This document shows, one piece after another, positions 1-64,000 of a stretch of DNA of 64,000 bases. This stretch comes from Iphione sp. A-MEVVRFRX5 (Eukaryota). The position numbers were made by a program, and so were the translations under genes. The DNA is taken from NCBI GenBank assembly GCA_976226885.1, contig CDNGLT010000002.1:1426001-1490000 (forward strand), in the 5' to 3' direction. The notes beneath the pieces were generated by a model. The model ran no database searches, had not been told where the DNA came from, and saw nothing but the letters and a program-made list of their open reading frames with translations. Positions within the stretch are counted from its first letter, which is position 1; each line of letters starts with the position of its first letter.

Positions 1-941
1 AGCACATTCTCAGTGTACATGAATTGTGCAAGAGCATGCTCGTAGTAAAATGTGGGGTCTCCGACTAGAACTTTTTCTCTTCCCCGTATTTTCTTTTGGA
101 CGTTGTGGAGCCCTACTCTTACCTGGTTCGGTGAGACCAAGGATCCCGGAAGTTTGCCTACTATTAGATCTCTAATACCTGATGTAAATTTAAGATACTG
201 TTCCCTGAGATCATGCAGATGTATAATTTTTAAGGTGAGTATAGTAATGTATGATTGAAGGTGGTACTCAAGGTCGATGTCCTGAGATTGGTTTATTAAG
301 ATTTTCGTCAGCTGTTTGTTAACCTGTGCTACACAATGTACTGACTGTAGTATTGCGTCATTCTGATATTGAACCTGCTGTGTTAAAGTTTGGATGGCTA
401 TGTTGGTTGTATTTGCTAACATTGAGAGTTGAGTTCTAATAGCATGTAGTTGTTCTTGACCTACTTGTGCTGCCAGAACATCTACTCTATGTGAGACTTC
501 TCTAACATCATCCTCGGTGGCTGTGCCAATGAGGAATTTAGAGGCGTCACCAAAAAATCCGAACCATGCTCTTGGCTGTCTACCTACTTTTTGTGATACT
601 GGTGCCATCAGAAGTGAATTAAGTTGGTTTTCCTCATGTCTAACAGTGTGAAAAAGATCTTGATAATACATTTTCATATCCTTTATGAGAATTTCTAGGG
701 TACGGCAGGATGGTCGGCGAGTGCATGGGAGCTGATCCTGTCGTCCAAATGTCGACATTTTTCTTTGAAGGAACGGTGCTGGTCTAGGGATGACGAAGAG
801 TAGGTCAATGCTTCTTGCATTGGCAAGGAGTGGGGTGGGAACTTTCTCATATATGACTCCAAGGTTTTGCCGAAGGATATAATTTGTAGGGTGTGTACCA
901 GGGATGAAGAAAATGAGGAGCAGCAGGATGAGCCCTCCCAT
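1..941 (-). CDS. env: Envelope/fusion glycoprotein of element A, N-terminal part (runs off window), baculovirus-F/errantivirus-type
   Basis: Not in ORF track. Open frame from ATG 941 (MGGLILLLLIFFIPG, signal peptide) to base 1, containing RQPR|AWFGFFGDASKFLIGTATEDD (basic cleavage site plus fusion-peptide-like segment). Aligns with B env RRPR|AWFGFLGSASKALFGTATMDD and FYYEHAL. Confidence 0.85.
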   Translation of the reverse strand, partial: MGGLILLLLIFFIPGTHPTNYILRQNLGVIYEKVPTPLLANARSIDLLFVIPRPAPFLQRKMSTFGRQDQLPCTRRPSCRTLEILIKDMKMYYQDLFHTVRHEENQLNSLLMAPVSQKVGRQPRAWFGFFGDASKFLIGTATEDDVREVSHRVDVLAAQVGQEQLHAIRTQLSMLANTTNIAIQTLTQQVQYQNDAILQSVHCVAQVNKQLTKILINQSQDIDLEYHLQSYITILTLKIIHLHDLREQYLKFTSGIRDLIVGKLPGSLVSPNQVRVGLHNVQKKIRGREKVLVGDPTFYYEHALAQFMYTENV

Positions 942-1101
942 GCTGACCTGGAATGACATGGTTTAGTTCTTAGGTGAGAATCATGATTTGATCTATTTAT
1001 GTTTATAATACGTTTAAAAATTATATTAAGACCAGCCCTCCTGGGTGCTGGGGGAAAAGGTATTCTACCACTGAATAACAAGAAGAGTACAAGTGTTGTT
1101 T

Positions 1102-2924
1102 TTACTGCTTTATTATGTCATATTCCAGGCCGAGGAGTGTTCTTGCGAGGGCTTCCTCCATGGCCTGCTGCACTGCCCACAAGTTACGTAGGTGCCCGCC
1201 GTGGTGGTGTTGGGCACGTAGTGCGAGCACGCACAAATAGTTCCATGGTTTGTGGTCATCAGCTGGGATGGGTGGGTGGTACCCATTCTCCAAAAACTGG
1301 ACCAACCAGCCCCGGACACTCTCTGCTGTATTGGGCTGAGTCAGCCTTAGAGAAAGCGATGCGCTCACCCGGGCGGTAAGGTCCAATAGGGAGTCCATAA
1401 GGAGTGTGGGTGCATTGGACCAATTCTGAGGCATGTGGTGCTGCTGCGTGCCATCAGGTGCATGACCTGACCCGAACTGGATGTGGGGTTGGCGTCTGAG
1501 TGGCACACAGGGCTGGTTGTTACTGTGTTGTGTGAGACACCGCACACATATCTCGCGGCATTCTAATTCTTCTTGTAGATGGTTGAGGAAAGCCGCCTCT
1601 ACCTCTTCTGCCTTATAGGGGCGGTCGGGATAGTGCGAGTGGAAGATGCACACATGCTCCTTGCCACGCAGGACATCGAGTGCTGGCATATAATTTGTAA
1701 TTTCGTGACCTGGTTGCCACATGATGAGGGGGTGGGGGTTTTGATGGCGCGGTTGTGTGGGTGGGAGGAGAGGGGGAAGGTTATTTCTGGGGGTTCGACC
1801 AAGTCGCGGGATATTTTGGGTCCTGTTAAGGTGTTGGCGACTAGTATTGGGGATGCGGTAATTTTCTAGTGGTGGGAGTTCATCTTCAGAGGAGGGGGGG
1901 TTATCAGCCCTGTTCAGGGCCGCTGGTTGGTCTTCATCGGATTCTGATTCTAGGGGAGCGCGCCGGCGGCGCCTAGCGGGGGCTATAGACTCGTCATCTG
2001 AATCACTGGTGGGTGGTGGATAGCGGCGTTTAGGGAGGGTCGGTTGGTTGTCTGTGGCAGGGCTTCGAGGGCGGAGAGGAGTGTCAGCTCTAGGGCTGGT
2101 TGCATCCTCCTCCTGGGTGTCAGGGATCAGCAGGTGTCCAGTTGGAGCTGGTAGGGGTCCTGATGGATTTAGGGGGTTGGGCTGTTTGGGGGGTTTGCTT
2201 GGGGGGTGTCTTGTTGTTGGGTAGGGTTGATTAGGGATGTAAGGGGGTGGGCCAGAGTGACCAGTAGATTGTTCAGTGGTTGGGTAGTCGCCGTGGATTG
2301 GGGTGTGGGTTGCACTGCAGAAGCAAGAGGTTCACAGGGGAAGAAGGAGGATGGGTCAGTTTTAGAGGTGGAAGGCTGATGGGAGAGAGGGTGAGTGGTG
2401 GGGGTATTGAGAGGAGCCTCCGAAGGTAGGAAGGAGGATGGATCAGCTGTGGAGGTGGGGGGCTGGGGGGAGAGGGGGCGAGTGGTGGGGGCATTGAGAA
2501 GAGTTTCCGAGGGTAGGAAGGAGGATGGAGTAGCTGTTGATGTGCTCGGTTTAGGGGAGGGGGGACATGTTTGGACAGCAGGGATGGGCGGTTCTGAGGA
2601 AGGGGTGGAAGATGGGTCCGTGGTTGGCGTGCTTGGCTGAGGGGTGGTGGGTTGGGTGGGGGGTATAGAAGCAGGAGTTGTTGCCGGATCCGAGTTGGTG
2701 GGGTGACTTGTCACCCTTTCCATAAGCATTGCCATGTTGCGTATGAGGCCCACAAAAGCCGTGCCGGAGCTGGTGAAGGCATTTCTGACGGCCTTCTCAG
2801 CCTCGGCGAGGAGGGCTTCTGATACTCTGCGGCCGGCCATGACTGTAATGCTGTGCAGTGTGTCTGGAATGGTATGTAGTGTGTTTCTCATGAAAAGGTA
2901 TTTCAGTATAGTGCTTGTTGTCAT
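1102..2924 (-). pseudogene. Pre-env accessory gene of A: P/S/T-rich linker, RRRRR/acidic patch, CxxC-H-C motif, C-terminal accessory-family domain; one frameshift near 2170-2220
   Basis: The frame of ORF 1102-1722 is open upstream to at least 2220 (manual translation) and overlaps ORF 2169-2924. C-terminal half aligns with B 53845-54396 (W.YLC.LAL.AQ.HH.G.LR...A.QQA.EEA..RT..GLE.D). Confidence 0.75.
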
Positions 2925-3284
2925 TGTGACCTGAGGAGGGGTTTGCAGTGGTTGATCTTAATGGTCATAATGTAGTACACGTGCAGTTGTTATATGACTT
3001 TTTGTAAAAGAACATTCTGATTGATTCGAAATTCATTTATATTGATCTGTACAATTGTGATAAGATGTGAAGTGTACCAATATTATTGTTGCCTGACTAT
3101 TAGCAAAGTCGTCATGATAGGTTTGTACGTGGTAGGAGGAATAAAAATGGGTACTTAGAGGGTGAGGGTGTATTTTGTGCTGATTCTTAATGTCTAAAAG
3201 TCCTAGGGGTTCTTAGTGCATGAGGTGAGAGTGTGGGGGTTGTGCCTAGGAGTTGTAGATTACTTAATTGGTAAAATGATAAGT

Positions 3285-3815
3285 TCAGGGAAACGGAGTA
3301 AACAAATGAGAAGTTTTATTGGTCAAGTTAACAATAGCAAAAACTGCATTATGAGACTCCCAGCCCCTTAAGTGCTTCCTGATCATGGTACACCACCAAA
3401 TCGCATCCTCTACACTTTGCGGCATGAGCGGCACGTGGAGTCTTTGTAAAGCGACTACACAGATCACATCCCAAGTGGGGAAAAAGTGGCATGGGAGATC
3501 TGGCTTCACTCCCATGCGGAGATAATGGAGGATTTCTTGTTTCAGGGCTAGCCTGACTAGTTCATTGTTCAGATCAAAGAAATTGTTCTTCCAGGCCGGC
3601 AGCAGGTGGCCAATCTGACATCTCAAAAAGTTTGAGGCTACCATCTGGAAGAACCTCAGTCTGTCCTGTGGGCTGACAGAAGGGTGTCTTAATCCTGTGT
3701 TTTTTCTAAAGAGGTGTTTTACCACCAGACCCCAGTGACAATCGAAGGAGGAGGGCCTGTCCCCGGCATCCAGCTCGGACCCCCGGCTCCTAGTGGTGAA
3801 TCCGCTTGCAGCCAT
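3285..3815 (-). CDS. Accessory-family paralogue A5 (176 aa, intact)
   Basis: Motifs DC..LF..TGLRHP..R..FFDL..LVRL..Y..KPDLP..FFPTWD shared with other copies; acceptor ttttttcaattaaattcag 4 nt before ATG. Confidence 0.75.
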   Translation of the reverse strand: MAASGFTTRSRGSELDAGDRPSSFDCHWGLVVKHLFRKNTGLRHPSVSPQDRLRFFQMVASNFLRCQIGHLLPAWKNNFFDLNNELVRLALKQEILHYLRMGVKPDLPCHFFPTWDVICVVALQRLHVPLMPQSVEDAIWWCTMIRKHLRGWESHNAVFAIVNLTNKTSHLFTPFP

Positions 3816-4139
3816 ACTACTGAATTTAATTGAAAAAAGGATCTTAGGTGTACTGCTTTCATTAGGGAAGGGTTCTTAGAAGAGTGCCGACTTTAGTGGA
3901 AAAGGACCTAACAAGGTATCAAAATTTATGGTGGGGGGTGGGGGCATAACGAGGTACTATTTCTAATGAGAGGGATTTAAAAAGATACAGAGTGTAATGG
4001 GGAAAAGTATAAAGGTACATTCTGAAATGGGGAGGGTTTGCAAAAAGGGGCAGAATTTTGAGTGGGGGAGAGCATAAAAGGGAGTCCTTCAAGGAAAAGA
4101 TGTGGAAATTACGTAACTAAAAGGGGGAAGACATAGAAG

Positions 4140-4505
4140 GTAGCATTTTCAATGGGGGAATGTCAAAGGTAACATGTAGCATTTTCAATGGGGGAATGTC
4201 CAAGGTAACATGTTCAATAGGGAAAGATGTAAAAAGTACTACTTTCAATGGGGAGAGATGCAAAAAGTACCATTTCCAATGGGGAGAGATGCAAAAAAGG
4301 TACTACTTTTAATGCCCAAAGTACTATTTTCAATAGGGAAAGATGTAAAAAGTATTACTTTTAATGGGGAAAGATGCCAAAAGTACCATTTTCAATGGGG
4401 AAAGATGTAAAAAGTACTACTTTTAATGGAAAAATATGCCAAAAGTACCATTTTCAATGGGGAGAGATGTAAAAAGTACTACTTTTAATGGAAAAAGATA
4501 TTGAC
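4140..4505. repeat. Tandem array, ~31-bp unit with 62-bp dimer structure, containing AAAAGTA(C/CT)ACTTTT-type palindromes
   Basis: aagtac recurs at 4381, 4412, 4443, 4474; degenerates toward ~3940. Confidence 0.85.
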
Positions 4506-4919
4506 AAAAAGAGGGGGGGGGGTAACCAGGGGGGCTGCTGGGGGGGGAATGGGGAATATAGGGGTGTATCTTGAAGATATGATATTTGGTAGGGGTTACT
4601 CCTGTGTTCCTGGGATCATTGTCGGGGGGGGGGGGGGGGTTAAAAAGGAAGCAAAAAGGGAGGTATTCAATAATAACAACATTTCAGGCAAAAAGCCTTC
4701 AAAAAGGGGTATGGTGGAGGAACACTTACTAGTTTGTGTGTGGAGAAGAAGTCTGGGAGGTGAAGATGTGTGGATGTAAAAGGCTTGATATCCCTTTTTG
4801 ATATAGCTTGTCCTGCTTTTTTTTTCCTCTTTTGAGATAAAAGGGTGCTTGTTTGAAGATGTCAGATGTGGTGTCCAAGGTGTAGGCCTAGGTATCAAAA
4901 CCCAGGCATAATTGTCCGA

Positions 4920-5107
4920 AAATCCGGAAAACTCAGGTGAATTCGTCCGAAAAGCGTCAAAACTGAGGTAATTTTGTCCAAAAATCCAGTGAAACTGAGG
5001 TGTTTTGTGTGAATATTTGCGAAATTGAGGTAATTTTGATTGAGTTTTGACCAAACTGAGACATTTTTGTGTGAAATTTGGAAAAATTGAGGTAAATTTG
5101 TATGAGA
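4920..5107. repeat. Left half of ~31-bp tandem array split by the ISL2EU-like element
   Basis: aa(c/t)tgag(g) at 4961, 4993, 5023, 5054, 5085; ends ggtaaatttgtatgag, continuous with the array resuming at 9367. Confidence 0.8.
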
Positions 5108-5302
5108 ATGGACTCATCGCCACCTTTCCACGAAGCGTAATTAGTCAACCAATGATATGCCTGTATGCCGGCATTTGAAGCAGTAACCAATCATATTGTT
5201 GGGAATTGCGACATTTGTCTCAAATCGCGGACTCCGTTTATTTACATTCATTTTATGGAGATGTGAGTGTCTTTCACTGCTCTCTTTTGAAGAAATTATA
5301 AA

Positions 5303-5912
5303 ATGGTGAAAACTTGCCAGTATGTTGGCTGCCGGTCAAACGATCGTCACCGTGATCGGCATGGAGGGAAATTAATTTTTTCGCGTTTCCCTAAGCCTTG
5401 GCGTGATAGAGAGAGATGTCTCTGCTGGATTTTAGCATGTCGGCAGCCTGCCGATAAACTGAACATTGAAAAAATCAGATATCATCGATACATTTGTTCT
5501 AAGGTGGGTTTTTCTGTGTGTCTTTACATGATTTGTATAGATATATATTTTTTTTGTATGTCCTACTGTCATTTATATTCCCGTTTCCTTGTTAGTTAGA
5601 ATGTATAATGTATAGTATTGTGTCTCCCGATCCTTTGTTTTGTGCTTGTATGTGAAAGGTTTCTTAATCTAAACTTTCAACCTAAAGTTACAAATTCAAA
5701 ATATGGTTGGCAGTAAGCAGAATTTACGTTAAATTTCTTGCTCGCTGTGAACACGATAGCACTTCAGAGGTGGGTGTGGATCGACGGATCTTAATCCGGT
5801 CCCGATCGATGCAAGAACCTTATGTCATTGCGGTGGAGGTGACGGGCCAGCTGCTACGAAGAGGACTAATGAACTAGCTATGATTCGGTACAACTCTATG
5901 TATAGCATTTGA
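5303..5912 (+). CDS. Spliced THAP zinc-finger gene (exon 5303-5503, exon from 5760)
   Basis: CQYVGC...FSRFPKP...RCLCWILAC...ICSK|gtggg; intron ends ag at 5758-5759 and the next exon reads HFRGGCGSTDLNPVP, completing the THAP CSKHF...P motif in phase 0. 3' extent uncertain (possible donor 5888, stop 5910-5912). Confidence 0.8.
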
Positions 5913-8169
5913 TTGTATATTTCAACGTTACCTTTTCTTTAATGTTCTGTCCACTTTCTGTAAGTGCGTCGTAAAGCGTAAAGATTGGCACGATGCGAGT
6001 CCGCTGCGTTTGTTTCTTTTTTTTGGAGGGGGGGAACGAAATACTGTAGAGATTCAACTGTAATGTTTTCTTTTGTGCCTCGTCGACTACCTTCAAATCA
6101 ATGAGTGAGAATATTACTGGCAATGCATTAAATGAAATGCTATGTAAATAGGCTAATAAATTCGTGAACAGATGTCACTCTATGTCACATCTGGGAAGAA
6201 GTAGGTCAAGCCATGTTTTGCCGTGGTTGCACACATGTTGGTAAGTACGTTTTACAAGAGTTCATTTGGAATTCCTATCAGTATAGAAACAATAATGCAC
6301 TATCTTGCTTTAAATGTTACTCATATTTTATACCGGGGAAACAAATAATACCGATATACTCAAACTCTGTAATGTGCTCTTATTTCCAAAATGGCGTTCG
6401 AGATATTGGATCTACTTGGACGTACTTGTATGTTTTCTTGCTAGCATGAATGAAGTTATTTGCCTATGTTTGAATGATTACTTGGTGGAGTATTTGTTAA
6501 AAATGATTCATCAAATGACAGTACTATTTCTTTCGGTATAGGTTTTCATGATGCATTCTATCTTAAAAACGACAATATTCTCACACACTTGACTTGTTAA
6601 ACAGATAAACTTGAAGACCAGTAGAAACAGTTTTTAAGATCACAAGCATTTTTTTATTTAAATTTTTTTATTATTATTGTTGTCTCGTCAACAAAACTGA
6701 AGTTTTTCCACCGATGCAAAATTAAAAAGTATTTACGTTAAGACAATATGCATTTCTTTGCAAATAAAATCCCATGTACTAAGTGTACATGTTACAAAGC
6801 AACTTTGCACATTCTCGGTCTCCGGAAGATCTTGTGCATTCTCTCGAAATCAGTACAGATTACTGCAACGTGCTTAAACTATATGTGATAACTATCTCTA
6901 AAGAATGAGTCCTCTGTTCATTACGGATATCTGTTATGTCAGAATTCCTTCGCACTTGTCACAATAACTTCTTAGGTGACTGTGTAGACTGTAAATCAGA
7001 AAGACATAAGACTCATAAGCTTGACATGCTTGCATCTTTTAAAATTTACAACGAATATTTAGTCAAAGAAATTTTAGGATTCCAAAATGGTAATGAAATA
7101 TTTTTTTTTTGTTTAAATACTAACTTTCCGTCATGAAGTTATCAGCACATATTGCATTGTCGTTCTGAAGACATGGTCTTTGTTAAAATTTGACATTTGA
7201 CATTGTTATGCAGAAGTATCTCTTTCTTACATTATCTTGATTAAACAGCAATAAGCAAGCAAACATTTCCTTTTTTGTTCTTTTTTTTTATTACCTTGAT
7301 TTTTAATATTTTCTTCTTAGCCTCGATTAGTAACATTTAAAACTTAGCGGTACGTTGTAACATTAGAACAATGTAGTTGAAATGTCTTAAAAGTATAATT
7401 CAAAATCAGGAACGGTAAACTCAAACGAAATTAAGATAGTTGCAGTATTACAGATCCCCGACGAGGTTACTTTCCAGCAGCAGAACGCACTGTACAAATG
7501 CAATTACTTTTAGAACCAATGCGTTTCATTCTCAGAATAAAGGAGTCATTTGTAACATCAACCCCATGCTATACGAATATGTCATAATTAATTTGAATGT
7601 AACATAATTTAAATTTTGTGTAAGTGCATCAATTTTTGTTTGCTATGTCTCGCTCAATGCATAACATATTGTCATAATTTTAATCAACGAATGCATTCAT
7701 TTTTCCTTAGATATATATTTTGTTGGTTTTTTTACATTTAATTTATTTCAAACGATTCATTTGATTAAAACATAAATAAGCATAAATTTATGAAATTTTG
7801 TTCAACAAAATTAGTTATGAAACAGAAATCATAAGATGAACAATTGAATGAACAATATAAATTTGACATGTAAACATGATGCTGAATATAGCATTAAATT
7901 CGAAAATAACAATATATATGGAAACACACCGTCATGGAAGACAATCACTTGAAGTGGCGATTGAGATGGCAACATACAAATGGGGTGCCATTTCTGAAAC
8001 GTATTTGATTTGATATGGTTAGATACATACATTGTAATATGGAATCCAATGTAATACTGCTCCATAAGAAAATTGGAAAGCTTCAGACTATGACAGAACG
8101 CCTAACATTGAGTTAGGAATTGTAAATAAGGTTGACATTTTGTCAGACACTGAACAACATTTAGAATTA

Positions 8170-8320
8170 AGAAGGAGAGAGAAAGAACGAGAGGGAGAGA
8201 GGCATGGAAGGAGAGAGAGGGATGGAGGAAAAGAGAGATGGATGAAGGAGGGAGAGTGAGGAAATAAAATGAGAGGTGAAGGGAGGGAGAGAGACAGTGA
8301 GAGGGAGAGGAGGAGCAAGT
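8170..8320. repeat. GA-rich low-complexity tract
   Basis: Purine-only gaga/ggag runs; produces spurious Leu/Ser ORFs. Confidence 0.8.
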
Positions 8321-9366
8321 GTGACCACCCGGGATGATATAACAGGGGGAATCAATGAGTACTAGATAACTTTTCACAAAGAATTAACCCTATACAGGCG
8401 GAACCTGACGATACGTCATGGACTCACAGGGCAGGGTGAATTTTGATGTTTTCATATAGAGGGCGGCACACTATTGTTGTGTCAATTTTTTATTAACGGA
8501 TGTTTAGTTGTGTCAAAACCCTTCTAAATGTATACTTTTCAATTGTCTAAGGAGAATTGAAGATGCACATTTACTTATGAAGGTATTTAGAGCATAACTA
8601 TGGATTTATTTGGGAATATTGCTTTGAATTAGATATTAGATAGGTAATTCACTTCGTATGTCAGCAGTTTCCGGTCTAGACACAGGGAAATGTGAGTTTT
8701 CAAAGGAAAATGAAATGTTCTATTCAGAATTCATTATTTCTGTATATATCCGAATAAAGTATGACTCTTTTTGTATATTGTCTCCAAATCTCATCGAAAT
8801 CCATGCAGTATTTGTATGTTAATTCATTGTAGACGCACTAAAAGTTGACAAACCCCGTGTAGCGGCTGGTGCCAGACGTTTGATAAAATATATCCAGTGG
8901 GACATGATATACAGCCGGTCTCCTGTAAAGAATACCGATCATACTCAGGAGGAGTCCAGGAGTAGCTAGTAAAGCATTAACAAGAATTCATATATGAATA
9001 ACGAAGCAATTAAATGCATTTCTTGGATTTGGTGTGTTGATCCCCCCCGTGTACATCGGAACTCATGCCAGCTTGTTCGCCACTACTGCGTGTCTGTGTT
9101 ATCTTACAAACCCATCAAAAGAAAGCAATACAATTAACAATACAACAATAAAATCGTGCATGTAATGTTGCCTGCTACTTACTTACCAGAAAATTGATAC
9201 AGAATAAGGTAAATATGCACGGTCCACGAGGTTACAGACCACTTCACAGTTACAAATATGACCTGCTTGTCTTGTACATACCTCGCACATGTCAATTACG
9301 TCATTTAGCGCCAAAAATAGCGTCGCATTCTGATTGGCTAACCGATCGCAGTGGCGATCGGTCCAT

Positions 9367-9570
9367 TGGCAAAGTCTAGGGGTTTTTGACTGAGTTATGA
9401 CAATATCTGGGTAAATTTGTATGAAATTTGGCAAAAGCTTATGGGTTTTGTGTGAGTTATGACAGAATCTGGGTAAATTTGTACGAAATTTGGCAAAAGT
9501 TTATGGGTTTTGTGTGAGTTATGACAGAATCTGGGTAAATTTGTATGAAATTTGGCAAAAGTTTTTGTCT
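9367..9570. repeat. Right half of split array; 62-bp unit (two 31-bp halves), ~3 copies
   Basis: gaaatttggcaaaag at 9423, 9485, 9547. Confidence 0.85.
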
Positions 9571-9594
9571 GTGGATATATATATATATTTTTGG

Positions 9595-9973
9595 GGTGTG
9601 CCAGTAACTGTGTCACCATGACAAGGGTGTCCCATGCAGGCAGGAAGCGTGTCAGGAGGTTTGGCTCCCTATGGGTGTGAAAATAGTTCACAACCAGTTG
9701 TATCACCCCCAGTTGTACGAGGGTGCAGTTTAGGTTAAAGAACCGCCCCTCCTGCCAAGTGGGCAGGATGACTCCCATGTGAGTGTCAGTTACTCGTGCT
9801 AATCTGTCTAACATCCAGAATCTTTCCGAGGGGGTGACGTTAGGGTGCCAGATCCCTGTTTTCTGGCCAAATAATACACTAACAAGGGCGGGATCACAAT
9901 CCGCAAGGGTTGGCTTGTCTCTGTGCAGAATGGATTGGGCCCTCCTTGTGGCTCTGGCGTAATGCCCCATCAT
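9595..9973 (-). pseudogene. Accessory-family paralogue A4, C-terminally truncated
   Basis: DCDP..LFGQKTGIWHP..FFNL..LVQL..Y..REPNL..FLPAWDTL; homology stops at ~9597 where the frame runs into the tandem array. Closest to A3. Confidence 0.8.
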
Positions 9974-10348
9974 GACCTAGAGTAAGAGTGATTAGAAAAT
10001 AACAACTCCTTGCTTAGGGAATTCTGGGTGTGGAGGGTGGATGGGTGGAGAGTGGCGTGAAGACCAGCGCGGTCATGAGGTGTGCACGTTCTAAACCAAA
10101 ACATTATATGGGAGTGGGTGCATGAGACTAGGTGGAGGGGGTTGGCAGAGGGTCAGAGCACCTAGGGGTTTCTACGTCAGTTTTTGATAACACTTAGGGT
10201 TGGCCTGTTTGAGGTGTTGTGTGAATCCTGGGTAGATTTTTGGCGAAACTCAGTATAGACATTAACTGTTGGTAGATTTGTGGTTTGTGAATAATTTTAT
10301 TGTTATTTCTCTAGAATGTCAGTTATTTGTTGATGTAATGTCAAGTAT

Positions 10349-10885
10349 TTAATCCCAGATTTCTAGATCTGGTGGTGTGATGGGTCTACCCACCATTAGG
10401 AGGTCAGTCTGTAGTGGTGTGGACGTGTAGCAGTGCACGTATGCATGTACTGCCTGTCTGGCCGCCTCTCTGTGGGGGTCTAGGTTGTAAGGGCCGATTG
10501 GCCAGCGCTGAAAGTGGTTCAACACGACCATCACAAGGGCATCCCAGCTGGGCAGAAAATGTTCCGGTAGGTTCGGCTCTCTTCGTGTCTGGCAGTAGGT
10601 TACTAACAGCTGAACCAGGCTTATCTGCACAAGGGGGGAGTCCAGATTGAAGAATTGGCTTCCCTGGTAGCCAGAGAAGACAACTCCCATGTAGGTATCT
10701 GTTGTGAAGGCCAGCCTGTTCAGCATAAGGAATCGTTCCAGGGGTGTGATGTCAGGGTGGTGGAGCCCTGTTTTCTGTCCAAAGAGTGCCTTGATGAGGA
10801 CCGGTTCGCAGTCCACAAGGCCCGGTCTACTGCCCTGTAGGATAGCTTGGGCTCTCATGGTGGTTCTTACGTAGTGACCAGTCAT
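10349..10885 (-). CDS. Accessory-family paralogue A3 (intact)
   Basis: DCEP..LFGQKTGLHHP..FFNLDSPLVQI..Y..REPNLP..FLPSWDAL..REAA..IWD*. Start placed at 10885 (MTGHYVRT matches A4 MMGHYARA; acceptor AG 10890-10889). AATAAA at 10301-10296. Confidence 0.8.
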   Translation of the reverse strand: MTGHYVRTTMRAQAILQGSRPGLVDCEPVLIKALFGQKTGLHHPDITPLERFLMLNRLAFTTDTYMGVVFSGYQGSQFFNLDSPLVQISLVQLLVTYCQTRREPNLPEHFLPSWDALVMVVLNHFQRWPIGPYNLDPHREAARQAVHAYVHCYTSTPLQTDLLMVGRPITPPDLEIWD

Positions 10886-11039
10886 ATTCTGAAGTAGATA
10901 TTTGAGAGTCATATCAAACTTCTGTGGGAGGTGTCTAAGGTCTAGAGGAATGATGGGTGGGGGGGTGGCTTGGGAGTTGAGGATGGGATTTCAGGGAATC
11001 TTGTTGCCTTCGTTATTGGTATATGCTGAGGGTTCCTCC

Positions 11040-11594
11040 CTAAGGGATGTTTGTGGTCGTATCCCACTCATCGTCATCGTAGGTGGGTGTTGGGGGGTAC
11101 AGGCCCGCGTCTAAGAGGTCGTGGTTAACCATGTGTACAGATGAAGTTTTTTGCATATATGTGCACTACCCTTTTACTGCAGCCTCCTGCACGTGATCTA
11201 TGGCCTGTGACAGTCGGGATTTCATCCGCAAGGCTCTGAAGGCCTCTACAGCTAACTGGTCCCATACTGGACAGAGGTGTGCTGGGAGCAGTGGTTCTTG
11301 GGCAGTCCTGAGGTAACGGGCGAGGACCTGTACGATAGAAAGCTGCACCAAGGGTGAGCCTAGGTTTAGGAGTGTTCATTCCCAGGGGAGAACAACTGTC
11401 CCAAGGGAGTCAATACGGCTCGCAAGGTGCTGCAGTAGCTCGTAGCGCCGAAGGGGTGTGACCCTAGGATGACGTAGGCCCTTGTCAGGCTGGTAGAGAC
11501 CCAGGGTCAGGCGTGATATGCAGTCCTTGATCTCAGGTATTGCTCCGTCTTGAAGTTCCCCAAGTCGGGCGGATACTTCCTCATAAGTATTCAT
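11040..11594 (-). pseudogene. Accessory-family paralogue A2, 185 codons with two in-frame stops
   Basis: Single frame: DCIS..GLRHPRVTP..PWE*TLLNL..LVQL..EPLLP..PVWDQL..EAAVKG*..YDDDEWDT; stops at 11376 and 11166. Confidence 0.8.
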
Positions 11595-13278
11595 TTCTGC
11601 GGAGGAAGGGTAGAGATCTTACATCTGGTGTGGTGGATGAGAGTTTAGAGGCAGCTATTCGTGGGTGGGGGTTAATTGGTTGCCACCTAAGTTCTCTCTC
11701 TGAGGAGTTTCAGGGATGGGGGGGTCGTTTTATCTCTTGATATTACTGGTAGGTTTAAGGTCATAAGGAAGCTTTTTGGTGTGGGTTTTTGGGGTCATTA
11801 GTGGCCAGTGTTAACCCAGGGATCGAGGTTGTTTAGATGAGGTCATTTGTTTACATGATAACAGCTGTGGTCTGGTGAAAGCGTTTTGGAGGAAAATACG
11901 TGGCTGGAATGCACGCGTGTCTTTGGCCGCGGGTGATTGAGTTGATCATTTGAGAGGGTGCAACAAGAGAGGGCAGTCCAGCAAGGTCACAAAGGAGAAA
12001 AAGGATTATAGACAAAGGATCGAGTTGTTGGGAATTAGTGACTGCCATGATGGCAGCATTGGTGTTTGGAATGCGTAGACACGTAATCAGGGAGGATGTT
12101 CCTTTGGAGGGTAAGTTTACTTTTTCCACCCAGGTAACTTTCTCTAAGAAGGAGGTGAGGATGAGGGGCCTTGCTACTCTCTGTCAGGCCGATGGGTAGA
12201 GGGAGGTGGGGTGGGGGCTGCCACTTTACTTTGGTGATAGTTGTTATTAATGCTGCTTTGCTAATTCATCCCCTATTACAATTTGCAGAAGTTGTGGTGA
12301 TCCTGAATGCTGGGAGCAGGATTCATAGGTGGCACGTAGGCAGCGAGGTGCCAGATAGGACAGACCGAGAGGTCGACTGATCTCTGGGCCGTATCGGATG
12401 CATGTGATCCCGGTGGTTTTGTATTAGCCTAGTTTTGTGACGCCTTCTCAATATTAATAGTGTGTTTTATGGGTATAAATACTTTTCTTGTAAATCTGTG
12501 TCCCCCTTTTTTTTTGTGTTCGAGTTGCCACTATGAAAGATGAATTATTCAAAGATCGTATTGCTGAGGTTCTATAATTTTCTTCCTTAAGATGTGTACC
12601 GTTCATATAAAGTCAAGAGTCTTCTTGATGCTAATAGTTTATTACCATAAGGCCCATTAATAACTCTTCTACATTTGACTATAGTATGATTTGGGTTATT
12701 TAAATGTCTATGTAGAGGAATATCGGATCCCATCACCATAAATAATATTAATAAGTGTTATACGTCGAGTATTTTGATAATACACATAGGATTGTATATA
12801 TGTTGATAATATTGCCAAAGAGAGTAGCCATGTTCATAATTCTACAGTGTCCCTCAGTCTCGCATTGCTGGCGCAGAGACATTTGACATCACTATCAGAG
12901 GAGCCTCACTGTCTTGACTCCGACGAAGTGGCTACCCTCTGGAAGAAGGGCTGTAGTGGTAAGTGTTGCCCCATCTTGTGGTGGGGTGTTCACGTCCGGT
13001 CACAGATGGTGGCCAGGTGTTTCTTTTCGCACGGAGTGACTCCCGATTGACATAGTGAGTCCTTTCACTATTACTAATTCTACAGTCACTACAATGTTTT
13101 CTTGGGAGGTCTTGTTGTCCAGGGGCATTTCAGATTTGTCAGTGAGAGTTCATTCAGAACTCTGCGCTATGTGGAGATTCGAATTCCCATTCCTGTTCCA
13201 CGGGGAGGGGTAGGATGGGGCGGTTGCTTTTGATGGCGTCAGTTGATGAGAACTCGGCGGCCAGAGAGTCGACTGCTA

Positions 13279-14205
13279 CTAGGGATGGGGTGCTTGCATC
13301 TGATGACATCGGTTGATGGGGGTTTGGCGGCCAGAGAGCTGGGGGCTAGTCGGGTGGGGCTCCAGTATGTTGTTCCAGTGCGATGGGTGGGCTTGCGTTT
13401 CTTGTGCCACCTCAGAGCGTGAGAGCGACGATGGGGGGTCTGGTGAAACCCAATTTCTTGGGGGACAGTGTTGCGGCGCTTGAGTGATGAGGATCGGTCT
13501 GAGCAGGGACTGGATTCTCCCCGGGGACCGGGTTGTTGGGGCGGCCCGTGGATGGGTAGGCCTGGCGGGGCGGGGTGTGGTATCCCGGGAGGATGAGACA
13601 TCCCTCTGGGGTGAGCCATCCCCGCGGGGTGAAGTATCCCATCGGGGCGAGATATTCCCATGAGATGGGGTATCTTGGCGGTGTGGGTAGTGCATCTTGG
13701 GATGTCGGTACAGGTTGGCTGTCAAAATGTCCATGCGTGCAGGTATATGGGAGGTCCTCTTCATGTATTTCCTGAGGGCCCTCACGGCTGCTTCTCTGGC
13801 CTGACTCGTGGCCAGAGAGAGCCCAACAGTAGATCGAAACTCTGCAAGGGCCACGGTAACAAGACTGTCCCAGGCGGGGTAGTACTTGGGCAGTATGGGA
13901 GGTGTCTGATGGTCCTTGAAGTAGGCCATGAGCATGTCGACCACCGTAAGCTGGGCAATTGGGTATTCTAGGTCCTAAAAGTTGCCTTTCCGAGGATGAA
14001 GCACTGTGCCCACTGCTTCTATGGTGTAGGAAAGGTGCCACATGAGCTCGTGTCGATACCCATCTGTGACTCTGGGATGGCGGAGCCCTCTGTCGGATTT
14101 GAAGAGCTCGGGGGTAAAGGCCGGGATGCAGTCTCCTGGGCTCGGCAGCGCCCCCTGGAGAAGGAGTGACTGCCGCTCTTGGATTTTCACATACCGGCCC
14201 GCCAT
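13279..14205 (-). pseudogene. Accessory-family paralogue A1 with C-terminal (S/T)PR-repeat tail; internal stop at 13975
   Basis: GDCIP..LF..GLRHPRVT..NF*DLEYP.AQL..Y..PPILP.YYPAWDSL..REAA, then ISPRWDTSPRGDGSPQRD..TTPR. Confidence 0.8.
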
Positions 14206-14829
14206 AACCTGCGAATGTTGAGGTAAAGAGAGATGTGAGAGATCTCTTCAACTATTCGTAGGATTTTGAGAAGGGCCTTGCTAAAAAGGATAGCGAAGGG
14301 TACATGTTTTGCTAATCCCAGGCTCTCATGGGTGGGGTTTCTTGTGCTGCCCAGTATTTCTATTGGGGGTTTCATATATCTAGGAGGGTCAAGCCACCAA
14401 GATGAAGTACCCAAGTGGGCGGGGGGCCCCTACAAAGGGGGTGCCTTTTTGGGGAAGGGTGAGCTACTAACTCTATGGGCGAGGTGAAAACAGACTGTTT
14501 TGTAGAGGGCAAGACGGGTCCCAGATGGCGGCCCCTTATTTTGAAGCCCTTTCAGAAGGCCTAGAAATTGTTTTGGGGATCTTTATGGTGAGTGTTTGTG
14601 TTGATTGCAGGTGTGAGGTTGGATACTGCAAATGACCCTGGGGGTCTGTGTGTTAGCCTCCTGTTGACTCCTCATTCAGGGCAGAGGTAGCTAATCTCTG
14701 CTACTGTTTTTGAGTCATGTACCTTTTTCGCTTGGAGGTAGGGGAACAACCAGAGTTGAGAAAAGGCAAATTACTAGGCACTGTATTATGTGGGTTGGCT
14801 TCTTTCTGGTAGCCTCCTTTTTCCAATTT

Positions 14830-15235
14830 TCCTTCATGAAGGAGGGTTTTACTAATGAGTGTGGACTTCTTCGTCCAATTTTTAATTCCTTTTACGGGGG
14901 AAATACAGGTACTTTCCCTTCCTACCTGTGTGAAGGTAGGGCGGCACGCCTGGGTGTACAACACATCGATGATTCCTTATTATTACGTATAAGGGTTTGC
15001 GATTGCCTACTCTACCTGCTTTAAGTGGAAGGGAATCCTTCGAGTAGGGGGGACTTAAGAGTGGTCTCTCCTTCCTACCTGTGTGAAGGTAGGGCAGCAT
15101 GCTGAGGTATGTGATATCTTTCAGAGTAGGATTATACTTCTTTGTCCCTTGGAAGGACTCCCTTCATGAACAGGGGAGATGAGGATCATCTCCCCTTCCT
15201 ACCTGTGTGAAGGTAGGGTGGCATGCCAGGAGGTA
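14830..15235. repeat. Three multi-hairpin repeat units downstream of pol A
   Basis: Identical 24-mer cttcctacctgtgtgaaggtaggg (stem CCTACC/GGTAGG at 14921, 15074, 15198); perfect 11-bp stem at 15172-15196. Confidence 0.8.
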
Positions 15236-15682
15236 CTATTTATCTCATAGTCCTATTTACCTCTTTTTACTTCCTCACTTTAAACTGTGTATAACTGCAT
15301 GTGGACGTCCATTCATATGTTCATATAACCTTTAGATTCCTCTTCTTATTCTTGTTCAACATTGTGGACTTTTTGCCTGTACTCCTGCATTATAATCAAG
15401 GGGGAGGGGTCATAATGGCTGTGATGGGAGCACACCCTCCCTGCAGAATCGTGCCTTTTTATCTTTTATTTGAGAATCATGCTTTTCTCTTATAGGTGTT
15501 CCCAACACTTTTTTTTTTGTTTCTTTGGAACAACATTGCTTTTAGGGAAAAAGGAGGGTGCCGAAGGGTCTGTAAAGGGTTCTCTTGCCATCTTAGGTTG
15601 TCTTCCCTTTGCGTCATGATTGTAGAAGAGACGTCCAGGTGGCAGCGTCCCACCACCGTTTTGGCCTCTTAGTACGCTGTGG

Positions 15683-18600
15683 TCAGATTAACCTCTGGGA
15701 ACCTACTGGGGGTTGCTTGATGGTATTGGATTCTGAAGAGGTTGGATTAGGCTCGATGGTGATCTTAGTATCTTTTGGAGTGTCATCTTGGTTGGCTGGT
15801 TCTATTAGGATCTTGTCTGGGTTGGGAGGTAAGTTGAGGCGCCCCAGTCTTACAACAGGGTCAAGTTCACTTAGCCCCACCTCTATCTGACATGGGCGTC
15901 GGGGGGCAATAGGGAGATGAACTTTTATTTTCAGGGGGTGCTCGGATCTTAGCTGCTGATGTGGGTCATCCCCTACTTTATCAGAGACTGCATCTTGAGC
16001 TTTGCTTAGTGAACGTGTCACGGGTCCCTCTGTTCGTGTCATGGGGACTTCTGGTATAACAGGCATGGAGAACTCTGAGGGGGCCTCAGATTTCTCTTCA
16101 GAGAGGGCAGGGGACTCACTAGAAGACTCGGAGTCTGAGAGTGGGGGAGAAGTGGGAGAATTGGACCGAGATGGAGCTGGGGGGTCGGAGTCTTCACTTG
16201 ATACATCTTGGGTTATTGGACAATTTGCATTGTGGAATGATCTTACAATAGGATGGGGGCGTTCATGTAAATTTTGTGAGGTAGAGGGAGTCTCAAGGGG
16301 AGGATCCTCATTCTGAACAGGGGATGAGACATTTTGCGAGGGTTCTTCTGTGATGGTGCTCATAAAGGGTGCTAGGGCTTTCAGAAGCCATTGTCGTCGT
16401 GGGGGAAGGGACTTGGGCTCATCAGAGGAGTGAGTCTTTTCAAAGCTGTCAGGGGGGAGGTCTTCAGGTGATATGTCATCTTCAGGAAATTCCTCGTTGG
16501 TGCTAGGGATAGCAGATATAGTTTTCTTTAGCCGGCTGATAGTGACTGGTCTGGCAAGATGCCTCTTGGTTGAAGGCATTTCAAGAAGACAGTGGAGTCA
16601 GTCTGAAATCGGGTAATTGCATAAGGTCCATGGTAGACCTTGGCAAGTTTAAGTTTGAGCGAGCTATCCTTTAATTTAGGCATGTATACCCATACTACAT
16701 CACCTACCTGGAGATCTAGCTTATAGGTGTGCTCATCGTGTATTGCCTTCATGGCTAGGGCATATCTTTCAGAGGTCTTTTGTGCAGCTTGATGAGCTTC
16801 TTGTTGAGCCTGCAAATGGTTTCCAAATCTCTGTCGGGTGTCCATTAATTCATCTTCTGAGATGGGAATGGAGTTCATTTTGGGGCGGCGGGGTTCATAC
16901 CCATTTAGGAGGAGATAGGGGGTTTGGCCTGTGCGGGTGGCCTTTGTGGTGTTTAAAGCGAAGCATATTCCAGGAAGGTAACAGTCCCAGTTGTTTTGAT
17001 CTTTGCTAACATAATTTCGTAAGACTGTCAGAAGCGAGCGGTTGGCCCGCTCAACCAAGCCTGAGGTCTGGGGATGACCTGCCGTAGCAAATTTCTGTTT
17101 GATTCCATTTTTCCTACAGTAATTCATATACCTATCTGAAATGAAGGCTGAGCCATTATCTGAGACTATAGTATTGACTACACCAAAACGGTAAACAATA
17201 GGTTCTTTAAATTTAGAAATAAGGGTGTATGCTCGGAGATCAACTTGTGCCCATGCTACTAGGAATCAGCTATGATAGTCTACTATAGTAATGATATGTC
17301 GGTTTCCTCTTTTTTTGAGGGGGAGTCTTTCTATGGCGTCCATATTAATGGTATGCCATGGTGCTGGCGTTGGATCTCTTAAGGTCAGAGGAGGTCTTAT
17401 AGGACGTGTCATACGTTTGGTTTCGGAGCATTTGATACAAGTGGCGCAGTACTCATGCACATCCTTGCTCATTCCAGACCAAAAGAGTGACTCCCTCATT
17501 CTGGTAAGCATTTTTACTGGGCCCAAGTGTCCTGCGTGTGGAGGGTCATGTTTCTGTTGGAGAAATTGTTCCCTAAGTCCCATGGGGACAACAAGTCTGA
17601 CATTCATTCTAGCATTAGGTCCAGTGGTTGATAACATCTTAAAGAGAAGCCTTTTGTAAAGAAAATAGTCCTCTTCATGGAGCAGAATCTCACGTGCCAA
17701 TTTGTCATCCATAGGGAGTATCCCATATTTGATGAAGCCAACTGTTTGTTGACAGAAGGTATCATCTTTCTGCTCCTTAAAGAGATCTTCAATGGGTATG
17801 TGTGATGAGTTTAGATGTTTCTCTGCCCCAGAATGGACGACAAATTGTCTTTCCCTTCTCTTACGGTGCTTAGGTTTGTTAAGGAATTGGGGAGTGCCTG
17901 ACTTGCCAGTGGTATAAATAGCATTTGCTTCTACAGGTCTGAGAGTTTTATCTCTGGGCTTCCTGCCAGTAGGAACATAGGGAGGTTCTTTGTCAGGAGG
18001 GGTGTCAAGGCGAGAGAGGGCATCAGGGACATAATTGGAGATCCCTGCTACATGTTGGACAGTATAATCAAACCGTTGGAGGAATTCCATCCATCGGATA
18101 ACTCGGCTCTCCTTGTGCTCTAAGGATTTTGTAACCAAGATATGAACGAGAGGGTTATGGTCAGTTCGGATGGTGAACTTGGCTCTTTCTAAATAAACTC
18201 GCCAGTGCTTGACTGCATAAAAGACAGCGGCCATTTCCTTGTCTGTTGTAGAGTAATTGAGCTGGGCTCCTTGAAAGGCTTTAGCCCAGTAAGCTATTGG
18301 TCTAAGACTTCCTTCCCAGTCTTTTTGTGACAGGCTGGCGCCCATTCCATAGTTACTGTAGGTCAGTGGCCAAAAAGAATTCATCATTAAAGTTTGGGTA
18401 AAGAAGAAACTGTTCATTGGTCAGAGCTTCCTTAAGTGTTTGGTATGCCCCCTCTTGTTCAGGCCCCCAAAAGAATTGGGCACTCTTTCTTGTTAAGTCA
18501 TAGAGGGGTTTAGCTTTAAGGCCATAGCTGGGGATAAATTTTTTATAATAGCCAGTCATTCCTAAGAATCGGAGTACCTGTCGGACTGTGGTTGGAGTTT

Positions 18601-18872
18601 TCATTTCTTTTATTTTCTGCGTATTGTCAGGAGAGGGCATAATGCCTTCAGTGGTTATAATATGACCTAAGAACTTGACTTCTGACCGTCCGATCTCACA
18701 TTTAGAGGGCTTGAGTTTAAGTCCTGCCTCGATTAGTCGGTCCAAGACTTCTCTAAGGTCCTGCATATGTTGCTAAAATGTGGGTGAAAAGATTACTATA
18801 TCATCCATATACGCCAAACAGATCTTATAGTTTAATCCTGACAGAACTAAATCCACTACACTTTGAAAGGAT
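15683..18872 (-). pseudogene. pol: pol of A, 3' part: RT (YMDD), RNase H, integrase, Ser/Pro-rich extension
   Basis: SFQSVVDLVLSGLNYKICLAYMDD at the junction with C; RNase H YGMGASL..PIAYW..EMAAV..TDHNPL; HDPPHAGH..CIKC; SDNG..GLVERAN; YHGPYAI. Several stops and frameshifts. Confidence 0.93.
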
Positions 18873-19444
18873 TGTAGCACAAAAGCAAACACCACTAGTC
18901 AGGTTCGAGTCAGCCTTTATTCTTCTTCAGCAGTGATACAGCAACCGTCATCATCAACAGCAACTGAGGCAAGTCCGAATAACTCTTCGGACTGCCAAAC
19001 ATATATACCCAACTGGACCGGACACGGTTGTTTATTACAAGTCGTTCTCACAATGGGTCGTTAAAGTTTTACACGCTTGACGTCATTGACACTTTCGTCC
19101 AGGGTCGTGCTCAGGCACCGGATACAACCCTTATCTTGTTATGGCGCCGTGACACCGTGTGAACTAAGTAGACTTTTAATGGTTTGGATTCCAATTACTT
19201 TCACAGCCGATAGGAAGAATTGCGAAGCGCACAAAAGATGTCACAAACAAATTTTTCACTCAGTACTTATAGTTACTTCGCATAAGGCTTTTACTTGTAT
19301 TCTGTATATCTGTACACTATACATACGTTGCAATGTTCCATACTCATGCTGTACGATTAGCCATATACAACGTTTTATTTCCCAATACATCTATAAGGCA
19401 GAGTCTTGTCTTGATACGGTACCATATAACACCACTGTGTTACA
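18873..19444 (-). repeat. 3' LTR of element C (572 bp)
   Basis: Direct repeat of 30039-30607; about 24 substitutions and one 3-bp indel by eye. Confidence 0.96.
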
Positions 19445-19455
19445 CCCCTCCCCTT
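19445..19455 (-). other. Polypurine tract of element C
   Basis: AAGGGGAGGGG immediately upstream of the 3' LTR on the minus strand. Confidence 0.85.
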
Positions 19456-20568
19456 GTGGGGAGACAATGGGCAGCATTGTCAGCCTATCTGTAGACCAGC
19501 AAAACAAAATCCTTATATACTTTTGGTTTGTCTAGCCTACTACCTGACTTCTCACAGCAGATGTACCATATGCCAAGTTCAACAGGAACAACATACCTGC
19601 CATCCTACCACAACTGGTACTACCAGGGGATGGACGTCTTGGCCTCGTCCAACTTCAAGTCTTACACAGAGACAATAAGTAATGATCCTTTGATTACCCT
19701 CACTAAAGATGGAAGTAAAGGTGATAATCAAACGGACAACATGCCTCACCTTCAAGAAAAGGAGTTGCATAAGAAGTTGTATCAATCTCTTTTCATATCA
19801 AGACTCACCACTTTCCTTTGAGTTGCCCAAGAACCATTTCCCGGAGTTAACTTTACATCACCCATTCGGATCAGTTCTTTTAGGAGCTTAAGACCCAGAA
19901 CACGAGGCCACTGTGCCTCAAGGACTTGAGTGGTCGTACTACTACCACGTCCCATCTTCCCTTATCTGCAGAGACTACAGTTGAAGCCAAAAAAAATAAT
20001 TCTGAACCCCAAAACTGACCCCCTGAGATGCGGTGAAGAAGAAGGAATTTGAGGAAGGAAGAGAAGGAACGGCAGAGCCCTGGCCTATCACTACCATACT
20101 AACCAAGAGTGGCCAACGCCCTGCCAAGTTTCGTGAGGTGCCATTCCAAGCAAACACCACTGCTGCTTACGAATGACATCTCACAGCCCATGGGCCACCA
20201 CGAGGAAGACACTTCCGAAACAAATATTTACATCTGAAGTGCCCACGGCAACTCAAGGCTTACAGAACCGCATCTCAGATTTTTATTCTATGCTCCCTTT
20301 CAGCCGATCCGAATATTATATACACAATCACGAGGTATATACAGTCAATACCCTATTTCCGAACTTATTTGATAATACATGATTACAGATACACAACATT
20401 AAAGACATTACATGATAATACGAACATGTACATTTACCGTTATAATTCCTTGGCCATACTTTATTTGAATACATCACTTGAACATTACTCATGAGTAAAT
20501 ACCCATTACAGTTTTGAGCAAGAGTTTCTGTCTCTTCTGCCAAACCTGCAATATCTACAGCTTCCTTT

Positions 20569-22688
20569 TTAGCGGAACACAGAGAAGGGATGTTCATTAG
20601 GGGCATACAATTCAGTGTTGGTTCGTACGTTAGTGGGGCGATAGATCTCAAATTCTTTTGGACCTTGCTTAAATTTCATCGCACATTCAGGTATAATGCA
20701 GGCCAGGCTGGGAGCACTAGGAGAGGGCAAGGCACGCAAAGAGAGGGTTTCTCCGGTACTGGCCATTGATGAGTTAGGGGAACCCGTACCACCTCCCATG
20801 TTAATGGTTATAGGGGACGATCCCTGGGATTCCACATCTGACGTAGGTCTAAACCCACCCATCCCTCTCGCAGGCATTAGCCTCCTCCATCGTCCCTTGC
20901 TGCAGAAGCAACAATAAAAACAGCCACATAAGGTTAAGGCGGAACTCAACCCTCCACAGTTGACAATGGTGACGTTCCTGGCATTTCGGGCAACCTTATC
21001 ATGCAAAGTATTGATTCGCTGCACAATTCCTTCAATATCAGTTTCGGAAAAATCCAGTAGAGGTTCTAATGACCCCGTACGGTTCATTGCAGGAGGGATC
21101 TCCGGTGACCAGACTAACAATTCCGTAACTAACAGTTTGGCGGGGAGCTCTATGGGATCGCGTTCCACCTCATCCTCATTTCGTTGGTAATAGTATGTAG
21201 GTAACGGCATCCTATCTCCCACGGCTCCACATCCGTTAGGCAGTCTCACTAATGCAAACGGGGCTGGAACATTATGACGATCGTGCTACCGTTAACACAT
21301 TGAATACGCATTGGTAATGTGACAGGTGTGGTCACAACCCAATTTCCTTGATCCAAATATTTTGCTTGGGGCATCGTAAGTCCGGTTAGGATACTACGAG
21401 TACACAATGTCCATACTCTTTTTACTTCTTGTCGATAAATGGCAAGTACACAGTAGGAGTGAAGATTGAGTTTGTATACGGGAGACGACACTAAACACGA
21501 GTCTTCCTGCAATCGACAATGAACTAATTCTTCGGGAGTCACTATGGCATAGTGTCGACGATCGCTGGTGATCCCGAAATATTTGAATTCCAGGTCAAAC
21601 TTAATAGTTTTCCCGTCAGTCATAGGTACTGGAATATTGACAGCTTCATAGATAGTATAAGAAGCAATAGGATCAACTAAAGGGATCATAATGGACGTTA
21701 TGATCCGTTCTTCGAATATTACAGTTGTGACCGGGAGTGCACTATTGTAACTCCACACATCTTCAGCAAAATACGGCAGATGCAATTGAGTGGGTAATTG
21801 TCTTTCGATGGTAAAGAGAATAGCTTGCAACTCGGTGGCGGGAAGCACTTCTAGTGTTAATCGCCCTCCTAATAGATGATCAATTCGTGCCTCCAACCGG
21901 GCTATTTCATAGCGTGAATAGAATCGTTCAGCATTCAAAATCTCTAGTGGTAACATTACTAACCATGTGCACAGCTTCCCATAAGTCAATTTCCACGACC
22001 TTCAATGTTTTTAACACATCGTTAATATGCTGACGGTTTCGTCGAGCATCTACTCGTGTTTGATTGATTACTGTCATCATGTCCTTCATGATGGTCAAAG
22101 TCTCCAGTTGCTGCATTTCCGACTGGTTAACGCATTGTTTAATCACATGAATTTCATTTCCAACCACTCCAAATCCAGTAGCAGTTCCCGCAACCAACAC
22201 GATGCCTCCTATGGCAGCCAATAACACTGCCGGACTGCGCGCGGCCGAGTGCGATTATATTTTCCAAATATATCCACTCATTCTACCCGTTCTTCCTGGA
22301 ATCGTCTAGCCTGTTCTTCCGTTCTTAATCGCAACGTTGTTCAATCGAGTAATTCCCTGCGTGATTCGAGCCTGCAGAATTTCAGCTCAATCCAACTGTG
22401 AACCCATAATTCGACCCGCGACTGGCTCTGCCCGGGGTCGATTTCCATAGATCTGCCATGGTGGAATGAGACTGTACGTTGTCTTCAGCAGGCCATGCCT
22501 GGTTCGATTCAATTCCACGGACAGTTCATTTCCCAACTGTTTGTAACGATCATATTCAGTGATCAGATCCAGTCACCATGAGGAGAGGACAGACATCACG
22601 TCTAAACGCTTCTTGAAGATCACGTTTTCTAATGTCCCTCCTTCAACCAGACGGATAAAGGTCAGTCCGACCAACACCCACACGCAGC
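20569..22688 (-). pseudogene. env: env of element C, class-I-fusion-like, broken into several frames
   Basis: Acceptor tctttttctctgttgcag then CVWVLVGLTFIRLVEG; RTRPR followed (across a 1-nt shift) by AVLLAAIGGIVLVAGTATGFGVV; Cys-rich ectodomain; hydrophobic/Cys segment LSSALTLCGCFYCCFC. Confidence 0.75.
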
Positions 22689-25600
22689 CTGCAACAGAGA
22701 AAAGAGCGTCAGATTAACCTTCAGGCGCACTCTTCTCCGTCACTGCAAGGCTTTGTAAAATTGATGTTACAGCTTGTAGGGAACTTAAAGCTTTTGTTAA
22801 ATGTTCAACAGGGGCTTTACTCAATGATTCCACTTGTTTAGGTTTCTTAATAGACTGCTCTCCAGTTTCAGCTCTATCCCTCTTATACCAAGGACCTTGC
22901 GACCAGAATTGACATGGTCATTTATACATTGGTGGCAATTCTGTCGGTAGAGTTTATTCTCTTTTTGCTGCAGCTCTAGAGCGATATCTAGGGGGTTCCC
23001 TTCACTCTACTCGTTCTGCCCCTTGTTGGCCGTTAGCCTCCGGTGCCTGGGGCGGAGTCGGATCCCGACCTCCCAATGCACCCTCTAATCCTTCATCCAG
23101 TTCCCCAAGAGGAGCTTCTGGTGGGTTGACTGGAGCGACGGCCTCCTCCCCAGCCTCGTACTGCTCTACTGCAGGGGCGATCGGCTAATCGCACAACACA
23201 TCTAACCCTTCACCACGATCCTCGGCCGCTGGATCGGGTCCCAATTCATCAGGTCCATGCACCTGATCTGGTGGATCAATGTTTACAGCAACAGGGCCCT
23301 CAACCCCGACCCATCCTTCTTCCTGTTGAAGATCAGGGTCTTCCTGCAGATCACGAACTTCGTGCTGCCGTTCTCTTCCGAATAATTGGGCTAAGGGGAT
23401 TTCATCTGCGGAAGAGAACCCATCGGACCCAACCGATGGTGCTGACAACTTCCATCCGAATCGGAAGATGTCCCATCTCCGGCTAATGCAACGCGCTGGC
23501 GCAGCCGTCCATCGCTTTGCTTTGGCACCCTCCAGTCCAGGTTAGCCAATCGCAAACGATCACTGTGGACTTTAGCCAGTTTCCCCGTCACCTGATCCTT
23601 TACAACAAAGTTGACAGGAGTAAGTTTTTCTACAATTCACCATAAGGCTGCCACCTAATATCCACCTTATGTCGTCTTAAGGGATTCTGCATATACACAG
23701 GATCACCTACCTCAAAAGACACTTCGGTGGCATGTTGATCGTGATATTTCTTCATCCGTTGCCAAGCCGCTGCAACATTTCTACATACCAGTGTCATAGC
23801 CTGATGATGCCGCTGTAGGGCCATCTTATGGTGCTCTTCCCCGTAATACCTTAAACGAGGTTGAAGTAAGGTGTCCAGAGGTAATATTGGGTCTCTCACA
23901 TGAAGAAGATAGAAGGGGGTATACTTTGTGGATTCATTAGTACTCATTCGTAACACCAACAAAGCAGAGGGTATAGCCTTCTCCCAATTTGCCATATCTC
24001 CTTGTGTCAACTTGCCCACAACGTCATGCCATACCCGGTGCATTCGCTCAACCTTCCCATTTCCAGCAGGATGATACGGGCTAGTGGTGATACGAGCTAC
24101 GAGTTGCCGACAGATCTCCTTCATAACCTCGTTCACAAATTCAGTCCCATTGTCGGATAACAATACTAATGGACACCCATGACGAGGTATTACGTCGTTC
24201 AAGAAGATCGTCACGACCGTCTGCGCCTGTTTATTTTTCATGGGGAACATCTCAGGCCACCCAGAATAGACGTCAATAAGAGTCAGGAGATACACATACC
24301 CAGCCTCAGATTCCTGGTACGGTCCACACGTGTCGACTGCCAATTTCTGAAATGGAAACGTAATACTTTCCATCTCTCAAAGAGGCCTTAGCTGTCTCTT
24401 CAGGGTACATGTGTTGCAAGGTACACATGCCCGGATATGAGCAACGACATCTCTAAATAAATTCTTCCAGTAGTATTGTGTACGCACTTGATCGTACGTT
24501 TTGTCAATCCCCATATGCCCCATTCGATCATGTTGCTGATCTAACACTACACTACGGAAAACCTTAGGTACTACTAATCACAAACAAGCTTCCGGACGCT
24601 CGCTCACATAGTACCACAACTGCTCCACTTTTATAAATTTAGGCCCCTCTTGGAGCTTTTGACACTCCAAGTCCTGAGCCTGGGCTTCTTCAATGCCCTC
24701 TGGATATCCTAGTTCCTGAGTCTGTAACATCTGCTTCCTCCGAGTCGGTACTGGAAGCGTTGTCATTCTCGCTCCATGCATCTGGCTCGGGCGTGGGGTC
24801 TCTCTGGGGCCCTGACCCACGTTCGAAGTGGTCTGATCGAGCGGAGCCAACTCATCCTCCCACTCTGGGGTGTTCACCTGCGGATCCGTGCGACCCGACC
24901 ACAAGTGGCTTAGAGCATCAGCTGGGATGTTATCCTGACTAGGGATATACTGCATTTCGCAATCGTACTCAGAAAGTTGCATAGCCCATCGCTGGACCTT
25001 AGCATTCTTCTGTTCCGATTTGAACAAGAACTTCAAAGGCTTATGGTCAGTACGAACAATAAATCAATGACCATACAGAAAAGTGTGGAACTTTCGGATA
25101 GCAGAGATTATCGCATAGCCCTCCTTTTCAATTATGGGCCATCTCTGTTGAGTCTCACTTAAGTGGTGCGACATATACTGGATTGGTTTCTCACTGTCAT
25201 CAAACTCTTGCACTAACACTGCTCCAATGCAAGCGTCGCTAGCATTGGTATACAGGATGAATTCCCTATCGAGCATAAGGAAGGCCAACAGCGGTGGATT
25301 AGTAAGTTTCATTTTTAGGGTGTCAAAGGCGAGTTGGCACTCCGCTGTCCATTGAAACTCTGCTCGCTTGCGAGTCATAGCAATCGTGGTTCTGCAATCT
25401 GGGCAAACGCTGGCACATACCTTCGATAGAAGCTGGCCATTCCGATGAAAGATCGGACGCCTTTCACGTCCATCGGTGGCTCCAAGTTGGAAATACTGGC
25501 CACTTTTCCTTCATCGGGTCGCACTCCATTGGGCGTGATTACGTGTCCCAGATATTGTAACTGTGGACAGAAGAAGTCGCACTTGCTGCGCTTCAATTTC

Positions 25601-26841
25601 AATCCCGCTTCACGCAGCCTATTAAACACCTTTTGTAAATGACATAGGTGCGTGGACTGGTCCAGCGACCAGACCAAAATGTCGTCAATATAGGCGGTCA
25701 TGAAGCTACCATTGATTCCATCCAGGACCTTAGCCACAAGTTCACAGAACACACTGGGAGCATTGCATAGACCAAAAGGCATCACATTGAATTCAAATAG
25801 TCCTGCATGACAAGCAAACGCAGTCTTGGGCCTGGAGGCCTCTTCCATTGGAACCTGGTGATAACCGCTACGAAGATCCAAGGTAGAGAAACATGTACTG
25901 CCCCCTAATTTTGCTAGTATATCGTCAATGCGTGGCAACGGCCAATTGAATTTTACCGTCACATCATTGACTCGGCGGTAATCTACGCAGAATCGCATCG
26001 TTCCGTCCTTCTTTTCTAGGAGGACGATGGGCGAAGCCCATGGACCACGACTCGTGTGAATGATTCCAGCATCTAACATGCCTTGGATCTTTTCCTCTAC
26101 CACTGTCTGCCGAGAAAGTGGAGTATGATATGGTTTCTGTGCAATGGGCTCATGGTTCCCAGTGTCGATTTCCATGGTAACTAGGTGCATACAGCCCAGC
26201 TCAATGTCCGATTCAGCAAATAAATCTTCGTTGAGTGCAAGCAACTCCTCTAAGGAGAGCACTGCTGACCTTATTTCTCGTGGAGCTGGTTGTTGTTCGG
26301 ATTGGAGCAATCCCAATTCAAGGCACCTTTCGTCCACCAAGAGTTCGACCTCGGCAATCACATTGCCCTCTCTTAACATCAGGGTTCGAGTGGTCGTGTT
26401 TACGATCAACACCGGCACCTTGTCTGACACCACCTATGTCAGGCAGCTCTTCCACCAGATAACTCTGTTTAGAACCTTTCACTATCATAGCGGTTGGTGC
26501 ATCGGAAGAAGGCTCTTCCTTCCTTCTCCTCCTTCCGTAAACTACTGCGGTTGTTCCCAGAGGCAAGACAGTGTCAGCCTCAGCCCGTACAATGGCATCG
26601 AGCTGTTGCTCTCCAAGCATGGGGATTAACAGCGAGCCACATCGCACCATCCCTTCATCGGGTAACAACCCCAGCCAGCACAGAAACGTTGTAAAAACGT
26701 TGTAAAAACATTGTATAAAACGTTCTCAAAACGTTGTAAATGAAAGTTTGCATAATGTTTTCCTAACTAGATTACAAAACGTTTTTAGAACGTTTTCTAA
26801 AAACGTTTTTAGAACATTTTTTGAAAAAAAAGTGTGATAGA

Positions 26842-26918
26842 TTGGAGCAGGATTTGAACCTGGGTACTTGCAACTTCCATCGTAAGGCTGGCACTCCTAT
26901 CCACTGCTCCACAGAGGC
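26842..26918 (-). ncRNA. tRNA-derived Pol III-like unit (SINE-head-like) inside the MITE
   Basis: A-box-like TGGAGCAGTGG, B-box GGTTCAAATCC, downstream T-run; acceptor stem does not pair. Confidence 0.55.
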
Positions 26919-26927
26919 TGTACAAAG

Positions 26928-27450
26928 GAGGTCCCCCCACACCTTGGCAGGTTCTCCCCAGGCCTTGGCCGACCCCATGTCATGCTCAGAGGTCCCCCAT
27001 ACCTCGTCAGGTTCTCCCTCAGCCTTGACCATCCTCCTGTTGTGCTCAGAGGTCCCCCACACCTCGTCACATGTTCCTCCAGCCTTGCCCGTCCTCCTGT
27101 CACGCTCAGATGTCCCCCACACCTCGGTACATGTTCCTCCAGCCTTGCCCGTCCTCCTGTCACGCTCAGAGGTCCCCCACACCTCGTCAGGTACTCCTCG
27201 AGCCTTGGCCATCCTCCTGTCGCACGCAGAGGTCCCCCAAACCTCGTCAGGTACTCCTCGAGCCTTGGCCATCCTCCTGTCGCGCTCAGAGGTTCCCCAC
27301 ACTCTGCCAGGATCTCCCTCAACCTTGCCAATCCTCCTGTCATGCGCAGAGGTCCCTCACACCCCGTCAGGTTCTCCCCCATCCTTGATCGTCCTCCTGT
27401 GTTGCTCAGAGGTCTCCCACACCCTTGTCAGGTTTTTCCCCAGCCTTGGT
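26928..27450. repeat. 60-bp tandem repeat, ~8.5 copies, inside the MITE
   Basis: Unit ~acctcgtcaggttctccctcagccttgaccatcctcctgttgtgctcagaggtcccccac at 60-bp period. Confidence 0.92.
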
Positions 27451-27944
27451 CATTCTTAAAATGTTGTAAAATGGTTGCAAACATTCTAACTAAATAAAAA
27501 CGTTCTTAAAATGTTGTAAAAAGGTTGCAAACGTTCTAACCAACTAAAAACGTTCTTAAAACATTGTAAAATGGTTGCAAACATTCTAACCAAATAAAAA
27601 CGTTATAAAACGTTTTTAAAACGTTGTGTGCTGGCTGGGACTGCATAGGATGTTGACTGAGCCAGTCCCATCCCAAAATAAAAGTATGTCGAGGACTCCT
27701 CATAACTCTGAACTCTGTGGAGAATCGTTTTCCCAGCACAGAAAACTCGATAAGAGTCGTGCCTGTTTGTCTTAGCTCTCCCCCATCCACTCCCCGTATG
27801 GCAGTGGCTGATGGACCTACTTGATCGGCTAAATTTCTCTTTTCCAGGCTCCGATAAATATCTTCCCTTACTACTGACACATCTACCCCAGTGTCTAGCA
27901 GAGCGCGAAACCCATAAGGGCCTACTTTAATTTTTATTGTTGGC

Positions 27945-28931
27945 CTATCCATCATCCTGTGTCACTTGGTTCACCTGATTGGAAGTAGTTTTGTCCGGAC
28001 ACTGGGACTGGTAATGTCCGAATTTCTTGCAGCCATAACATTGGACCTTCTTAATCACCTTTTGTAACGGCTGCTGAGGGGCACCCTCCTTTTGTCCCTT
28101 CAACTTAGCCTTGGCTGCATAACAGTTCTTTGCCATGTGCCCTTGTTTACCACAACAGTGACAACTGCCTTGGAAGCGTTTTCTTCCTGCATCGATGGCA
28201 TCAACCTCCATGGGTGTATGTTCACAACGCCCCCTCAGAGAAATGTGTCTTAACACCTCCCTTAACACCTCACCTCCCGCACATGTTACTGCAGCCACAA
28301 AATCGGCTGGTCCCTCCCGGATAATCTTCCTTGCTACCTTAGGGTTCTTTACCCCATCTGTGAAAAACTCTACTAGTTGTTGCTGCACCGCTGCTTGCCG
28401 CATTTCTTCGGCGGTGAAAGCATCACGTGCTAAATCGAGTAATCATTCCGAATAAACGTAAATAGTTTCGTCAGATTTCTGCTTGCATTTCCGCAAAAGT
28501 CCCTTAGCATGTACTGGGTCAATTACCTTCCCAAACCTTTGTGACAATTGTTCCTTAAACTCTTCCCATTCTATAGGGGTTAGAACTGGTTCCGGGGCAC
28601 CAGGGTCCTATCCCCTCAATCGGTTGTCTTGTTCTTCAATATATCGGATAACATAATCCGCCACAGGCCCCTCTGCGGTTAACTGGGCCAAACGTTGCTT
28701 AAAACGCATGGCTGCATTAGGTTGTACCACACAGGCTATGGTGGCATGTTCAATGGCCTTCATCCATGGCTTAAAACTCTTTGGCTTTCCATCGAAACTA
28801 GGTAGTGATTGTTTAGCGCCTTGTATACTCAAATCTTCTGTTACCTTAGCTAAATGTTGATCTATTCCCTGAAAAGCCTGTTGAAGGTTCGGCCCGACTT
28901 CCATCTGACCTGGGTCCTGAGGTTCCGCCAT
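27945..28931 (-). pseudogene. gag: gag of element C with two CCHC knuckles
   Basis: FDGKPKSFKPWMKAIE; CHCCGKQGHMAKNC and CYGCKKFGHYQSQC; stop at 28608. Confidence 0.88.
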
Positions 28932-28951
28932 GTGGGACCTTTATTTTAACC

Positions 28952-29131
28952 CTACGGTAAAGCATATGGTCCTGTCTCCTTTCCCACCAAGACCAATTCC
29001 GGAGTCCCACAGCCAGGGATTAATTTGCAAGCTAGGTAGCTTAAGACTCCCATCAATATAGCCACAATTAACAGCATCATGATGATATACACAACCGAAC
29101 GTGAATCAAATTCAAAGGTGGTGAAATCCAT
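28952..29131 (-). CDS. Small single-TM ORF upstream of C gag
   Basis: MDFTT..VVYIIMMLLIVAILMGVLSYLACKL; short, coding status unproven. Confidence 0.45.
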   Translation of the reverse strand: MDFTTFEFDSRSVVYIIMMLLIVAILMGVLSYLACKLIPGCGTPELVLVGKETGPYALP

Positions 29132-29199
29132 GGTCAACCCTGGGCAATTTACCCTAACCCTACCCACTGGGTCTAATTACGGTTTGGCAGAAAAGCTCT

Positions 29200-30020
29200 C
29201 AGAAACTCCGCTCACCTTTCTGCTTCATGGCTGCACGATGTTCTGCTGACCACTGGTGCGATGTAATTCACCCCGTCAGCATCAGACCCGGGGTTTGCAG
29301 CTCCGGCGGTATCGGCACGCCCCTTCCGATCCCCACGCACCACCACAGACATGCCTCTTCATGGGGTATCTGGCCTGCACGGACTGCTTGCAGGAAGCGT
29401 TGCTTCTTCTCATCCACGCGCCTCTCCTTTTCCCGTGCCTCGCGTTAAGTCTCAATGGTGTACCTCAGGTCGTCTGACGGCAGCGCCTCGCTCGGGTTCG
29501 CCATCCTGTCTAGAGCGACAGGGGGTAGCTGCGGGTACCTGAGTCCCTCACGTTCCTCCTCAGTGACCGTCACGGCTAACCGGCCCCGGCTAGGGTTGGG
29601 GGACACTTGCCTAGTGCCCGCATGTGCTGCATGGATGGAGGATCGCAACACCTGTTGTTCTCTCTCCCTTTCAAGCTGTTCAGAGAAGGTCAGCGTTGAC
29701 AGGTCTAACGGTTCTACTGGTTTGAGGGACGTTCCTCGCGGCAAGTCCCACTCCACGACGTGTCGAGGCAGCAACAGCTCCCTAAAGATGAAGAGGGATT
29801 TTGCGGGTCGTCCCAAGACACCACTGATGTATCTTGGTCTGCTCCGTCGGCCTTGGAAGCGCGAGCTTAACGGTCTTCGTCTTTCTACGAAGTACGATGA
29901 ATACACAACATGTCGGTTTGCTGCTTCTGCCACCTCACAGACGAAGGGCGGTTGTTCTAGCGCCCACATGAAGTTTTCTTCAGGGTTGGCTACTGCATTA
30001 TCGCGGCTGATCCTGGTCAC
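29200..30020 (-). pseudogene. Extra 5' ORF (ORF0) of element C, unknown function
   Basis: 191-aa frame starting at the PBS continues past TAA 29445 as REAREKERRVDEKKQRFLQ..CLWWC; 3' end approximate. Confidence 0.5.
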
Positions 30021-30027
30021 GGCACCA
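30010..30027 (-). other. Primer-binding site of C, complementary to tRNA-His 3' end
   Basis: TGGTGCCGTGACCAGGAT versus TGGTGCCGTGACTCGGAT expected from the vertebrate tRNA-His(GUG) sequence as I recall it; 11 nt from the LTR. Confidence 0.8.
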
Positions 30028-30038
30028 AAAGAGATGGG

Positions 30039-30607
30039 TGTAGCACAAAAGCAAACACCGCTAGTCAGGTTCGAGTCAGCCTTTATTCTTCTTCAGCAGT
30101 GATACAGCAACCGTCATCGTCAACAGCAACTGGGGCGAGTCCGAATAACCCTTTGGACTGCCAAACATATATACCCAACTGGACCGGATGCGGTCGTTTA
30201 TTACAAGTCGTTCTCTCAATGGGTCGTTAAAGTTTTACACACTTGACATCATTGACACTTTTGTCCAGGGTCGCGCTCAGGCACCGGATACAACACTTAT
30301 CTTGTTATGGCGCCGCGACACCATGTGAACTAAGTAGACTTTTAATGGTTTGGATTTCAATTACTTTCACAGCCCATAGGAATAATTGCAAAGCGCACGA
30401 AAGACGTCACAAACAAATTTTTCACTCAGTACTTATAGTTACTTCACATAAGGCTTTTACTTGTATTCTGTATATCTGTACACTATACATACGTTGCAAT
30501 GTTCCATACTCATGCTGTACGATTAGCCATATACATTTTATTTCCCAATACATCTATAAGGCAGAGTCTTGTCTTGATACGGTACCATATAACACCACTG
30601 TGTTACA
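30039..30607 (-). repeat. 5' LTR of element C (569 bp)
   Basis: TGTAACAC...GTGCTACA on the minus strand; pairs with 18873-19444. Confidence 0.96.
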
Positions 30608-30611
30608 GGAT

Positions 30612-32598
30612 GCTGGAGAATTTTTAAGACCCATAGGCATAGTTTTGTAGCGGTATTTTCCTGAAGGGGTGAGGAAGGCTGTCTTATCCCTGTCTTCATC
30701 ATGAATAGGGATTTGATGGAAGCCCATGTCTAAGTCCATCATGGAAAGAAATTTAGGTTTGGTGTGCCCAATTGCGTCTATAGTATCATCTACGCTGGGG
30801 ATAGTAAACACCTGTGTGACTGTTTGTGTATTTAGATTTCTATAGTCAACTACTAATCTGAATTTTCCATTAGGTTTTGGCACCAGAAAGGCTGGGCTAG
30901 CCCATGGGCCGTCCCCTGCTCTTTCCAGTATATCTTTTTCTTCCTGATCTGCTACTATTTTGTCAAGTTCCTCCCTCATTCGGGGGGACATGCGGAAGGG
31001 CTGTGCCTGTGTTGGAGAGTGGTCTGGCTTCAATTCAATCCTATGTTCTACTAAATGGGTCCTTCCTATGTCTCCTTGTAAGACAAATGCTTCTCTCTTG
31101 GATAAGAGGAGATTGTGACAAATTGCCTTTTGTTCATGAGTAAAATTGGAATTAGATAGGTCAACTGGTATATTCAAAGAATTGGTGTTGAGGGAATTTA
31201 TTTGTGTCTGTGCAGGTGTGATGTTTGTGTAGGGGTTTCCCTTTGTAAAAGTTCCTACTCGAAGTCCTTTCTTTCGCTGTTCTGGGTGAGAGGAGTAATT
31301 TAAAATAGAAATAGGGATACGGTTGTCTACAACTTTCACAATAGCTTCCTTATTAGTTCTAAAGCTCCGAGGGGTACATGACAAAGTGTCTGTATACAGG
31401 CCTTCGTAGGAGTCTAAGGAATCCCCCTTCCAAAGGATTTGCCCCAACAAGAGGGTTTCTGTGCCAGGTTGAAGAAGAGTATCCTCAGGAAGGGCAACAG
31501 AGTATTGGGTAGGGGATTTCAGGCCAAAGGAGAGGTTCATGGAAAATTGATGCAAAAATGATTGACCTAGGATGATGTCATAGGAAAGTCCAGGAACCAC
31601 ATGTAGGGAAACAGGGTAGGTACTATCATCTATGGGGATTGGCAGGTGAACTGTCCAGGGAGATCGGGAAACCATCCCATTTGCCATAACACATTCTGTT
31701 TTAGAGGGGAAAAGGCGTATGAGGGCCCCACCATTCTTTAACTGGTTAAGGGCTTTTAGGCTCATACAGCAACCTTCTGCTCCTGTGTCTACAAGGGCTG
31801 TTAACACAAGGCCTTCTATAGGGATTTCAGTAGTGCTATTGCCCGTCAATGAATGAGGAAATCAACTCCCCATCCCCAGCAGTAGTTTTACTCATTCTAG
31901 ATAAAAGGATCTCTTGGTTAGGTATATGCCGTGAATTGGCAACAATAGAAAAAATTTCTTTTGTTTTTGGAAGAAAGTTAAAGTCCATATAGAGCTGGTG
32001 ATGTTCTATTTCTTCAGGGAGGATCCAATGTTCACCATGCAGAGGACAGGCAGGCACCCTATTACATCTAGGTTTAAGTGTTTCTCTATTGATTTCCCTA
32101 CTCCAGTATGAGACCTGTCTGGTTACACATGCTTCTAAGGTTCCACAGTCTGGAACATCACAGGTACCGTTCTGGTGTTCTAATATTCTCTAAACTATTA
32201 ATACATAAGCCATCAACAATTGCACAATCACATTTCATTTGGATAGATAAATCAGGCTTAAGCTCAGAAATGCATATACATCGGTTAGGACAATGAGTAC
32301 CTCTATGACCATTGTGGACTTCTACAGTGTAGTCCACAGTCTTAGCTTGAGTCTTTTTCTGGGAAGGCTTCCCTGGGCAGAGAGGATGTGATTTCAGCAT
32401 TGTATACACAAGGTTCTTAACCCAACCCAAGTTTTCCTCAGGTAGATGAGGGTAAGGTTTAGATAAGATTATACACAAAAATCTCTTCCCTGGTTCAGGT
32501 GAACCAGAGTCCTTAAAGTTTATTTTGGTCCCTTTGTCTGTACGGGATGTCAGTGACTCCCAATACTTGGGTGATTTGGGAGTCTGGTCTAGTTTCCC
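30612..32598 (-). pseudogene. pol: pol of A, 5' part: Cys-rich domain, protease, RT N-half
   Basis: CPNRCIC..KCDCAIVDGLC..CPLHGEH; LVDTGAEG; WASPAFLVPKPNGKFRLVVDYR..MPMGLKNSPAS. Confidence 0.92.
32555..32598 (-). promoter_or_regulatory. Putative -1 ribosomal frameshift signal, A gag/pol
   Basis: G GGA AAC TAG (32598-32589), 7-nt spacer, 9-bp stem GACTCCCAA/TTGGGAGTC; the -1 frame reads GKLDQTPKSPKYWES into pol. Confidence 0.8.
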
Positions 32599-33452
32599 AG
32601 GTGGGGGAAATTGGCCCCACTGTAGCGCTCATGGTCCCCACGGGTCCGTTCTATCGGACGGATTCTGGGGACGCCTTTATCTTCCCATGTCTGTGGGGGG
32701 GGGGACGTCTCAGTGGTTGAGGGGAGGTGGACTGGTAGGGCTGGGATTGAGGGCCCCTACGAGGAGGGTGATACTCTTGCTGACTGCTTTGGGAATATTG
32801 GGGCCTTCTCCCCCGTGGTCCTCTCCCTCTTTCAGAGTGTTGTGGAGGAGGGCGGGCACGTTCTTCCATGTCCCGTCTCTTGGTGCAACATTCCCTAGCA
32901 TAATGTCCCCTTTTCTGGCAATAATAGCAGGTTAGGTTGGAATCAGGAGGTAAAGGTTCTGACACTGGTTGGGTTATGTTGGGTGGGGGACGGGTGGTAC
33001 CCCCAATTGTCCTCAATGTAACTGCTGCTATCTTACTGGGGAGCTCTTTCATTAGTTCCCTTTTAAGGGCATCTACTACTGCCTCCATTTTCGAGATCCT
33101 TTACGGAACCCTCCCTGGGCATGCCATGCTTCTCTGGCATCCTTAACCGCCTTATCAAAAGAGGGGACTGTCCGCACCTTCATAGTTTCCCTTAGTTCTG
33201 GGAGTATATTTTCCATAAAAATTCTTCCTGCCATTTCATCACTATCGCGCCCTGCAGCCATACACACTTTCATGAGCCTATCTGCAAACTCACAGGGATG
33301 TTCATCTGGTCTCTGTTTAGTGACACGAAGCCTATCACCTAGTTCTACTGGGGGCGGTCCCTTTTGCTCTATCAAAAATTTCCTTAGCTCATCCCAAGTG
33401 GGGTGGGGCTCTATATAGAGGTGGGCAGTGCGGGGTAGGAAGGTTCATGCCT
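32589..33452 (-). pseudogene. gag: gag of A, C-terminal part
   Basis: TFLPRT..TWDELRKFL..KQRPDEHPCEFADRL; CYYCQKRGHYAREC; aligns with B gag. Confidence 0.88.
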
Positions 33453-36400
33453 TTCAAGATTCAAGATTCAAGATTCAAGAATTTTATTTCCTTCTCCAAC
33501 GTACAAGTTCGGAGCTACCCTTGGAAATATTTTAGTGCAGCATTAAAAAACAACAGTGCTACATAAATCAAATACAGAAGATTACAAAATATAATCAAGG
33601 TACAAGATATTAGCAATACAGTTGACAATACAATATAAATGCAAGATGAGAAGATTATTGAGATTTCAAGGGATACAGTATACAAGCAGATCGTTAATTA
33701 TATTAGTAAGCAAAGAGATAATACAGCAGTGCAAATCAATGATATATACATGAGCCAAGTACAGTTTCGATGTTCAGATCAATGTATAGTAGATATAAGT
33801 ATAGGTAATGCGCAGTATAAAGAGAGATCACATTAGATTATAAAGTGGAAAGTCTACTTGTTACTTTTTTAAAGCACCTAGAAGAATCAAGTCGAGTCAA
33901 GTATCACAGTATGTAGGAGCAGCACCACTCATGAGACAAAAACATAAGTATGACACCTAAACACACAAGTGCAGCTGGAAATCAAACTGGTAGGCAGTGA
34001 AAACATAGTACAAAAATTATAGAAGTACAGGTTGATTATGTATATTGACATAAACATCATGGCTCTGTGAAGTATATCACAAGTTATCACTTGCACAACT
34101 ATACAGTTTTAAATATCACATTACATCAATCAGAGAAACAAGAGGAGAACTGTACATGAGTATCCAACAACAAATCAGTGCTGATATCTGTATACACAAG
34201 AACAGGGTCACAGCAGATACAAAGGCACATCAATAGGCTCCTCAAGTAGGTACCCAATAGTAGTACTAGGCCTTCATAGATAGAGAGTTCCAACGTAGTA
34301 CACCTCGGTAACGCAGTGACCGTTCAAACAGAGCAGAGGAGGGCCTAGGTAGCACACCCAGCGCATAGGAGCCACCTCTTGTCTTAGTCATCTTTGCTAC
34401 GGGAAGTAGACCGAGTTTCATCAGCTTGCCTACACAGACATTCCCCCTCATACCAAGCAGGGTATCCACTCTGGGGATGTCAAAGCGCTCACACAGTATT
34501 CTACTCGGGAGGAACTGAGCCGTTTGGAAACAGACCCGGGCACACTTGTTCAAGAATGTTTGTAGACGTACTCTTTGAGACGAGGTCAGGCCAAACAGGG
34601 TTATTGCATGGTAGTTCAGGTGCGATAGAACTATTGAGGAGAAGAGTAGTTTTCTGGCTGAGACAGGCAGCAGGTATTTCACTCTCCCAATACTCAAGGC
34701 AGCTGGCCACATCTTGCTTTTAACATGTGCGAGTGCTAAGTTTGGTTTTAGCGAGGAATCTACAACATAGCCTAAGATTTTGGTGGATGTTTCCCTCTTC
34801 AGGTCCCCATCATTGAGTCTTAGGTCAAGATCATACCCACTGGTCCTGCCAACGGAAACATAGGAGCATTTACCAGTACTAAGAGTGAAACCGGAATGCG
34901 AAAACCAGTTAGAGACATCTTTGAGAATCCTAGAGGCTAGCTCTCTCAGCATAAGCAAATTTTTGCTGTAGACTGCTATGGTCAGATCATCCGCATATAA
35001 TACCGGATAACAGGAGTCCGGCATCACAGACATGACATCATCGATAGCCACACAGAATGCACTTGGCCCCATGATGGAGCCTTGAGGAACTCCATGCGAC
35101 AGGGGCAGAACGCCAGATCTCACACCATTGCATGCAACACGTTGAGAACGATTGCTCAACTCCAAAGAAAATCTAATGTGTGCTGCCCAATACCTCTTAA
35201 GGAAAGGTCATGTATGAGTTTAGCGTGACAGACAACGTCAAAAGCCATTTTCAAATCAAACAGAAGAATACAGATATGCATACCCTCATTAAATTTCTCG
35301 AACACATCACACATCAATGCAGAATAAGCTGTTTCGGTTGACCTTCCCTTACGGAAACCATGTTGGTGATTAGATAAACCGCTGTTTCGTTCAAGCCATC
35401 GCACTATCTTAGAGGTGAACCAAGATTCAAAGATTTTCGCGGGTAGGGGTAGGATGGAAACTGGCCGGTAGTTTTCAAGAGAGTTGGGGTCACCTTTTTT
35501 GTAAACCGGTGTAACGGTCCCTGTTTTCCAGGTAGCAGGGAAAATACCAGAAAGCACTGACTGGAAGAAAATCCAAGTTAGAAAGACATGACAGTTCATA
35601 AGCAGTGGTTTGAGGATGACCGTAGGGATACCTTGCACCCCCGAGGATTTGGACAGAGACTGCTTACTAATGATGGGCAGGATCTCTGATGGGGTAGGTG
35701 GAGGTAGTTCAAAGCCCACACCCTCCGAGTCAGAAGGAGGCAGAGCGGGAGTGGGGAGCCCCTTGGTCAGTTCGTGTACTCTTCCCACAAAGTGCTCATT
35801 AAACAAGGTGGACAAAGTACTAGTGCCCGAGTCAGGAGCTGTGGGCAGCTTATTACTTCGTGCCTTCCTACCCATAACCTCATTGAGAATCCTCCAGCTA
35901 GCCCTAGAGTCCCCTTGCACACCCGACAGTCGTTTACTCCAGTACTCTCTTCTTTCAATTTTAATGGCAGCACGAACCCTTTTATTTAAGTATTTGAATA
36001 TTCTCCTACAATCCTCATTACCCTCCCTTTTCCAATGCCGAAAGAAGTGCTTTCTGTCTGCAATTAAGTTCAAGAGACCCTTACTCGGAGAAAAACCACC
36101 CACATCCTTCTTGACAACAATCTCCTTAGAGGGGCAGGTGTCATCCAAGTAAGTCCTAACCGTTGTCTCAAAGACGTCCCACCTCCTTTCAAAATTTCCT
36201 TCCATAGTTAGACAGTTCTGAGTAGAGAGCAGATCAGTTAGCACGTTAACATCCGCCTTCGACCAATCCCTGACATGTCGAGACACCCTTGTAAATTTAC
36301 CAGCACCCTTCTTTAACGTTACAACCGCAGGGAGATGATCGCTAAGGAACTCATCCAGAACAATACCTTCAGTATGAGCAGTAAGGTCAACCCAGATATG

Positions 36401-37712
36401 ATCAAGGCAGTTATTACTGTTGATCATAGTGGCCTCATGAACTACTTGATGGAAGTTATTGCTGCAAAGGAGACCAGTAACAGCAGCCCCAATCCTTGAA
36501 TGTTGGGGGTAATGATAGTTGAAGTCCCCCAGCACCACACGATCAGAGCCCTTTGAAGAAAAGAAGTTGGAACAGGCATCAGTGAGAGTCTCAACTAGCT
36601 CCTTGGTCGCGGCATCAGGAGGTCTGTAAATACCAAGCAGTTCAAGCGGTCTGCGGGCACCAGCCTTAACCCTGACACCCAAGGATTCAACACTCGGGAT
36701 CCCTTCCCCATTACAGGAAACATTGCTGATCAAATAAGTGTCTCTTATGTACATTAACAGGCCCCCACCAAGAGATTTGGAATCACTCACTCTATCGGAT
36801 CGTATAAAGTTGTAACCGTCTATATCAAGCACAGAATCAGCTATAGTGTCACTCAGCCATGTCTCCGTAATAAGGCAAATGTCAACTTTATGTGAGTAGA
36901 AAATACGACGAAGATCAGGCATCTTTTTTACAATACTACGGATATTAAAATACATTATCTTAAGCCCAGGCGCCATATTACAGTGTATGTATCAAGGGAA
37001 GGGAATAAAGCTCACAAAATATGGCAGATGAACCAGACTATCACAATTGACACAAGCAAAAATTGTGTTAGTAATCTGGGATAATATTACACAGATAGGA
37101 TTACAACAGCAAGGCAGTAGATACAATGTGATAAAAAAGAGAGAATCCAGTTGCAAAGAGACAAGTAAGCAATCCAAGAGGCCAATATAGCTGCCTGGTG
37201 ACCTCTTCACAATGCGGCCAGAGTAGTAGGATTCCTTTTCTAGGGGTAACAGAACATTTGTGTAAAAATAATATGAGTCTTCAATAACACCTACATGAGT
37301 CGTGAGCATGTTAAGGCATCAGACATTACCTCGAGTAAATACGTAGAATTTTATCTTCATAATGCAAAAACATCTGCCGCTTGCACCAGTCAATTACTAA
37401 CTGCTAGGGGAGCAGAACAGCTAAATTGTTGATATAACATATAGAAGCCCCCAAAAAGTAGCCTTGAATGGTCTTGGATAACCAGGTATACACTACAAGA
37501 CAGTGAAGTCACAGTAAGTAATAGATAACAGTCCAATCAGGTGTAGAGAAAAACAGCAACGTAATCAGGATAGCATACGTAAGGGCTGAATAGCCAAGAC
37601 ACAGATCAGTCTAAAGGCTTCCGAGTAAAAACGAGAAAGCAGGAGCCATATTATGATCCAGATCTGCAATAGTTAGCTAATTGAGTACTAATGAAAATAA
37701 CCTGTAATGACA
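33453..37712 (-). mobile_element. CR1/L2-group non-LTR retrotransposon inserted in gag of A
   Basis: APE+RT ORF2, ~810-bp 3' UTR, AATAAA (33488-33483) then (TCTTGAA)4 tail; splits gag between WKEHCYRA and TFLPRT (B: WMNECFEKVKTFCPRT). No clear TSD. Confidence 0.9.
34266..36976 (-). pseudogene. LINE ORF2 (AP endonuclease + reverse transcriptase), one frameshift at ~35160
   Basis: FNIRS..ITETWL..GGG..GIYRPP..GDFN..CLDHI..SDH; NYRPVS..QHGFR..DLKMAFD; GVPQGS..YADD. Confidence 0.93.
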
Positions 37713-37983
37713 ACGCTCGATAACAGTGTTCCTTCCAACCATCCCGTGGTGCAGCACCCTGTTCTCCCTCTTGAGGATTGGGATTCTCTTCCCCATAGAC
37801 ATCCTTAATGTAGTCCTCATACTGGTGTACCCAGTCTACTAGAGTCAGTCTTTTAGCAAATGCTTCAATCATACCCTCTTCTGCCATGTTTCTTAATGCA
37901 CATTGCCCTTCCCTAGCATTTATAAGGTTAGCACTTACTGGTTGTCGAGTCGGGTAGGATGGTGTATGCTGGGGTGTACGCAT
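37713..37983 (-). pseudogene. gag: gag of A, N-terminal part
   Basis: MAEEGMIEAFAKRLTLVDWVHQYEDYIKDVYG aligns with B MAEGDVVEALAKRL..DWVHRYEEYMKAIYG. Confidence 0.82.
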
Positions 37984-38079
37984 TGACGGCTGTCGTGATG
38001 GGCCAGATGTGGCTGCTTTTAAAGGGCCTGGACTCTATGCTAATGTGGGAGGGAATCAATCAGACCTTTTGACAAAGGT

Positions 38080-38790
38080 AGACCTTTTGTCAAAGGTACC
38101 TTTCCCCAAAGGTACCTTCCTGTGAAGGTATTGATCTAAAGTATTGATCCAATGTGGTATGTGGGAGGGGGTGATTCAGACCTTTTGGCAAAGGTACACC
38201 CTTTGTCCAAGGGTAGACCTTCTGCAAAAGGTACCTTTCTGCAAAGGTATGATGTAATATAAAGTATTGATCCAGTGTGGTATGGGGAGGGGAGGTTGGT
38301 AAATCAAACCTTTTGTTAAAGGTCTGGAGGTGGGGACCTTGTGTTAAAGGTAGGTGAGAACCTTTTGCCAAAGGTATAGAGGGACCTTTTGGCAAAGGTA
38401 TAAGGGGGACCTTTTGTCAAAGGTGTAGGGGAACCTTTTGACAAAGGTATGAGGGGAACCTTTTGGAAAAGGTGTGAGGGGGAGACCTTTTGCTAAAGGT
38501 GTAGGGTGGGGACCTTTTGCTAAAGGTAGGAGAGAACCTTTTGCCAAAGGTAAAGAGGGACCTATTGGCAAAGGTATAAGGGGGACCTTTTGTCAAAAGT
38601 GTAGGGGAACCTTTTGACAAAGGTATGAAGGGAACCTTTTGGAAAAGGTGTGAGGGGGAGACCTTTTGCTAAAGGTGTAGGGGTGGGGACCTTTTACTAA
38701 AGGTAGGAGAGAACCTTTTGCCAAAGGTATAGAGGAACCTTTTGGCAAAGGTATGGAGGGAACCTTTCGCTAAAGGTATCAGGGGACCTT
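38080..38790. repeat. Array of ACCTTT-N4-AAAGGT palindromes (24-27 bp monomer, ~176-bp higher-order repeat)
   Basis: aaaggt at 38346, 38370, 38394, 38419, 38443, 38468, 38495, then the 7-monomer block repeats at 38522 and ~38700. Confidence 0.88.
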
Positions 38791-39191
38791 TTGCAGAGAT
38801 GTGGGTTATGATTGAGGCTGGATTTCTCTGATGGGGAAGTTTTGGAGAGTTGATAACTTAACACATCAGAGGGAATCAGCTGCCGGCGACCATCGTTCTC
38901 CCCTCCAGGATCGTCGACGCCTCTTCAACTCTAACCCCGACACCGCCCCGACCAACTACCTCTACACCAAAGGCACCGTCACCCATCTTCCCTGTTGCAT
39001 CCTGACGATCCCTAACCCACCCGGGATCCTCTACTCCAATCCACACCCAGGAGAACAATCAGCATCAACCAGGCTCATCGAGATGGTCATTGACACCACT
39101 GCTTCCTGTCCAGCCAGCAGCTGTGCAGCCAGCACCACCAGTAAATCCAAACCTTGTTAATCTTGTGGGAGAAAGAAACCAACGTAAAAGA

Positions 39192-40292
39192 ATGGCAGAG
39201 GGTGATGTAGTAGAGGCTCTAGCTAAACGGTTAACTGTCATGCCAAAGAGGCCAGGTTTATTCCCTACTGATCCTTATGCAGTGGCAGACTGGGTTCATC
39301 GATATGAGGAGTACATGAAGGCAATATATGGTGAGGAATTAGAAGGTCAGGGTCAGAACCGAAGGCCAGCCTGGATGAATGAGTGTTTTGAGAAGGTGAA
39401 GACCTTTTGCCCCCGGACCATTCATGTGCATGTCGGATGCCATACTACCTGGGATGGGCTAAAGAAGTACCTCCTGAGGGAGAAGGGCCCTCCAACATAG
39501 AAATCAGTGAGAGACTAAGGAACACTAAACAAAGTCATGATGAGACCCCCGGGGAATTTGCAGACAGGCTTATGAGGGTATGTGTAGCAGCAGGACAAGA
39601 CAGTGATGAGAAAGCAGGAAGAATATTCATGGAGAATATCCTACCTGAGTTCAGAGAGGCTATGGATCACAGGGATAGCTCTTCCTTTAACAAGGCTGTC
39701 TCTGATGCCCGGAGATGCTGGCAGCGTCAAGGGGGTTTTCGGAAACGGTTGTCTAAAAAGGGAGGTGATGAAGGATTTGCCAGGGGAAATCATGATCTTT
39801 ACCCTGAAAACCTTAGGGGGAGCAATCCCAGCCACTCCTGCCACTCCAGCCACTCCTTCCAACCCTCCGACTCCTGCAGGTTCAACAACACCTGCCACAG
39901 CACCAGCCCCCACTGAACCCAAGAAAGAGAATCCCCCTGCCAGGGAAAGACCTGACGTAGTATGCCACTACTACAGAAAGAAGGGTCATTATGAGAGGGA
40001 CTGCTACAGTAAAAGGAGGGCCATGGGTGATCCTACTGTACCTCCACCCCGTGGACAGCCTCGAGGAATGCCCTTCCAAGGAGACGTCCAGGGAAGATAC
40101 TACCCCAGGGGACCTACCCCAAACTTTCCTTCTCCATTCCCTGCTCAAAATGCTTATCCCCCCTCACAACAGGGGAACTACAGGTCTAACCCACAAAGTG
40201 GCCAGCTGATGGCCATGAACCACATGATGGATCAAATGAGAAGGGAAATAGATCACTTATCCAGAAGTAAGATGTCAAACTCGGGAAACTAG
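39192..40292 (+). pseudogene. gag: gag of B (frameshifted; degenerate knuckle CHYYRKKGHYERDC)
   Basis: Three overlapping ORFs jointly align with A gag; ends SGN*. Confidence 0.88.
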
Positions 40293-40326
40293 ATGAGACT
40301 CCTAATAAGCCCAAGTATTGGGAGTC
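40283..40326 (+). promoter_or_regulatory. Putative -1 ribosomal frameshift signal, B gag/pol
   Basis: G GGA AAC TAG, 7-nt spacer, stem GACTCCTAAT/ATTGGGAGTC (one G-U); the -1 frame GKLDETPNKPKYWES joins ORF 40355. Confidence 0.8.
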
Positions 40327-43300
40327 TCAGTCTGGTGAACCAAAAAAGGGTTATTTGGATAATTGCCTGTCGGACTATGAACATTTTGATGAATCTGCCT
40401 ATGCCAACAACACTGACTCTGATGAATCTAGCCTGCTCAACTGTGAGCAACATGACATAACTGACAAACCTGATCCCAAGAAGAAAGCCTCCCTTTTAAT
40501 ATTAACCAAGCCCCTGGCACGACAGTCTGAAGAGAAGTTAGGCTGGGTAAAGAGCCTCAGGTATCATACAGTCAAATCACATGCCCTCTGTCCTAGAAAG
40601 TTCTCCCATAAGCAAAGTAAAACCAAGGTGTTGGACAGAAATGATACAGACTATAATGGAATATTTTGATTGTTCACATTGTCTGAACCACTGTATATGC
40701 CTCTCTGAAGTAGATTCGGAAGGTAACACTGTACTGAAATGTGACTGTGCTATTGCAGAGGGTTTATGTATTAATAGTCTTGAATTTCACATCCTCATGT
40801 TAATTCGCTCATCTATCATGAGACATAAGCAGGGTGACTGCAGACCCAATTGTGAGTTTATGGAAACATGTGTTCATGATGAGGTAACTTTCTAGAGTAA
40901 GAGAATCACAAGAAAAACACTTAAACCAAGATGTGGGAGGATTCCAGCGTGTCCTATGGGTGGTGAACATCTCATGCTCCCTGAAGAAATAGAACACCAT
41001 CAGCTGTTTTTGGACTTTAATCTTCTCCCAAAAACCAATGAAATTTTCGGCATTGTCTCAAAATCAGAGACGTACAAGGGGCATGATCAAAATAGGGGTG
41101 TCCTTATGTCTAGAATGAGGGTTATGCCTGATGGCCAGTCAGAGCTGGTTCACCACCCACTGACAGAAGATTGTACCACTGAACTCAAACTAGGGAATGC
41201 CTTATTTAAGGCATTGGTAGATACAGGCGCACAGGGATGTTGCATGAGCAAGAACGCGTTTGATAGGCTGAAAGAGGACAATTTCAAGATGACTGTAACC
41301 TCGTCCAAAGCAGAATATGTCATGGCAAATGGTACTGTCTCTAAATCCTCTAACGTCGCTCACGTCCAAATCCCTATCGATAACTGCCAATACCCTGTTA
41401 TACTCCACGTAGTTGAGGGTCTCTCCTATGACATCATTTTAGGAAGGACATTCCTACATCAATTTTTGATCAATCTTTCTTTCACCCCAAAAGCCCCAAC
41501 TACATTCCCTGTTGCCTTGCCAGAGGATGTTTTGCTTCAACCTGAGTCTGAAACCCTGGTGTGGGCTCAGATTCTGGGGAATGGGGAGTCTTTCGATTCA
41601 CAAGAAGGCTTCTATCAGGACACTCTAGAGGCAACCCCAAGAAAAATAGTCTCCAACAAAGAAGTCCTAGTCTGAGTCCATGATAACAGAATTCCCATAT
41701 CCCTTCTTAACTACTCAACCAAACCCCAAATGCTTAGACAAGGTCTAAGAGTGGGATCTTTCACCAGAGGAATACCTTACAATACCTCCACCCTCACACA
41801 AACCACTGTCCATGTAATCCACACAGCTGCACAAGAAGTTCCAGTCGACCTCTCCAAATCAAATTTCACCCCACAACAGAGAGAAATATGTAAAAACTTG
41901 TTGCAATCCAAAAGGAAAGCCTTCGCTCTTGAAGGGGACATTGGGAAAACTCACCTAACACAACACCGGATTGAACTCATCCCTAACTCTACCCCAACTC
42001 AGGCTCAACCTTTCCGCATGTCACCAATGATGAGAGATGAACTAGAACGTATCGTTTCAGACCAAGAAGACAAAGAGATACTAGAGAAGGCAGGGGATTG
42101 TCCCTGGGCCAGTCCTGCCTTCCTAGTCTCAAAACCTAATGGGAAATTTAGACTAGTGGTTGACTACAGGAACCTAAATTCTCAAACAATCACCCAGATG
42201 TTCACTATTCCCCGAGTAGATGACACTATAGATGCTATAGGTAGCAACAAACCTCAGTACCTCTCTGTGATGGATCTAGAAATGGGGTTTCACCAGATTC
42301 CCATTCATGATGAAGATAGGGACAAGACAAGATTCCCATTCGTGATGAAGATAGGGACAAGATAACATTCTTGACTCCCTGCGGGAAATACAGGTATAAG
42401 ACTGTGCCCATGGGATTGAAGAATTCCCCTGCTTTCTTTCAAAGCATTGTAGACATGGTCCTGTCAGGCCTAAAATACAAAATATGCCTTGCCTATATGG
42501 ATGACATTGTTGTCTTTTCCCCAACATTTGAGAGGCATATGGCTGATCTGGGACAGGTGCTGGACAGGTTGATTGAAGCTGGACTTAAGTTGAAACCCTC
42601 AAAATGTGATTGGTAGAGCTGAAGTGAAATTCTTAGGGCACATAATAATGAAGGGATCAAACCCTCTCCCGACAATGTTGAGAAGATCAAGGACATGAAG
42701 ACGCCTGTGACAGTATGGCAGGTTAGACGGTTCTTGGGGATGACAGGTTACTACAGGAAGTTTATTCCAAATTATGGGGTGAAAGCCAAACCACTATATG
42801 ATTTGACCAGGAAGAACACCAAATTTCTTTGGGGACCTGAGCAGGAGGAGTCCTATCAGATACTCAAAGATGCCCTGACTGATGACCGCTTTCTCCTTTA
42901 CCCTGACTTCACCAAAGAATTCTTTCTCGCCACTGATGCCAGCAACTATGGCATGGGGGCTAGCCTATCTCAGACAGACACTCACGGGAATGTAAGACCG
43001 ATAGCATTTTGGGCAAAGGCCTTCCAGGGGGCGCAACTTAACTATTCAACCACGGACAAGGAGATGGCTGCAGTCTCCCATGCAGTGAAACACTAGCGCG
43101 TGTATCTTGAGGGAGCCAAATTCCGCATCCAAACTGATCACAACCCCTTGGTCCACATCCTTGTCAACAAGTCCCTTGAACATAAAGATGGTAGGGTAAT
43201 TCGTTGGATGGAATTCCTCCAACGCTTTGACTACATAGTCCAACATGTGCCAGGCACCTCCAACTCAGTCCCAGATGCACTTTCTCGACTTGATGTTCCC

Positions 43301-45292
43301 CTTGAGAAAGACCACCTGTATTCTGTCCATCTTACTCGAGCGGTACCCCAGGAAACATCTAACCCCCCTCTCCCCAGAAACGCAGTGGAGTTAACTCCGA
43401 ACCTATCTGTCCCAGATGACAAACCAACAGACCCAATCCTCCTCAAAAAGGGACCCAATAACAGAAAGAGAAGAGAGAGACAGTTTGTTCTCCACTCAGG
43501 AGCTGAAAGGCACCTCAAGTCCTCTCACATCACATTGCCTGAAATCCTGTCTGCCCAGAGACATGATGCCTTCTGGAAGCAAACAGTCATATTCATTAAA
43601 TATGGGAGACTACCTGAGGATGACAAAACAGCTTGTCGAGTTCTACTTAGGGAAGAAGATTACTTTTTGTATGAGGGCATTTTGTTCAAAATGTCTTCCA
43701 CCACAGGCCCAAATGCACACACAAATGTCAGGCTTGTAGTCCCTATCTCCCTCTGAGAGAAATTCCTTCAGCAGAACCATGATGCCCCCCATGCATGACA
43801 TCTTGGACCCGTCAAGATGCTCTCCAAGATGAGGGAGACTCTTTTCTGGAGTGGAATGAGTGAGGATGTACATGATTACTGTGCAACCTGTGTCAAGTGT
43901 TGCCAGACTAAACGCATGACTCGCCCCATCAGGCCTCCGCTGACCCTTAGGCATCCAGCTCCGAGCCCCTGGCATACCATTAACATGGATGCATTAGAAC
44001 GACTCCCGCTCACCTCCAGTGGCAACCGCCACATCATCACCATAGTGGACTACTACAGCAGATTCCTGGTAGCTTGGGCCCAACCTGACCTGAGAGTGGA
44101 CACCCTCATCTCCAAGTTCAAAGAGAACATTGTCTATCGGTTCGGAACTGTTAACACCATAGTGTCAGACAATGGCTCAGCATTTATCTCTGACAGGTTC
44201 ATGAATTACTGCAGGCAGAATGGGATGAAACAGAAGTTTGCTACCGCAGGACACCCCCAGACCTCAGGATTAGTTGAGAGAGCAAATAGGTCACTATTGA
44301 CTATCCTCAGGAATTATGTTAGTAAAAATCAGAATAACTGGGACAGTGGTCGGCCCTCAATCTGCTTTGCATTAAACACAACCAAGGCAGCAAGGACGGG
44401 ACAAAGCCCTTAGCTCCTCCTGAATGGCTACAAACCGCGTTGCCCCGAGATGAATTCCATACCCCTTCTGGATGATGAACCCATGACAGTGCAGGACAGA
44501 TTTGGACAGCACCTGGAGAATCAGCACAAGGCTCACCTGGCCGCTAAAGAATCAGCTGAGAAGTATGCTCTAACCATGAAAGATAAACATGATGAGAATG
44601 TCTATGACCCAGAGTTCAAGAAAGGCAATGTAGTATAGCTATACATGCCCAGGCTCAAAGACTCCTCCCTCAAACTGAAGTTAGCCTGAGTATATCATGG
44701 TCCTTATGCCATAGTAGAATTTCACACCCCCTCGACAGTCTTTTTGAAGTGCCTACAGACAAAGAGACATTTGGCCCGACCAGTAACCATTAGCCGCTTG
44801 AAGAGAACAGGATCGGTGGGACCCACAGTCAACAGAGAAATCCATGAAGAAAATCTTACCCATGAGGATCTGCCCCCTGATAGTTTTGTACCAGACCAAT
44901 CGAATGAAGTAACTAACCGTGCCCCTTTCCCATCAAGAAGGCAACGGCTCCTGCCCAAGGGCCACTTGGCACCTATTCGAGAAGAGGACCCTTCCCTAGG
45001 TCTAATAGGCTATTCACCAGAAACTGAAGCAGACAAACCCATCGAGACCACAGATGCTGGTACTCAAAAAGAAGCCCCAAAACCCCAAGAGGATGATGAG
45101 GATGATGACCTGAGTGTTTGCCTTGATGTACACCTAGAAGCCAACGACAAAGGTACTGAAGACCTCTCTACGGATGATGAAGACCAGAACCCATCAACAC
45201 AGACTCCTACATGCAATGATGATGAGGGTGTTATTTGGTTGATGGCAAGAATGCAGAAAACCTTCCCCCAGCAGCCATCAGCAGCACCATGA
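40289..45292 (+). pseudogene. pol: pol of B: Cys-rich domain, PR, RT, RNase H, IN, acidic extension
   Basis: LVDTGAQG; YMDD; ATDASNYG..TDHNPL; CVKC; SDNG..GLVERAN. Many stops; 35-bp tandem duplication at 42296-42365 frameshifts RT. Confidence 0.93.
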
Positions 45293-46449
45293 GGAAGAGC
45301 CAGTATAAATCCAGTGGTACAGTTAGAAAAGTTCACTATACCTCCTGGGACAAAGAAAATAATTGTGTGGAAAAATCCATATGAGGACCCAGATGGAAGA
45401 CACCCGCTCATCTATCCTGGATTATCAGATGCTCCTGCTCCCTCCGTTAACTCCATTAGCACTAACACTCCCAGGCCCCTCAATCGAGTGAAGGAGAGGC
45501 CTAACCCATGGTGGCGGCCACTGAGATGGAACTCCCTTTTTCGGACCCTCTCCAGGAAAAGCCTGCATAAACCTACCATACAAACCAAAGAGCTCCCATA
45601 GTTAAGCCCCCATAGGCCTCCCAACATGTATGTCTTAGCAGGGACTTCACACACTTGAAAATAGCCAATAAAAACTACTGCTAAATGATTTCATTATGTG
45701 TAAACTTATTTTCTGAGGACAGGTGGAAGGCGAGCATATGAACATATAAGGCACACTTTCATGGCATAAACCAAAATTTGCATGATACATTCAAATCTTA
45801 AGCAAGCGGCAGACACGGGGAAGTGATAAAGCCCCCATATGGTGAACTCACTATTCTCTTTCCATGCCCAGTTGGCCAGAAAGGTTTTGATGATTAGGGT
45901 TAAAATAAATTGAAAACAGGCACATTATAAAAGGATACGAAGTGGCACTGAAAATGCGCACTTCTCGTGCACAAATTGTACACGGTATATATAGATACCT
46001 AGCCCCACCACGGGGAGGCTCCTGCCATACTGTCTCAGTGCCTTGTCATGCCACACCTTGTATGCTCCATCCAACCCTCGTCCTGATACCTAATGCGATT
46101 CCTCTGGAGTCTTAGCCGATCACATGATAGGGCACAATCCTAGTGGAGAGGACATGGAGACTAGCTTCCTCTATGCATTCCCTCCATTGCATTATCCTTT
46201 CTCCATCGCTACTATGTATGATGGTCAGGAATCAAAGGGAGCCCTGATACCGCAGCCTACAGGCCTTATAAGTCGGTATGAGAGCTCACGTCCTAACTAA
46301 ATACACATCATCTGCATATGCGGAGACCCCTCACTGGTCACCAGCATACAGTTCATCCAATCTATATTATGTGAAGCCCCTGCCTCCCTCCCTCGACATT
46401 GTATCCATCATAGCCACCATGTTTTTTCCCTTTCTCTACTCTACAGATA

Positions 46450-46998
46450 ATGTTTAAGATAATTTGCACTCGGGAAAGAGCCCTGGCTGAAGGAGAGGCC
46501 CCAACATTGGATGACTGCATACCCCAATTCGCCTTACTACTATTCAGGGCACACCAGGGCATGAGGCACAAAGACATCTCAGCACAGGAGAGGCATCACC
46601 TTCTTCAACACCTGTCATACCGAGTGAATGACCCCGGTATGGCCTTCATCCAGTGGTGTCCCAACTTCTTCAACCTGGAGTCCCCCCTGCTGCAGCTCGC
46701 CCTGGTGCAGGTGCTCACCACATACCTTGAGACTAACAGGGAACCTATCCTACCCAAAAGGTTCTACCCCATGTGGGATACACTTATTATGCTGACACTG
46801 CATGAACAATGCTGCTGTGTAGCCTTTGGGCCAAGTTATAACAGAACTGCTGCGGCCGAGGCAAAAAAAACTTATCTCGCAAGGACCAAATTGAAGCCCC
46901 CACATCCTGGCATATTTGCCGATCCCAATATACTTAAAGAGGACGATGGGGATTGGGACACTGTGGCTTGGCCCCCAAGTATAGTAAAAGCCACCTAG
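46450..46998 (+). CDS. Accessory-family paralogue B1 (182 aa, intact)
   Basis: DCIP..LF..GMRH..FFNLESPLLQL..Y..REPILP.RFYPMWDTL..DDGDWDT; acceptor AG 46445-46446; AATAAA 47030. Confidence 0.82.
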   Translation: MFKIICTRERALAEGEAPTLDDCIPQFALLLFRAHQGMRHKDISAQERHHLLQHLSYRVNDPGMAFIQWCPNFFNLESPLLQLALVQVLTTYLETNREPILPKRFYPMWDTLIMLTLHEQCCCVAFGPSYNRTAAAEAKKTYLARTKLKPPHPGIFADPNILKEDDGDWDTVAWPPSIVKAT

Positions 46999-47168
46999 AG
47001 ACTACACAAGGGCTTACTATTATTGAGACAATAAAAACATTATAATTCAGACACCAACTTGTCTCCCCTCAATACAAATTCGTTGTTTTCAATTGATATG
47101 ATGCTAACCGAACAACCCTCCACCAAACTCCTAAAGAACCTTTTTGCCCTTTTAATATCTATTTAGGT

Positions 47169-47739
47169 ATGTCAGATCAGCTTAGGAAACTGCAGCGCCG
47201 GGCCTCCCAGCTATGTCAAGGCAGGGTCCCTACCCTATCAGATTGCAGGCATGAGCTTACCGCAGAACTTTTTCAGCCTAATTCGATATTTCTACCTGAC
47301 TCACCTCTCCTATGGTGACCACTCACCATACTGCATGAGCCTGCCCTCTTGGAGGGGCACGTTCTTTGACCTAGATGCCACCTTGGTTCAGCTCTCAGTG
47401 ATTAGGCTGCTACAAAACTACATGCATACACAGCAAGAACCCTGCCTACCTGCTCACTTTTACCCCTCATGAGACACTCTAGTAATGCTCACCCTTAGTG
47501 AATCTATATGGGTCTTCATACAGGATGCCTCCTTGGACCTCATACAAGAAACAGCAGTCAGGGCCGTACTACAATATCAACTCAGGTTCTCTGACCATGA
47601 TGTCTAAATCCACATGCTTACAGCCGGACTATACCCCTGTCCTGTGACAACTGAAATAGATAGTGATGACTATATGTCTACAGATAGCGAGGAAGAGGAC
47701 AATATGAGTATATCCACAGATGATGATGAATCACAGTGA
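47169..47739 (+). pseudogene. Accessory-family paralogue B2 (frameshift and stops, acidic tail)
   Basis: MSDQLRKLQRRASQLCQGRVPTLSDC..ELFQPN; FFDLDATLVQL..Y..EPCLPAHFYPS*DTL (TGA at the conserved W); acceptor AG 47165-47166; AATAAA 47871. Confidence 0.78.
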
Positions 47740-49559
47740 CATACCCACATCTTGGTGATACCGTACTGTGATAATTTACTCAGAAGCACTCCTGATCAAT
47801 TACAGAGCAGAACTTATCAGGTTTCAGTAAAAAGATACTATACTGAGGACAGTTACTCAATGCAGTCAATAATAAAAAGGAATCCTTAAAATTGTGTTTT
47901 TCCCTTATCTCTATCTTAGACGGTTGCAATAGCAGAAAGTATTGAGTATTCCCATTACAGCCATAATCTACAGCAAAATTAAAATCTATAATTACAATGT
48001 TCTTGACTAATATTTACACAAGTAGTATATACCATTTAAACTAAGGAAAACAAACACAGGACCTTAAATTTCTATCACTTTTAATAAATTAGCACATAGT
48101 ATAGCAGTTACAGTAATAAGGCCAATGTCACTTCTAAAAGGATTAACTCCTGGGACACACACCTCTACACTCTACTTGAGTAAATAACTACTTGACACAC
48201 CCTCCAGGGCTTCCAGAATACAAAAATCTGACAGAAGCGACCCTCCTAGTCATGTTTCGGCTTCTGAGCACATGCCTTGCCCTCTGCGGGCCCAACCTCT
48301 CCTGGGGTCGGAGACTGCAGGCGACTTAGGTTTGTCAGCACATGCTCCCCCGTCGCGCAGCCCACTGCATACACGCTCATAGACTGAATGGCAGCTGGCC
48401 TCTCCTCGCATATGACAAGAATACCTGAAAAATATATGGACAAAAACAAAAAAAGGAGACACGGTCAGAATAATCAATCAGCACTGAGTGGATGCACACA
48501 TGATAGACCATGACAAAAAAAAAAAAAACCCACACTATAGACAAGCGCATTGGAAAGGAACTGCATCTGCCACCATCCCACACATGCGAACCCATGCTCT
48601 ACTCACTCTCAAGCGGCACCTCTCCTCTGATAGTATCCCTTCGGAGTACAACCCGCAGCCCAGCAACAATCCTCCTCAGGAAATTGATGATCCCGGTACA
48701 GCTTGGGCACCAGCCTGGACTAAAATACTCCCTCACGGACATTATCTCTCCTCTTTTTCTGTCAGAACCACACTAGACAACCTCCACACACTTCTGCTGT
48801 TTAACCCTATGTGGTCAAAATCACGTCCAGTTCATGCACTGGCCAGCTCACAGCTGCCACGTAAACCCCTGACACTTCACCCGAACAGGTGCTGGATGTT
48901 TTCTCATCAATTACTCAGTAGTAAACACGTTCTACAGACTCCTACTAAAAAGGTTATTCATTAGCCCCTGCAATCGATATAAAACATTTCTTGTTTATAC
49001 CAAAATGGTTCCCACCCGGCCACTCTAACAACCTTGCGCGATGAGCCCCACATGTCAGGTAGTGCCCTCTCGACACTCGGACGTCTCTCTCCCTCAACCC
49101 CTCTATCAATAAGCCCAACAACTCCACTATCTGGAAATCTGTATCACACAAAGTAGGATAGACTACAGGGATAGCATCTAGCTTTCAACCAGTGCTCCTC
49201 AACCGGATACCATGACTGAACAAAAGCATATACATATATCATAACAAAACATCTGCATTATTCACACCTAACCTGTCAGTGTACACTCACTCCTGATGCT
49301 CACGGCCCTGGCTCTGCTTCTCCTTGATCGGGCTAGTCGGATTTGTTGGCACTCTACACTCCTGTCAATGGCTGGCGAGGTATGCCCAGGATAGTGTCCA
49401 ACCTAAAAACAGTAGGATGATAGTAGGGATTACATCAGTCTCTTGGTTTTTACATAATCATACATATGCTCTAGATACACAACATGCACAGTATTTAACC
49501 AACTACTTACACAATCAGTTCTCTACACATATACCCAAACACCCACCTTGACACTTTTT

Positions 49560-50520
49560 GATAGTAGGTGACATAAAAATTCATAAATCTCCAGTTCTAA
49601 TTGTCCAATTTACATGCAACAAATGCCAAAAGAAAGCTCATACCCTCAGCTCTTCAATGATACCATCATCTCTTCTCTAGCATGAACCCTTCCCATAAGC
49701 AAATGGCAAAACGTCGATTGCATTCCGTCACATTCTAATGAGAATAAGTGGAAATGGTTGTGCCAGCTGACACTCTAACACTGGGTGTACATAAAAATTC
49801 ATATCTCCAGTTTTAATTGTTGTATTGACATGCAGAAGCCACCAAATAAAAGCTTAGATCCTTACCTTTCCACTGGTACCATTATCTAGTTTATAGGAGT
49901 AATATCTAATGGAGAAATTTGCAAAAACTTCGAATCACAATTGGCTGAAATTCGAATGACACCGACTTGTCACTTTTGACAGAAGGGTATCAACATGCAA
50001 CGACCACCAAAAGAAAGCTTATCACCTGCTCTTTCCAGTGGTGGGATCAGCTAGCCTGTAAAATGATAATTTCATACCGAACGGACAAAAAACATCTGCC
50101 GAAATTTGAATGTCTATTCCCTCTGTCACTCTGACACTGGGTGTATAGAAACATTCCTATCTCTGGTTCTATTCATCGTATCAACATGCTACAACCACCA
50201 AAAGATAGCCCAGAGTCTCACCATTCCAAATATACCATCATTTAGTCTCTAAGATGGATATCTCATAATGCAATTAATAAAAAACTTCGAATTGCGATCG
50301 ACCAAAGATTTGAATGCCTACTCATTCTGTCACCCTGATACTGGGCGTATAGAAAAATTTATATCTCCGGTTCTAATGATCGGATTTACATGCAACAACC
50401 ACCAAGAGAGAGCTCAGAGTCTGACCTTTTTGCTGATACCATTATTTAGTCTATAGGATGAATATCTGGTAGCAAATATTGCAAAAAACACCAACTCACA
50501 ATTTGTCAAACTACGCCTAT
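49560..50520. repeat. Degenerate ~204-220-bp tandem repeat, ~5 copies, in B accessory region
   Basis: Recurrent atctc(c/t)(a/g)gtt..acatgc..ccacca..agc blocks near 49580, 49800, 49990, 50150, 50350. Confidence 0.7.
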
Positions 50521-52909
50521 TATCACCCACCCTGGGCTGACACTGACGTCCAGCAAAAAGTAAACACATCAAAAGGACATTTTAGCAGTGACACTCACCT
50601 TCCATACTTTATCTTCTCCTTCTCAAATATGTTTCTGAAGATATGCATCCATGGGAGCCTTTTAGATGCCTTCGTTTCCTTTAAAAACAGGATTTTATGC
50701 TAGCACACACCAGCCTCGGCGGCAGACAGCAGTCTGGGTTAGACTTGCAACCCCACTCCCTCCCCAGTGAAGATCCAAATGGCCATTGTATCGACCACGT
50801 CAGGTTCCCCGATAGCTCTCTCTCAGGTTAACCAGGCCATATACATCCCTTTCACCCTGCTATCAGGAGAACTGGCCTGACTAGGCCACTCCCTCGAACT
50901 GACCGCTAATATCAGATCAGGTAACCCGTTCTCCTGCCATATTAAGAGCTCTGCACATCGAGTCTCACCCTGCTTGCCTCAACCGTGCATCCCTTGGTTT
51001 AACTGACCCCATCGGGGCACCACTCCTCTAGCACTGTATCCTTGCACTATTTCTGGAACTGCTCTTCACAACACCTTATCCATGGCATCTTTTTTTCTCA
51101 TGTGCACTTGGTGCTGGCCAATCAAATAATACTTCACCTGGAATTAATTACATGCCTCTTAATACTTCACACATATCTAGAAGGATAAATAGCATTTCAT
51201 GCAAGACAGACAAAAACTTTTCATGATAGGCTAGTAGTGGGTCTATGGTTGAGTCAGTAGGTGCGTGGCGAGCACCATGCAGGATGGCAGTCCTGAGAAA
51301 CCTAGACTTGCCACTACACTCCTCCTACTTGATAATAATGTTCCACTACACAAAAAGGTTTTTTTTTGCCTTGGCTATATACTTAAAGCATTTTGCCAGT
51401 CCTACAAATCATACCCATGCAAATTCCACTGCTGAAGGCACCAGAACTTTCAGACTTAGAGATTATCATCTTTGCTACATATTCTTTAACACAGGGACTT
51501 ATGCTAGTCTACCCCAGGAACATACCAGTCGTGAGGTGCCGGGATGCTCACCCCAGCTGACCCTCCCCTCATTGGCAACAACGTAACTCTTTCTGTTTGA
51601 TCCAACACTGCACCCCTAATTAGGACTCGCCTCTTCAAGATGCTGCCGAAGATACCCCCCGCCTTATAAAGAGATGGTTAATCAGATGGACCACCCTCTG
51701 AGTAGCATAAAAACAGGCCCTGCCAAACCCTTCAACCGCTCTTCTGTGCCAGCCCATAGGGACGTCGGATCAACCAGCACCCAGTCACTTTCTCAGTCCA
51801 TCAGATCACTCAGCACCAACTGACCTTATCTGAAGAACTGATCGTGATCACTCATCTCTCTGTACTCAGTGAGATACACCTGACAGATATCAAAGGTCTG
51901 CGCCAAGTCAATTTACTGCATCACATATACCAACCATCATTAAGCACACACACTACCAGTTAATTTTTCTGAAGATTGAATCTTGGACCCCTGAAGAGTA
52001 CTCTGACTGACCCGTGTCAGACTCAATCAGGATCTAACCACTATAGACAATCACTTTCCAAGGGACCTATCTCTCAAGGCAGATTCCCCTGGATCCCATC
52101 TCATTGCATCATGGACGCAAGGTAAGCCATCTATTACATACATATCTTGATCTTTTGAAAAGTCCTGTGGATTTTATCATGGCCCCCCTCCCAGACACCT
52201 TAGGCCCACATATTATACTGCTAAACACTGCAGACTATCCCTACCACATTCTCTTTCCCTACAAAATGACCATTAAGTCACACGCTTCAGCTACATCCAT
52301 TTTGATCAATGCTCCAACTGAAATGTTACACCCTCCTAACCATGTTACAACACATCTGTCTGTCAGTCCGTCTATTTGTCTCTCTCCTCTTCTTTCCTAC
52401 AAATTCACTCTAGCAAAATGCAGTACTGACTCCTGCTCCTCTTCAACCTTATCAGGGCCTCCTTCACTAGAAATTTCTGACAATTCATACATCCTCCATG
52501 AATTCTCTTCCCTCCTGCAACTACGTAAAGTTCCACAGCTACCCTTTTCCAACTGTTTTTGATTCCCTTTTGGGGACACTCACACATAAAAACATTGCTG
52601 CTATGGACGTTGTGCAAGACTCTTCACACATTTTTCTACCATTATCCACAGTTTACAAGTCACCCTCAAAAAAAAAAAAAAAAAAAAAAAATATTCAAGG
52701 CAATCTGAATTCCCTTCTCTCCCCTTCTTCCCCAACTGCACTCCAACTGCTCCTGTCACCCACATTTCTCCAATAGTGGCTGCATATTCTATTCACCTTT
52801 TTATCACTATCCCTTCCCCATCCACATTAGCTTTTTGTCCTTCAATTTACCTTATGTCAGATGCTTTTCTGGTCACTAATAAAGTTTTCTCTTTCCCCTT
52901 CTACACCAG

Positions 52910-54396
52910 ATTCAACCTGTCTCAAGCATTCGCCACTGCTCTGTTCAGCGAATTTGGGCGCTTCCTCAGCTCCCAAGGTGAACTCCCTCTGACGAATGCA
53001 GCCATTCAGGACGATGAACACGTCCCCTCGATGTCTACTGGCTGGACACACCATAACCGGGGACTGACACCTACCCTGCGAGATCCTCGCCTATTCGGAA
53101 CCCTGACCTCGGCAGACCAGCCAGTGTTACCACTGCCGGGCTTCGAGGCTGTCGGGGTGCCAGCCTTCCAGGGCCAAGCTTTGGGCCCTTTCTGCACCCC
53201 AACAACTTGCCCCCATGGCCTCGGATATGAGAGGTGCCAACAGCCCGTCCCCTTATCACGCATGGCTCAACTACCAGCTCCTGCCTGCCCTCCATCTGCA
53301 TCACACACTACAGGTCCCGTGACCACCTACTCTTCACCAGCAACTGCCCTTTTGCCCCCAATGGAGCCCGACACCCCGCAGGACCAGCCCAGGCCTGAAT
53401 CCCCCACAACCCTTCCTTGTCCCGCCCCACCGACCCTGTTGACCACCCCGTCTGTCCCCACCCCAAGGCTTCCATCTTCTCCTGATGCCTCGCAAGTCCT
53501 ACGCACCCCATCACCACCCTCGGCAGATGTGAACCCCCCTGCCCTGGCCGGATTGCCTGACTGCTCCACCCCCCTATCAACCCCACCGGCTTCACCATTC
53601 GTGGACACACCCTCCGTGGCTTCACCTCCTGCTTCCTCATGTCCTCCACCCATGTCTCCGGCTTCTCCTGCCCCATCTCCTCACTACCCCCCCTCTGCCG
53701 CATCCTCCCCCCCCTCATCCTCCCTCACCTGCTCACTCTCCTTCTCCTTCTGAAGAGGACTACATACTACCCCTCTCCTACCAACCAGGATATTACTTCA
53801 CCAACTCCCTCCCATCCGACCCCATAGGTTTTAGGAATGCGGAGATGGAATGCATCTTCTCACTGGCGTTCCCTGAGCGTCAATACTCCCATGAGGAGGC
53901 GCAGGCAGCATATCGTGGGCATGTTGGCCACAAGATGCGCCGCCGTGGCATCTGCCGCCATTGTGAGCACCTCCACTACTCTACTGACCCCTGCCTTCCC
54001 CCCACCTCCCAACCCTCTATCCAGTGGAAAGGTCTACGAAAGTCCTTCACCACTGATGCCTGCCACCGCGTCACCCTCAGACGCAAAGCTCGGAACTCTG
54101 CCCTCTTCAGAGATGCGCTAACACACAAGACCCCAAACCTGGCTAACTCTATCTCCTTCAATATCTACTCCCCCAAGGTTGCCTCCCAGACCGGTGAAAT
54201 GCTCACAACATACCTCCGTGACCCTTTTACCCCACCTCTCCCAGCAAGTGAGGTGCCCCTCTGGGACTACCTGTGCATGCTTGCCCTGCCGGCTCAAAGC
54301 CATCACTTGGGGCCATTGCGGGACTACCGTGCAGCCCAACAAGCCCTTGAGGAAGCAGCATCTCGAACCATATTTGGGCTAGAAAAAGACCTGTAG
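52910..54396 (+). pseudogene. Pre-env accessory gene of B (P/S/T-rich, CxxC-H-C, family domain); frameshift near 53710
   Basis: YQPGYYFTN..CIF..CRHCEHLH..C..WDYLCMLAL.AQSHH..EEAASRTIFGLEKDL aligns with A 1102-1722; 5' end approximate. Confidence 0.75.
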
Positions 54397-54649
54397 CCCT
54401 GAACAGCATAGATTTTTCATCATTTTGTGTTTCTTTGGCTAAATAAAACGTCAACAATTTTTACACTGCCTTCCGTGTTGCTCCTTTCATTGGGAGTTCA
54501 GTGGTAGAACTCAAGTTTTTAGTGCTTGGGAGGGATATGTACATTTAAAAGCCTAACACTTCAATAAACACACACATAAAAAGAAAAATAAAAAGGGGTA
54601 ATAATTGAAAGTAAGTTAAAACCCTGCCTACCTATCATTGCAGGTCGGC

Positions 54650-56810
54650 ATGGATACAACCCTCCTGCTCCTACTTATCACCATAGTGCCCATGGCATAA
54701 TCCACACACATACTGAGACAGAATTTTGGAGTCCTTTCTTTTTGTGATCCCAAGACCAACATCCCTCAAGACCAGCAATAAAGCCAAACCACTCCAGGAA
54801 GAACTCCCATGTGCTTGGCGAGGGGCATGCCCCTGCCTGGGAGCCTTCATCCACAGAACCCAACTCCTTTATGAAGGAGTCTTTCAGGAAGTAGTTGAGG
54901 AGGACCTTCAACTCAATAAACTTCTAGCTAAACCAACCTCAGAATCAGTGGGAAGAAGACCAAGAGCATGGTTTGGCTTCCTTGGATCAGCCTCTAAGGC
55001 ACTATTTGGAACTGCAACCATGGATGACATACATGAACTGTCTAAACATATTGACACTTTATCTGCATCAATAGACCCATCACAGATCAAAGCCCTACAA
55101 ACACAGTTAGCAAATTTGTCAAATCAAACTTCAGTCACAATGCATGCAGTAATTCGACAAGTAAGCCGTCATGATAAAGCCATAGGAGATATTATACAGC
55201 AAACAGATCAGTTGTCCAGGCAGGCCACCTATATCCTTGAGAACCAGACCCATCTAATTGATGTCGGCTTCAAAGCCCAAAATTACATTGCTGCCCTTAT
55301 ACTCAAAATCACCTACCTCCAGAAAGTTAGAGATCAATACCTACACTACCGACTCGCAATAAATGATCTACGCATAGGCCGTTTACCAGGAAATCTGATC
55401 AGCCCAGAGCAAATAGCCCAGGGCCTTACTAAGGTCAGTATGGGACTTCGGGGACACCATCAAGTAATGATAACAGACCCAGGATTTTATTATGAACACG
55501 CCCTCACAAAATTCATGTATTCAGCAAGATATCTTTTTCTGCATGTATCAGTCCCAGTAGGCCCTGCTGCCAACCAACACGACTTATATCGCATACATAC
55601 ATTCAGCACACCTTTCTCCACAACTGCCACACACGGTTACACCAAAATACAACACATGCCTGCCTATGTAGCTGTATCCCCCTACCAGGCCTCTTTTATG
55701 GAAATGACAGCCCATGAAGTAACACTCTGTCAGGGACATGACATTTTGACTTGTAAAACTTTACCACCTCTCAATAGAAAGCCACTACATACCTGTTCTA
55801 TGGCCTTATTCCATAACAGACATGACCTCATGCAGCACCTGTGCCAGTTCACTGTGCATCCAAACTCTACCATGACTCCGTACCTCAGACGACTCAATGA
55901 TATAGCCCTTATTTCAGCAGGAACTCATCCTGTATCAATCATTTGCTCAGGGAAGATTGAGGCCATCCATTGTCCCCTCTGTACCTATAAACCACCCTGC
56001 AATTGTACCCTGAGGGTAGGACCATACGATATGCCCCCATCAGGCTTCTGTGATTATACTCAGGCCCTAATGCCTGTACATGGTATTAATCTAGCAGTAG
56101 CCACAGCATTTAACATGTCTCTCCCAAATTTCACTGCCTCTGCTACCTTTAACGACTCCTTTTTCTTCAATATACCACTACACAGAGCTGCTTCGTTTAA
56201 CTTGTCCCAGTCATTGCCTAAAGATACAGGTGTCGACCTTGCCAGGGTTGCCTCACAGATAGATCAAGCCCGTAAGAACATGATTAAACGTGAAGAGGAA
56301 ATGCCACACTGGCCCACCTGGCTCGCAAGCCAGGCCAGAACAGTAGCCACACTGGTCATTTGGATATGGAACTCAATCCATTCAGCCATAACCATAATCC
56401 TTCTGCTATTTGTTATTCACCTACTCACAAAAGTAAATAAGCTGGCATTTTCCCTAGCACTAACCCAGGTGACTGAATCTGCCCCTGTACTACTAGGACC
56501 GACTATCCAGCCGACCACCAACCAAACACCAGAAATACAGATAACCTTGAGTCATGTAGACTCTGTCCAGATAGCAGCTAGTGTCTTGTTCTGTGTGTGG
56601 GTTCTCTGCAGGCTTCTTCAGGCCATTCTCAGATGCTGCAAACATAAATCCACAGAAACAGGCCCTGTGCCATCACCCCCAGGCTTTCAAATTCTCTCGA
56701 AGGTAGGATCCCCTAGAGACCATACCACACTTCTCCATGAATTTAGGACGAACGCCCTTCCAACAACCACCTTCCTGGTTCCCAAGGTAGTTACAATGGG
56801 GGTGGAATGA
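54650..56810 (+). pseudogene. env: env of B, F-type fusion glycoprotein; signal region frameshifted and internally deleted
   Basis: ATG 54650 MDTTLLLLLITIV; ILRQNFGV in another frame and ~17 codons missing relative to A; 694-aa open body with RRPR|AWFG, Cys-rich domain and two hydrophobic segments. Confidence 0.85.
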
Positions 56811-57284
56811 CGATGCCTCTCTTGCTTTGTCCACCTCACATATTCCAACCCCTTATACCGATCTGATGCTATCTCTACTCGTAAGGTGAATCTGCCGCAG
56901 ATAATATGAGTCCCATTGTGGAAAGGGAAACATATTCAACGTCTCTTGCTAACTCTCAAAGACCTCCCGGCCCAGGCTATAATTCTTGGACAACAGGGAT
57001 GGGCACAGCCCCTCCAAAACGGACTCTACCCAAATCTCCCCATTATGCCATCTGGTCCATCCACCACTATGCAACCCTCCTCCTCTGCCAAATTCCATAA
57101 CCGACCCAAATCAGTCATGTCCTCACCTCTGGCCTACAATGACCTGCTGGCAAAACTGGACGTGAGCGAAGTTATTGAGGAACCAGCTTCTGTAGATGTG
57201 TCTCAGCCCAAGCCGAAAGCCAATAATATTGTTAAACTGTTCAACTCCCCCTATGCAGACTCAACAGAGAGAATCGCCTACAAT

Positions 57285-57600
57285 ATGGCCGATTTTCAAA
57301 GTGGCCGATGTTCAAAGTGGCCGATGTTCAAAGTGGCCGACCATGTTCTTGTATGGCCGTGTGTTTTCGCGGCCAAATCTGTCTGTTAAAATGGCATCAG
57401 TCTAAAATGGCCGTTTATGATGTTCTTATATGGCCGAGCTATTCTCTTTATATGGCCGTATTTTATTTTAAACCTCAAGTTGTCACGTGTTTTTTTATGG
57501 CCGTAAATAATTGAATGAAATGCATCGTAGACTGATTTACAGACAGATTTTCCCCTGGTAACACACGGCCATAACCGACCATGGGCGCTCATGCATAAAA
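57285..57600. repeat. Short tggccg-core repeats at the 3' end of B
   Basis: tggccgatgttcaaag-type 16-mers x3 and scattered (t/a)atggccg. Confidence 0.7.
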
Positions 57601-58469
57601 CCAATATTTATACACATTTATACACAGACATAATGATACCCAGTTTTCATTAATCATACTTATATATATACTTATATATATTTATTTATATTGGGGTATA
57701 TATTTCAAAATATTTCAATTAAATAGAGCTCATTTAAATAGAGCTCATTAAAAGTATTCCATTAAGATTTCGTGTCACTTCTCATTGTACCATAATTTTA
57801 ATTGGTATTAATAGTGGAACGTGTTCAATATAAATTGCAACAGGAGTGTGTTAATACAATATAGAGTGTTAATATGTGTTATATAGAGTGTCTATATATA
57901 TATTGATCTATATTGATCTATATATGGACAGATGGAAATATATGAAACTATATCTATAAATCTACTTCTATCTCTAAATTTCTCTAAATATATACATGGT
58001 ATATACAGAAACTTATATTGCGAATGTGAATAACACAAGACGTGTTTAATATGCACGGTTTCATTTATTTCAATGTTAACAAATAACATGTAACAGATAC
58101 AGAGCAATGGGTTGGTTAAATGCAGTGCAATGCAACCCGCACCCTCGTTAAAAACTCCCTTGGCGCGAAGCCAAGCAATGACGCTGACATGGATAACACT
58201 GGGCATGGGTGCCGGTTGGAGGCGTTCGCGTCGCTATTGATGACGCTCTGGGACAAGACCAGATCAAACAAGTGGTTACACTCCCTTAATGTATTTCATT
58301 TTCCTTTACATTTGGCCCTTCAGTACAGATTTGGTTTGACCAGTGGCCTTGGCATATGGGATAGACGGATTGATCCAGGTAGGTTTCCTTGAAAGTCGCC
58401 ATTGATGGCCTACCAGCTTCCTGTCAACTTGTCAGAGACAGAGACGCCACAGGTGGCGCCAGATTCCAT

Positions 58470-59200
58470 CTCTTGTAATTTGATCAATTCAGCCTCTTTA
58501 AAAAATTATTACATTTTTTATCACACTTAATATACTCATATGTATATTTGATCCCAAGGTTCAGCTCCATAGCTTTATACTACATTGAATTGAAAGCAAA
58601 CTTCAACACGTATAAAAATTGCTCCCTAACACAATGTCTATGCATACACAAAACACCATTCACAGACCATGACTGGAGTAGGTGCTATAAAAGCTAATCC
58701 GGTAGCAATTACAAATACGGGACAGGTCGTTTGATTTAACAGACAATGCATGTTAAATCTTACGATCTCTCCCTATTCAACTTGTAATTCCACGACTGGA
58801 GTCGGTGCCTTAAAAGCTAATCCGGTGGCAAAGGATGGATCGTTTGATCTAACATTTTGGTATTAATTGGTGAATCAGAGTTGTTCCTATTCCTTCTCAC
58901 ATCTCCATGAAGAGACCTGCCAAAATGACCAGTCACCACGCTGCTTTGGCAATTGGCTCTATAATGGGTCTACTGAAGACGTCATCTAATTTGACGTCAT
59001 CTAATTTGACGTCATTTTAATTTGATCAATTCAGCCCTCTTTAAAAAATTAGGACATTTTTTTATCACACTTAATATACTCATATGTAAAAAAAAATTAA
59101 AAGAAGAGACCTGCCAAAATGGCCAGTCACCACGCTGCTTTGGCAATTGGCTCCAAGCCAACGGAATAATGGATCATGGGTTTACTGAAGACGTCATCTG
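58470..59200. repeat. Locally duplicated blocks
   Basis: atttgatcaattcagcc..tactcatatgta at ~58478 and ~59019; aagagacctgccaaaatg..gacgtcatct at ~58910 and ~59104. Confidence 0.75.
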
Positions 59201-60297
59201 ATGACCTAGTAAAGGATATGCTGAAAGAACTGGCTGGATACTGCCAGACTGGAACCTGCCTTACAGGCAGACATGACCGGATCGCTACCGTTGCACCGCC
59301 GCACCTGGCCGACAGAACCAAGTTAAAACTAGGTGCTATCGGTCAGATGGTGCCAGCAATGCCACCTATGGGAGGGTCTACAATGAAATTAGTGACCTTG
59401 AATTACCTGGAGTCTGAGGAACGAATGGACATCCAGGCACCAGGGATTTATGGACAATAGGATTTATTCCACAATTCTCTTTGAGTCAAGAAATGGGAGA
59501 TTATGGGTTCAGTGAGGAGTAGCTGAGTGCTTCATATTAATTATATCACAAAAGACACCAATTTTAAGCACGGGCCTCAAGGATATAAGGGATCTGTTAG
59601 AGGGATCAGGTACATTCTGCAACATCAACATGGCTTGCAGAGTATATTCTAACAGGGTTAGGCTCAAAAAGGGCTTGGCACTGGTTGTCAGCCCCTAGCC
59701 CACGGAATAATGGACCTACTGATGACGTCGGTAGCGTCTCCAATTGAATCCAAAGATAATTTGACATTAAAAAATATTTAAGAGCAGAGAATGTGCCCTT
59801 AAAGAAAGCTGAACGGGGATAGGGGCAGACAGTTAGGGACCAACCCTCCCCGCTCCCCTCATTTCAGTCTGATGATGGTACAGAATACCGATACAGAACT
59901 TTATTTTTAATAAAGAGTCTTTTTTTCGAAATTATCGAGATTATGATCCATGGCGGACGGCACCAGGCAATCGAGACCTCCGGCGAAGTTGGCACCACGA
60001 AGTTGGTGGAGTGGTTCCATCCTTCCTTCTCGTCAAGATTGGTTCTTATGGTCGAACTGGCAATCACATCAAACAAACAGATATAAGTGAATAACCCAAT
60101 CTGTCATAGTTCGTAGAAAGTGAAAGCGTTTGTACTTGCTGCACATAAAATGTAGCTTACTTTTCAGATGGAAAATGGACCACTTTTCACTGTGGTCATT
60201 TGTACTTTTGTACACTTAGTGGTAAGTGGTTAGTCTGCAAACAAGGGTCAACGTTTTTAGTATTAACTGATCAGTTCAAAGCAGAGATTTTCCTACT

Positions 60298-60726
60298 TAC
60301 CGTAAATCTAGTTGGACGCGTTGATGGTCTGGTGGAACGCCGTGGCTGTTGAGCTTCCTCAATCTGTTCTTCTGCAGGACTATGGGGGGGTAGGGGACTC
60401 TCAGGGACCACTGTAACCGCAGAACTACTGTCTTGCCGATCAGCATTTGTCTGTGTCTCAGGGAAATTAGGGCTTTCTGGTACTAAACTTTGGCTAGTAG
60501 TTTGTCCAGATTCCTCCTCATTATCTGTGTCACCTTCCAGGTAAGCCATAAGTTGGCTGAAGTTTAGACTGGGAGAACGGTAGCCCATGACGACTCGCTG
60601 GTCTAAACTTTGTCTAGTAGTTTGTCCAGATTCCTCCTCATTATCTGTGTCACTTTCCAGGTTAGCCATAAGTTGGCTGAAGGTTAGACTGGGAGAACGG
60701 TAGCCCATGACGACTCGCTGGTCCAC
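60298..60726 (-). CDS. Acidic disordered exon with a 120-bp internal duplication, ending RRSTRPSTRPTRFT|gtaagt
   Basis: 151-aa open frame; DQRVVMGYRSPSL..EEESGQTT duplicated; consensus donor at its 3' end. Confidence 0.5.
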
Positions 60727-60779
60727 TCACCATGAAGCAGCAGCTCCAACTGACCAGCCTTGGTAGTAGTGACGCTTAG

Positions 60780-61100
60780 TTTTGGCGCGCGCAGGTCGAG
60801 CGCCCCCTATCTTGACCACCGAGCGCCCCCTGGGCTGATCTTGACTCCTTTGCTCCTTGCTCACTTTGCTAACTATATAATATGCATGAAATTTTATGTG
60901 TAAATTTCCAATATATATTTATTTATATATTTCCTATATTCAATGAAAGCTGTATGGATCTCGAATACGTTAAATGAATTCAAATGGCATCCGGAGCACT
61001 GTGGTGATATCAATCTGTTTTGGCGCGCGCAGCTCGAGCGCCCCCTGCCTCGACCACCAAGCGCCCCCCTGGGTTGATATTGACTCCTTGTCAGTAGTTG
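60780..61100. repeat. ~240-bp-spaced duplicate of a GC-rich tttggcgcgcgcag..agcgcccc block
   Basis: Copies begin at ~60780 and ~61019; contains an E2F-like TTTGGCGC. Confidence 0.7.
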
Positions 61101-61865
61101 CTCACTTTCAATATCTATATATTTTACTAATATTTCATGTATAAATTACAAATACACATTCATAATATTGTTTCTTTATTAAAAATAAAGTATGTGTCTC
61201 AAATACGTTACAGAGTTCAAATGAATCACTGTTGTGACTGCAGTTATCTATGCCATGCGGTACCCCGCCCAGGGCAGGAAGCCCCCTCCTAATGAGTAAT
61301 CCTAGCGTAAACAGACACCCGCTGATCGCTATATGCAACTGTCTGGCCGTTAAAGGTACAAATTCAAAACTGAAATTCACTCATCCATCAGGATTTACAA
61401 TCATATAATTTCATGATGAATAAATGCAAACCGATTTTGCATGATAAATAAATACCAACACGTAAGAACAGTATATTCCCTCACAAAAGTTTTTTTTTAT
61501 GAAATATATTTAATCAAAGTAAGGTTCTTTTAGGAACGTGTCCAGAATCTTCTTATAGACACTGACACCTTGACATGAAAGAACAGTATGAGCGACTCAA
61601 AATGTCAACACTTGTCCTACTGCACGAAGCTCTGTGCCTCGAAGCCTGTGTTGCCGTAGTTGCGCACAAGAGATACTCAAAATGTCAAATTAGTGACTCG
61701 TGTGTCGCGTTTGAAATGATAGGCTCAACGCTAAAATTTATATGGGTTGAGAAAGACCTGTCAGTCTGAGTCCAAGCCTATATCACGTTATATAAAGTCA
61801 CTGGCCATACCCATCAAATCATCATTTCTTGTCAGGAAATACATGATTAACTAAGCTTTTCCAAC

Positions 61866-62288
61866 ATGGGCAAAAAGACTAAAGCCACTGCATACTGGCT
61901 GTTTTGGTTAGATGCCAAGGAAAAGGGTTTTACCAGAGAGGTGGTTGACATGGTTTGGCCCGAAATCCCCCAAGTTCATAGAGACATCTACAAGGAGGAG
62001 GCAAGGAACCAAAACAAGTCCGCTGAAAAGCCTCATGGGCCCAATCAACTAGGCCCTTATGCCAAAAGTCGAATGCAGTTTGCGAGAATAGATTTACAGA
62101 AAAGAGAAGAAAACCGCCTTGGTGATGTCGGTAACTCGGTGTATCGGGAGCTGCACAGACGTTCAAATGGGGATTTCACTCTAGAGGAGTACTTCTGTGC
62201 AGTGGAAGACCTGAAAGGACCTAACTTCTGGACTGCAACAGAGGACGAAATTTGGTGGGTAAACAGCACAGCTAGAGATCGGTTTTAA
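61866..62288 (+). CDS. ORF with N-terminal HMG-box-like domain
   Basis: KKTKATAYWLFW..VVDMVWPEIPQVHRDIYKEEAR resembles the HMG-box helix pattern (aromatic cluster, W..(L/I)....(K/R)..Y...A). Confidence 0.55.
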   Translation: MGKKTKATAYWLFWLDAKEKGFTREVVDMVWPEIPQVHRDIYKEEARNQNKSAEKPHGPNQLGPYAKSRMQFARIDLQKREENRLGDVGNSVYRELHRRSNGDFTLEEYFCAVEDLKGPNFWTATEDEIWWVNSTARDRF

Positions 62289-63156
62289 TATCAAATTTCC
62301 ATTAGCCTGAATGCATATGACATATTCTCCAATACATTGCAGACACGCACATGCTTTTGATCGTATTTCTTGTTTCCCTGCAGGGATTGATCATCCGAGA
62401 AACAGTACAGAGGTCAGATCGACCAGTATCCACCCGACAGCCGAAGCAATTTTTTAAAAATCATTTATCTTATCATTTCATTTCCATGTACATTGATCAT
62501 CAGTAAATTCATAAATAAAGGCTAATGAAACCACTACACAATTGTCCATGTTTTCACTATAAATCCGCAGGGTAGGCTGAGATTATATATACATGCACAA
62601 AGGCTCCCAACGTGCCTTTTTCCCGAAGTGGAAGTATACAAACTTCAAGACAAGACGGAACTTCAGAACGCCGCTTACATTTGTTAGTTCGGGCGTGGGA
62701 TAAAAGGAAGAGGGTACCGATGTTGGCAGTAGGAAACAGTAAAATTGGCGGGTTTGAAGTCATAATTGTCGCGTTGACAGGGTTTGGGAAGCGGGCGTGA
62801 GACAAGCAGTCAAAGTACCCTCATCCCTTTATCCGTGGTGGCTTGGGCGCGGGAACAGAATGTCATATAAATACTACTAAATCCAGTCACTTCGACATTC
62901 AGCCTCCTACATCGGAATATGCCAAAAGGAAAAGAAAAAGTGAGTACCTATCTATGTATAAGTACAGCTTTAACATTCGACGGACATAACATATAGTTGG
63001 CAAGTAGATCGAGATGTGTATATATATGTATTTCTCATTAATCTTGTATTCATTCTTTGGTGTGCTGAACATTAGACGTACATATATTTTTGAAGTAAAT
63101 TGAGATGTGCATATATATGTATTCAATATGTATCTACATGTAATTTGTCATTTCAG

Positions 63157-63998
63157 ATGCATGCTTCACGTGTTCCAAACAAGTTCGTCCTCGGCAGGAG
63201 GGATTGTGCTGTTGCAATTGCAGGCGTGTACATCATCGTACTTGCAGTGGCATGTCCAGGCATGAATACCACAGGTTGAAGGATTCTGGAGAGGAAGGCT
63301 GGACCTGCAATTTCTGTGAGAGCGTCACAACAACACCGGTTCCAGTTGCAAATAGCACTGCACTGGATGACTCCGTGAAGTCCAAGGACAGGGTACAGCT
63401 GGAAACCGATGATGACCAAAATTGGACCTTGCAGCTGGAAATGAACGATGATGACGATGACGAGATTGCACCAAATTTGGTTGAGGGTCTCGCCGAAGCC
63501 GCTGCTGTACTCTATCCAGCCGACCCAGAGCCCATAGAGGCGGTTTACTTTGATGGGTCACTGAATGCTACATATGTGCTCCACGCCAGTGATGATGAGA
63601 CCATGGAGATTTCTGAGCCAGCCCCACTAGCTGTTCGTCTTGGTCTTGCTTCCCAAGGAGCCGCCCCGCCAGCCGCTCTCTCGGCCAACCGTCAGGCCAG
63701 GGTCTCTGCTTCCCAACGTGCCGCCCCGCCAGCCGCTCCCTCGGCCAACCGTCAGGCCAGGGTCTCTGCTTCCCAACGTGCCGCCCCGCCAGCCGCTCCC
63801 TCGGCCAACCGTCAGGCCAGGGTCTCTGCTTCCCAAGGAACTGCTCCGCCAGCCGCTCCTCGGCCAACCGTCAGGCCAGGGTCTCTGCTTCCCAACGTGC
63901 CGCCCCGCCAGCCGCTCCCTCGGCCAACCGTCAGGCCAGGGTCTCTGCTTCCCAACGTGCCACCCCGCCAGCTGCTGATGATGGTGAACCCACGGTGA
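63157..63998 (+). CDS. Exon encoding a PHD finger, acidic region and repeat tail
   Basis: After tttcag acceptor: CFTC..GLCCCNC..HRTC..WTCNFC (C4HC3), in frame with ORF 63204-63998; upstream exon not resolved. Confidence 0.75.
63648..63965. repeat. 60-bp GC-rich tandem repeat, ~5 copies
   Basis: ccgccccgccagccgctccctcggccaaccgtcaggccagggtctctgcttcccaacgtg at 60-bp period. Confidence 0.92.
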
Positions 63999-64000
63999 CG

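Follow-up and report, generated by a model that had tools for sequence, protein, structure and literature searches.

The stretch of DNA analysed here (the window, 64,000 nucleotides of one contig from Iphione sp.) carries two retroelements of the gypsy type, A on the minus strand and B on the plus strand, and raises the question of whether the long block between pol and env in both is a working part of the element or DNA picked up by chance. An earlier note, made from the letters of the window, had read A and B as two members of one giant lineage, and their collinearity was confirmed: gag, frameshift site, Cys-rich region, PR-RT-RH-IN, long block, and F-type env follow one another in the same order once three insertions in A (5105-9365, 18873-30607, and a LINE at 33455-37717) are set aside. 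Calculated from the coordinates, the pol-env block is 10.5 kb in A (14.7 minus 4.3 kb) and 9.2 kb in B, and the RT identity between the two was measured as 83% in a 58-aa block and 75% in a 96-aa block, near the 85% over 80 aa given previously. The proposed size of 19-20 kb holds as a gag-to-env span and fails for complete copies, which are 18-34 kb from LTR to LTR. A does not merely lie beside B; it is nested in the 5' part of B gag with a CATC target duplication present at both outer ends of A (an insertion site in the 5' UTR of B was considered and rejected).

All features of A are on the minus strand. The 5' LTR (37990..38863) is partial, with the 3' end and the primer site missing, and is 96.6% identical to the A 3' LTR at G000:C5:1423026-1424279, just upstream of the window, where the B 5' LTR also lies. 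Within this 5' LTR, 19 short palindromic units were counted in an array. The gag gene with a CCHC knuckle (32589..38004; Pfam zf-CCHC, collinear with A-like copies) is split by the LINE (33455..37717, minus strand; APE endonuclease and RT by Pfam Exo_endo_phos and RVT_1, 7-nt tandem tail), which is missing from A-like copies elsewhere. A -1 frameshift signal (32555..32598), consisting of the slippery heptamer GGGAAAC, the gag stop, and a downstream hairpin, is followed by the 5' part of pol (30608..32600) with an orphan Cys-rich region, the protease, and the start of RT. The RT is interrupted by an unrelated gypsy element of canonical size (18873..30607, minus strand, domains by Pfam), whose 572-bp TG..CA LTRs (18873-19444 and 30039-30607) are 95% identical and accompanied by a GGAT duplication; it carries a separate F-type env at 21252-22001, a further repeat is nested in it at 26684-27626, and its RT is about 41% identical to that of the giant lineage. 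The 3' part of pol (15686..18872) contains the end of RT, RNase H, integrase with a GPY motif, and a low-complexity tail. The block then carries five paralogues of an orphan helical domain of ~180 aa, here called AccX: paralogue 1 (13666..14205, broken, 92% identical to an A-like copy), 2 (11043..11594, broken), 3 (10352..10912), 4 (9614..9973, N-terminal part matched), and the divergent 5 (3288..3875, in a stretch unmatched in the C11 copy). A 4.3-kb AT-rich, unclassified insertion (5105..9365, no strand assigned), in which no terminal inverted repeat was found, is missing from the same A-like copy on C11. The pre-env ORF (1105..2957, two frames) is Pro/Ser/Thr-rich, then has a CxxC..C motif and an AccX-like C-terminal half, and the 5' part of env (3..962; 43% identical to B env, 86% to a copy on C17) runs off the window, with an internal deletion further on.

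B is read on the plus strand, beginning with gag (38864..40292), the first ~60 codons of which lie upstream of A and outside the window together with the primer site and 5' LTR. Its frameshift signal (40283..40342; GGGAAAC, gag stop, and a hairpin of -31.6 kcal/mol over 60 nt) precedes a broken pol (40271..45292) with Cys-rich region, PR, RT, RH, IN, and tail. Two AccX paralogues follow, B1 (46438..46974) with a predicted splice acceptor 3 nt before the ATG and a dN/dS of 0.30, and the broken B2 (47098..47736), and after them ~5 kb of non-coding DNA (47737..52856) with dispersed repeats of ~110-300 nt and no Rfam match. The pre-env ORF (52857..54393, two frames), an internal polypurine-tract copy (54516..54534) immediately upstream of env, and a predicted splice acceptor with the F-type env (54630..57279; ATG at 54650, Pfam Baculo_F E 1.3e-9, broken near the 5' end and near 56.8 kb) complete the copy as far as other DNA interrupting it (57280..64000, no strand assigned). 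The B 3' UTR resumes about 7 kb past the window end (L126:6993-7667 matches a B-like 3' UTR), and the B 3' LTR is cut shortly after its start. Both carry stops, frameshifts, deletions, and insertions, and belong, as dead and decayed copies, to an abundant and recently active env-bearing Ty3/gypsy lineage.

In further copies elsewhere in the genome, gag through env is one LTR-bounded unit of 18-34 kb inserted by integrase with 4-bp target duplications. The LTR pairs flanking gag-to-env are 98.3-100% identical in the 11 copies read at both ends, and a perfect 4-bp duplication was found in 6 of 8 resolved copies of clade E. The LTRs run from TG to CA (those of C and A end in AA), the primer site matches host tRNA-Ala(AGC) genes at 4/4 loci checked, a 3' polypurine tract (PPT) is present, and the GGGAAAC, stop, and hairpin arrangement was seen in all five copies folded. 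The pol order is PR-RT-RH-IN with a GPY motif in the integrase; among solved structures its best match is Ty3 Gag-Pol (1e-123), retroviral RTs reaching 1e-34 or weaker. This set of features is that of Metaviridae (Ty3/gypsy), whose target duplications measure 4-6 bp. The orphan Cys-rich region gave no homology match. An internal PPT copy occurs in 9/9 copies of the B, C, D, E, and T types, and in D and E its clade-specific variants are also those of the 3' PPT. The A lineage, on the opposite side, is without it, and the internal copy is thus not essential. The suspicion that other copies of this pol might be without the block was not borne out: AccX lies downstream in 9/9 copies picked by integrase alone, env being seen in five of these, lost by internal deletion in one, and not reached in three. 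Two env-less copies (C10:15.84 Mb and C15:10.14 Mb) weigh against the single-unit reading; both resemble deletion derivatives.

The pol stop and the env start are 6.9-20.1 kb apart, and only ~20-40% of this 7-20 kb block is coding. It holds one to five AccX paralogues and the Pro-rich/Cys ORF ending in an AccX domain (hhalign 97% for the homology of the pre-env domain to AccX). The accessory genes had been said to share only motifs; instead, the block ORFs are one gene family with 29-58% identity over 110-200 aa, and orthologous AccX groups span subfamilies. The term "virus-like accessory genome" accordingly overstates the gene diversity, since the block consists of a single expanded family and long stretches of non-coding sequence. 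An ordinary errantivirus bloated with captured host or junk DNA, with the block as passenger and AccX roleless, would fit the 60-80% of the block that is non-coding and mostly unalignable between subfamilies, its range from 7 to 20 kb, and the variable paralogue number. Against it stands the selection on the ORFs: between subfamilies AccX dN is 0.24-0.57 with dS 1.6-2.7 or saturated, and dN/dS is 0.28-0.30 for the window copies against close relatives (0.28 for A paralogue 3 against an A-like copy). Within young clades selection falls short of significance (0.68 for C at P 0.5, 0.49 for T at P 0.07), which weighs on the other side; all 150 scored matches of the D-type AccX are 98-100% identical and without a stop. 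The retention of AccX in every integrase-picked copy and the acceptor fixed before its ATG also argue against a passenger, as does the failure to find a host homologue in 5.8 billion proteins (lengths 49-405 only) or in 1.84 billion representative proteins; Pfam gave no match either, and no search run matched a host gene. Judged from these substitution patterns, the extra ORFs form one orphan family under purifying selection. We regard the bloated-errantivirus reading as very improbable as a whole; it is largely refuted for the ORFs and may still hold for the non-coding part, in which no hidden ORF with third-position bias and an intact frame was found (Rfam matches in 134 kb: 0).

The predicted models of AccX and the pre-env domain have pLDDT values of 76.6 and 79.5, and Foldseek against PDB and BFVD returned nothing at E <= 0.001 for either, an absence that is no proof of a new fold. 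In VIA the best Z scores were 4.4, at rmsd 5.5 with 130 aligned, and 3.6, at rmsd 2.5 with 40 aligned; the Sec7-like and NusB-like matches were treated as chance. Atlas matches at 0.91-0.93 were rejected because they belonged to helical-repeat families of a generic kind, poorly recognised and with few shared features. No sequence or fold match in these collections (Pfam, 5.8/1.84 billion proteins, PDB, BFVD, VIA) backs any particular role. We tentatively picture small helical adaptors acting against silencing or defence by the host, the paralogues coming and going as this conflict proceeds. A role in exporting or stabilising the unspliced RNA, which is very long, is possible and rather less probable, with the pre-env protein as best candidate; tethering of integration, including the telomere choice of clade T, is unlikely, and some other role equally so.

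A predicted splice acceptor lies right before 29 of 35 AccX ORFs, mostly 2-3 nt before the ATG, compared with about 10% of control ATGs (44/440 and 23/202); the 35 ORFs are not independent, many being copies of the same paralogue. Acceptors are also predicted before the env ATG in 4/6 copies, and a search for a splice donor conserved across subfamilies found none. The acceptor positions point to accessory mRNAs that would be spliced as in complex retroviruses. The full-length RNA would then serve as genome and gag-pol mRNA, and each AccX, the pre-env ORF, and env would be expressed from alternatively spliced subgenomic mRNAs with an acceptor before each ATG; the long non-coding DNA could be intron or cis-acting space, and on a template of this length plus-strand synthesis may be primed from the second polypurine tract.

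The lineage env scores above the Pfam cut-off for Baculo_F (8e-11) and, by hydropathy and motif scan, has a signal peptide, a basic site before a hydrophobic peptide, and a C-terminal TM. A homology search returned one 25% relative, and solved structures gave no match by sequence. The lineage could be real and now purely intracellular, with env and AccX serving cell-to-cell passage in the gonad or escape from silencing and no infectious virus formed, a reading to which we give close to an even chance. No relatives were found in viral and metagenome contigs (the metagenome scan including the RT-RH region), all subfamilies were seen within one genome, and an RNA of 20-34 kb would be a heavy particle load; the strong constraint on env (dN/dS 0.08; 85% identity at saturated dS) and its fusion-protein anatomy speak on the opposite side. 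This reading is compatible with most of the explanation that we prefer and differs from it on infectivity only.

A sister clade outside the window, T (33-34 kb; support 99/98 in the integrase tree), has LTRs, an rve integrase, and a 4-bp duplication, and is found within (TTAGGG)n, in either orientation and with a single fixed phase. Host junctions read as telomeric in 23 of 25 cases for T (the first set having been chosen near chromosome ends) and in 0 of 20 for other clades. Among 40 scored T integrase matches, 39 are within 0.51 Mb of a contig end and the remaining one is at an interstitial TTAGGG run; 36/36 G-strand junctions share one phase (any gap of 0-5 nt allowed), with 27 more in the other orientation. 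The start of the T LTR is common to the dispersed clade E, and an exact telomeric flank is present at only 63 of 2050 such starts (770 being 3' LTRs); the notion that every LTR with the T start is telomeric was rejected, most of them belonging to clade E. Subtelomeres exchange readily, and retention with subtelomeric duplication could account for the position of T without targeting; five tandem junctions with a shared LTR, integrase stretches that are identical on different chromosomes, and two T copies outside telomeric repeats agree with this. Each copy, however, has its own near-identical LTR pair (99.3-99.9% within, 81-95% between copies), both orientations occur at one 4-nt phase, and the non-T junctions are not telomeric; dispersal is tolerated, since sister clades of T are dispersed in hundreds of copies. 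We therefore judge duplication improbable and targeting the better account, in which T would most likely reach telomeres by tethering or through telomeric chromatin, the integrase fixing the TTAG phase. On the other side, the T integrase is 96% identical to that of the dispersed clade D, and the comparison singles out no determinant of targeting. With one clade confined to telomere repeats and the other dispersed in hundreds of copies, the pair is a rare natural comparison that makes site choice of an LTR element directly testable. One T-specific integrase position was considered as a target-choice site and dropped: the review, as far as consulted, names only HIV-1 119 and 231 (PMC5053271), and the equivalent of position 119 is unchanged in T.

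Taken together, the data are probably best explained by an errantivirus-like Ty3/gypsy lineage of giant size and complex make-up, which carries env and either continues to move in this genome or did so until very recently, and the earlier proposal of such a lineage with a pol-env gene block is supported. More speculatively, and with less than even confidence, it may be an undescribed genus-level complex gypsy virus lineage, a Metaviridae parallel to complex retroviruses, with 33-34 kb among the longest LTR-bounded genomes, a new helical accessory family expressed via alternative splicing, the first integrase-based fixed-phase insertion in canonical TTAGGG telomeres of an animal, and AccX paralogues as niche-setting adaptors. 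It is unlikely that Repbase, Dfam, or a subscription paper already names it: the family is very abundant and an automated repeat library of the genome would contain pieces, but no such gypsy architecture and no telomere-repeat-targeted LTR element was found in full-text literature (where "telomere-specific LTR" occurs there, it denotes non-LTR elements or an LTR repeat of human subtelomeres), and no element listed in the errantivirus survey has the lineage primer-site 11-mer. Related elements may be present in supplements of bioRxiv preprints. Gypsy elements can thus evolve the plan of a complex retrovirus, with a second polypurine tract and, presumably, spliced accessory genes, and can be reverse transcribed over 30 kb; at the chromosome ends of this animal, 33-kb proviruses form arrays with short TTAGGG runs between them, and AccX offers an orphan domain with confident predicted models and many natural paralogues.

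Lentiviruses and spumaviruses have accessory ORFs, multiple splicing, and a second polypurine tract. The lineage resembles them in its accessory ORFs, in its second tract, and probably in multiple splicing, and differs in having a Ty3-like RT and an F-type env in place of a retroviral RT and a TM-type env; no sequence or fold link between AccX and retroviral accessory proteins was found. Foamy-like fish ERVs reach up to 17 kb (PMC6431247). With errantiviruses and other env-carrying Ty3/gypsy elements it shares the gag, pol, F-type env order, LTRs, a tRNA primer, and multiple recent copies (PMC13524379), and its env matches their third ORF, a baculovirus F homologue that carries a signal peptide, a basic cleavage site, a fusion peptide, and a TM. 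It departs from their three-ORF layout, in which env directly follows pol (PMC13524379), by the 7-20 kb between these genes, the accessory family, the Cys-rich pol N-terminus, and the total of 18-34 kb. The 2026 metazoan errantivirus survey, whose main text has 0 mentions of "accessory" and "telomer", sets limits of 1 kb for the pol-env gap and 10 kb for the region and therefore excludes such elements (PMC13524379); current surveys of this kind filter them out. Chromoviruses carry a chromodomain after the integrase, whereas none was detected here when two full pol C-termini were scanned with Pfam at E <= 1. The Burro giant gypsy elements of planarians are likewise >30 kb, with LTRs, env homology, and accessory coding capacity, but encode a single ~4,900-aa polyprotein in which env lies between gag and pol and which has BIR, BCL2, MATH, and ankyrin domains (PMC6431247); in the present lineage env forms an ORF of its own on the 3' side, and the extra ORFs are small, orphan, and placed after predicted splice acceptors. 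Rotifer Juno/Vesta (PMC5408684) and Cer1 with its CERV (PMC10309623) are also gypsy elements with non-env extra ORFs; the ORF3s of Juno/Vesta are recognisable enzymes (PMC5408684), and with CERV an accessory protein for RNA export has a precedent (PMC10309623). AccX showed no detected homology to either.

For clade T, the LTR elements biased to chromosome ends are Ty5 of yeast (PMC4700185) and Retand of Silene (PMC12477314), which are described in silent or subtelomeric chromatin at no fixed phase in a repeat and carry neither env nor the block; Ty5 is a copia element, tethered via an integrase-Sir4 contact (PMC4700185). The non-LTR elements SART/TRAS, MoTeR/FoTeR, and Terminons lie inside telomeric repeats as T does, and use an endonuclease with target-primed reverse transcription, usually in one orientation (PMC4700185, PMC12857005, PMC6431247), whereas clade T is an LTR element with a DDE integrase and a 4-bp duplication, inserted in both orientations.

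Self-comparison and Pfam searches showed that A (minus strand) and B (plus strand), the two giant env-bearing Ty3/gypsy copies in the window (G000:C5:1426001-1490000), are collinear and lie in opposite orientation, as the earlier note had claimed with three insertions removed. The three insertions in A are a LINE at 33455-37717, an unrelated env-bearing gypsy element in its RT at 18873-30607, and a 4.3-kb AT-rich insertion at 5105-9365 that is absent from an A-like copy on contig C11. The pol-env interval measures 10.5 kb in A (4.3-kb insertion subtracted) and 9.2 kb in B, in agreement with the sizes of about 10.5 and 9 kb claimed previously. The 5' LTR of A is partial (37990-38863, minus strand; 96.6% identity to its 3' LTR upstream of the window). 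Because the 5' LTR, primer site and first ~60 gag codons of B are located just beyond the 3' LTR of A, i.e. outside the window, and a CATC duplication is found on both sides of A, we conclude that A was inserted into the gag of B. After env, other DNA breaks up B, and its 3' UTR picks up again 7 kb past the window. Both copies are broken in several genes; neither is telomeric. A second copy of the whole nested region (98-99% identity) is found ~221 kb downstream (G000:C5:1.647-1.703 Mb).

The element at 18873-30607 is of canonical gypsy size with an F-type env and an RT about 41% identical to that of the giant lineage; its relatives occur near or within other lineage copies (L011, L037, L062). 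The U3 of all A-, B- and C-type LTRs (38043-38794 in the window) contains arrays of short palindromic units, the number of which varies and determines LTR length. A small hairpin-like repeat in three copies directly follows the pol stop of A (14916-15259). An ORF at 63144-63998 matches a PHD finger weakly (E 0.027), and a 60-nt tandem repeat comes after it; a further transposon within B probably begins here.

The telomere repeat of the host, TTAGGG, together with the types of element found, suggests an animal that is neither insect nor nematode. In its genome (1.18 Gb, 89 contigs), searches in which only part of the candidates were scored, so that counts are lower bounds, returned at least 65 matches for env (64 scored of 4562 candidates), at least 150 for AccX, an orphan helical domain (150 of 4463), and at least 150 for integrase (150 of 14116). 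In 11 copies read at both ends, LTR pairs 98.3-100% identical enclose gag to env, with LTR-to-LTR lengths of 18.4, 22.0 and 22.2 kb in B-like copies, 19.4 and about 18.4 kb in clade C, 23.5 kb in clade D, 23.1 and 23.4 kb in A-like copies, and 33.2, 33.6 and 33.9 kb in the telomeric sister clade T. In nine clade E copies the LTRs are 27-34 kb apart; the one interior read carries a nested insertion. Target duplications are 4 bp, perfect in 6/8 resolved E copies. The unit from gag through env, flanked by LTRs and target duplications, that the earlier note had proposed to look for is thus present. Among nine copies picked by integrase alone, AccX is found in all nine, and env within 15 kb in five, deleted in one and unresolved in three; one more A-like copy also lacks env. 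The loss of block or env from other pol copies, by which the note would have been refuted, did not refute it: AccX is present in all nine, and the two copies lacking env look like deletion derivatives. The primer site matches host tRNA-Ala(AGC) genes, and GGGAAAC, the gag stop and a hairpin are kept in 5/5 copies folded. The best match of pol among solved structures is Ty3 Gag-Pol (1e-123); env is homologous to Baculo_F, with a signal peptide, a basic site preceding a hydrophobic peptide, and a membrane segment at the C-terminal end.

At the pol N-terminus, between the frameshift site and the protease, lies a Cys/His-rich orphan stretch of ~190 aa (e.g. L012:947-1516), 60-76% conserved in all clades. 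In a C-type copy inserted into a satellite array (L014/L016, G000:C1:95.10-95.13 Mb), 193 nt are duplicated where the 5' LTR starts. Pairs of tRNA-Ala-like 3' ends 1.5 kb apart with a bacterial-looking T-arm, on small contigs C27 and C78, might belong to rRNA operons from a contaminant or symbiont.

The pol-env block (6.9-20.1 kb) contains no more than one to five AccX ORFs, each of ~180 aa, plus a Pro-rich ORF preceding env. Cys and His residues are invariant in the C-terminal domain of this pre-env ORF, a homologue of the C-terminal half of AccX. The coding share, counted from ORF maps, is 20-40%; no further coding signal was found in the block outside these ORFs, and most of its non-coding sequence cannot be aligned across distant clades. 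The observation of the earlier note is confirmed and its complex lineage supported, with the "virus-like accessory genome" corrected to a single orphan family that has expanded within largely non-coding DNA. Between subfamilies AccX has dN of 0.24-0.57 and dS of 1.6-2.7 or saturated, and comparing the window copies with their close relatives gives dN/dS of 0.28-0.30; the selection signal is not significant within the youngest clades. All 150 scored matches to D-type AccX are 98-100% identical and free of stops, reflecting a recent burst. Since orthologous groups span clades (B1-T1, B2-T2-D1, T3/T4-D2; 16 rows, two left out because of stops), the duplications are old and differently sorted among clades. 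Models of AccX (six helices, pLDDT 76.6) and the pre-env domain (pLDDT 79.5) had no match in sequence or fold searches.

A pyrimidine tract plus AG is found just 5' of a positionally conserved ATG, mostly 2-3 nt off, in 29/35 AccX ORFs (including repeat copies of the same paralogue), compared with 44/440 and 23/202 control ATGs, and in 4/6 env copies shown. These positions are consistent with AccX and env being made from alternatively spliced subgenomic mRNAs; a splice donor common to the subfamilies was looked for and not found. The polypurine tract recurs as a near-exact copy 60-170 nt 5' of env in 9/9 copies of clades B, C, D, E and T, whereas the A lineage lacks it; in our reading it may act as a second plus-strand primer, the alternative being a relic of env exchange. 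AccX proteins are tentatively regarded as host-conflict adaptors, the likeliest of the roles considered; RNA export for a long, intron-rich genome, for which CERV of Cer1 is reportedly a precedent (PMC10309623), is somewhat less likely, and tethering of integration an improbable role.

Integrase matches cluster at contig ends, in elements of 33-34 kb that have TTAGGG repeats, the host telomere sequence, on either side. These form clade T (support 99/98, 17 of 31 rows in the integrase tree), separate from dispersed clades D and E. Host junctions lie in telomeric repeats in 23/25 T cases read (17/18, one more, and 5/6; first set picked near chromosome ends, second as hard cases, with 5 tandem shared-LTR and 7 unresolved junctions left out) and in 0/20 of other clades. 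Independently of junction choice, when a T integrase was matched to the genome at the DNA level, 39 of the 40 matches scored are within 0.51 Mb of a contig end, the remaining one being at an interstitial TTAGGG run. Exact telomeric junctions number 36 in one orientation and 27 in the other genome-wide; allowing any gap of 0-5 nt returned the same 36, and insertion phase is therefore fixed. The two LTRs of a T copy share 99.3-99.9% identity, and those of different copies 81-95%, so the copies are separate recent insertions. Against targeting count two non-telomeric T copies and an LTR-start probe common to T and E, with a telomeric flank in only 63/2050 matches. T integrase differs from other clades at 5/204 columns of the core, its C-terminal domain is almost unchanged, and Pfam detected no chromodomain; in our reading, T would reach telomeres by tethering, with integrase adding a phase preference. 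Chromosome ends are arrays of 33-34 kb T elements in both orientations with short TTAGGG runs between, extending 100-500 kb inward (L027-L030, G000:C1:179394292-179428198; L031-L034; L022-L025; other ends).

Several T elements sit in an interstitial cluster of TTAGGG (L052/L051/L053, G000:C19:7.94-7.99 Mb), which may mark an ancient fusion of chromosomes or a mis-join. In 23/63 telomeric and 2/8 dispersed junctions, the target duplication at the U3 end has GG as its final two bases rather than the pair expected, and an extra C was seen once at the U5 end; both match the bases adjoining the LTR in unintegrated DNA, which suggests that the 5' overhang is often retained in gap repair.

The interest of the lineage stems from element size, the inferred spliced accessory layout and the telomere-targeted clade. 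By the criteria of the family it belongs to the Metaviridae and works like an errantivirus, but it fails the three-ORF layout of errantiviruses. Searches of the open full-text literature found no account of this architecture and no LTR element targeted to TTAGGG. A 2026 metazoan survey (PMC13524379) allowed a pol-env gap of ≤1 kb and a region of ≤10 kb, and with these limits could not recover the giant lineage. Burro also exceeds 30 kb but differs in layout (PMC6431247), and rotifer elements carry extra ORFs of other kinds (PMC5408684). The telomere-repeat specialists described in PMC4700185, PMC12857005 and PMC12477314 are non-LTR or Penelope-like; Ty5 and Retand are LTR elements that occupy silent or subtelomeric chromatin, whereas T is an LTR element within the TTAGGG repeats themselves.

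Follow-up and report, generated by a model that had tools for sequence, protein, structure and literature searches.

Introduction

Env-carrying Ty3/gypsy 'errantiviruses' with an F-type env (Chary & Hayashi, PMC13524379; Drosophila iERVs, PMC12992720) share much with the retroelement clade described here: the order LTR-PBS-gag-pol-env, a PR-RT-RH-IN polyprotein with Ty3 Pol as the best PDB match, and a Baculo_F and paramyxovirus-F-like env. In the idefix subclade, env is spliced from a donor internal to gag, as in the clade of our element A (PMC13524379; PMC12992720). In contrast to the errantiviruses, however, elements of A's clade are 17-26 kb long and have pol and env separated by several kilobases (up to about 16), an interval that holds one to five paralogs and a Pro-rich ORF, with several splice acceptors. 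The errantivirus survey allowed no more than 1 kb from pol to env and 10 kb in total, so that A-type elements would be missed; its text has no match for 'splic' or 'accessory' (PMC13524379).

Extra genes and alternative splicing of an LTR-driven transcript are also found in the complex vertebrate retroviruses (lenti-, delta-, epsilon- and spumaviruses), as covered in the available part of PMC3185809. A's clade differs in its Ty3-like Pol and in having accessory genes that are tandem paralogs of a single unmatched family. A Rev/Tat-like function or a response element would be hypothetical for A's clade. Among invertebrate gypsy elements, Caenorhabditis elegans Cer1 likewise makes a non-structural protein, CERV, from a spliced mRNA (PMC10309623, in excerpt). 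According to that excerpt, CERV is a single protein encoded by several exons, and its role in export is proven, while A's clade has an array of single-exon cassettes; the two are set apart by description. The giant LTR elements Burro and Ogre also exceed 20 kb and have extra coding capacity, but in Burro the additional domains belong to a single polyprotein, and in Ogre, which has one or two extra ORFs, long LTRs account for most of the length; the portion of PMC6431247 available describes no multi-acceptor array in either. For Oikopleura Tor3a, as for A's clade, the donor used to splice env sits close to the gag start, although in the accessible sections of PMC4402516 only env is spliced in Tor elements and an internal promoter serves other Tor clades. 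Open-access literature text yielded no report of an array such as A's in an invertebrate gypsy element.

Element A and Its Clade

We analyzed a window of 64,000 nt from Iphione sp. A-MEVVRFRX5 (contig CDNGLT010000002.1, positions 1,426,001 to 1,490,000). Element A is a broken copy from a Ty3/gypsy clade of 17-26 kb elements with an F-type env, and the clade's primer site occurs in 1,065 exact copies in the genome (G000). Members have LTRs, a primer site, a polypurine tract and a short target duplication, as do Ty3/gypsy elements (Metaviridae); the duplication was a perfect 4 bp in four of the six copies with both flanks read. Pfam gave the pol order PR-RT-RH-IN in an intact relative and in the pieces within the window. 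Pol proved Ty3-like and not of retroviral type (Ty3 E 3.5e-124, foamy virus 2.7e-35, HIV about 1e-13), closeness here meaning PDB search E-values. Env is of the class I F type (PF12259, E 2.3e-10, over the cut-off), and the top Foldseek matches of an env model were all paramyxovirus or pneumovirus F proteins (best E 9e-9; the model is of low confidence, pLDDT 47). The compact three-ORF layout of errantiviruses was not found, since one to five accessory paralogs and the Pro-rich ORF lie between pol and env. Some copies in the clade are young, with LTR pairs 99-100% identical.

In the window, A is nested in gag of another element, B, and flanked by a 4-bp target duplication. This copy has lost U5, the primer site and the first AUG of gag and is likely inactive. 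Its parts are as follows.

38040..38863 (lower end approximate), minus strand: 5' LTR remnant (U3 repeats)
37933..37938, minus strand: major 5' splice donor CA/GTAAGT in gag, cut after CA, phase 0; used in spliced copies of sister families
32650..37887, minus strand: gag capsid/nucleocapsid, capsid ATG at 37887
about 33456-37700: LINE-like insertion within gag
15683..32600, minus strand: pol (PR-RT-RH-IN), broken; compared with an intact relative
18873-30607: nested env-bearing LTR element interrupting pol
13279..14210, minus strand: acceptor AG 14210-14209 and accessory paralog 1, ATG 14205, broken near 13975
12638..12643, minus strand: AATAAA in the spacer past paralog 1, candidate poly(A) signal
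11040..11598 (lower end approximate), minus strand: acceptor AG 11598-11597 and accessory paralog 2, ATG 11594, internal stops
10349..10890, minus strand: acceptor AG 10890-10889 and accessory paralog 3, ATG 10885, open, 178 aa
10301, minus strand: AATAAA after accessory paralog 3
9585..9978, minus strand: acceptor AG 9978-9977 and accessory paralog 4, ATG 9973, 3' part missing here
5110..9365, no strand: 4.25 kb insertion, not in copies C11 and C15
3285..3821, minus strand: tandem acceptor (AG 3821-3820 or 3818-3817) and accessory paralog 5, ATG 3815, 176 aa
1102..2844, minus strand: acceptor AG 2844-2843 and long Pro-rich ORF, conserved ATG 2840, in pieces here
1109..1114, minus strand: AATAAA at the stop of the Pro-rich ORF
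1036..1077, minus strand: conserved 5-bp hairpin (1061-1077) and purine tract
1..949, minus strand: acceptor AG 949-948 and env, ATG 941, class I F-type; extends left of the window and is broken there

Accessory paralog 5 is not present in C11 and C15, and at its end the Pro-rich ORF carries a divergent version of the accessory domain. The hairpin and purine tract resemble the module before the 3' LTR and are a likely internal polypurine tract.

Acceptors and a Single Donor

The initial annotation had noted that all seven starts of accessory genes and env in A have an AG 2-6 nt upstream. We found all seven contexts at the positions given, each with a YAG 2-6 nt before the ATG; of the 237 remaining ATGs on A's minus strand, 46 (19%) have one there. 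Scored with an acceptor matrix trained on 28 acceptors from distant element families only, and not on the host, the sites ranked among the 844 AGs on A's strand at 7 (14205), 19 (11594), 11 (10885), 4 (9973), 2 (3815), 77 (2924) and 119 (env, 941). The five accessory sites thus rank in the top 2.3%, while those at 2924 and env score only moderately. The start at 2924 has the AG/ATG context, but its ATG is not conserved, being AAG in C11a and C15a; the conserved start of the Pro-rich ORF lies 84 nt away, at 2840, with its own YAG 2 nt upstream. The YAG lies 5-8 nt upstream of this ORF's start in C2a and C13, and no clear acceptor was seen beside the first ATG of the Pro-rich ORF in element B.

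Relatives extend the pattern. A YAG lies 2-3 nt upstream of 67 of 74 distinct homologous accessory starts (91%), against 287 of 4158 sense ATGs (6.9%) in ten elements; the homologous starts were picked blind to the AG, as the in-frame ATG nearest profile column 1. Since they group into about 11 paralog clades, the starts do not count as 74 independent events. The contrast with background nonetheless speaks against a chance pattern in a pyrimidine-rich strand, to which the 19% frequency within A itself would lend some color.

Upstream, the donor CA/GTAAGT lies in gag, cut after CA at 37938 and 51 nt before the capsid ATG. The first 100 of the 1065 exact primer-site matches included 93 with capsid downstream; 91 of these 93 carry GTAAGT, 89 at exactly -51, and the neighboring codons diverge while GTAAGT is kept. 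Other donor candidates were rejected. A GG/GTA (cut after GG) at the end of the primer site is explained by the primer site and is poor at +4/+5, and GT[AG]AG-like sites in U5 are not conserved in position and are missing from some clusters. A 50-nt mini-intron from the gag donor itself to an AG before the capsid ATG was set aside because the AG position is not kept in A's clade.

Spliced Copies in the Genome

Evidence for use of the donor comes from genomic copies in which its exon end is followed by a base other than G. Eight copies in two sister families join the gag donor to downstream sequence (env in five, accessory in two, gag in one). The internal deletion spans exactly GT to AG, and LTRs, primer site and gag exon 1 are kept. 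In one sister family, seven of nine matches to the search pattern fit the parent AG exactly (five env, one accessory, one gag); the other two were a GT>AT point change and an unrelated locus. The second family added one more accessory join consistent with the acceptor, its nearest parent being only 80-88% identical. In a tree with 26 unspliced copies, the seven exact joins need at least six origins. Four copies (L159, L175, L176, L177) have two LTRs each, 99.1-99.8% identical, and L177 carries a perfect 4-bp target duplication. Judged by this structure, the joined copies are reverse-transcribed spliced RNAs.

Ordinary non-splice deletions do occur (L237 and L271 among 100 copies), as would be needed if the joins were deletions and the AG/ATG pattern chance. 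Yet seven joins match exactly at both ends, and a single acceptor about 19.4 kb away serves five of them, from several origins, which leaves this explanation scarcely credible. A loose 14-nt pattern gave 1496 matches and was uninformative.

Five exact donor-env joins in the sister family, a DNA and not an RNA record, point to env expression from a spliced subgenomic RNA, and joins to an accessory acceptor in two families point to accessory expression from alternatively spliced RNAs. The suggestion that one leader is alternatively spliced to each gene thus finds backing in a single conserved gag donor and in sister-family copies joined exactly to env and accessory acceptors. The observed joins cover env and one accessory ortholog in sister families, with none at the Pro-rich ORF. 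One join hits an AG within gag without a gene start, so that cryptic splicing accounts for part of the capture. A's own subfamily yielded no spliced copy (11 matches, nine followed by G and two with a 6-nt insertion before an intact donor), and neither did element B's subfamily (12 of 12 followed by G) or a single-paralog family (no junction match). It is by homology, then, that A's seven sites are read as likely acceptors of the same splicing system. Taken together, it is very probable that this giant env-bearing Ty3/gypsy family cis-splices one gag donor to alternative acceptors before downstream starts, with A's sites likely part of that system.

An internal promoter for each cassette, with acceptors serving short local leaders or being incidental, appears improbable given the exact joins of the gag donor to env and accessory acceptors. 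The kilobase-long spacers could hold such promoters, Oikopleura Tor3b/4b env uses one (PMC4402516, in part), and the fossils record only primer-site-bearing RNAs, so internally started RNAs would be invisible. A mixed system, with internal promoters beside gag-donor splicing, is conceivable.

Start-Codon Choice

If the gag donor is spliced to each acceptor, every accessory paralog, the Pro-rich ORF and env would be expressed from a singly spliced mRNA driven by the 5' LTR promoter. The leader is not purely non-coding, since it holds the first gag AUG. This AUG has T at -3 in 93 of 93 copies, whereas the capsid AUG has A in 90 of 90 and accessory AUGs a purine in 67 of 74. In exon 1, AUGs occur at 0.57 per kb, as compared with 22.7 per kb in the capsid region beside it (88 copies). 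In a shuffle test, eight AUGs were observed where 22.9 were expected, and none of 200 shuffles was that low. A weak first AUG and near absence of others suggest leaky scanning across exon 1. Ribosomes would pass the first gag AUG, scan onward and initiate at the first strong AUG, which would be that of capsid in unspliced RNA and that of an accessory gene or env in spliced RNA. As duplication carries acceptor and ORF jointly, new paralogs would be expressible.

The same splicing could instead yield mainly Gag N-terminal fusions, with the exon-1 peptide in frame with accessory domains or Env. The donor is in phase 0, the distance from acceptor to ATG is often 3, 6 or 9 nt, the frame of the Gag N-terminus is both open and conserved (its exon-1 peptide rich in Arg, Ser and Pro), and CERV is partly built from gag-frame exons (PMC10309623, in the part available). 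Against this, the spacing is 2 nt throughout entire paralog clades and 5 or 8 nt at some env and Pro-rich starts, all out of frame; spacing moved from 2 to 3 within the paralog-2 clade; and the ATG and the purine at -3 are retained. The L175 join is also out of frame, with gag stopping five codons on, so its protein needs its own AUG. We therefore consider fusions unlikely as the main products; beside initiation at the downstream AUGs, in-frame acceptors could additionally yield some.

Candidate Polyadenylation Signals

The four AATAAA reported initially (12643, 10301, 3320 and 1114) are present, the one at 3320 falling within the ORF of accessory paralog 5; two more, at 15929 and 15470, lie in A between env and pol. 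Ten of 11 elements keep the AATAAA before env, which in several families precedes the env start by about 170-230 nt; at other boundaries AATAAA is patchy. Within -10..+200 of the stop, it accompanies 10 of 11 Pro-rich ORFs (1.6 expected) and 13 of 34 accessory ORFs (5.6 expected). If internal poly(A) sites are used, the one before env being the likeliest, some accessory mRNAs would be shortened, and mRNA families might be delimited as in an adenovirus major-late-type unit; the spliced copy L175 reads through to the 3' LTR.

Such signals, with acceptors very near the ATGs, would also fit an operon resolved by spliced-leader (SL) trans-splicing and internal polyadenylation, the other reading first offered for this array. 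The recorded joins are cis, however, with LTR, primer site and the element's own gag exon 1, and as reverse-transcribed spliced RNAs they make SL trans-splicing unnecessary. The mitochondrial code, table 5, is a further argument against it, as this code excludes flatworms, echinoderms and tunicates. COX1 may, judging by a motif, be annelid-like. Annelids are reported to lack SL trans-splicing (PMC7854359, as excerpted), which together with COX1 counts against the operon as well, and we regard it as highly improbable.

Accessory Proteins

Five of the seven starts in A belong to one helical family of ~170 aa without a database match. There was no Pfam match at E<0.001, no homolog among 36 candidates of 97-312 aa, and no match of a 38-sequence profile to 1.84 billion representatives. 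A confident structure model (pLDDT 83.5) is helical, and Foldseek paired it with nothing in PDB or BFVD at E<=0.001; the best VIA Z was 4.0. The best ESM Atlas value, 0.86 (lyase clusters), showed low recognition and was taken as noise. Taken as a whole, these negative results do not establish a new fold. As a tentative guess, the accessory proteins may act as regulators of unspliced-RNA export or work against silencing by the host.

Implications

A multi-acceptor accessory-gene program, a hallmark of vertebrate complex retroviruses, appears here in an invertebrate Ty3/gypsy clade, and its splice junctions can be read from DNA alone in a clade with young copies. Surveys limited to 10 kb may thus miss a class of enveloped elements, while a search for an exon end not followed by G can be reused to chart the splicing of retroelements from DNA, with no RNA data. 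We further put forward, as a speculative possibility that we do not favor, that this is a complex retrovirus-like invertebrate lineage independent of Retroviridae. In it, one donor and an AUG relay (a weak first AUG, an AUG-free exon, and a strong AUG swapped in by splicing) would drive an array, open to expansion, of proteins with a new fold. Its transcripts would also be polyadenylated internally ahead of env, plus strands would have a second origin, and one or more paralogs would act as a Rev-like or anti-silencing regulator. The clade is a direct system for studying how 17-26 kb unspliced RNA is exported with its strong donor and numerous acceptors, and how a duplicating family of accessory proteins acts against the host.

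Element A and the donor in gag

Element A, an LTR element on the minus strand, extends from 38863 in the window (G000:C5:1426001-1490000, in the 1.18 Gb animal genome G000) to a point ~3 kb beyond the window's left edge, and is inserted in gag of the related element B with a 4 bp target duplication. Its pol order is PR-RT-RH-IN, nearest to Ty3, and its env carries Baculo_F, with a likeness to paramyxovirus F in a low-confidence structural model. Natural copies of A with fewer interruptions are ~23 kb long; in sister families the length is 17-26 kb. In the window A is a broken copy: it has lost U5, the primer site and the first gag AUG, carries three interrupting insertions, and has stops in most of its ORFs. 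Long open ORFs are found in several copies elsewhere whose two LTRs are 99.6-100% identical. The exact primer site occurs 1065 times in G000, which is a lower bound. The mitochondrial code of the host is the invertebrate one, and its COX1 is, we presume, annelid-like.

The initial annotation proposed one alternatively spliced leader or a spliced-leader operon, and had neither leader nor donor. We identified the donor, a conserved site in gag.

37938, minus strand: splice donor, a sequence match in element A

Among the first 100 primer-site copies listed, 93 run on into capsid; in 89 of these GTAAGT precedes the capsid ATG by exactly 51 nt, in two it is slightly shifted, and two have one-base variants. 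The codons on either side differ from family to family, unlike those of the donor itself. Donor candidates in U5 and at the primer site were rejected.

Several further features were observed. The entire window neighbourhood, insertions included, has a 99% duplicate ~221 kb away (G000:C5:1636001-1682700), which reflects either segmental duplication or a duplication in the assembly. Nested in A's pol at 18873-30607, minus strand, is another, different env-bearing LTR element (Baculo_F match), with a polypyrimidine-AG directly upstream of its env-like region. Copies of a clade whose env frame is ~907 aa concentrate at G000 contig ends (for example C4:8321, C2:16832, C23:6704, C11:4510, C1:179.4 Mb and C2:134.9 Mb), suggesting telomere-near targeting.

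Splice junctions recorded in DNA

The splicing architecture is real and conserved, and its junctions are preserved in genomic copies. When a donor lies downstream of the primer site, spliced RNA can persist as DNA, and this position is why spliced RNAs are kept here. In L159, one of the 100 copies, the exon end of the donor joins directly to env, exactly on both sides relative to its parent L143. Searching with the exon end of L159's family followed by any base except G returned nine matches: five at the env acceptor, one at an accessory acceptor, one at an AG inside gag, one point change and one unrelated. In a second family, the one match has its join 2 nt upstream of the orthologous accessory ATG. 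LTR, primer site and exon 1 are retained in each of the first family's seven joined copies, and four of these were shown to have two nearly identical LTRs. Set among 26 unspliced relatives, the seven joins must have arisen at least six times. Some results weigh against this reading: no joined copies were found in A's subfamily, B's subfamily or the single-paralog family, and of the 100 listed copies two have ordinary deletions and four were truncated, decayed or interrupted.

One joined copy, L175, lacks exactly the 9.3 kb donor-to-acceptor stretch and retains the rest through the 3' LTR. L175full also has 7 nt from the end of exon 1 inserted at its env acceptor, a sequence that suggests template switching, or recombination between two co-packaged RNAs that were spliced differently, one of them env-spliced. 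The primer site carries 2-3 nt insertions in five of the seven spliced copies (L172, L173, L175, L176 and L178).

Acceptors and accessory genes

The initial annotation reported an AG 2-6 nt upstream of all seven accessory and env starts in A. All its AG/ATG and AATAAA motifs lie at the positions it gives. The ATG at 2924 is not kept among copies; the Pro-rich ORF has its conserved start at 2840, preceded by an acceptor of its own. Across 74 distinct homologous starts, representing about 11 clades and picked without regard to AG (three more contexts, lacking an in-frame ATG, were omitted), YAG lies 2-3 nt upstream in 67 and 2-6 nt upstream in 69; the background over 4158 ATGs is 6.9 and 17.5%, respectively. 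With an acceptor matrix trained on distant families, all five accessory AGs score within the best 2.3% of the 844 AGs; the AG at 2924 comes at 9% and that of env at 14%. A YAG 5-9 nt upstream of env starts is kept across families. In element B (plus strand; 39141, 46450, 47169 and 54650), the same acceptor pattern precedes two paralogs and env. B's donor in the window copy is GTAAAT. With A nested in it, B has its primer site ~3.2 kb beyond the left edge of the window.

The ORFs at 14205, 11594, 10885, 9973 and 3815 all belong to a single paralogous family of ~170 aa, which has a confident helical model (pLDDT 83.5), and the C-terminal end of the Pro-rich ORF is a diverged copy of this domain. 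Arrays hold 1-5 paralogs. In a genome search for the family, 150 of 4467 candidates were scored and all 150 matched. An extra spacer ORF (L143el 13396-14838; C19b 14706-15284) opens with what we take to be a C2H2-like zinc-finger pattern.

Likely translation of the spliced products

The first gag AUG is located in exon 1, and some products could be in-frame Gag-N fusions. Against such fusions, acceptor-ATG spacings of 2, 5 or 8 nt place many acceptors out of frame, and in L175 the gag frame ends five codons past the join. Leaky scanning past the first gag AUG would instead give access to downstream starts, as AUG context and an AUG-poor exon 1 suggest. Position -3 is T at the first gag AUG (93/93 copies), A at the capsid AUG (90/90) and a purine at 67 of 74 accessory AUGs. 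Exon 1 has 0.57 AUG/kb vs 22.7 in the capsid region and is AUG-free in 72 of 88 copies; these copies are related, and the pattern stands across 14 representatives. In the latter, 8 exon-1 AUGs were observed vs 22.9 expected, a count as low in 0 of 200 shuffles, with one mis-set start adding 3 to the 8. A short upstream ORF (10-15 aa; primer site +35..+37) overlaps the first gag AUG in several families.

Possible internal polyadenylation and a likely plus-strand origin

Of 11 elements, 10 have AATAAA within -10..+200 of the Pro-rich ORF stop, against an expectation of 1.6. The same interval around accessory stops holds it in 13 cases out of 34, against 5.6 expected; one of these 34 is in fact a Pro-rich ORF. 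L175 shows read-through to the LTR; fossil copies are unable to record internally ended RNAs. From these motifs we lean slightly toward internal polyadenylation at the site before env, and consider it less probable at the others.

Between the internal AATAAA and env (1036-1077, minus strand; alignment A3) lies a hairpin with an AGTGGYA-type loop and a purine tract. The module is present in all env-bearing families examined except L147, with a like module before the 3' LTR. All 75 cells of the A3 hairpin pair, and two of five pairs covary, though along a single clade split. The hairpin and purine tract before env are likely an internal plus-strand origin.

Comparison with known systems

Env is spliced in Drosophila iERVs (PMC12992720) and Tor3a (PMC4402516), a Cer1 regulator comes from spliced RNA (PMC10309623), and large size in Burro and Ogre has other causes than in A's family (PMC6431247). 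A metazoan env survey applied size limits that would leave out A-type elements (PMC13524379); compact relatives may be among the entries of its Supplementary file 1. Extra genes expressed by splicing are a defining trait of complex retroviruses (PMC3185809). A's family appears to function like a complex retrovirus, yet it is a Ty3/gypsy element.

Follow-up and report, generated by a model that had tools for sequence, protein, structure and literature searches.

Two sister env-bearing Ty3/gypsy elements of Iphione sp. A-MEVVRFRX5, laid out like a complex retrovirus, carry between pol and env a genuine family of paralogous genes that are very probably accessory genes borne by the elements themselves. 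The window analyzed here is a single stretch of 64,000 nt (GCA_976226885.1, contig CDNGLT010000002.1, 1,426,001-1,490,000, forward strand), and in both elements, A and B, gag-pol is followed by an interval of 9.4-9.7 kb and then an F-type env, with the interval holding 2-5 family paralogues and one pre-env gene per element (Table 1). The initial annotation had described an unrecognised paralogue family borne by a retroelement, and all family matches in the window do fall within A and B; none were found in the nested element C, the LINE or the flanks, a linkage judged from this one window and two elements.

Table 1. Features of elements A and B, in window positions.
Feature	Position	Strand	Remarks
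A1	13279..14205	-	one in-frame stop, 13975-13977
A2	11040..11594	-	two in-frame stops, 11376-11378 and 11166-11168; acidic Trp-Asp tail
A3	10349..10885	-	open frame, 178 aa counted from the homologous second ATG
A4	9611..9973	-	121 homologous residues; truncated at ~9610
A5	3285..3815	-	open frame, 176 aa; most divergent copy; without acidic tail
B1	46450..46998	+	open frame, 182 aa; acidic Trp-Asp tail
B2	47169..47739	+	frame-shifting deletion near 47285; stops 47470-47472 and 47605-47607; acidic tail
Pre-env A	1102..2331	-	409 codons stop to stop; family C-terminal half ~1105-1395
Pre-env B	53533..54396	+	287 codons; family C-terminal half ~54121-54393
Pro/Ser/Thr-rich ORF of A	2169..2924	-	overlaps the pre-env A frame in a different phase
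Pro-rich ORF of B	52854..53753	+	position equivalent to that of A
Candidate major splice donor A	37933..37941	-	51 nt before gag ATG
Candidate major splice donor B	39138..39146	+	51 nt before gag ATG
gag and 5' pol of A	30554..37887	-	CCHC knuckle, RT
3' pol of A	15683..18870	-	RT end, RNase H, integrase, low-complexity extension
gag-pol of B	39192..45293	+	protease, RT, RNase H, integrase; broken
env of A	1..941	-	runs past the window edge
env of B	54650..56810	+	baculovirus-F type, PF12259 (Baculo_F), E 1.1e-9; broken near start

The gypsy-type PR-RT-RNase H-IN order of pol is present and the two elements are collinear, with Pfam matches on B to a protease from 40956, an RT from 41730 and an integrase from 43817, matches on A to RT, RT_RNaseH (E 1.4e-29) and Integrase_H2C2, and an integrase region 77% identical between B and A. 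A zf-CCHC match occurs in A at 32654-33088 (E 1.5e-5) and B has collinear gag blocks. The pol matches are gypsy-like in 29 of 29 cases, as is the Pfam architecture, and the pol tree was built without retroviral reference sequences. The Baculo_F score of the B env exceeds the curated cut-off; the A env, which has no Pfam match of its own, is 44% identical to it across 243 codons. Both elements are fossils. The gag of A is split by a LINE-bearing insert and its pol by element C, and the 3' portion of that pol is broken by frameshifts and one stop. A and B lie head to head with a gap of 1.3 kb, the 3' end of A lies beyond the window, and self-BLAST within the window returned no LTR pairs for either, with LTRs only on the nested element C. 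The window as a whole is a nest of decayed elements.

The seven copies were re-found where they had originally been placed, the two B copies lying beyond the range 3285-14205 first given, and their homology, the significance of which had been left to be checked, is well above chance. All 21 pairs exceed 200 shuffles (Z 18-87, identity 23-57%), leave-one-out profiles score 90-157 bits per copy compared to at most 4.4 for shuffles (100 each), and a profile of the other six finds every copy at E ≤1.7e-20 when scaled to a database of 1.84 billion proteins. All seven copies agree at ten positions, and four more are invariant among the six copies that have a residue there. The pre-env genes, to which the initial annotation had assigned the common motif as well, have only the C-terminal ~80-90 residues rather than all of it. 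The pairing of A3 and A4 as closest relatives stands (57% identity; the sole supported fork, 95/91), though a duplication cannot be dated to after the split of A and B, and orthology between the A and B copies is not settled by tree or profiles. Three of the seven copies are intact (A3, A5 and B1) and four are broken; A4 is interrupted by an unrelated stretch of ~5 kb bearing a THAP-domain ORF, the homology of A1 stops near 13633 with a Pro-rich tail continuing in frame, and A3 has a further upstream ATG at 10912. A Trp-Asp tail occurs in four of the six copies with a C-terminus and has acidic neighbors in three (A2, A3 and B1), such that the acidic WD(T) ending previously noted applies to those three and not to the other three; the B2 tail is acidic with no Trp, and A5 is without such a tail.

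AlphaFold predicts that A3 forms a soluble domain of seven helices (pLDDT 79.5) and has a tail that is disordered. As originally suggested, the copies have no membrane segment, with the best 19-residue hydropathy reaching just 1.09-1.42, and no enzyme signature, with no catalytic family matched in Pfam or NCBIfam. The invariant Cys, His and Asp could nonetheless be catalytic or metal-binding. The core is mildly basic in 6/7 copies (pI 7.9-9.6), which also suits nucleic-acid binding. Searches of 1.84 billion protein representatives, family libraries, PDB and viral folds returned no homologues of the family and no known host or viral domain; nothing matched among PDB sequences, DNA-binding families and folds, or the folds of capsid and matrix proteins. 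The family domain may be a new fold.

The age of the copies is apparent from their substitutions. Each of the 21 pairs has saturated synonymous sites (pS 0.65-0.86), while pN is lower (0.26-0.58), including for A3 and A4 (pS 0.71 compared to pN 0.26), and this points to old paralogues that were probably under purifying selection, which in turn would imply that the copies were translated and maintained. Their divergence is comparable to that between A and B in env (pN 0.39) and in the pre-env gene (0.43-0.46). The 21 pairs show no sign of positive selection, a comparison from which saturated synonymous sites remove power; with selection that appears purifying, the earlier description of the family as rapidly diversifying is not supported.

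The best clue to how these genes were expressed, absent from the initial annotation, is a set of splice-like signals. An acceptor-like site occurs 2-4 nt 5' of the ATG in 7/7 copies compared to 21 of 374 other ATGs, under a rule formulated post hoc, once the sites had been spotted by eye; five settings of the rule gave backgrounds of 21-65 of 374 ATGs and p values of 5e-9 to 7e-6. The distance to the ATG is 3 nt in A1, A3 (ATG 10885), A4 and B1, 2 nt in A2 and B2, and 4 nt in A5. Both env ATGs have an acceptor-like site 6 nt upstream, as does the Pro/Ser/Thr-rich ORF of A, and none was found at the first ATG of the Pro-rich ORF of B. In the leaders, the candidate donor of A is canonical at 6/6 intron-side bases and has the joint top score among 48 GT sites, and that of B is canonical at 5/6 and ranks fourth of 26. 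The leader DNA near the donors aligns between A and B no better than shuffled sequence (26 compared to a best shuffle of 30). It is the acceptor-like sites at the copies combined with donor-like sites in the leaders that lead us to read the copies as likely separately spliced accessory genes.

The pre-env genes appear to be a fused form of the family. That of A has a Pro-rich and acidic, disordered N-terminal part with an Arg run, and both have a Cys/His module (C-x2-C-x3-H-x5-C in A) followed by the C-terminal half of the family domain. The half in pre-env B beats the best shuffle against 6/7 copies and that in pre-env A against only 3/7; pre-env A is considered family-related because it is homologous to pre-env B (42% identity, Z 40) and because of a profile-profile match (probability 93.9, pairwise E 1.6e-7).

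A tentative proposal, to which we give slightly less than even weight, is that the main job of the family was that of a host-binding adaptor. A single transcript with its donor just 5' of gag would be spliced to the acceptors of each copy and of env, and through such splicing every paralogue would be made as its own soluble intracellular protein, rather than as part of a polyprotein or envelope. The weakest step of the proposal is that the proteins would be non-enzymatic adaptors, which is drawn by analogy. The conserved, two-subdomain helical body would bind a host target, the paralogues would have drifted toward differing targets, and the disordered Trp-acidic tail would recruit host machinery, with the net outcome that host restriction or silencing would be blunted and element RNA and particles helped through the cell. 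Against this role, an arms-race factor might show positive selection, of which there is no sign here, and the acidic Trp tail is found in just three of six complete C-termini. Lentiviral Vpr/Vpx and walleye retrovirus OrfA/OrfB, which are duplicated, separately spliced accessory genes acting as adaptors on host proteins, offer a model of how such a family might work, but differ in being pairs only and in belonging to vertebrate retroviruses, and no match to them was found in Pfam, PDB or BFVD. The retroviral cyclins (OrfA/OrfB) have a cyclin-box fold with two internal repeats; the N and C halves of the present domain have no profile similarity (probability 0.09) and cyclin is absent from the fold matches listed.

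A possible alternative, though an unlikely one, is that the proteins were Rev- or CERV-like regulators binding the element's own RNA and steering its splicing or export, with the pre-env member foremost. A need for an export factor follows from the splice layout, as there are at least eight acceptors and yet unspliced genomic RNA must be exported; the pre-env member has acidic patches and, in both elements, the Cys/His module, that of A also having an Arg run, and the basic cores have three conserved Arg/His positions. CERV, from the gypsy-type Cer1 of C. elegans, is a precedent by analogy at least as close as VANC: according to the available text of its description, it is an orphan accessory protein of a gypsy-type element, is translated from spliced RNA, contains a Cys-rich loop as its Cys-rich module, lacks homologues beyond the nematodes and is needed to export genomic RNA (PMC10309623). 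The same text describes a single 517-aa protein with exons common with gag and a G-protein-like domain (PMC10309623), whereas here a ~180-aa helical domain occurs in several copies 3' of pol. A single export factor would be enough, however, and five paralogues are hard to account for; the seven short copies have no Cys finger or Arg-rich stretch and only one invariant Cys, and among the matches listed (proteins, Pfam, PDB, BFVD) none connects the family to CERV or Rev by sequence or by fold.

It is improbable that the copies were VANC-like anti-silencing factors, the analogy drawn in the initial annotation, which would bind a repeated motif in element DNA and keep chromatin open. VANC21 and VANC6 of Arabidopsis VANDAL are likewise element-encoded accessory proteins, and in the part of the source available their action depends on a short motif that occurs repeatedly within the element (PMC6719617). 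In the present window, a 16-nt palindrome recurs 21 times at 38054-38752, in sequence sharing the strand bias of A, and immediately upstream of A1 there are three related hairpin repeats (14916-15259). But the palindromes may be RNA packaging hairpins or an unrelated satellite, the array was not seen in the leader or pol-env interval of B, and the copies match no DNA-binding family or fold. Further, VANC is described there as a protein of a plant DNA transposon that acts on DNA methylation, with one gene per element (PMC6719617), and A and B are gypsy retroelements, not VANDAL. As to homology with VANC, the copies had no match of any kind in the 1.84 billion representatives or Pfam. More doubtful still is a structural or assembly role in the particle, akin to that of matrix or tegument proteins, in which the copies would join Gag cores to Env-bearing membranes or to motors. 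The copies adjoin env and would have a common expression route with it, and the Trp-acidic tail could engage kinesin, though the kinesin-light-chain-binding motif is bipartite in vaccinia A36 and single here, in a predicted disordered tail of 3/6 complete copies; the lack of a membrane segment or of a capsid or matrix fold match argues against this, as does element C, which has an F-type env yet zero family copies. Passenger DNA, as captured host gene fragments or small insertions useless to the element, is very improbable: the window is full of decayed elements, the borders of A and B are not fixed by LTR pairs and acceptors ahead of an ATG are known from host genes and trans-spliced operons too, but the copies have the same position, strand and order in the pol-to-env interval of two elements with saturated synonymous sites, their coding regions are intron-less, the strand bias of the element runs on through them and no host homologue was found in protein databases.

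Among known elements, the 'ancient errantiviruses' have, like A and B, a gag CCHC knuckle, PR-RT-RNase H-IN and a downstream baculovirus-F-type env and, in the available text, differ in the paralogue array held here in a 9.4-9.7 kb pol-env interval (PMC13524379). That survey, the largest of its kind, applied, as far as its available text goes, a pol-env gap of ≤1000 nt in non-insect genomes and regions of 10 kb, and for certain phyla annotated ORFs at distances of up to 3000-5000 nt (PMC13524379), and because of their interval A and B probably fall outside its filters. The fish foamy-like ERVs AciFLERV and AliFLERV, at ~17 kb, also have function-unassigned accessory ORFs between pol and env, but the accessible portion of their description places them in Retroviridae rather than gypsy, with at most two paralogues, a single pair (acc1a/acc1b) located 3' of env (PMC5512871). 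Burro/Ogre elements and bdelloid ORF3s are cases in which large gypsy elements have additional coding sequence, in part expressed from spliced messages or located between pol and env, and the extras given in the available parts are captured BIR, MATH, GDSL or DEDDy domains or 1-2 unknown ORFs (PMC6431247, PMC5408684), compared to the self-duplicated orphan family found here.

The organization of A and B has implications for how animal gypsy elements are understood. A 2019 review, in its available part, has transposon anti-silencing against piRNA or KRAB-ZFP pathways as not described (PMC6719617), and we consider it unlikely that A and B represent missed 'complex' animal gypsy viruses, with lentivirus-like splicing, a duplicated domain of new fold and paralogues suppressing piRNA or other silencing. 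The intact natural proteins A3, A5 and B1 allow for a direct test for retrotransposon counter-defence or RNA-export factors in animals. The usual scheme of a gypsy element is gag-pol(-env), and extensive sets of accessory genes are associated with complex retroviruses like HIV. The gypsy lineage described here retains as many as five orphan-domain paralogues and a sixth, fused form, with acceptor-like sites at the paralogue starts. Should this be true in intact copies elsewhere, complex-retrovirus organization would have arisen independently in the Metaviridae, and should the paralogues suppress silencing, they would constitute an anti-silencing protein family encoded by an animal transposon.

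Two decayed sister Ty3/gypsy elements in the window, A and B, both env-bearing, carry a family of maintained, soluble paralogues of about 180 aa, with five copies in A (A1–A5) and two in B (B1 and B2). tBLASTn against the window, together with a profile run over its 2576 six-frame segments, recovered these seven copies, the partial domains that end the two pre-env genes (one frame in each element just before env), and nothing else. Fourteen segments passed E ≤0.001; the seven copies account for 13 of them and the pre-env gene of B for the other, with the pre-env gene of A reaching only 0.82. Because this profile was trained on the copies themselves, shuffles and leave-one-out profiles serve as the independent tests. 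All 21 copy pairs exceed their shuffles (Z 18–87, identity 23–57%) and the leave-one-out profiles score 90–157 bits, where shuffles reach no more than 4.4 (E ≤1.7e-20 for a database of 1.84 billion), bearing out, with corrections, the shared family described in the initial annotation. Numbered from the second Met of A3, R11, P21, D25, C26, L34, L81, Y97, P104, P112, and D115 are invariant in all seven copies, while G40, H43, R51, and W114 are invariant in the six copies with a residue at those positions. The frames of A3, A5, and B1 are open and those of the remaining four copies are broken.

The family had also been extended to the C-termini of both pre-env genes, and this stands for the C-terminal half of the domain (profile probability 93.9, pairwise E 1.6e-7), the only half present. 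Taken on its own, the link for the pre-env gene of A is weak, exceeding the best shuffle in three of seven pairs. In both elements this half follows a conserved Cys/His module. Pro/Ser/Thr-rich ORFs with unrelated N-termini overlap the pre-env frames in different phases in A and B, and each pair of frames may formerly have been one long protein or may be joined by splicing. A conserved programmed frameshift from the Pro-rich to the pre-env frame is ruled out, as the phase change is unlike in the two elements.

Coordinates of the elements and associated features, counted from the start of the window
Feature	Position	Strand	Content
Element A	gag ATG 37887 to env running off left window end	minus	
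Element B	gag ATG 39192 to env end 56810	plus	
Element C	18873–30607		gypsy, F-type env; 572-nt LTRs 18873–19444 and 30039–30607 (95% identical)
Tandem repeats of C	26874–27621		60-nt and 50-nt units
LINE	34266–36976	minus	endonuclease and RT; sits in gag of A
THAP-bearing insert	~4600–9610		AT-rich; THAP-domain ORF 5303–5599 (+)
Pro/Ser/Thr-rich ORF, A	2169–2924	minus	
Pro/Ser/Thr-rich ORF, B	52854–53753	plus	
A1–A2 gap	11600–13280		1.7 kb; 110-codon open frame 11851–12183 (-)
Part of B pol–env interval	47750–52850		5.1 kb; four ~114-nt repeats at 49573–50462
Repeats between A pol and A1	14916–15259		three 67-nt repeats
Pre-protease region, A	32191–32500	minus	Cys-rich
Pre-protease region, B	40391–41100	plus	Cys-rich
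Interval between A and B	37887–39192		1.3 kb
Palindrome array	38054–38752		at least 21 copies of a 16-nt palindrome
Right of B	59176–64000		short ORFs; 60-nt and 120-nt tandem repeats

Decayed mobile elements lie nested in one another across the window, and its gypsy, LINE, and THAP content points to an animal genome. A and B are collinear from leader through env, both have the gypsy pol domain order, and their integrase regions are 77% identical across 350 columns, with a sister pairing support of 100/100 in a clade shared with three pol proteins (P0001–P0003). The env of B matches the baculovirus F family (E 1.1e-9), and the sequences of gag, pol, and env place both elements with env-bearing Ty3/gypsy elements. 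As neither has an LTR pair within the window, their borders are drawn from collinearity. A is interrupted three times, by element C (a third env-bearing gypsy element), by the LINE, and by the ~5 kb THAP-bearing stretch, where similar direct repeats lie close to each end and no terminal inverted repeat was found. The pol of element C is unrelated to that of A and B and no family copy occurs in C, so an F-type env can exist without the family. None of 29 related pol proteins has the family domain fused to it, and the case for strict linkage of the family to this pol comes from just the two elements of a single window.

Several other features of these elements were observed. A and B lie head to head, both with the 5′ end lost. 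The palindrome array between them, partly within a 176-nt higher-order repeat, is the peak of hairpin density in the window (35 per kb) with a strand bias that fits the leader of A, and the hairpin core of the repeats between the pol of A and copy A1 resembles these leader palindromes. The pol–env interval spans 9.7 kb in A (insert subtracted) and 9.4 kb in B. The open frame in the A1–A2 gap has no recognised counterpart, and the 5.1 kb of B without a recognisable gene or copy may contain a further insertion or accessory genes that have decayed. The Cys-rich pre-protease region of pol (~250–300 residues, no Pfam match) also occurs in P0001 and P0002. A long insert separates RNase H from integrase in P0001, and the C-termini of P0001–P0003 include a short segment, chromodomain-like by eye, that has no Pfam match and no match in the window at E 1e-4. 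Three ORFs scanned to the right of B had no Pfam match, and Rfam and tRNA scans were empty.

The family was called unrecognised in the initial annotation, and the searches agree. No candidate was confirmed with A3 as a single query (0/21) or with an 11-row alignment (0/2120), and the full HMMER scan, the only search to cover longer or fused forms, returned none at E ≤0.001 among 1,835,955,588. There was no relative among PDB sequences (best E 0.2), nothing in Pfam at a curated cut-off, none in PHROGs for five family and pre-env proteins, and none in NCBIfam for the 11 rows; in the ESM Atlas, A3 had low recognition and only unrelated bacterial clusters, while the pre-env protein of B returned nothing. 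Pattern matches in GTDB genomes were confirmed in 0 of 61 and 0 of 79 cases. Leave-one-out tests show that the profile would detect a relative as remote as A5, and at the level of sequence the family is outside every known protein family of the libraries searched. This absence is weak evidence of rarity because animal transposon ORFs are sparsely represented in those libraries.

Using the 11-row alignment of unbroken stretches, AlphaFold predicted seven helices (2–16, 28–34, 48–61, 66–71, 84–100, 113–127, and 137–155) followed by a disordered tail (159–177), with pLDDT 62–79.5 across five models and a pTM of 0.72 for the best (pLDDT 79.5). The pre-env protein was modelled at pLDDT 38.9, a quality too low for a fold search. 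The family domain has no membrane segment or internal repeat, and residues 1–150 are basic in six of seven copies. Foldseek found no match at E ≤0.001 in PDB or BFVD, and the best VIA-align match among 48,161 chains (Z 5.2, rmsd 4.0, 88 aligned) falls under the meaningful level of the tool; without a fold match in these sets, a new fold is still not established by the models. The weak structural matches divide near residue 62, which suggests two predicted subdomains, and it is the second of these that recurs in the pre-env genes. A resemblance of residues 1–63 to helical-repeat RNA-binding proteins (Z 4–4.9) was not counted as evidence.

All 21 pairs show saturation at synonymous sites (pS 0.65–0.86) while non-synonymous differences stay lower (0.26–0.58), so the sequences describe old paralogues kept as proteins, changing faster than pol. 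Between A and B, pN is 0.11–0.22 for pol, 0.22 for gag, 0.39 for env, and 0.43–0.46 for the pre-env gene. The evidence is neither for nor against episodic positive selection. A3 and A4 form the sole supported fork among copies; B1 with B2 and three cross-element groupings were neither shown nor rejected (p-AU 0.21–0.31). The earlier interpretation of a rapidly diversifying effector duplicated within A can therefore be kept in part: the unrecognised, soluble, element-borne family stands, while rapid diversification and duplication within A are unproven.

All seven homologous start codons, at 14205, 11594, 10885, 9973, and 3815 in A and at 46450 and 47169 in B, are preceded by a pyrimidine tract with a YAG that ends 2–4 nt before them, counting for A3 the second ATG, which aligns with the other copies (six of seven if the first, which fails, is used). 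Both env genes (starts at 941 in A and 54650 in B) and the Pro-rich ORF of A have an acceptor-like site 6 nt upstream, and the rule is failed by the gag ATGs, the Pro-rich ORF of B, and internal ATGs of the pre-env frames. Among 374 other sense-strand post-pol ATGs, 21–65 pass under five rule settings (Fisher p 5e-9 to 7e-6), values that flatter the case, as the rule was written after the sites were seen by eye. Both leaders have a donor-like site exactly 51 nt upstream of gag, at 37938 on the minus strand in A and 39141 on the plus strand in B. It is tied for top among 48 GT sites in A and fourth of 26 in B, and the DNA around the two sites scores no higher in alignment than its shuffles. For Tor3a, env is documented as spliced from a donor close to gag (PMC4402516). 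The simplest reading of the sequence is that the layout is probably of the complex-retrovirus type, with one donor and many acceptors; trans-splicing would be an alternative. These signals point to a separate spliced message for each gene.

By analogy, the main job of the family would tentatively be that of non-enzymatic adaptors on host proteins. This reading is favoured because duplicated viral accessory genes usually act as such adaptors (Vpr/Vpx and OrfA/OrfB), because several divergent copies would suit several targets, and because three of six complete copies have a Trp-acidic disordered tail that is similar to docking motifs, among them the motif through which vaccinia A36 binds kinesin (PMC9659004). 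The main rival, a Rev/CERV-like regulator, is less likely, drawing on the need of an element with many acceptors to export unspliced RNA, a need that Cer1 of C. elegans meets through its orphan spliced protein CERV (PMC10309623), and on a pre-env member that looks the part. Adaptor and regulator roles are not mutually exclusive across paralogues. A DNA binder like VANC, the anti-silencing protein of Arabidopsis VANDAL transposons to which the initial annotation drew an analogy, has the palindrome array as its sole point in favour and would be improbable; a structural accessory is slightly more doubtful again, and passenger DNA is the least credible.

Parts of this arrangement have precedents in earlier reports. 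Accessory ORFs between pol and env, including one paralogous pair, are already known in fish foamy-like ERVs (PMC5512871), and extra ORFs are known in Burro, Ogre, and bdelloid elements (PMC6431247 and PMC5408684). The layout of A and B exceeds the gap and size limits of a survey of metazoan env-bearing gypsy elements (PMC13524379). Among the papers listed by literature searches, no title or abstract opening described gypsy elements in which paralogous spliced accessory genes form an array, with Repbase, Dfam, and subscription journals outside the scope. The weight of the finding is limited by a function assigned by analogy, by the fossil state of the elements, and by the single window; what is new here is an orphan family of proteins, carried by gypsy elements whose layout resembles that of a complex retrovirus.

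Follow-up and report, generated by a model that had tools for sequence, protein, structure and literature searches.

How the genes between pol and env of an oversized retroelement could be expressed is the question raised by this locus. Elements copied via one full-length RNA normally end all their transcripts in the 3' LTR, because cutting at a poly(A) site inside the element destroys the RNA to be copied. In the window (the whole 64-kb stretch of DNA analysed) two elements, A on the minus strand and B on the plus strand, carry between pol and env a row of accessory ORFs, nearly all with a putative 3' splice site before the start and the majority with an AATAAA hexamer behind the end. A sequence-only reading had proposed that this cassette grammar is functional and common to both elements; it is statistically supported, more strongly than first argued, but two of the five cassettes quoted for it fail. 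The best explanation, to which as a whole we assign a probability of roughly 55%, is that A and B are decayed copies of a single lineage of Ty3/gypsy elements of ~18-20 kb with an F-type env, and that the cassettes would serve as alternative terminal exons off a shared upstream leader, closed at internal poly(A) sites in the manner of adenovirus.

The features that define the elements are as follows.

39192..40289, plus strand: B gag, in several broken frames, assigned by similarity to A gag; the 5' end of the element is not visible
40896..45601, plus strand: B pol, with protease, RT, RNase H, integrase, GPY motif and tail, and many stops and frameshifts (Pfam)
15465..15470, minus strand: AATAAA, 144 nt past the end of A pol
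18873..30607, minus strand: element C, a conventional env-bearing gypsy element, unrelated and nested in A pol (Pfam)
54650..57389, plus strand: B env, F-type (PF12259, E 1.3e-9, above the cut-off)
1..948, minus strand: start of A env, acceptor 948, 6 nt before the ATG at 941; the gene leaves the window

Searches of successive pieces against Pfam gave the Ty3/gypsy order protease-RT-RNase H-integrase in both A and B, together with a zf-CCHC knuckle in A gag; the GPY motif was seen behind the B integrase in the 44690 frame. Ty3 RT was the best among 16 PDB matches of the RT (E 5e-21), with caulimovirus (3e-11) and retroviruses behind it, and the tail of B pol matches that of A pol. Both copies are dead; between them synonymous sites have reached saturation although the proteins are retained, as in integrase (pN 0.10, pS 0.81). 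The sense strand is C- and A-rich and G-poor. No LTR or terminal repeat of A or B was found in the 64-kb window, the element ends being cut or outside it, and no further copies of this type of element were found. Element C, whose LTRs are identical at 545 of 569 positions and which is flanked by a 4-bp target duplication, served as a control and sets a lower bound on the age of A. The pol homolog search gave no matches at a cut-off of 1e-30, and no pol relatives were found in viral contigs; four integrase-like loci, 21-27% identical, were set aside. Troyka elements are characterized in the main text of PMC12440569 by the lack of env and of GPF/Y and by a long-spaced zinc finger, whereas the present elements have an env, a GPY motif and a standard knuckle.

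The B env product has a signal peptide, a furin-type RRPR site at 54954 and hydrophobic stretches near 56350 and 56570. Its reading frame is interrupted at codon 17 by a stop, shifts near 54740 and meets further stops at 56808 and 56907, and its 3' end enters another repeat near 57270. It is 44% identical to A env and 23-29% identical to three env-like relatives. An F-type or gB-type env behind pol marks errantivirus-like elements, and such an env is found here; it does not lie directly behind pol, within the 1 kb that is a screen limit, and no formal criterion, in the main text of PMC13524379. Env begins 9-10 kb behind pol (9049 nt in B, ~10 kb in A once the insertion is set aside). The gap holds orphan paralogous ORFs of ~180 aa, here called X (two in B, five in A), and a longer gene with an X-like end domain.

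46450..46998, plus strand: B X1, an intact orphan helical ORF of 182 aa
47169..47739, plus strand: B X2, an X paralog with an acidic tail, broken by one frameshift and two stops
52910..53753, plus strand: B proline-rich ORF (21% Pro), the counterpart in position and make-up of A 2924-2169
53773..54396, plus strand: B zfX, in which a region of Cys/His motifs precedes a partial X-like domain; 36% identity to A 1725-1102
13279..14209, minus strand: A X1, acceptor 14209 (3 nt before the ATG), with a Pro-rich extension and no AATAAA after it
11040..11597, minus strand: A X2, acceptor 11597 (2 nt), followed by just a variant hexamer
10296..10889, minus strand: A X3, acceptor 10889 (3 nt), AATAAA 10301
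9612..9977, minus strand: A X4, acceptor 9977 (3 nt), truncated by a ~4.7-kb insertion
3285..3820, minus strand: A X5, acceptor 3820 (4 nt), AATAAA 3320, 35 nt inside the present stop
1102..2931, minus strand: A Pro-rich ORF and zfX, acceptor 2931 (6 nt before the ATG), AATAAA 1114 overlapping the ORF end

Among the X paralogs, synonymous sites have reached saturation (pS 0.60-0.97 in 21 of 21 pairs), and A X3 and X4 have evolved under purifying selection (dN 0.31, dS 2.2). These two form the sole resolved grouping of the X tree, which thus gives no one-to-one pairing of the A and B cassettes. A profile search in all six frames found no additional X copy in B 47750-53700, and the proline-rich ORF of B has no significant sequence match to A. 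X had no match in Pfam, none of 1489 candidates scored in a search of 5.8 billion proteins, the best score in the ESM Atlas was 0.79, and no relatives were found in viral or metagenome contigs. One match in a library of 1.84 billion, to a repetitive protein over 30 profile positions (E 1.5e-4), was judged spurious. The AlphaFold model of X is all-helical (pLDDT 66.5); the best VIA Z was 5.0, and Foldseek gave no match at E 0.001 in PDB or BFVD, although such blanks do not make the fold new. The structure model of zfX was unusable (pLDDT 36).

Acceptors and donors were scored with generic frequencies of the textbook type and not with a model trained on the host, and the X starts were fixed by homology, aligned within three codons.

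46423..46446, plus strand: B X1 acceptor, 3 nt before the ATG, score 11.9
47147..47166, plus strand: B X2 acceptor, 2 nt before the ATG, score 5.1
54631..54643, plus strand: B env acceptor, 6 nt before the ATG, score 3.2, rank 17 of 702
48241..48254, plus strand: the site quoted at 48252, unsupported as an acceptor

In a model-free test a YAG acceptor was found 2-4 nt before the ATG at all seven X starts, compared with 65 of 702 sense-strand ATGs (P 4e-8). For X and env starts together, 8 of 9 have an acceptor where local shuffles expect 0.8 (P ~6e-9). It tells against a shared leader that this evidence comes from two dead copies and that the seven X cassettes, having a single ancestor, are not fully independent. 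The distance from acceptor to ATG varies in phase (2, 3, 4 or 6 nt) and thus suits a non-coding leader. All six acceptor strings quoted in the sequence-only reading, and its AATAAA hexamers at 45667, 47030, 47871, 52878 and 54442, were located where it had placed them. Its B X acceptors at 46446 and 47166 are beyond chance, ranking 1 and 9 of the 702 sense-strand ATGs of A and B, and the former is also first of the 1152 AG dinucleotides in B. Its acceptor at 48252 was not borne out: the score is -5.2 (rank 215 of 702), there are only 12 AG-free bases, the site fails the model-free test and it opens no more than 25 codons.

The two env acceptors, put forward as nearly identical, agree at 13 of 19 flanking positions, the highest value among 78 site pairs, whose mean is 6.1 (sd 2.0), a likeness that is indeed conserved past the splice consensus; the A site itself scores 1.7 (rank 48 of 702), which is weak, and did not pass the model-free test. 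A spliced env acceptor is by itself ordinary for such elements, element C having one too (22689, score 9.2). As to the conservation claimed between the elements, the arrangement is the same but the DNA is not alignable, with sequence-level likeness only before env; a blastn alignment of A with B from pol to env gave a single match of 53 nt, which falls within X coding sequence. Since the synonymous sites of X are saturated and the acceptors and poly(A) signals are still present, selection must have kept these signals.

The hexamers behind the homology-defined ORF ends of B are listed below.

45667..45672, plus strand: AATAAA 66 nt past the end of B pol
47030..47035, plus strand: AATAAA 32 nt past B X1; the next acceptor is 136 nt away, and the interval has no donor-like GT
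47871..47876, plus strand: AATAAA 132 nt past B X2
54442..54447, plus strand: AATAAA 46 nt past B zfX

The claim that AATAAA follows upstream ORFs in B thus held at four of four such ends. For A and B together, AATAAA lies at -40 to +150 of 8 of the 10 ORF ends, in a range picked after the data had been seen, against 1.58 expected from local dinucleotide shuffles (P 5e-6); with the stricter range of 0 to +150 the count is 6 of 10 (1.33 expected, P 5e-4). The two ends lacking it are those of A X1 and A X2, and 7 of the 11 sense hexamers between B pol and env lie away from defined ORF ends, both observations weighing against the shared-leader model. The accessory region of B has these 11 in sense and none in antisense, and the 6.4 kb of B gag-pol has no sense AATAAA. 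T content 15-55 nt past the eight signals is 0.375, compared with 0.24 for the region, a background that includes coding DNA.

No usable donor was identified in the spacers 47030-47166 (B) and 11040-10889 (A), and the X bodies upstream of these contain weak donors (best 2.2 in B X1, -0.8 in A X2); acceptors there would therefore need a distant donor. There is no strong donor near the gag starts (best 4.4 in B, 3.4 and 3.5 in A), which, with the missing LTRs and the weak A env acceptor, also speaks against a shared leader. Candidates for its donor were seen behind A pol only, where palindromic repeats that contain four donor-like sites (15260, 15202, 15078 and 14925) come after the AATAAA. A different arrangement is predicted in the distal part of B.

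52111..52121, plus strand: predicted short coding exon, ATG plus 8 nt, followed by the strongest B donor
52122..52909, plus strand: predicted GT-AG intron, 788 nt, in phase

Donor 52122 ranks first of the 687 GT dinucleotides in B, and its phase of 2 fits the downstream frame; a simple leader does not predict such an apparent coding first exon and intron of its own, a further point against that model. The acceptor at 52909, which had been paired with AATAAA 52878, is indeed strong (third of 1152 AG in B), but no ATG lies within 86 nt behind it and the hexamer follows no recognisable ORF end. AATAAA 52878 overlaps a CTAAT near the 3' end of the predicted intron, which we take to be branch-point-like, and its position fits the branch point of the in-phase intron.

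From these patterns we infer splicing, cleavage, a leader, a switch and any role of X. Each cassette would consist of a 3' splice site, ATG, ORF and poly(A) signal, and one donor in the shared upstream leader would be joined to one acceptor per message. The leader may lie in the lost 5' end, in gag, or behind an internal promoter just past pol. Cleavage at the next AATAAA would then yield a separate mRNA for every gene, the arrangement known from the adenovirus major late unit, and the row would have expanded as entire X cassettes were duplicated together with their signals. The full-length genomic RNA would have to skip every acceptor and pass at least four internal poly(A) signals uncut, so the element would need a switch, such as U1-type suppression or a Rev/CERV-like protein of its own. 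Several acceptors right before starts and, at sequence level, several internal poly(A) signals behind ORFs (8 of 10) agree with an adenovirus-like unit, a comparison of the mode of working and not of kinship. Rather tentatively, there may exist invertebrate "complex" Ty3/gypsy retroviruses of ~18-20 kb, with an adenovirus-like unit, a shared leader, up to seven self-terminated cassettes, an expanded orphan family and a regulated read-through switch for genomic RNA, possibly run by an accessory protein.

Several other explanations of the same motifs were weighed. The cassettes could be free-standing genes, spread by tandem duplication without a shared leader, each equipped with an internal promoter and a poly(A) site of its own as well as a short first exon and an intron. 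The exon and in-phase intron at 52111-52909, TATA-like boxes at 45926 and 45986 before B X1, donor sites within the long spacers of A (15260-14925, 4729) and the internal env promoters known in Tor3b/4b (main text of PMC4402516) are in line with this, but the 136-nt and 151-nt spacers are donor-free, the ORFs before them hold just weak donors, and 7 of 10 end-to-acceptor spacers have no TATA-like box; we regard it as unlikely. A spliced-leader operon, in which cleavage behind an ORF goes together with trans-splicing of a host leader onto the following acceptor, would dispense with donors altogether. The donor-free AATAAA-to-acceptor spacers of 136-201 nt with an ATG right after the acceptor resemble those of nematode operons; the remaining spacers measure 324-1261 nt and a clear cis donor pairs with acceptor 52909, so that such an operon is very improbable.

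The acceptors might also work while the internal AATAAA are idle, with all subgenomic RNAs ending in the 3' LTR like those of ordinary complex retroviruses. The hexamers would then reflect A-rich spacers, and the spacers are indeed A-rich (0.29-0.37), most B hexamers lie off defined ends, and genomic RNA would be lost to internal cleavage. This too seems improbable, given that dinucleotide shuffles, which keep composition, expect 1.6 of 10 where 8 are seen, and that the B gag-pol sense strand has none. Finally, both kinds of motif could have arisen by chance on a strand rich in C and A and poor in G, or could persist passively from a single captured gene, and 48252 is indeed background. The motif positions, their excess over chance (P ~1e-7 to 1e-9 under composition-preserving nulls), the paralogy, the purifying selection and the donor-free short spacers are directly established, and at saturated neutral sites passive leftovers would have vanished; this explanation is already largely refuted and hardly credible.

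Among known systems, the env-carrying Ty3/gypsy elements (errantiviruses in the wide sense; main text of PMC13524379) have the same order of gag, PR-RT-RH-IN pol and F-type env and an acceptor before env; A and B differ in that accessory cassettes spanning 9-10 kb separate their pol from their env. The survey by Chary and Hayashi (PMC13524379) accepted POL-ENV distances of <=1000 nt and regions of up to 10 kb, limits by which elements such as A and B could not be caught, and "accessory" and "splic" are absent from its main text. In Oikopleura Tor elements env behind pol is expressed via a spliced acceptor, as in Tor3a, or an internal promoter, both options weighed above; unlike for A and B, no paralogous cassette array was seen there, and "polyadenyl" is absent from the main text of PMC4402516. 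For the shGAG RNA of the plant Ty1/copia element EVD, the main text of PMC5580714 describes splicing coupled to an internal poly(A) site, which full-length RNA reads through and U1 suppresses. EVD, a copia element, has a single internal site, which serves gag, whereas A and B are gypsy elements in which at least four such sites each follow a different gene. The adenovirus major late unit (main text of PMC9499273) has a shared leader, many acceptors and several alternative poly(A) sites, its last gene requiring read-through of the earlier ones, but belongs to a DNA virus with no full-length RNA copying; homology is not claimed, and the leader was not found in A and B. Foamy-like fish ERVs (main texts of PMC5210030 and PMC6431247) are large, up to 17 kb, with accessory ORFs of which one lies between pol and env, as in A and B, and the Cer1 protein CERV (main text of PMC10309623) is a spliced accessory protein required for export of unspliced RNA. 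The former are Retroviridae and Cer1 is an env-less gypsy element, and neither a row of paralogs nor an internal poly(A) grammar was seen in these three papers. X shows no similarity to any searched protein. The literature searched (main texts, with few subscription papers) yielded no account of a gypsy element that carries a cassette row of this kind.

If alternative terminal exons are indeed used, a gypsy lineage would be keeping at least four internal poly(A) sites under selection, that is, alternative last exons on the scale of a DNA virus in retroelements, which would point to an unknown read-through switch. As the broadest published env-gypsy screen barred pol-env distances above 1 kb, giant members rich in accessory genes may be widespread yet missing from the counts, perhaps even in phyla for which none are reported.

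The spacers remain unexplained by RNA searches: Rfam gave five matches, all below the gathering score, ARAGORN gave 0, and none of seven spacers folds better than its shuffles (z -1.3 to 1.1). An exact sequence is shared by A and B shortly before env.

54497..54509, plus strand: 13-mer, exact in A 1075-1063 and nowhere else in the window

A shared run of 13 is reached in 3 of 3000 shuffles. In A a hairpin is not the predicted fold at this position; in B the 13-mer makes up the loop and inner stem of a hairpin.

Two decayed env-bearing Ty3/gypsy elements, A and B, carry between pol and env rows of cassettes, most consisting of a putative 3' splice site (acceptor), an ATG, an ORF and an AATAAA hexamer. 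As an arrangement, this cassette grammar is real and goes beyond chance in both elements. The window is animal DNA dense in retroelements, and A and B are both dead copies with many stops and frameshifts. Their pol has the order protease, RT, RNase H and integrase (Pfam), Ty3 is nearest to the RT among solved structures, and B env matches baculovirus F (Pfam, E 1.3e-9). The LTRs of the nested element C differ at 24 of 569 positions, and C is younger than A. No LTR of A or B was visible in the window.

Elements and insertions, in window coordinates
~37890 to window edge, minus strand: element A, broken up by a LINE, element C and an insertion
~33460-37700: LINE in A
18873-30607, minus strand: element C, an LTR element nested in A, with a complete LTR pair, a 4-bp target duplication and its own F-type env and acceptor
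~9611-4900: insertion in A, ~4.7 kb
gag ~39190, pol 40896-45601, env 54650-57389, plus strand: element B

Based on tblastn and profile searches, the ORFs at 46450 and 47169 in B and at 14205, 11594, 10885, 9973 and 3815 in A were assigned to one family, X, and a partial further copy was found to end the last accessory gene of both elements. The X1 ORF of B (46450-46998) is intact. This gene, zfX (B 53773-54396, plus strand; A 1725-1102, minus strand), has a conserved Cys/His pattern ahead of the X-like domain, possibly a zinc-binding module; the pattern had no match in Pfam and its fold model was unusable. No relatives of X were found in any database search, making it an orphan. The predicted structure of X is helical, with moderate confidence, and the only supported grouping in the X tree is A X3 with X4.

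Since ORF starts were set by protein homology, acceptors could not bias their choice. A YAG acceptor lies 2-4 nt upstream of all seven X starts. A model-free acceptor test was passed by 65 of the 702 sense ATGs and by 7/7 X starts (P 4e-8), and five X acceptors are among the top nine of the 702 by rank. When the 60-nt stretch ahead of every X and env start was shuffled with dinucleotides preserved, an acceptor was expected at 0.8 starts and seen at 8 of 9. Further strong acceptor-like sites in the decayed middle of the B accessory region, at 47919 (score 7.4), 48765 (10.5) and 51494 (5.9), all on the plus strand, are perhaps relics of lost cassettes; that at 48765 falls within a 158-codon open frame.

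Of the 10 ORF ends, 8 have AATAAA in the range -40 to +150 nt (against an expected 1.58, P 5e-6), the exceptions being A X1 and A X2; in the narrower range of 0 to +150 nt the count is six (P 5e-4). The pol-env interval of B contains 11 hexamers, all of them on the sense strand (block shuffles 3.7, sd 1.8), and the 6.4-kb sense strand of B gag-pol contains none. In A the hexamer total is not raised (3 and 2 vs 2.9 and 1.3) and only the placement stands out.

The sequence-only reading had quoted five cassettes in B, and every quoted string was found in its place. Three of the cassettes hold. Of the other two, the one with the acceptor at 48252 ranks 215 of 702 and does not rise above background, and for the one at 52878-52909 a conventional intron is the better reading. 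Acceptor 52909 looks real (3rd of 1152 AG) but is not of the acceptor-ATG kind, because donor 52122, the strongest of 687 in B, ATG 52111, the only one within 85 nt upstream of that donor, and a matching phase point to a predicted intron at 52122-52909. The phase at 52122 fits the proline-rich frame behind 52909, which by phase alone is one chance in three. AATAAA 52878 would then sit at the expected branch-point place, overlapping a CTAAT that resembles the branch-point consensus.

Conservation of the grammar between A and B, also claimed earlier, applies to the arrangement, which both share beyond chance, but DNA is alignable only in the pre-env spacer; elsewhere in pol-env, blastn gave a single short match, within X coding sequence. 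The env acceptors are indeed alike: they share 13 of 19 positions, against a mean of 6.1 over the 78 pairs, of which theirs is the best. An exact 13-mer is common to both pre-env spacers (B 54497-54509, plus strand; A 1075-1063, minus strand); 3 of 3000 shuffles reach this length. In all, 36 spacer pairs were compared, but these two spacers are direct counterparts. The 13-mer stands 55 nt (B) and 39 nt (A) behind AATAAA, with a run of T after it. A hairpin of six pairs in B has the 13-mer as its loop and inner stem. That stem is also possible in A, with both sides of two pairs changed, but it is not A's predicted fold. The hairpin loop resembles a tRNA D-loop or an initiator element.

All 21 X pairs have saturated synonymous sites (pS 0.60-0.97), as do env, zfX and pol when A is compared with B (0.69-0.85), while the proteins were kept. 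Unselected DNA before the ATGs would be randomised at such divergence, which argues that acceptors and hexamers were maintained. Selection, as seen in two dead copies, strongly implies that these signals functioned, as had been argued from the env acceptor; an env acceptor by itself is ordinary, C having one too, which scores 9.2 and comes right after the point where its pol tail apparently ends (22716), with no AATAAA in between. Duplication of whole cassettes, signals included, is the simplest history.

No GT in the 136-nt spacer of B that separates the X1 hexamer from the X2 acceptor scores above -9, none occurs at a usable distance in the 151-nt spacer before A X3, and the ORFs preceding both spacers have weak donors only. 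Lacking usable donors there, the B X2 and A X3 acceptors would have to find their donor further upstream, before the poly(A) signal of the preceding cassette, and the cassettes would thereby be alternative last exons. We favor this model, in which each cassette is joined to a distant upstream donor, at a probability of about 0.55. Acceptor-to-ATG distances of 2, 3, 4 and 6 nt suit a non-coding leader. Candidate places for the leader are the missing 5' end, gag, and the stretch after pol, behind an internal promoter. In that stretch the palindromic repeats of A include four donor-like sites; B has two TATA-like boxes there and no good donor. That every cassette instead has its own promoter is unlikely. 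It is still less probable that the hexamers are non-functional, and slightly less again that the acceptors serve trans-splicing; an origin of the whole pattern by chance, given the acceptor and hexamer statistics, is very improbable.

Under the alternative-last-exon model, pol being under strong selection, the elements were presumably copied through full-length RNA, which would have to get past every acceptor and no fewer than four hexamers; in each element one of these comes immediately after pol. Cer1 exports unspliced RNA by means of a spliced accessory protein (PMC10309623), and an X or zfX protein may, as a guess on this analogy, act likewise. Plant Ty1/copia elements handle internal poly(A) read-through with U1 at one site, in contrast to the at least four hexamers of A and B (PMC5580714). 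Tor elements are already known for an env that is spliced or internally promoted (PMC4402516). Foamy-like fish ERVs have accessory ORFs and genomes of 17 kb (PMC5210030, PMC6431247), and a multi-acceptor, multi-poly(A) layout is known in adenovirus (PMC9499273). Identity with Troyka is ruled out by the env and the GPY motif (PMC12440569). In the main-text literature searched, no gypsy element was found to combine a row of paralogous cassettes with internal poly(A) signals; supplements may list related elements.

Several other features were observed. At 56810-57389 (plus strand) the env frame runs on beyond two stops, and its alignment to P0001, an env relative, persists there into the C-terminal part, which shows that env was longer than the listed ORF. 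Between gag and protease there is a Cys/His-rich domain of >100 residues (B 40551-41100, plus strand; A 32189-31839, minus strand), for which a Pfam search gave no match. Short palindromic repeats form an array at 38040-38800, between A and B, whose 5' parts face each other head to head there. In strand bias the array matches A, and similar palindromic or tandem arrays occur in A at 14900-15260 and 4160-4500. Within C there is also a small insertion, in which a 60-nt tandem array occurs (26700-27620). Four diverged copies of a ~200-nt repeat, absent from the rest of the window, occupy B 49570-50500, a block which is probably an insertion. The ORF at 63144-63995 (plus strand), unrelated to A and B, has a weak PHD-finger match, 60-nt repeats and intron-like signals upstream, and is possibly a DNA transposon gene.
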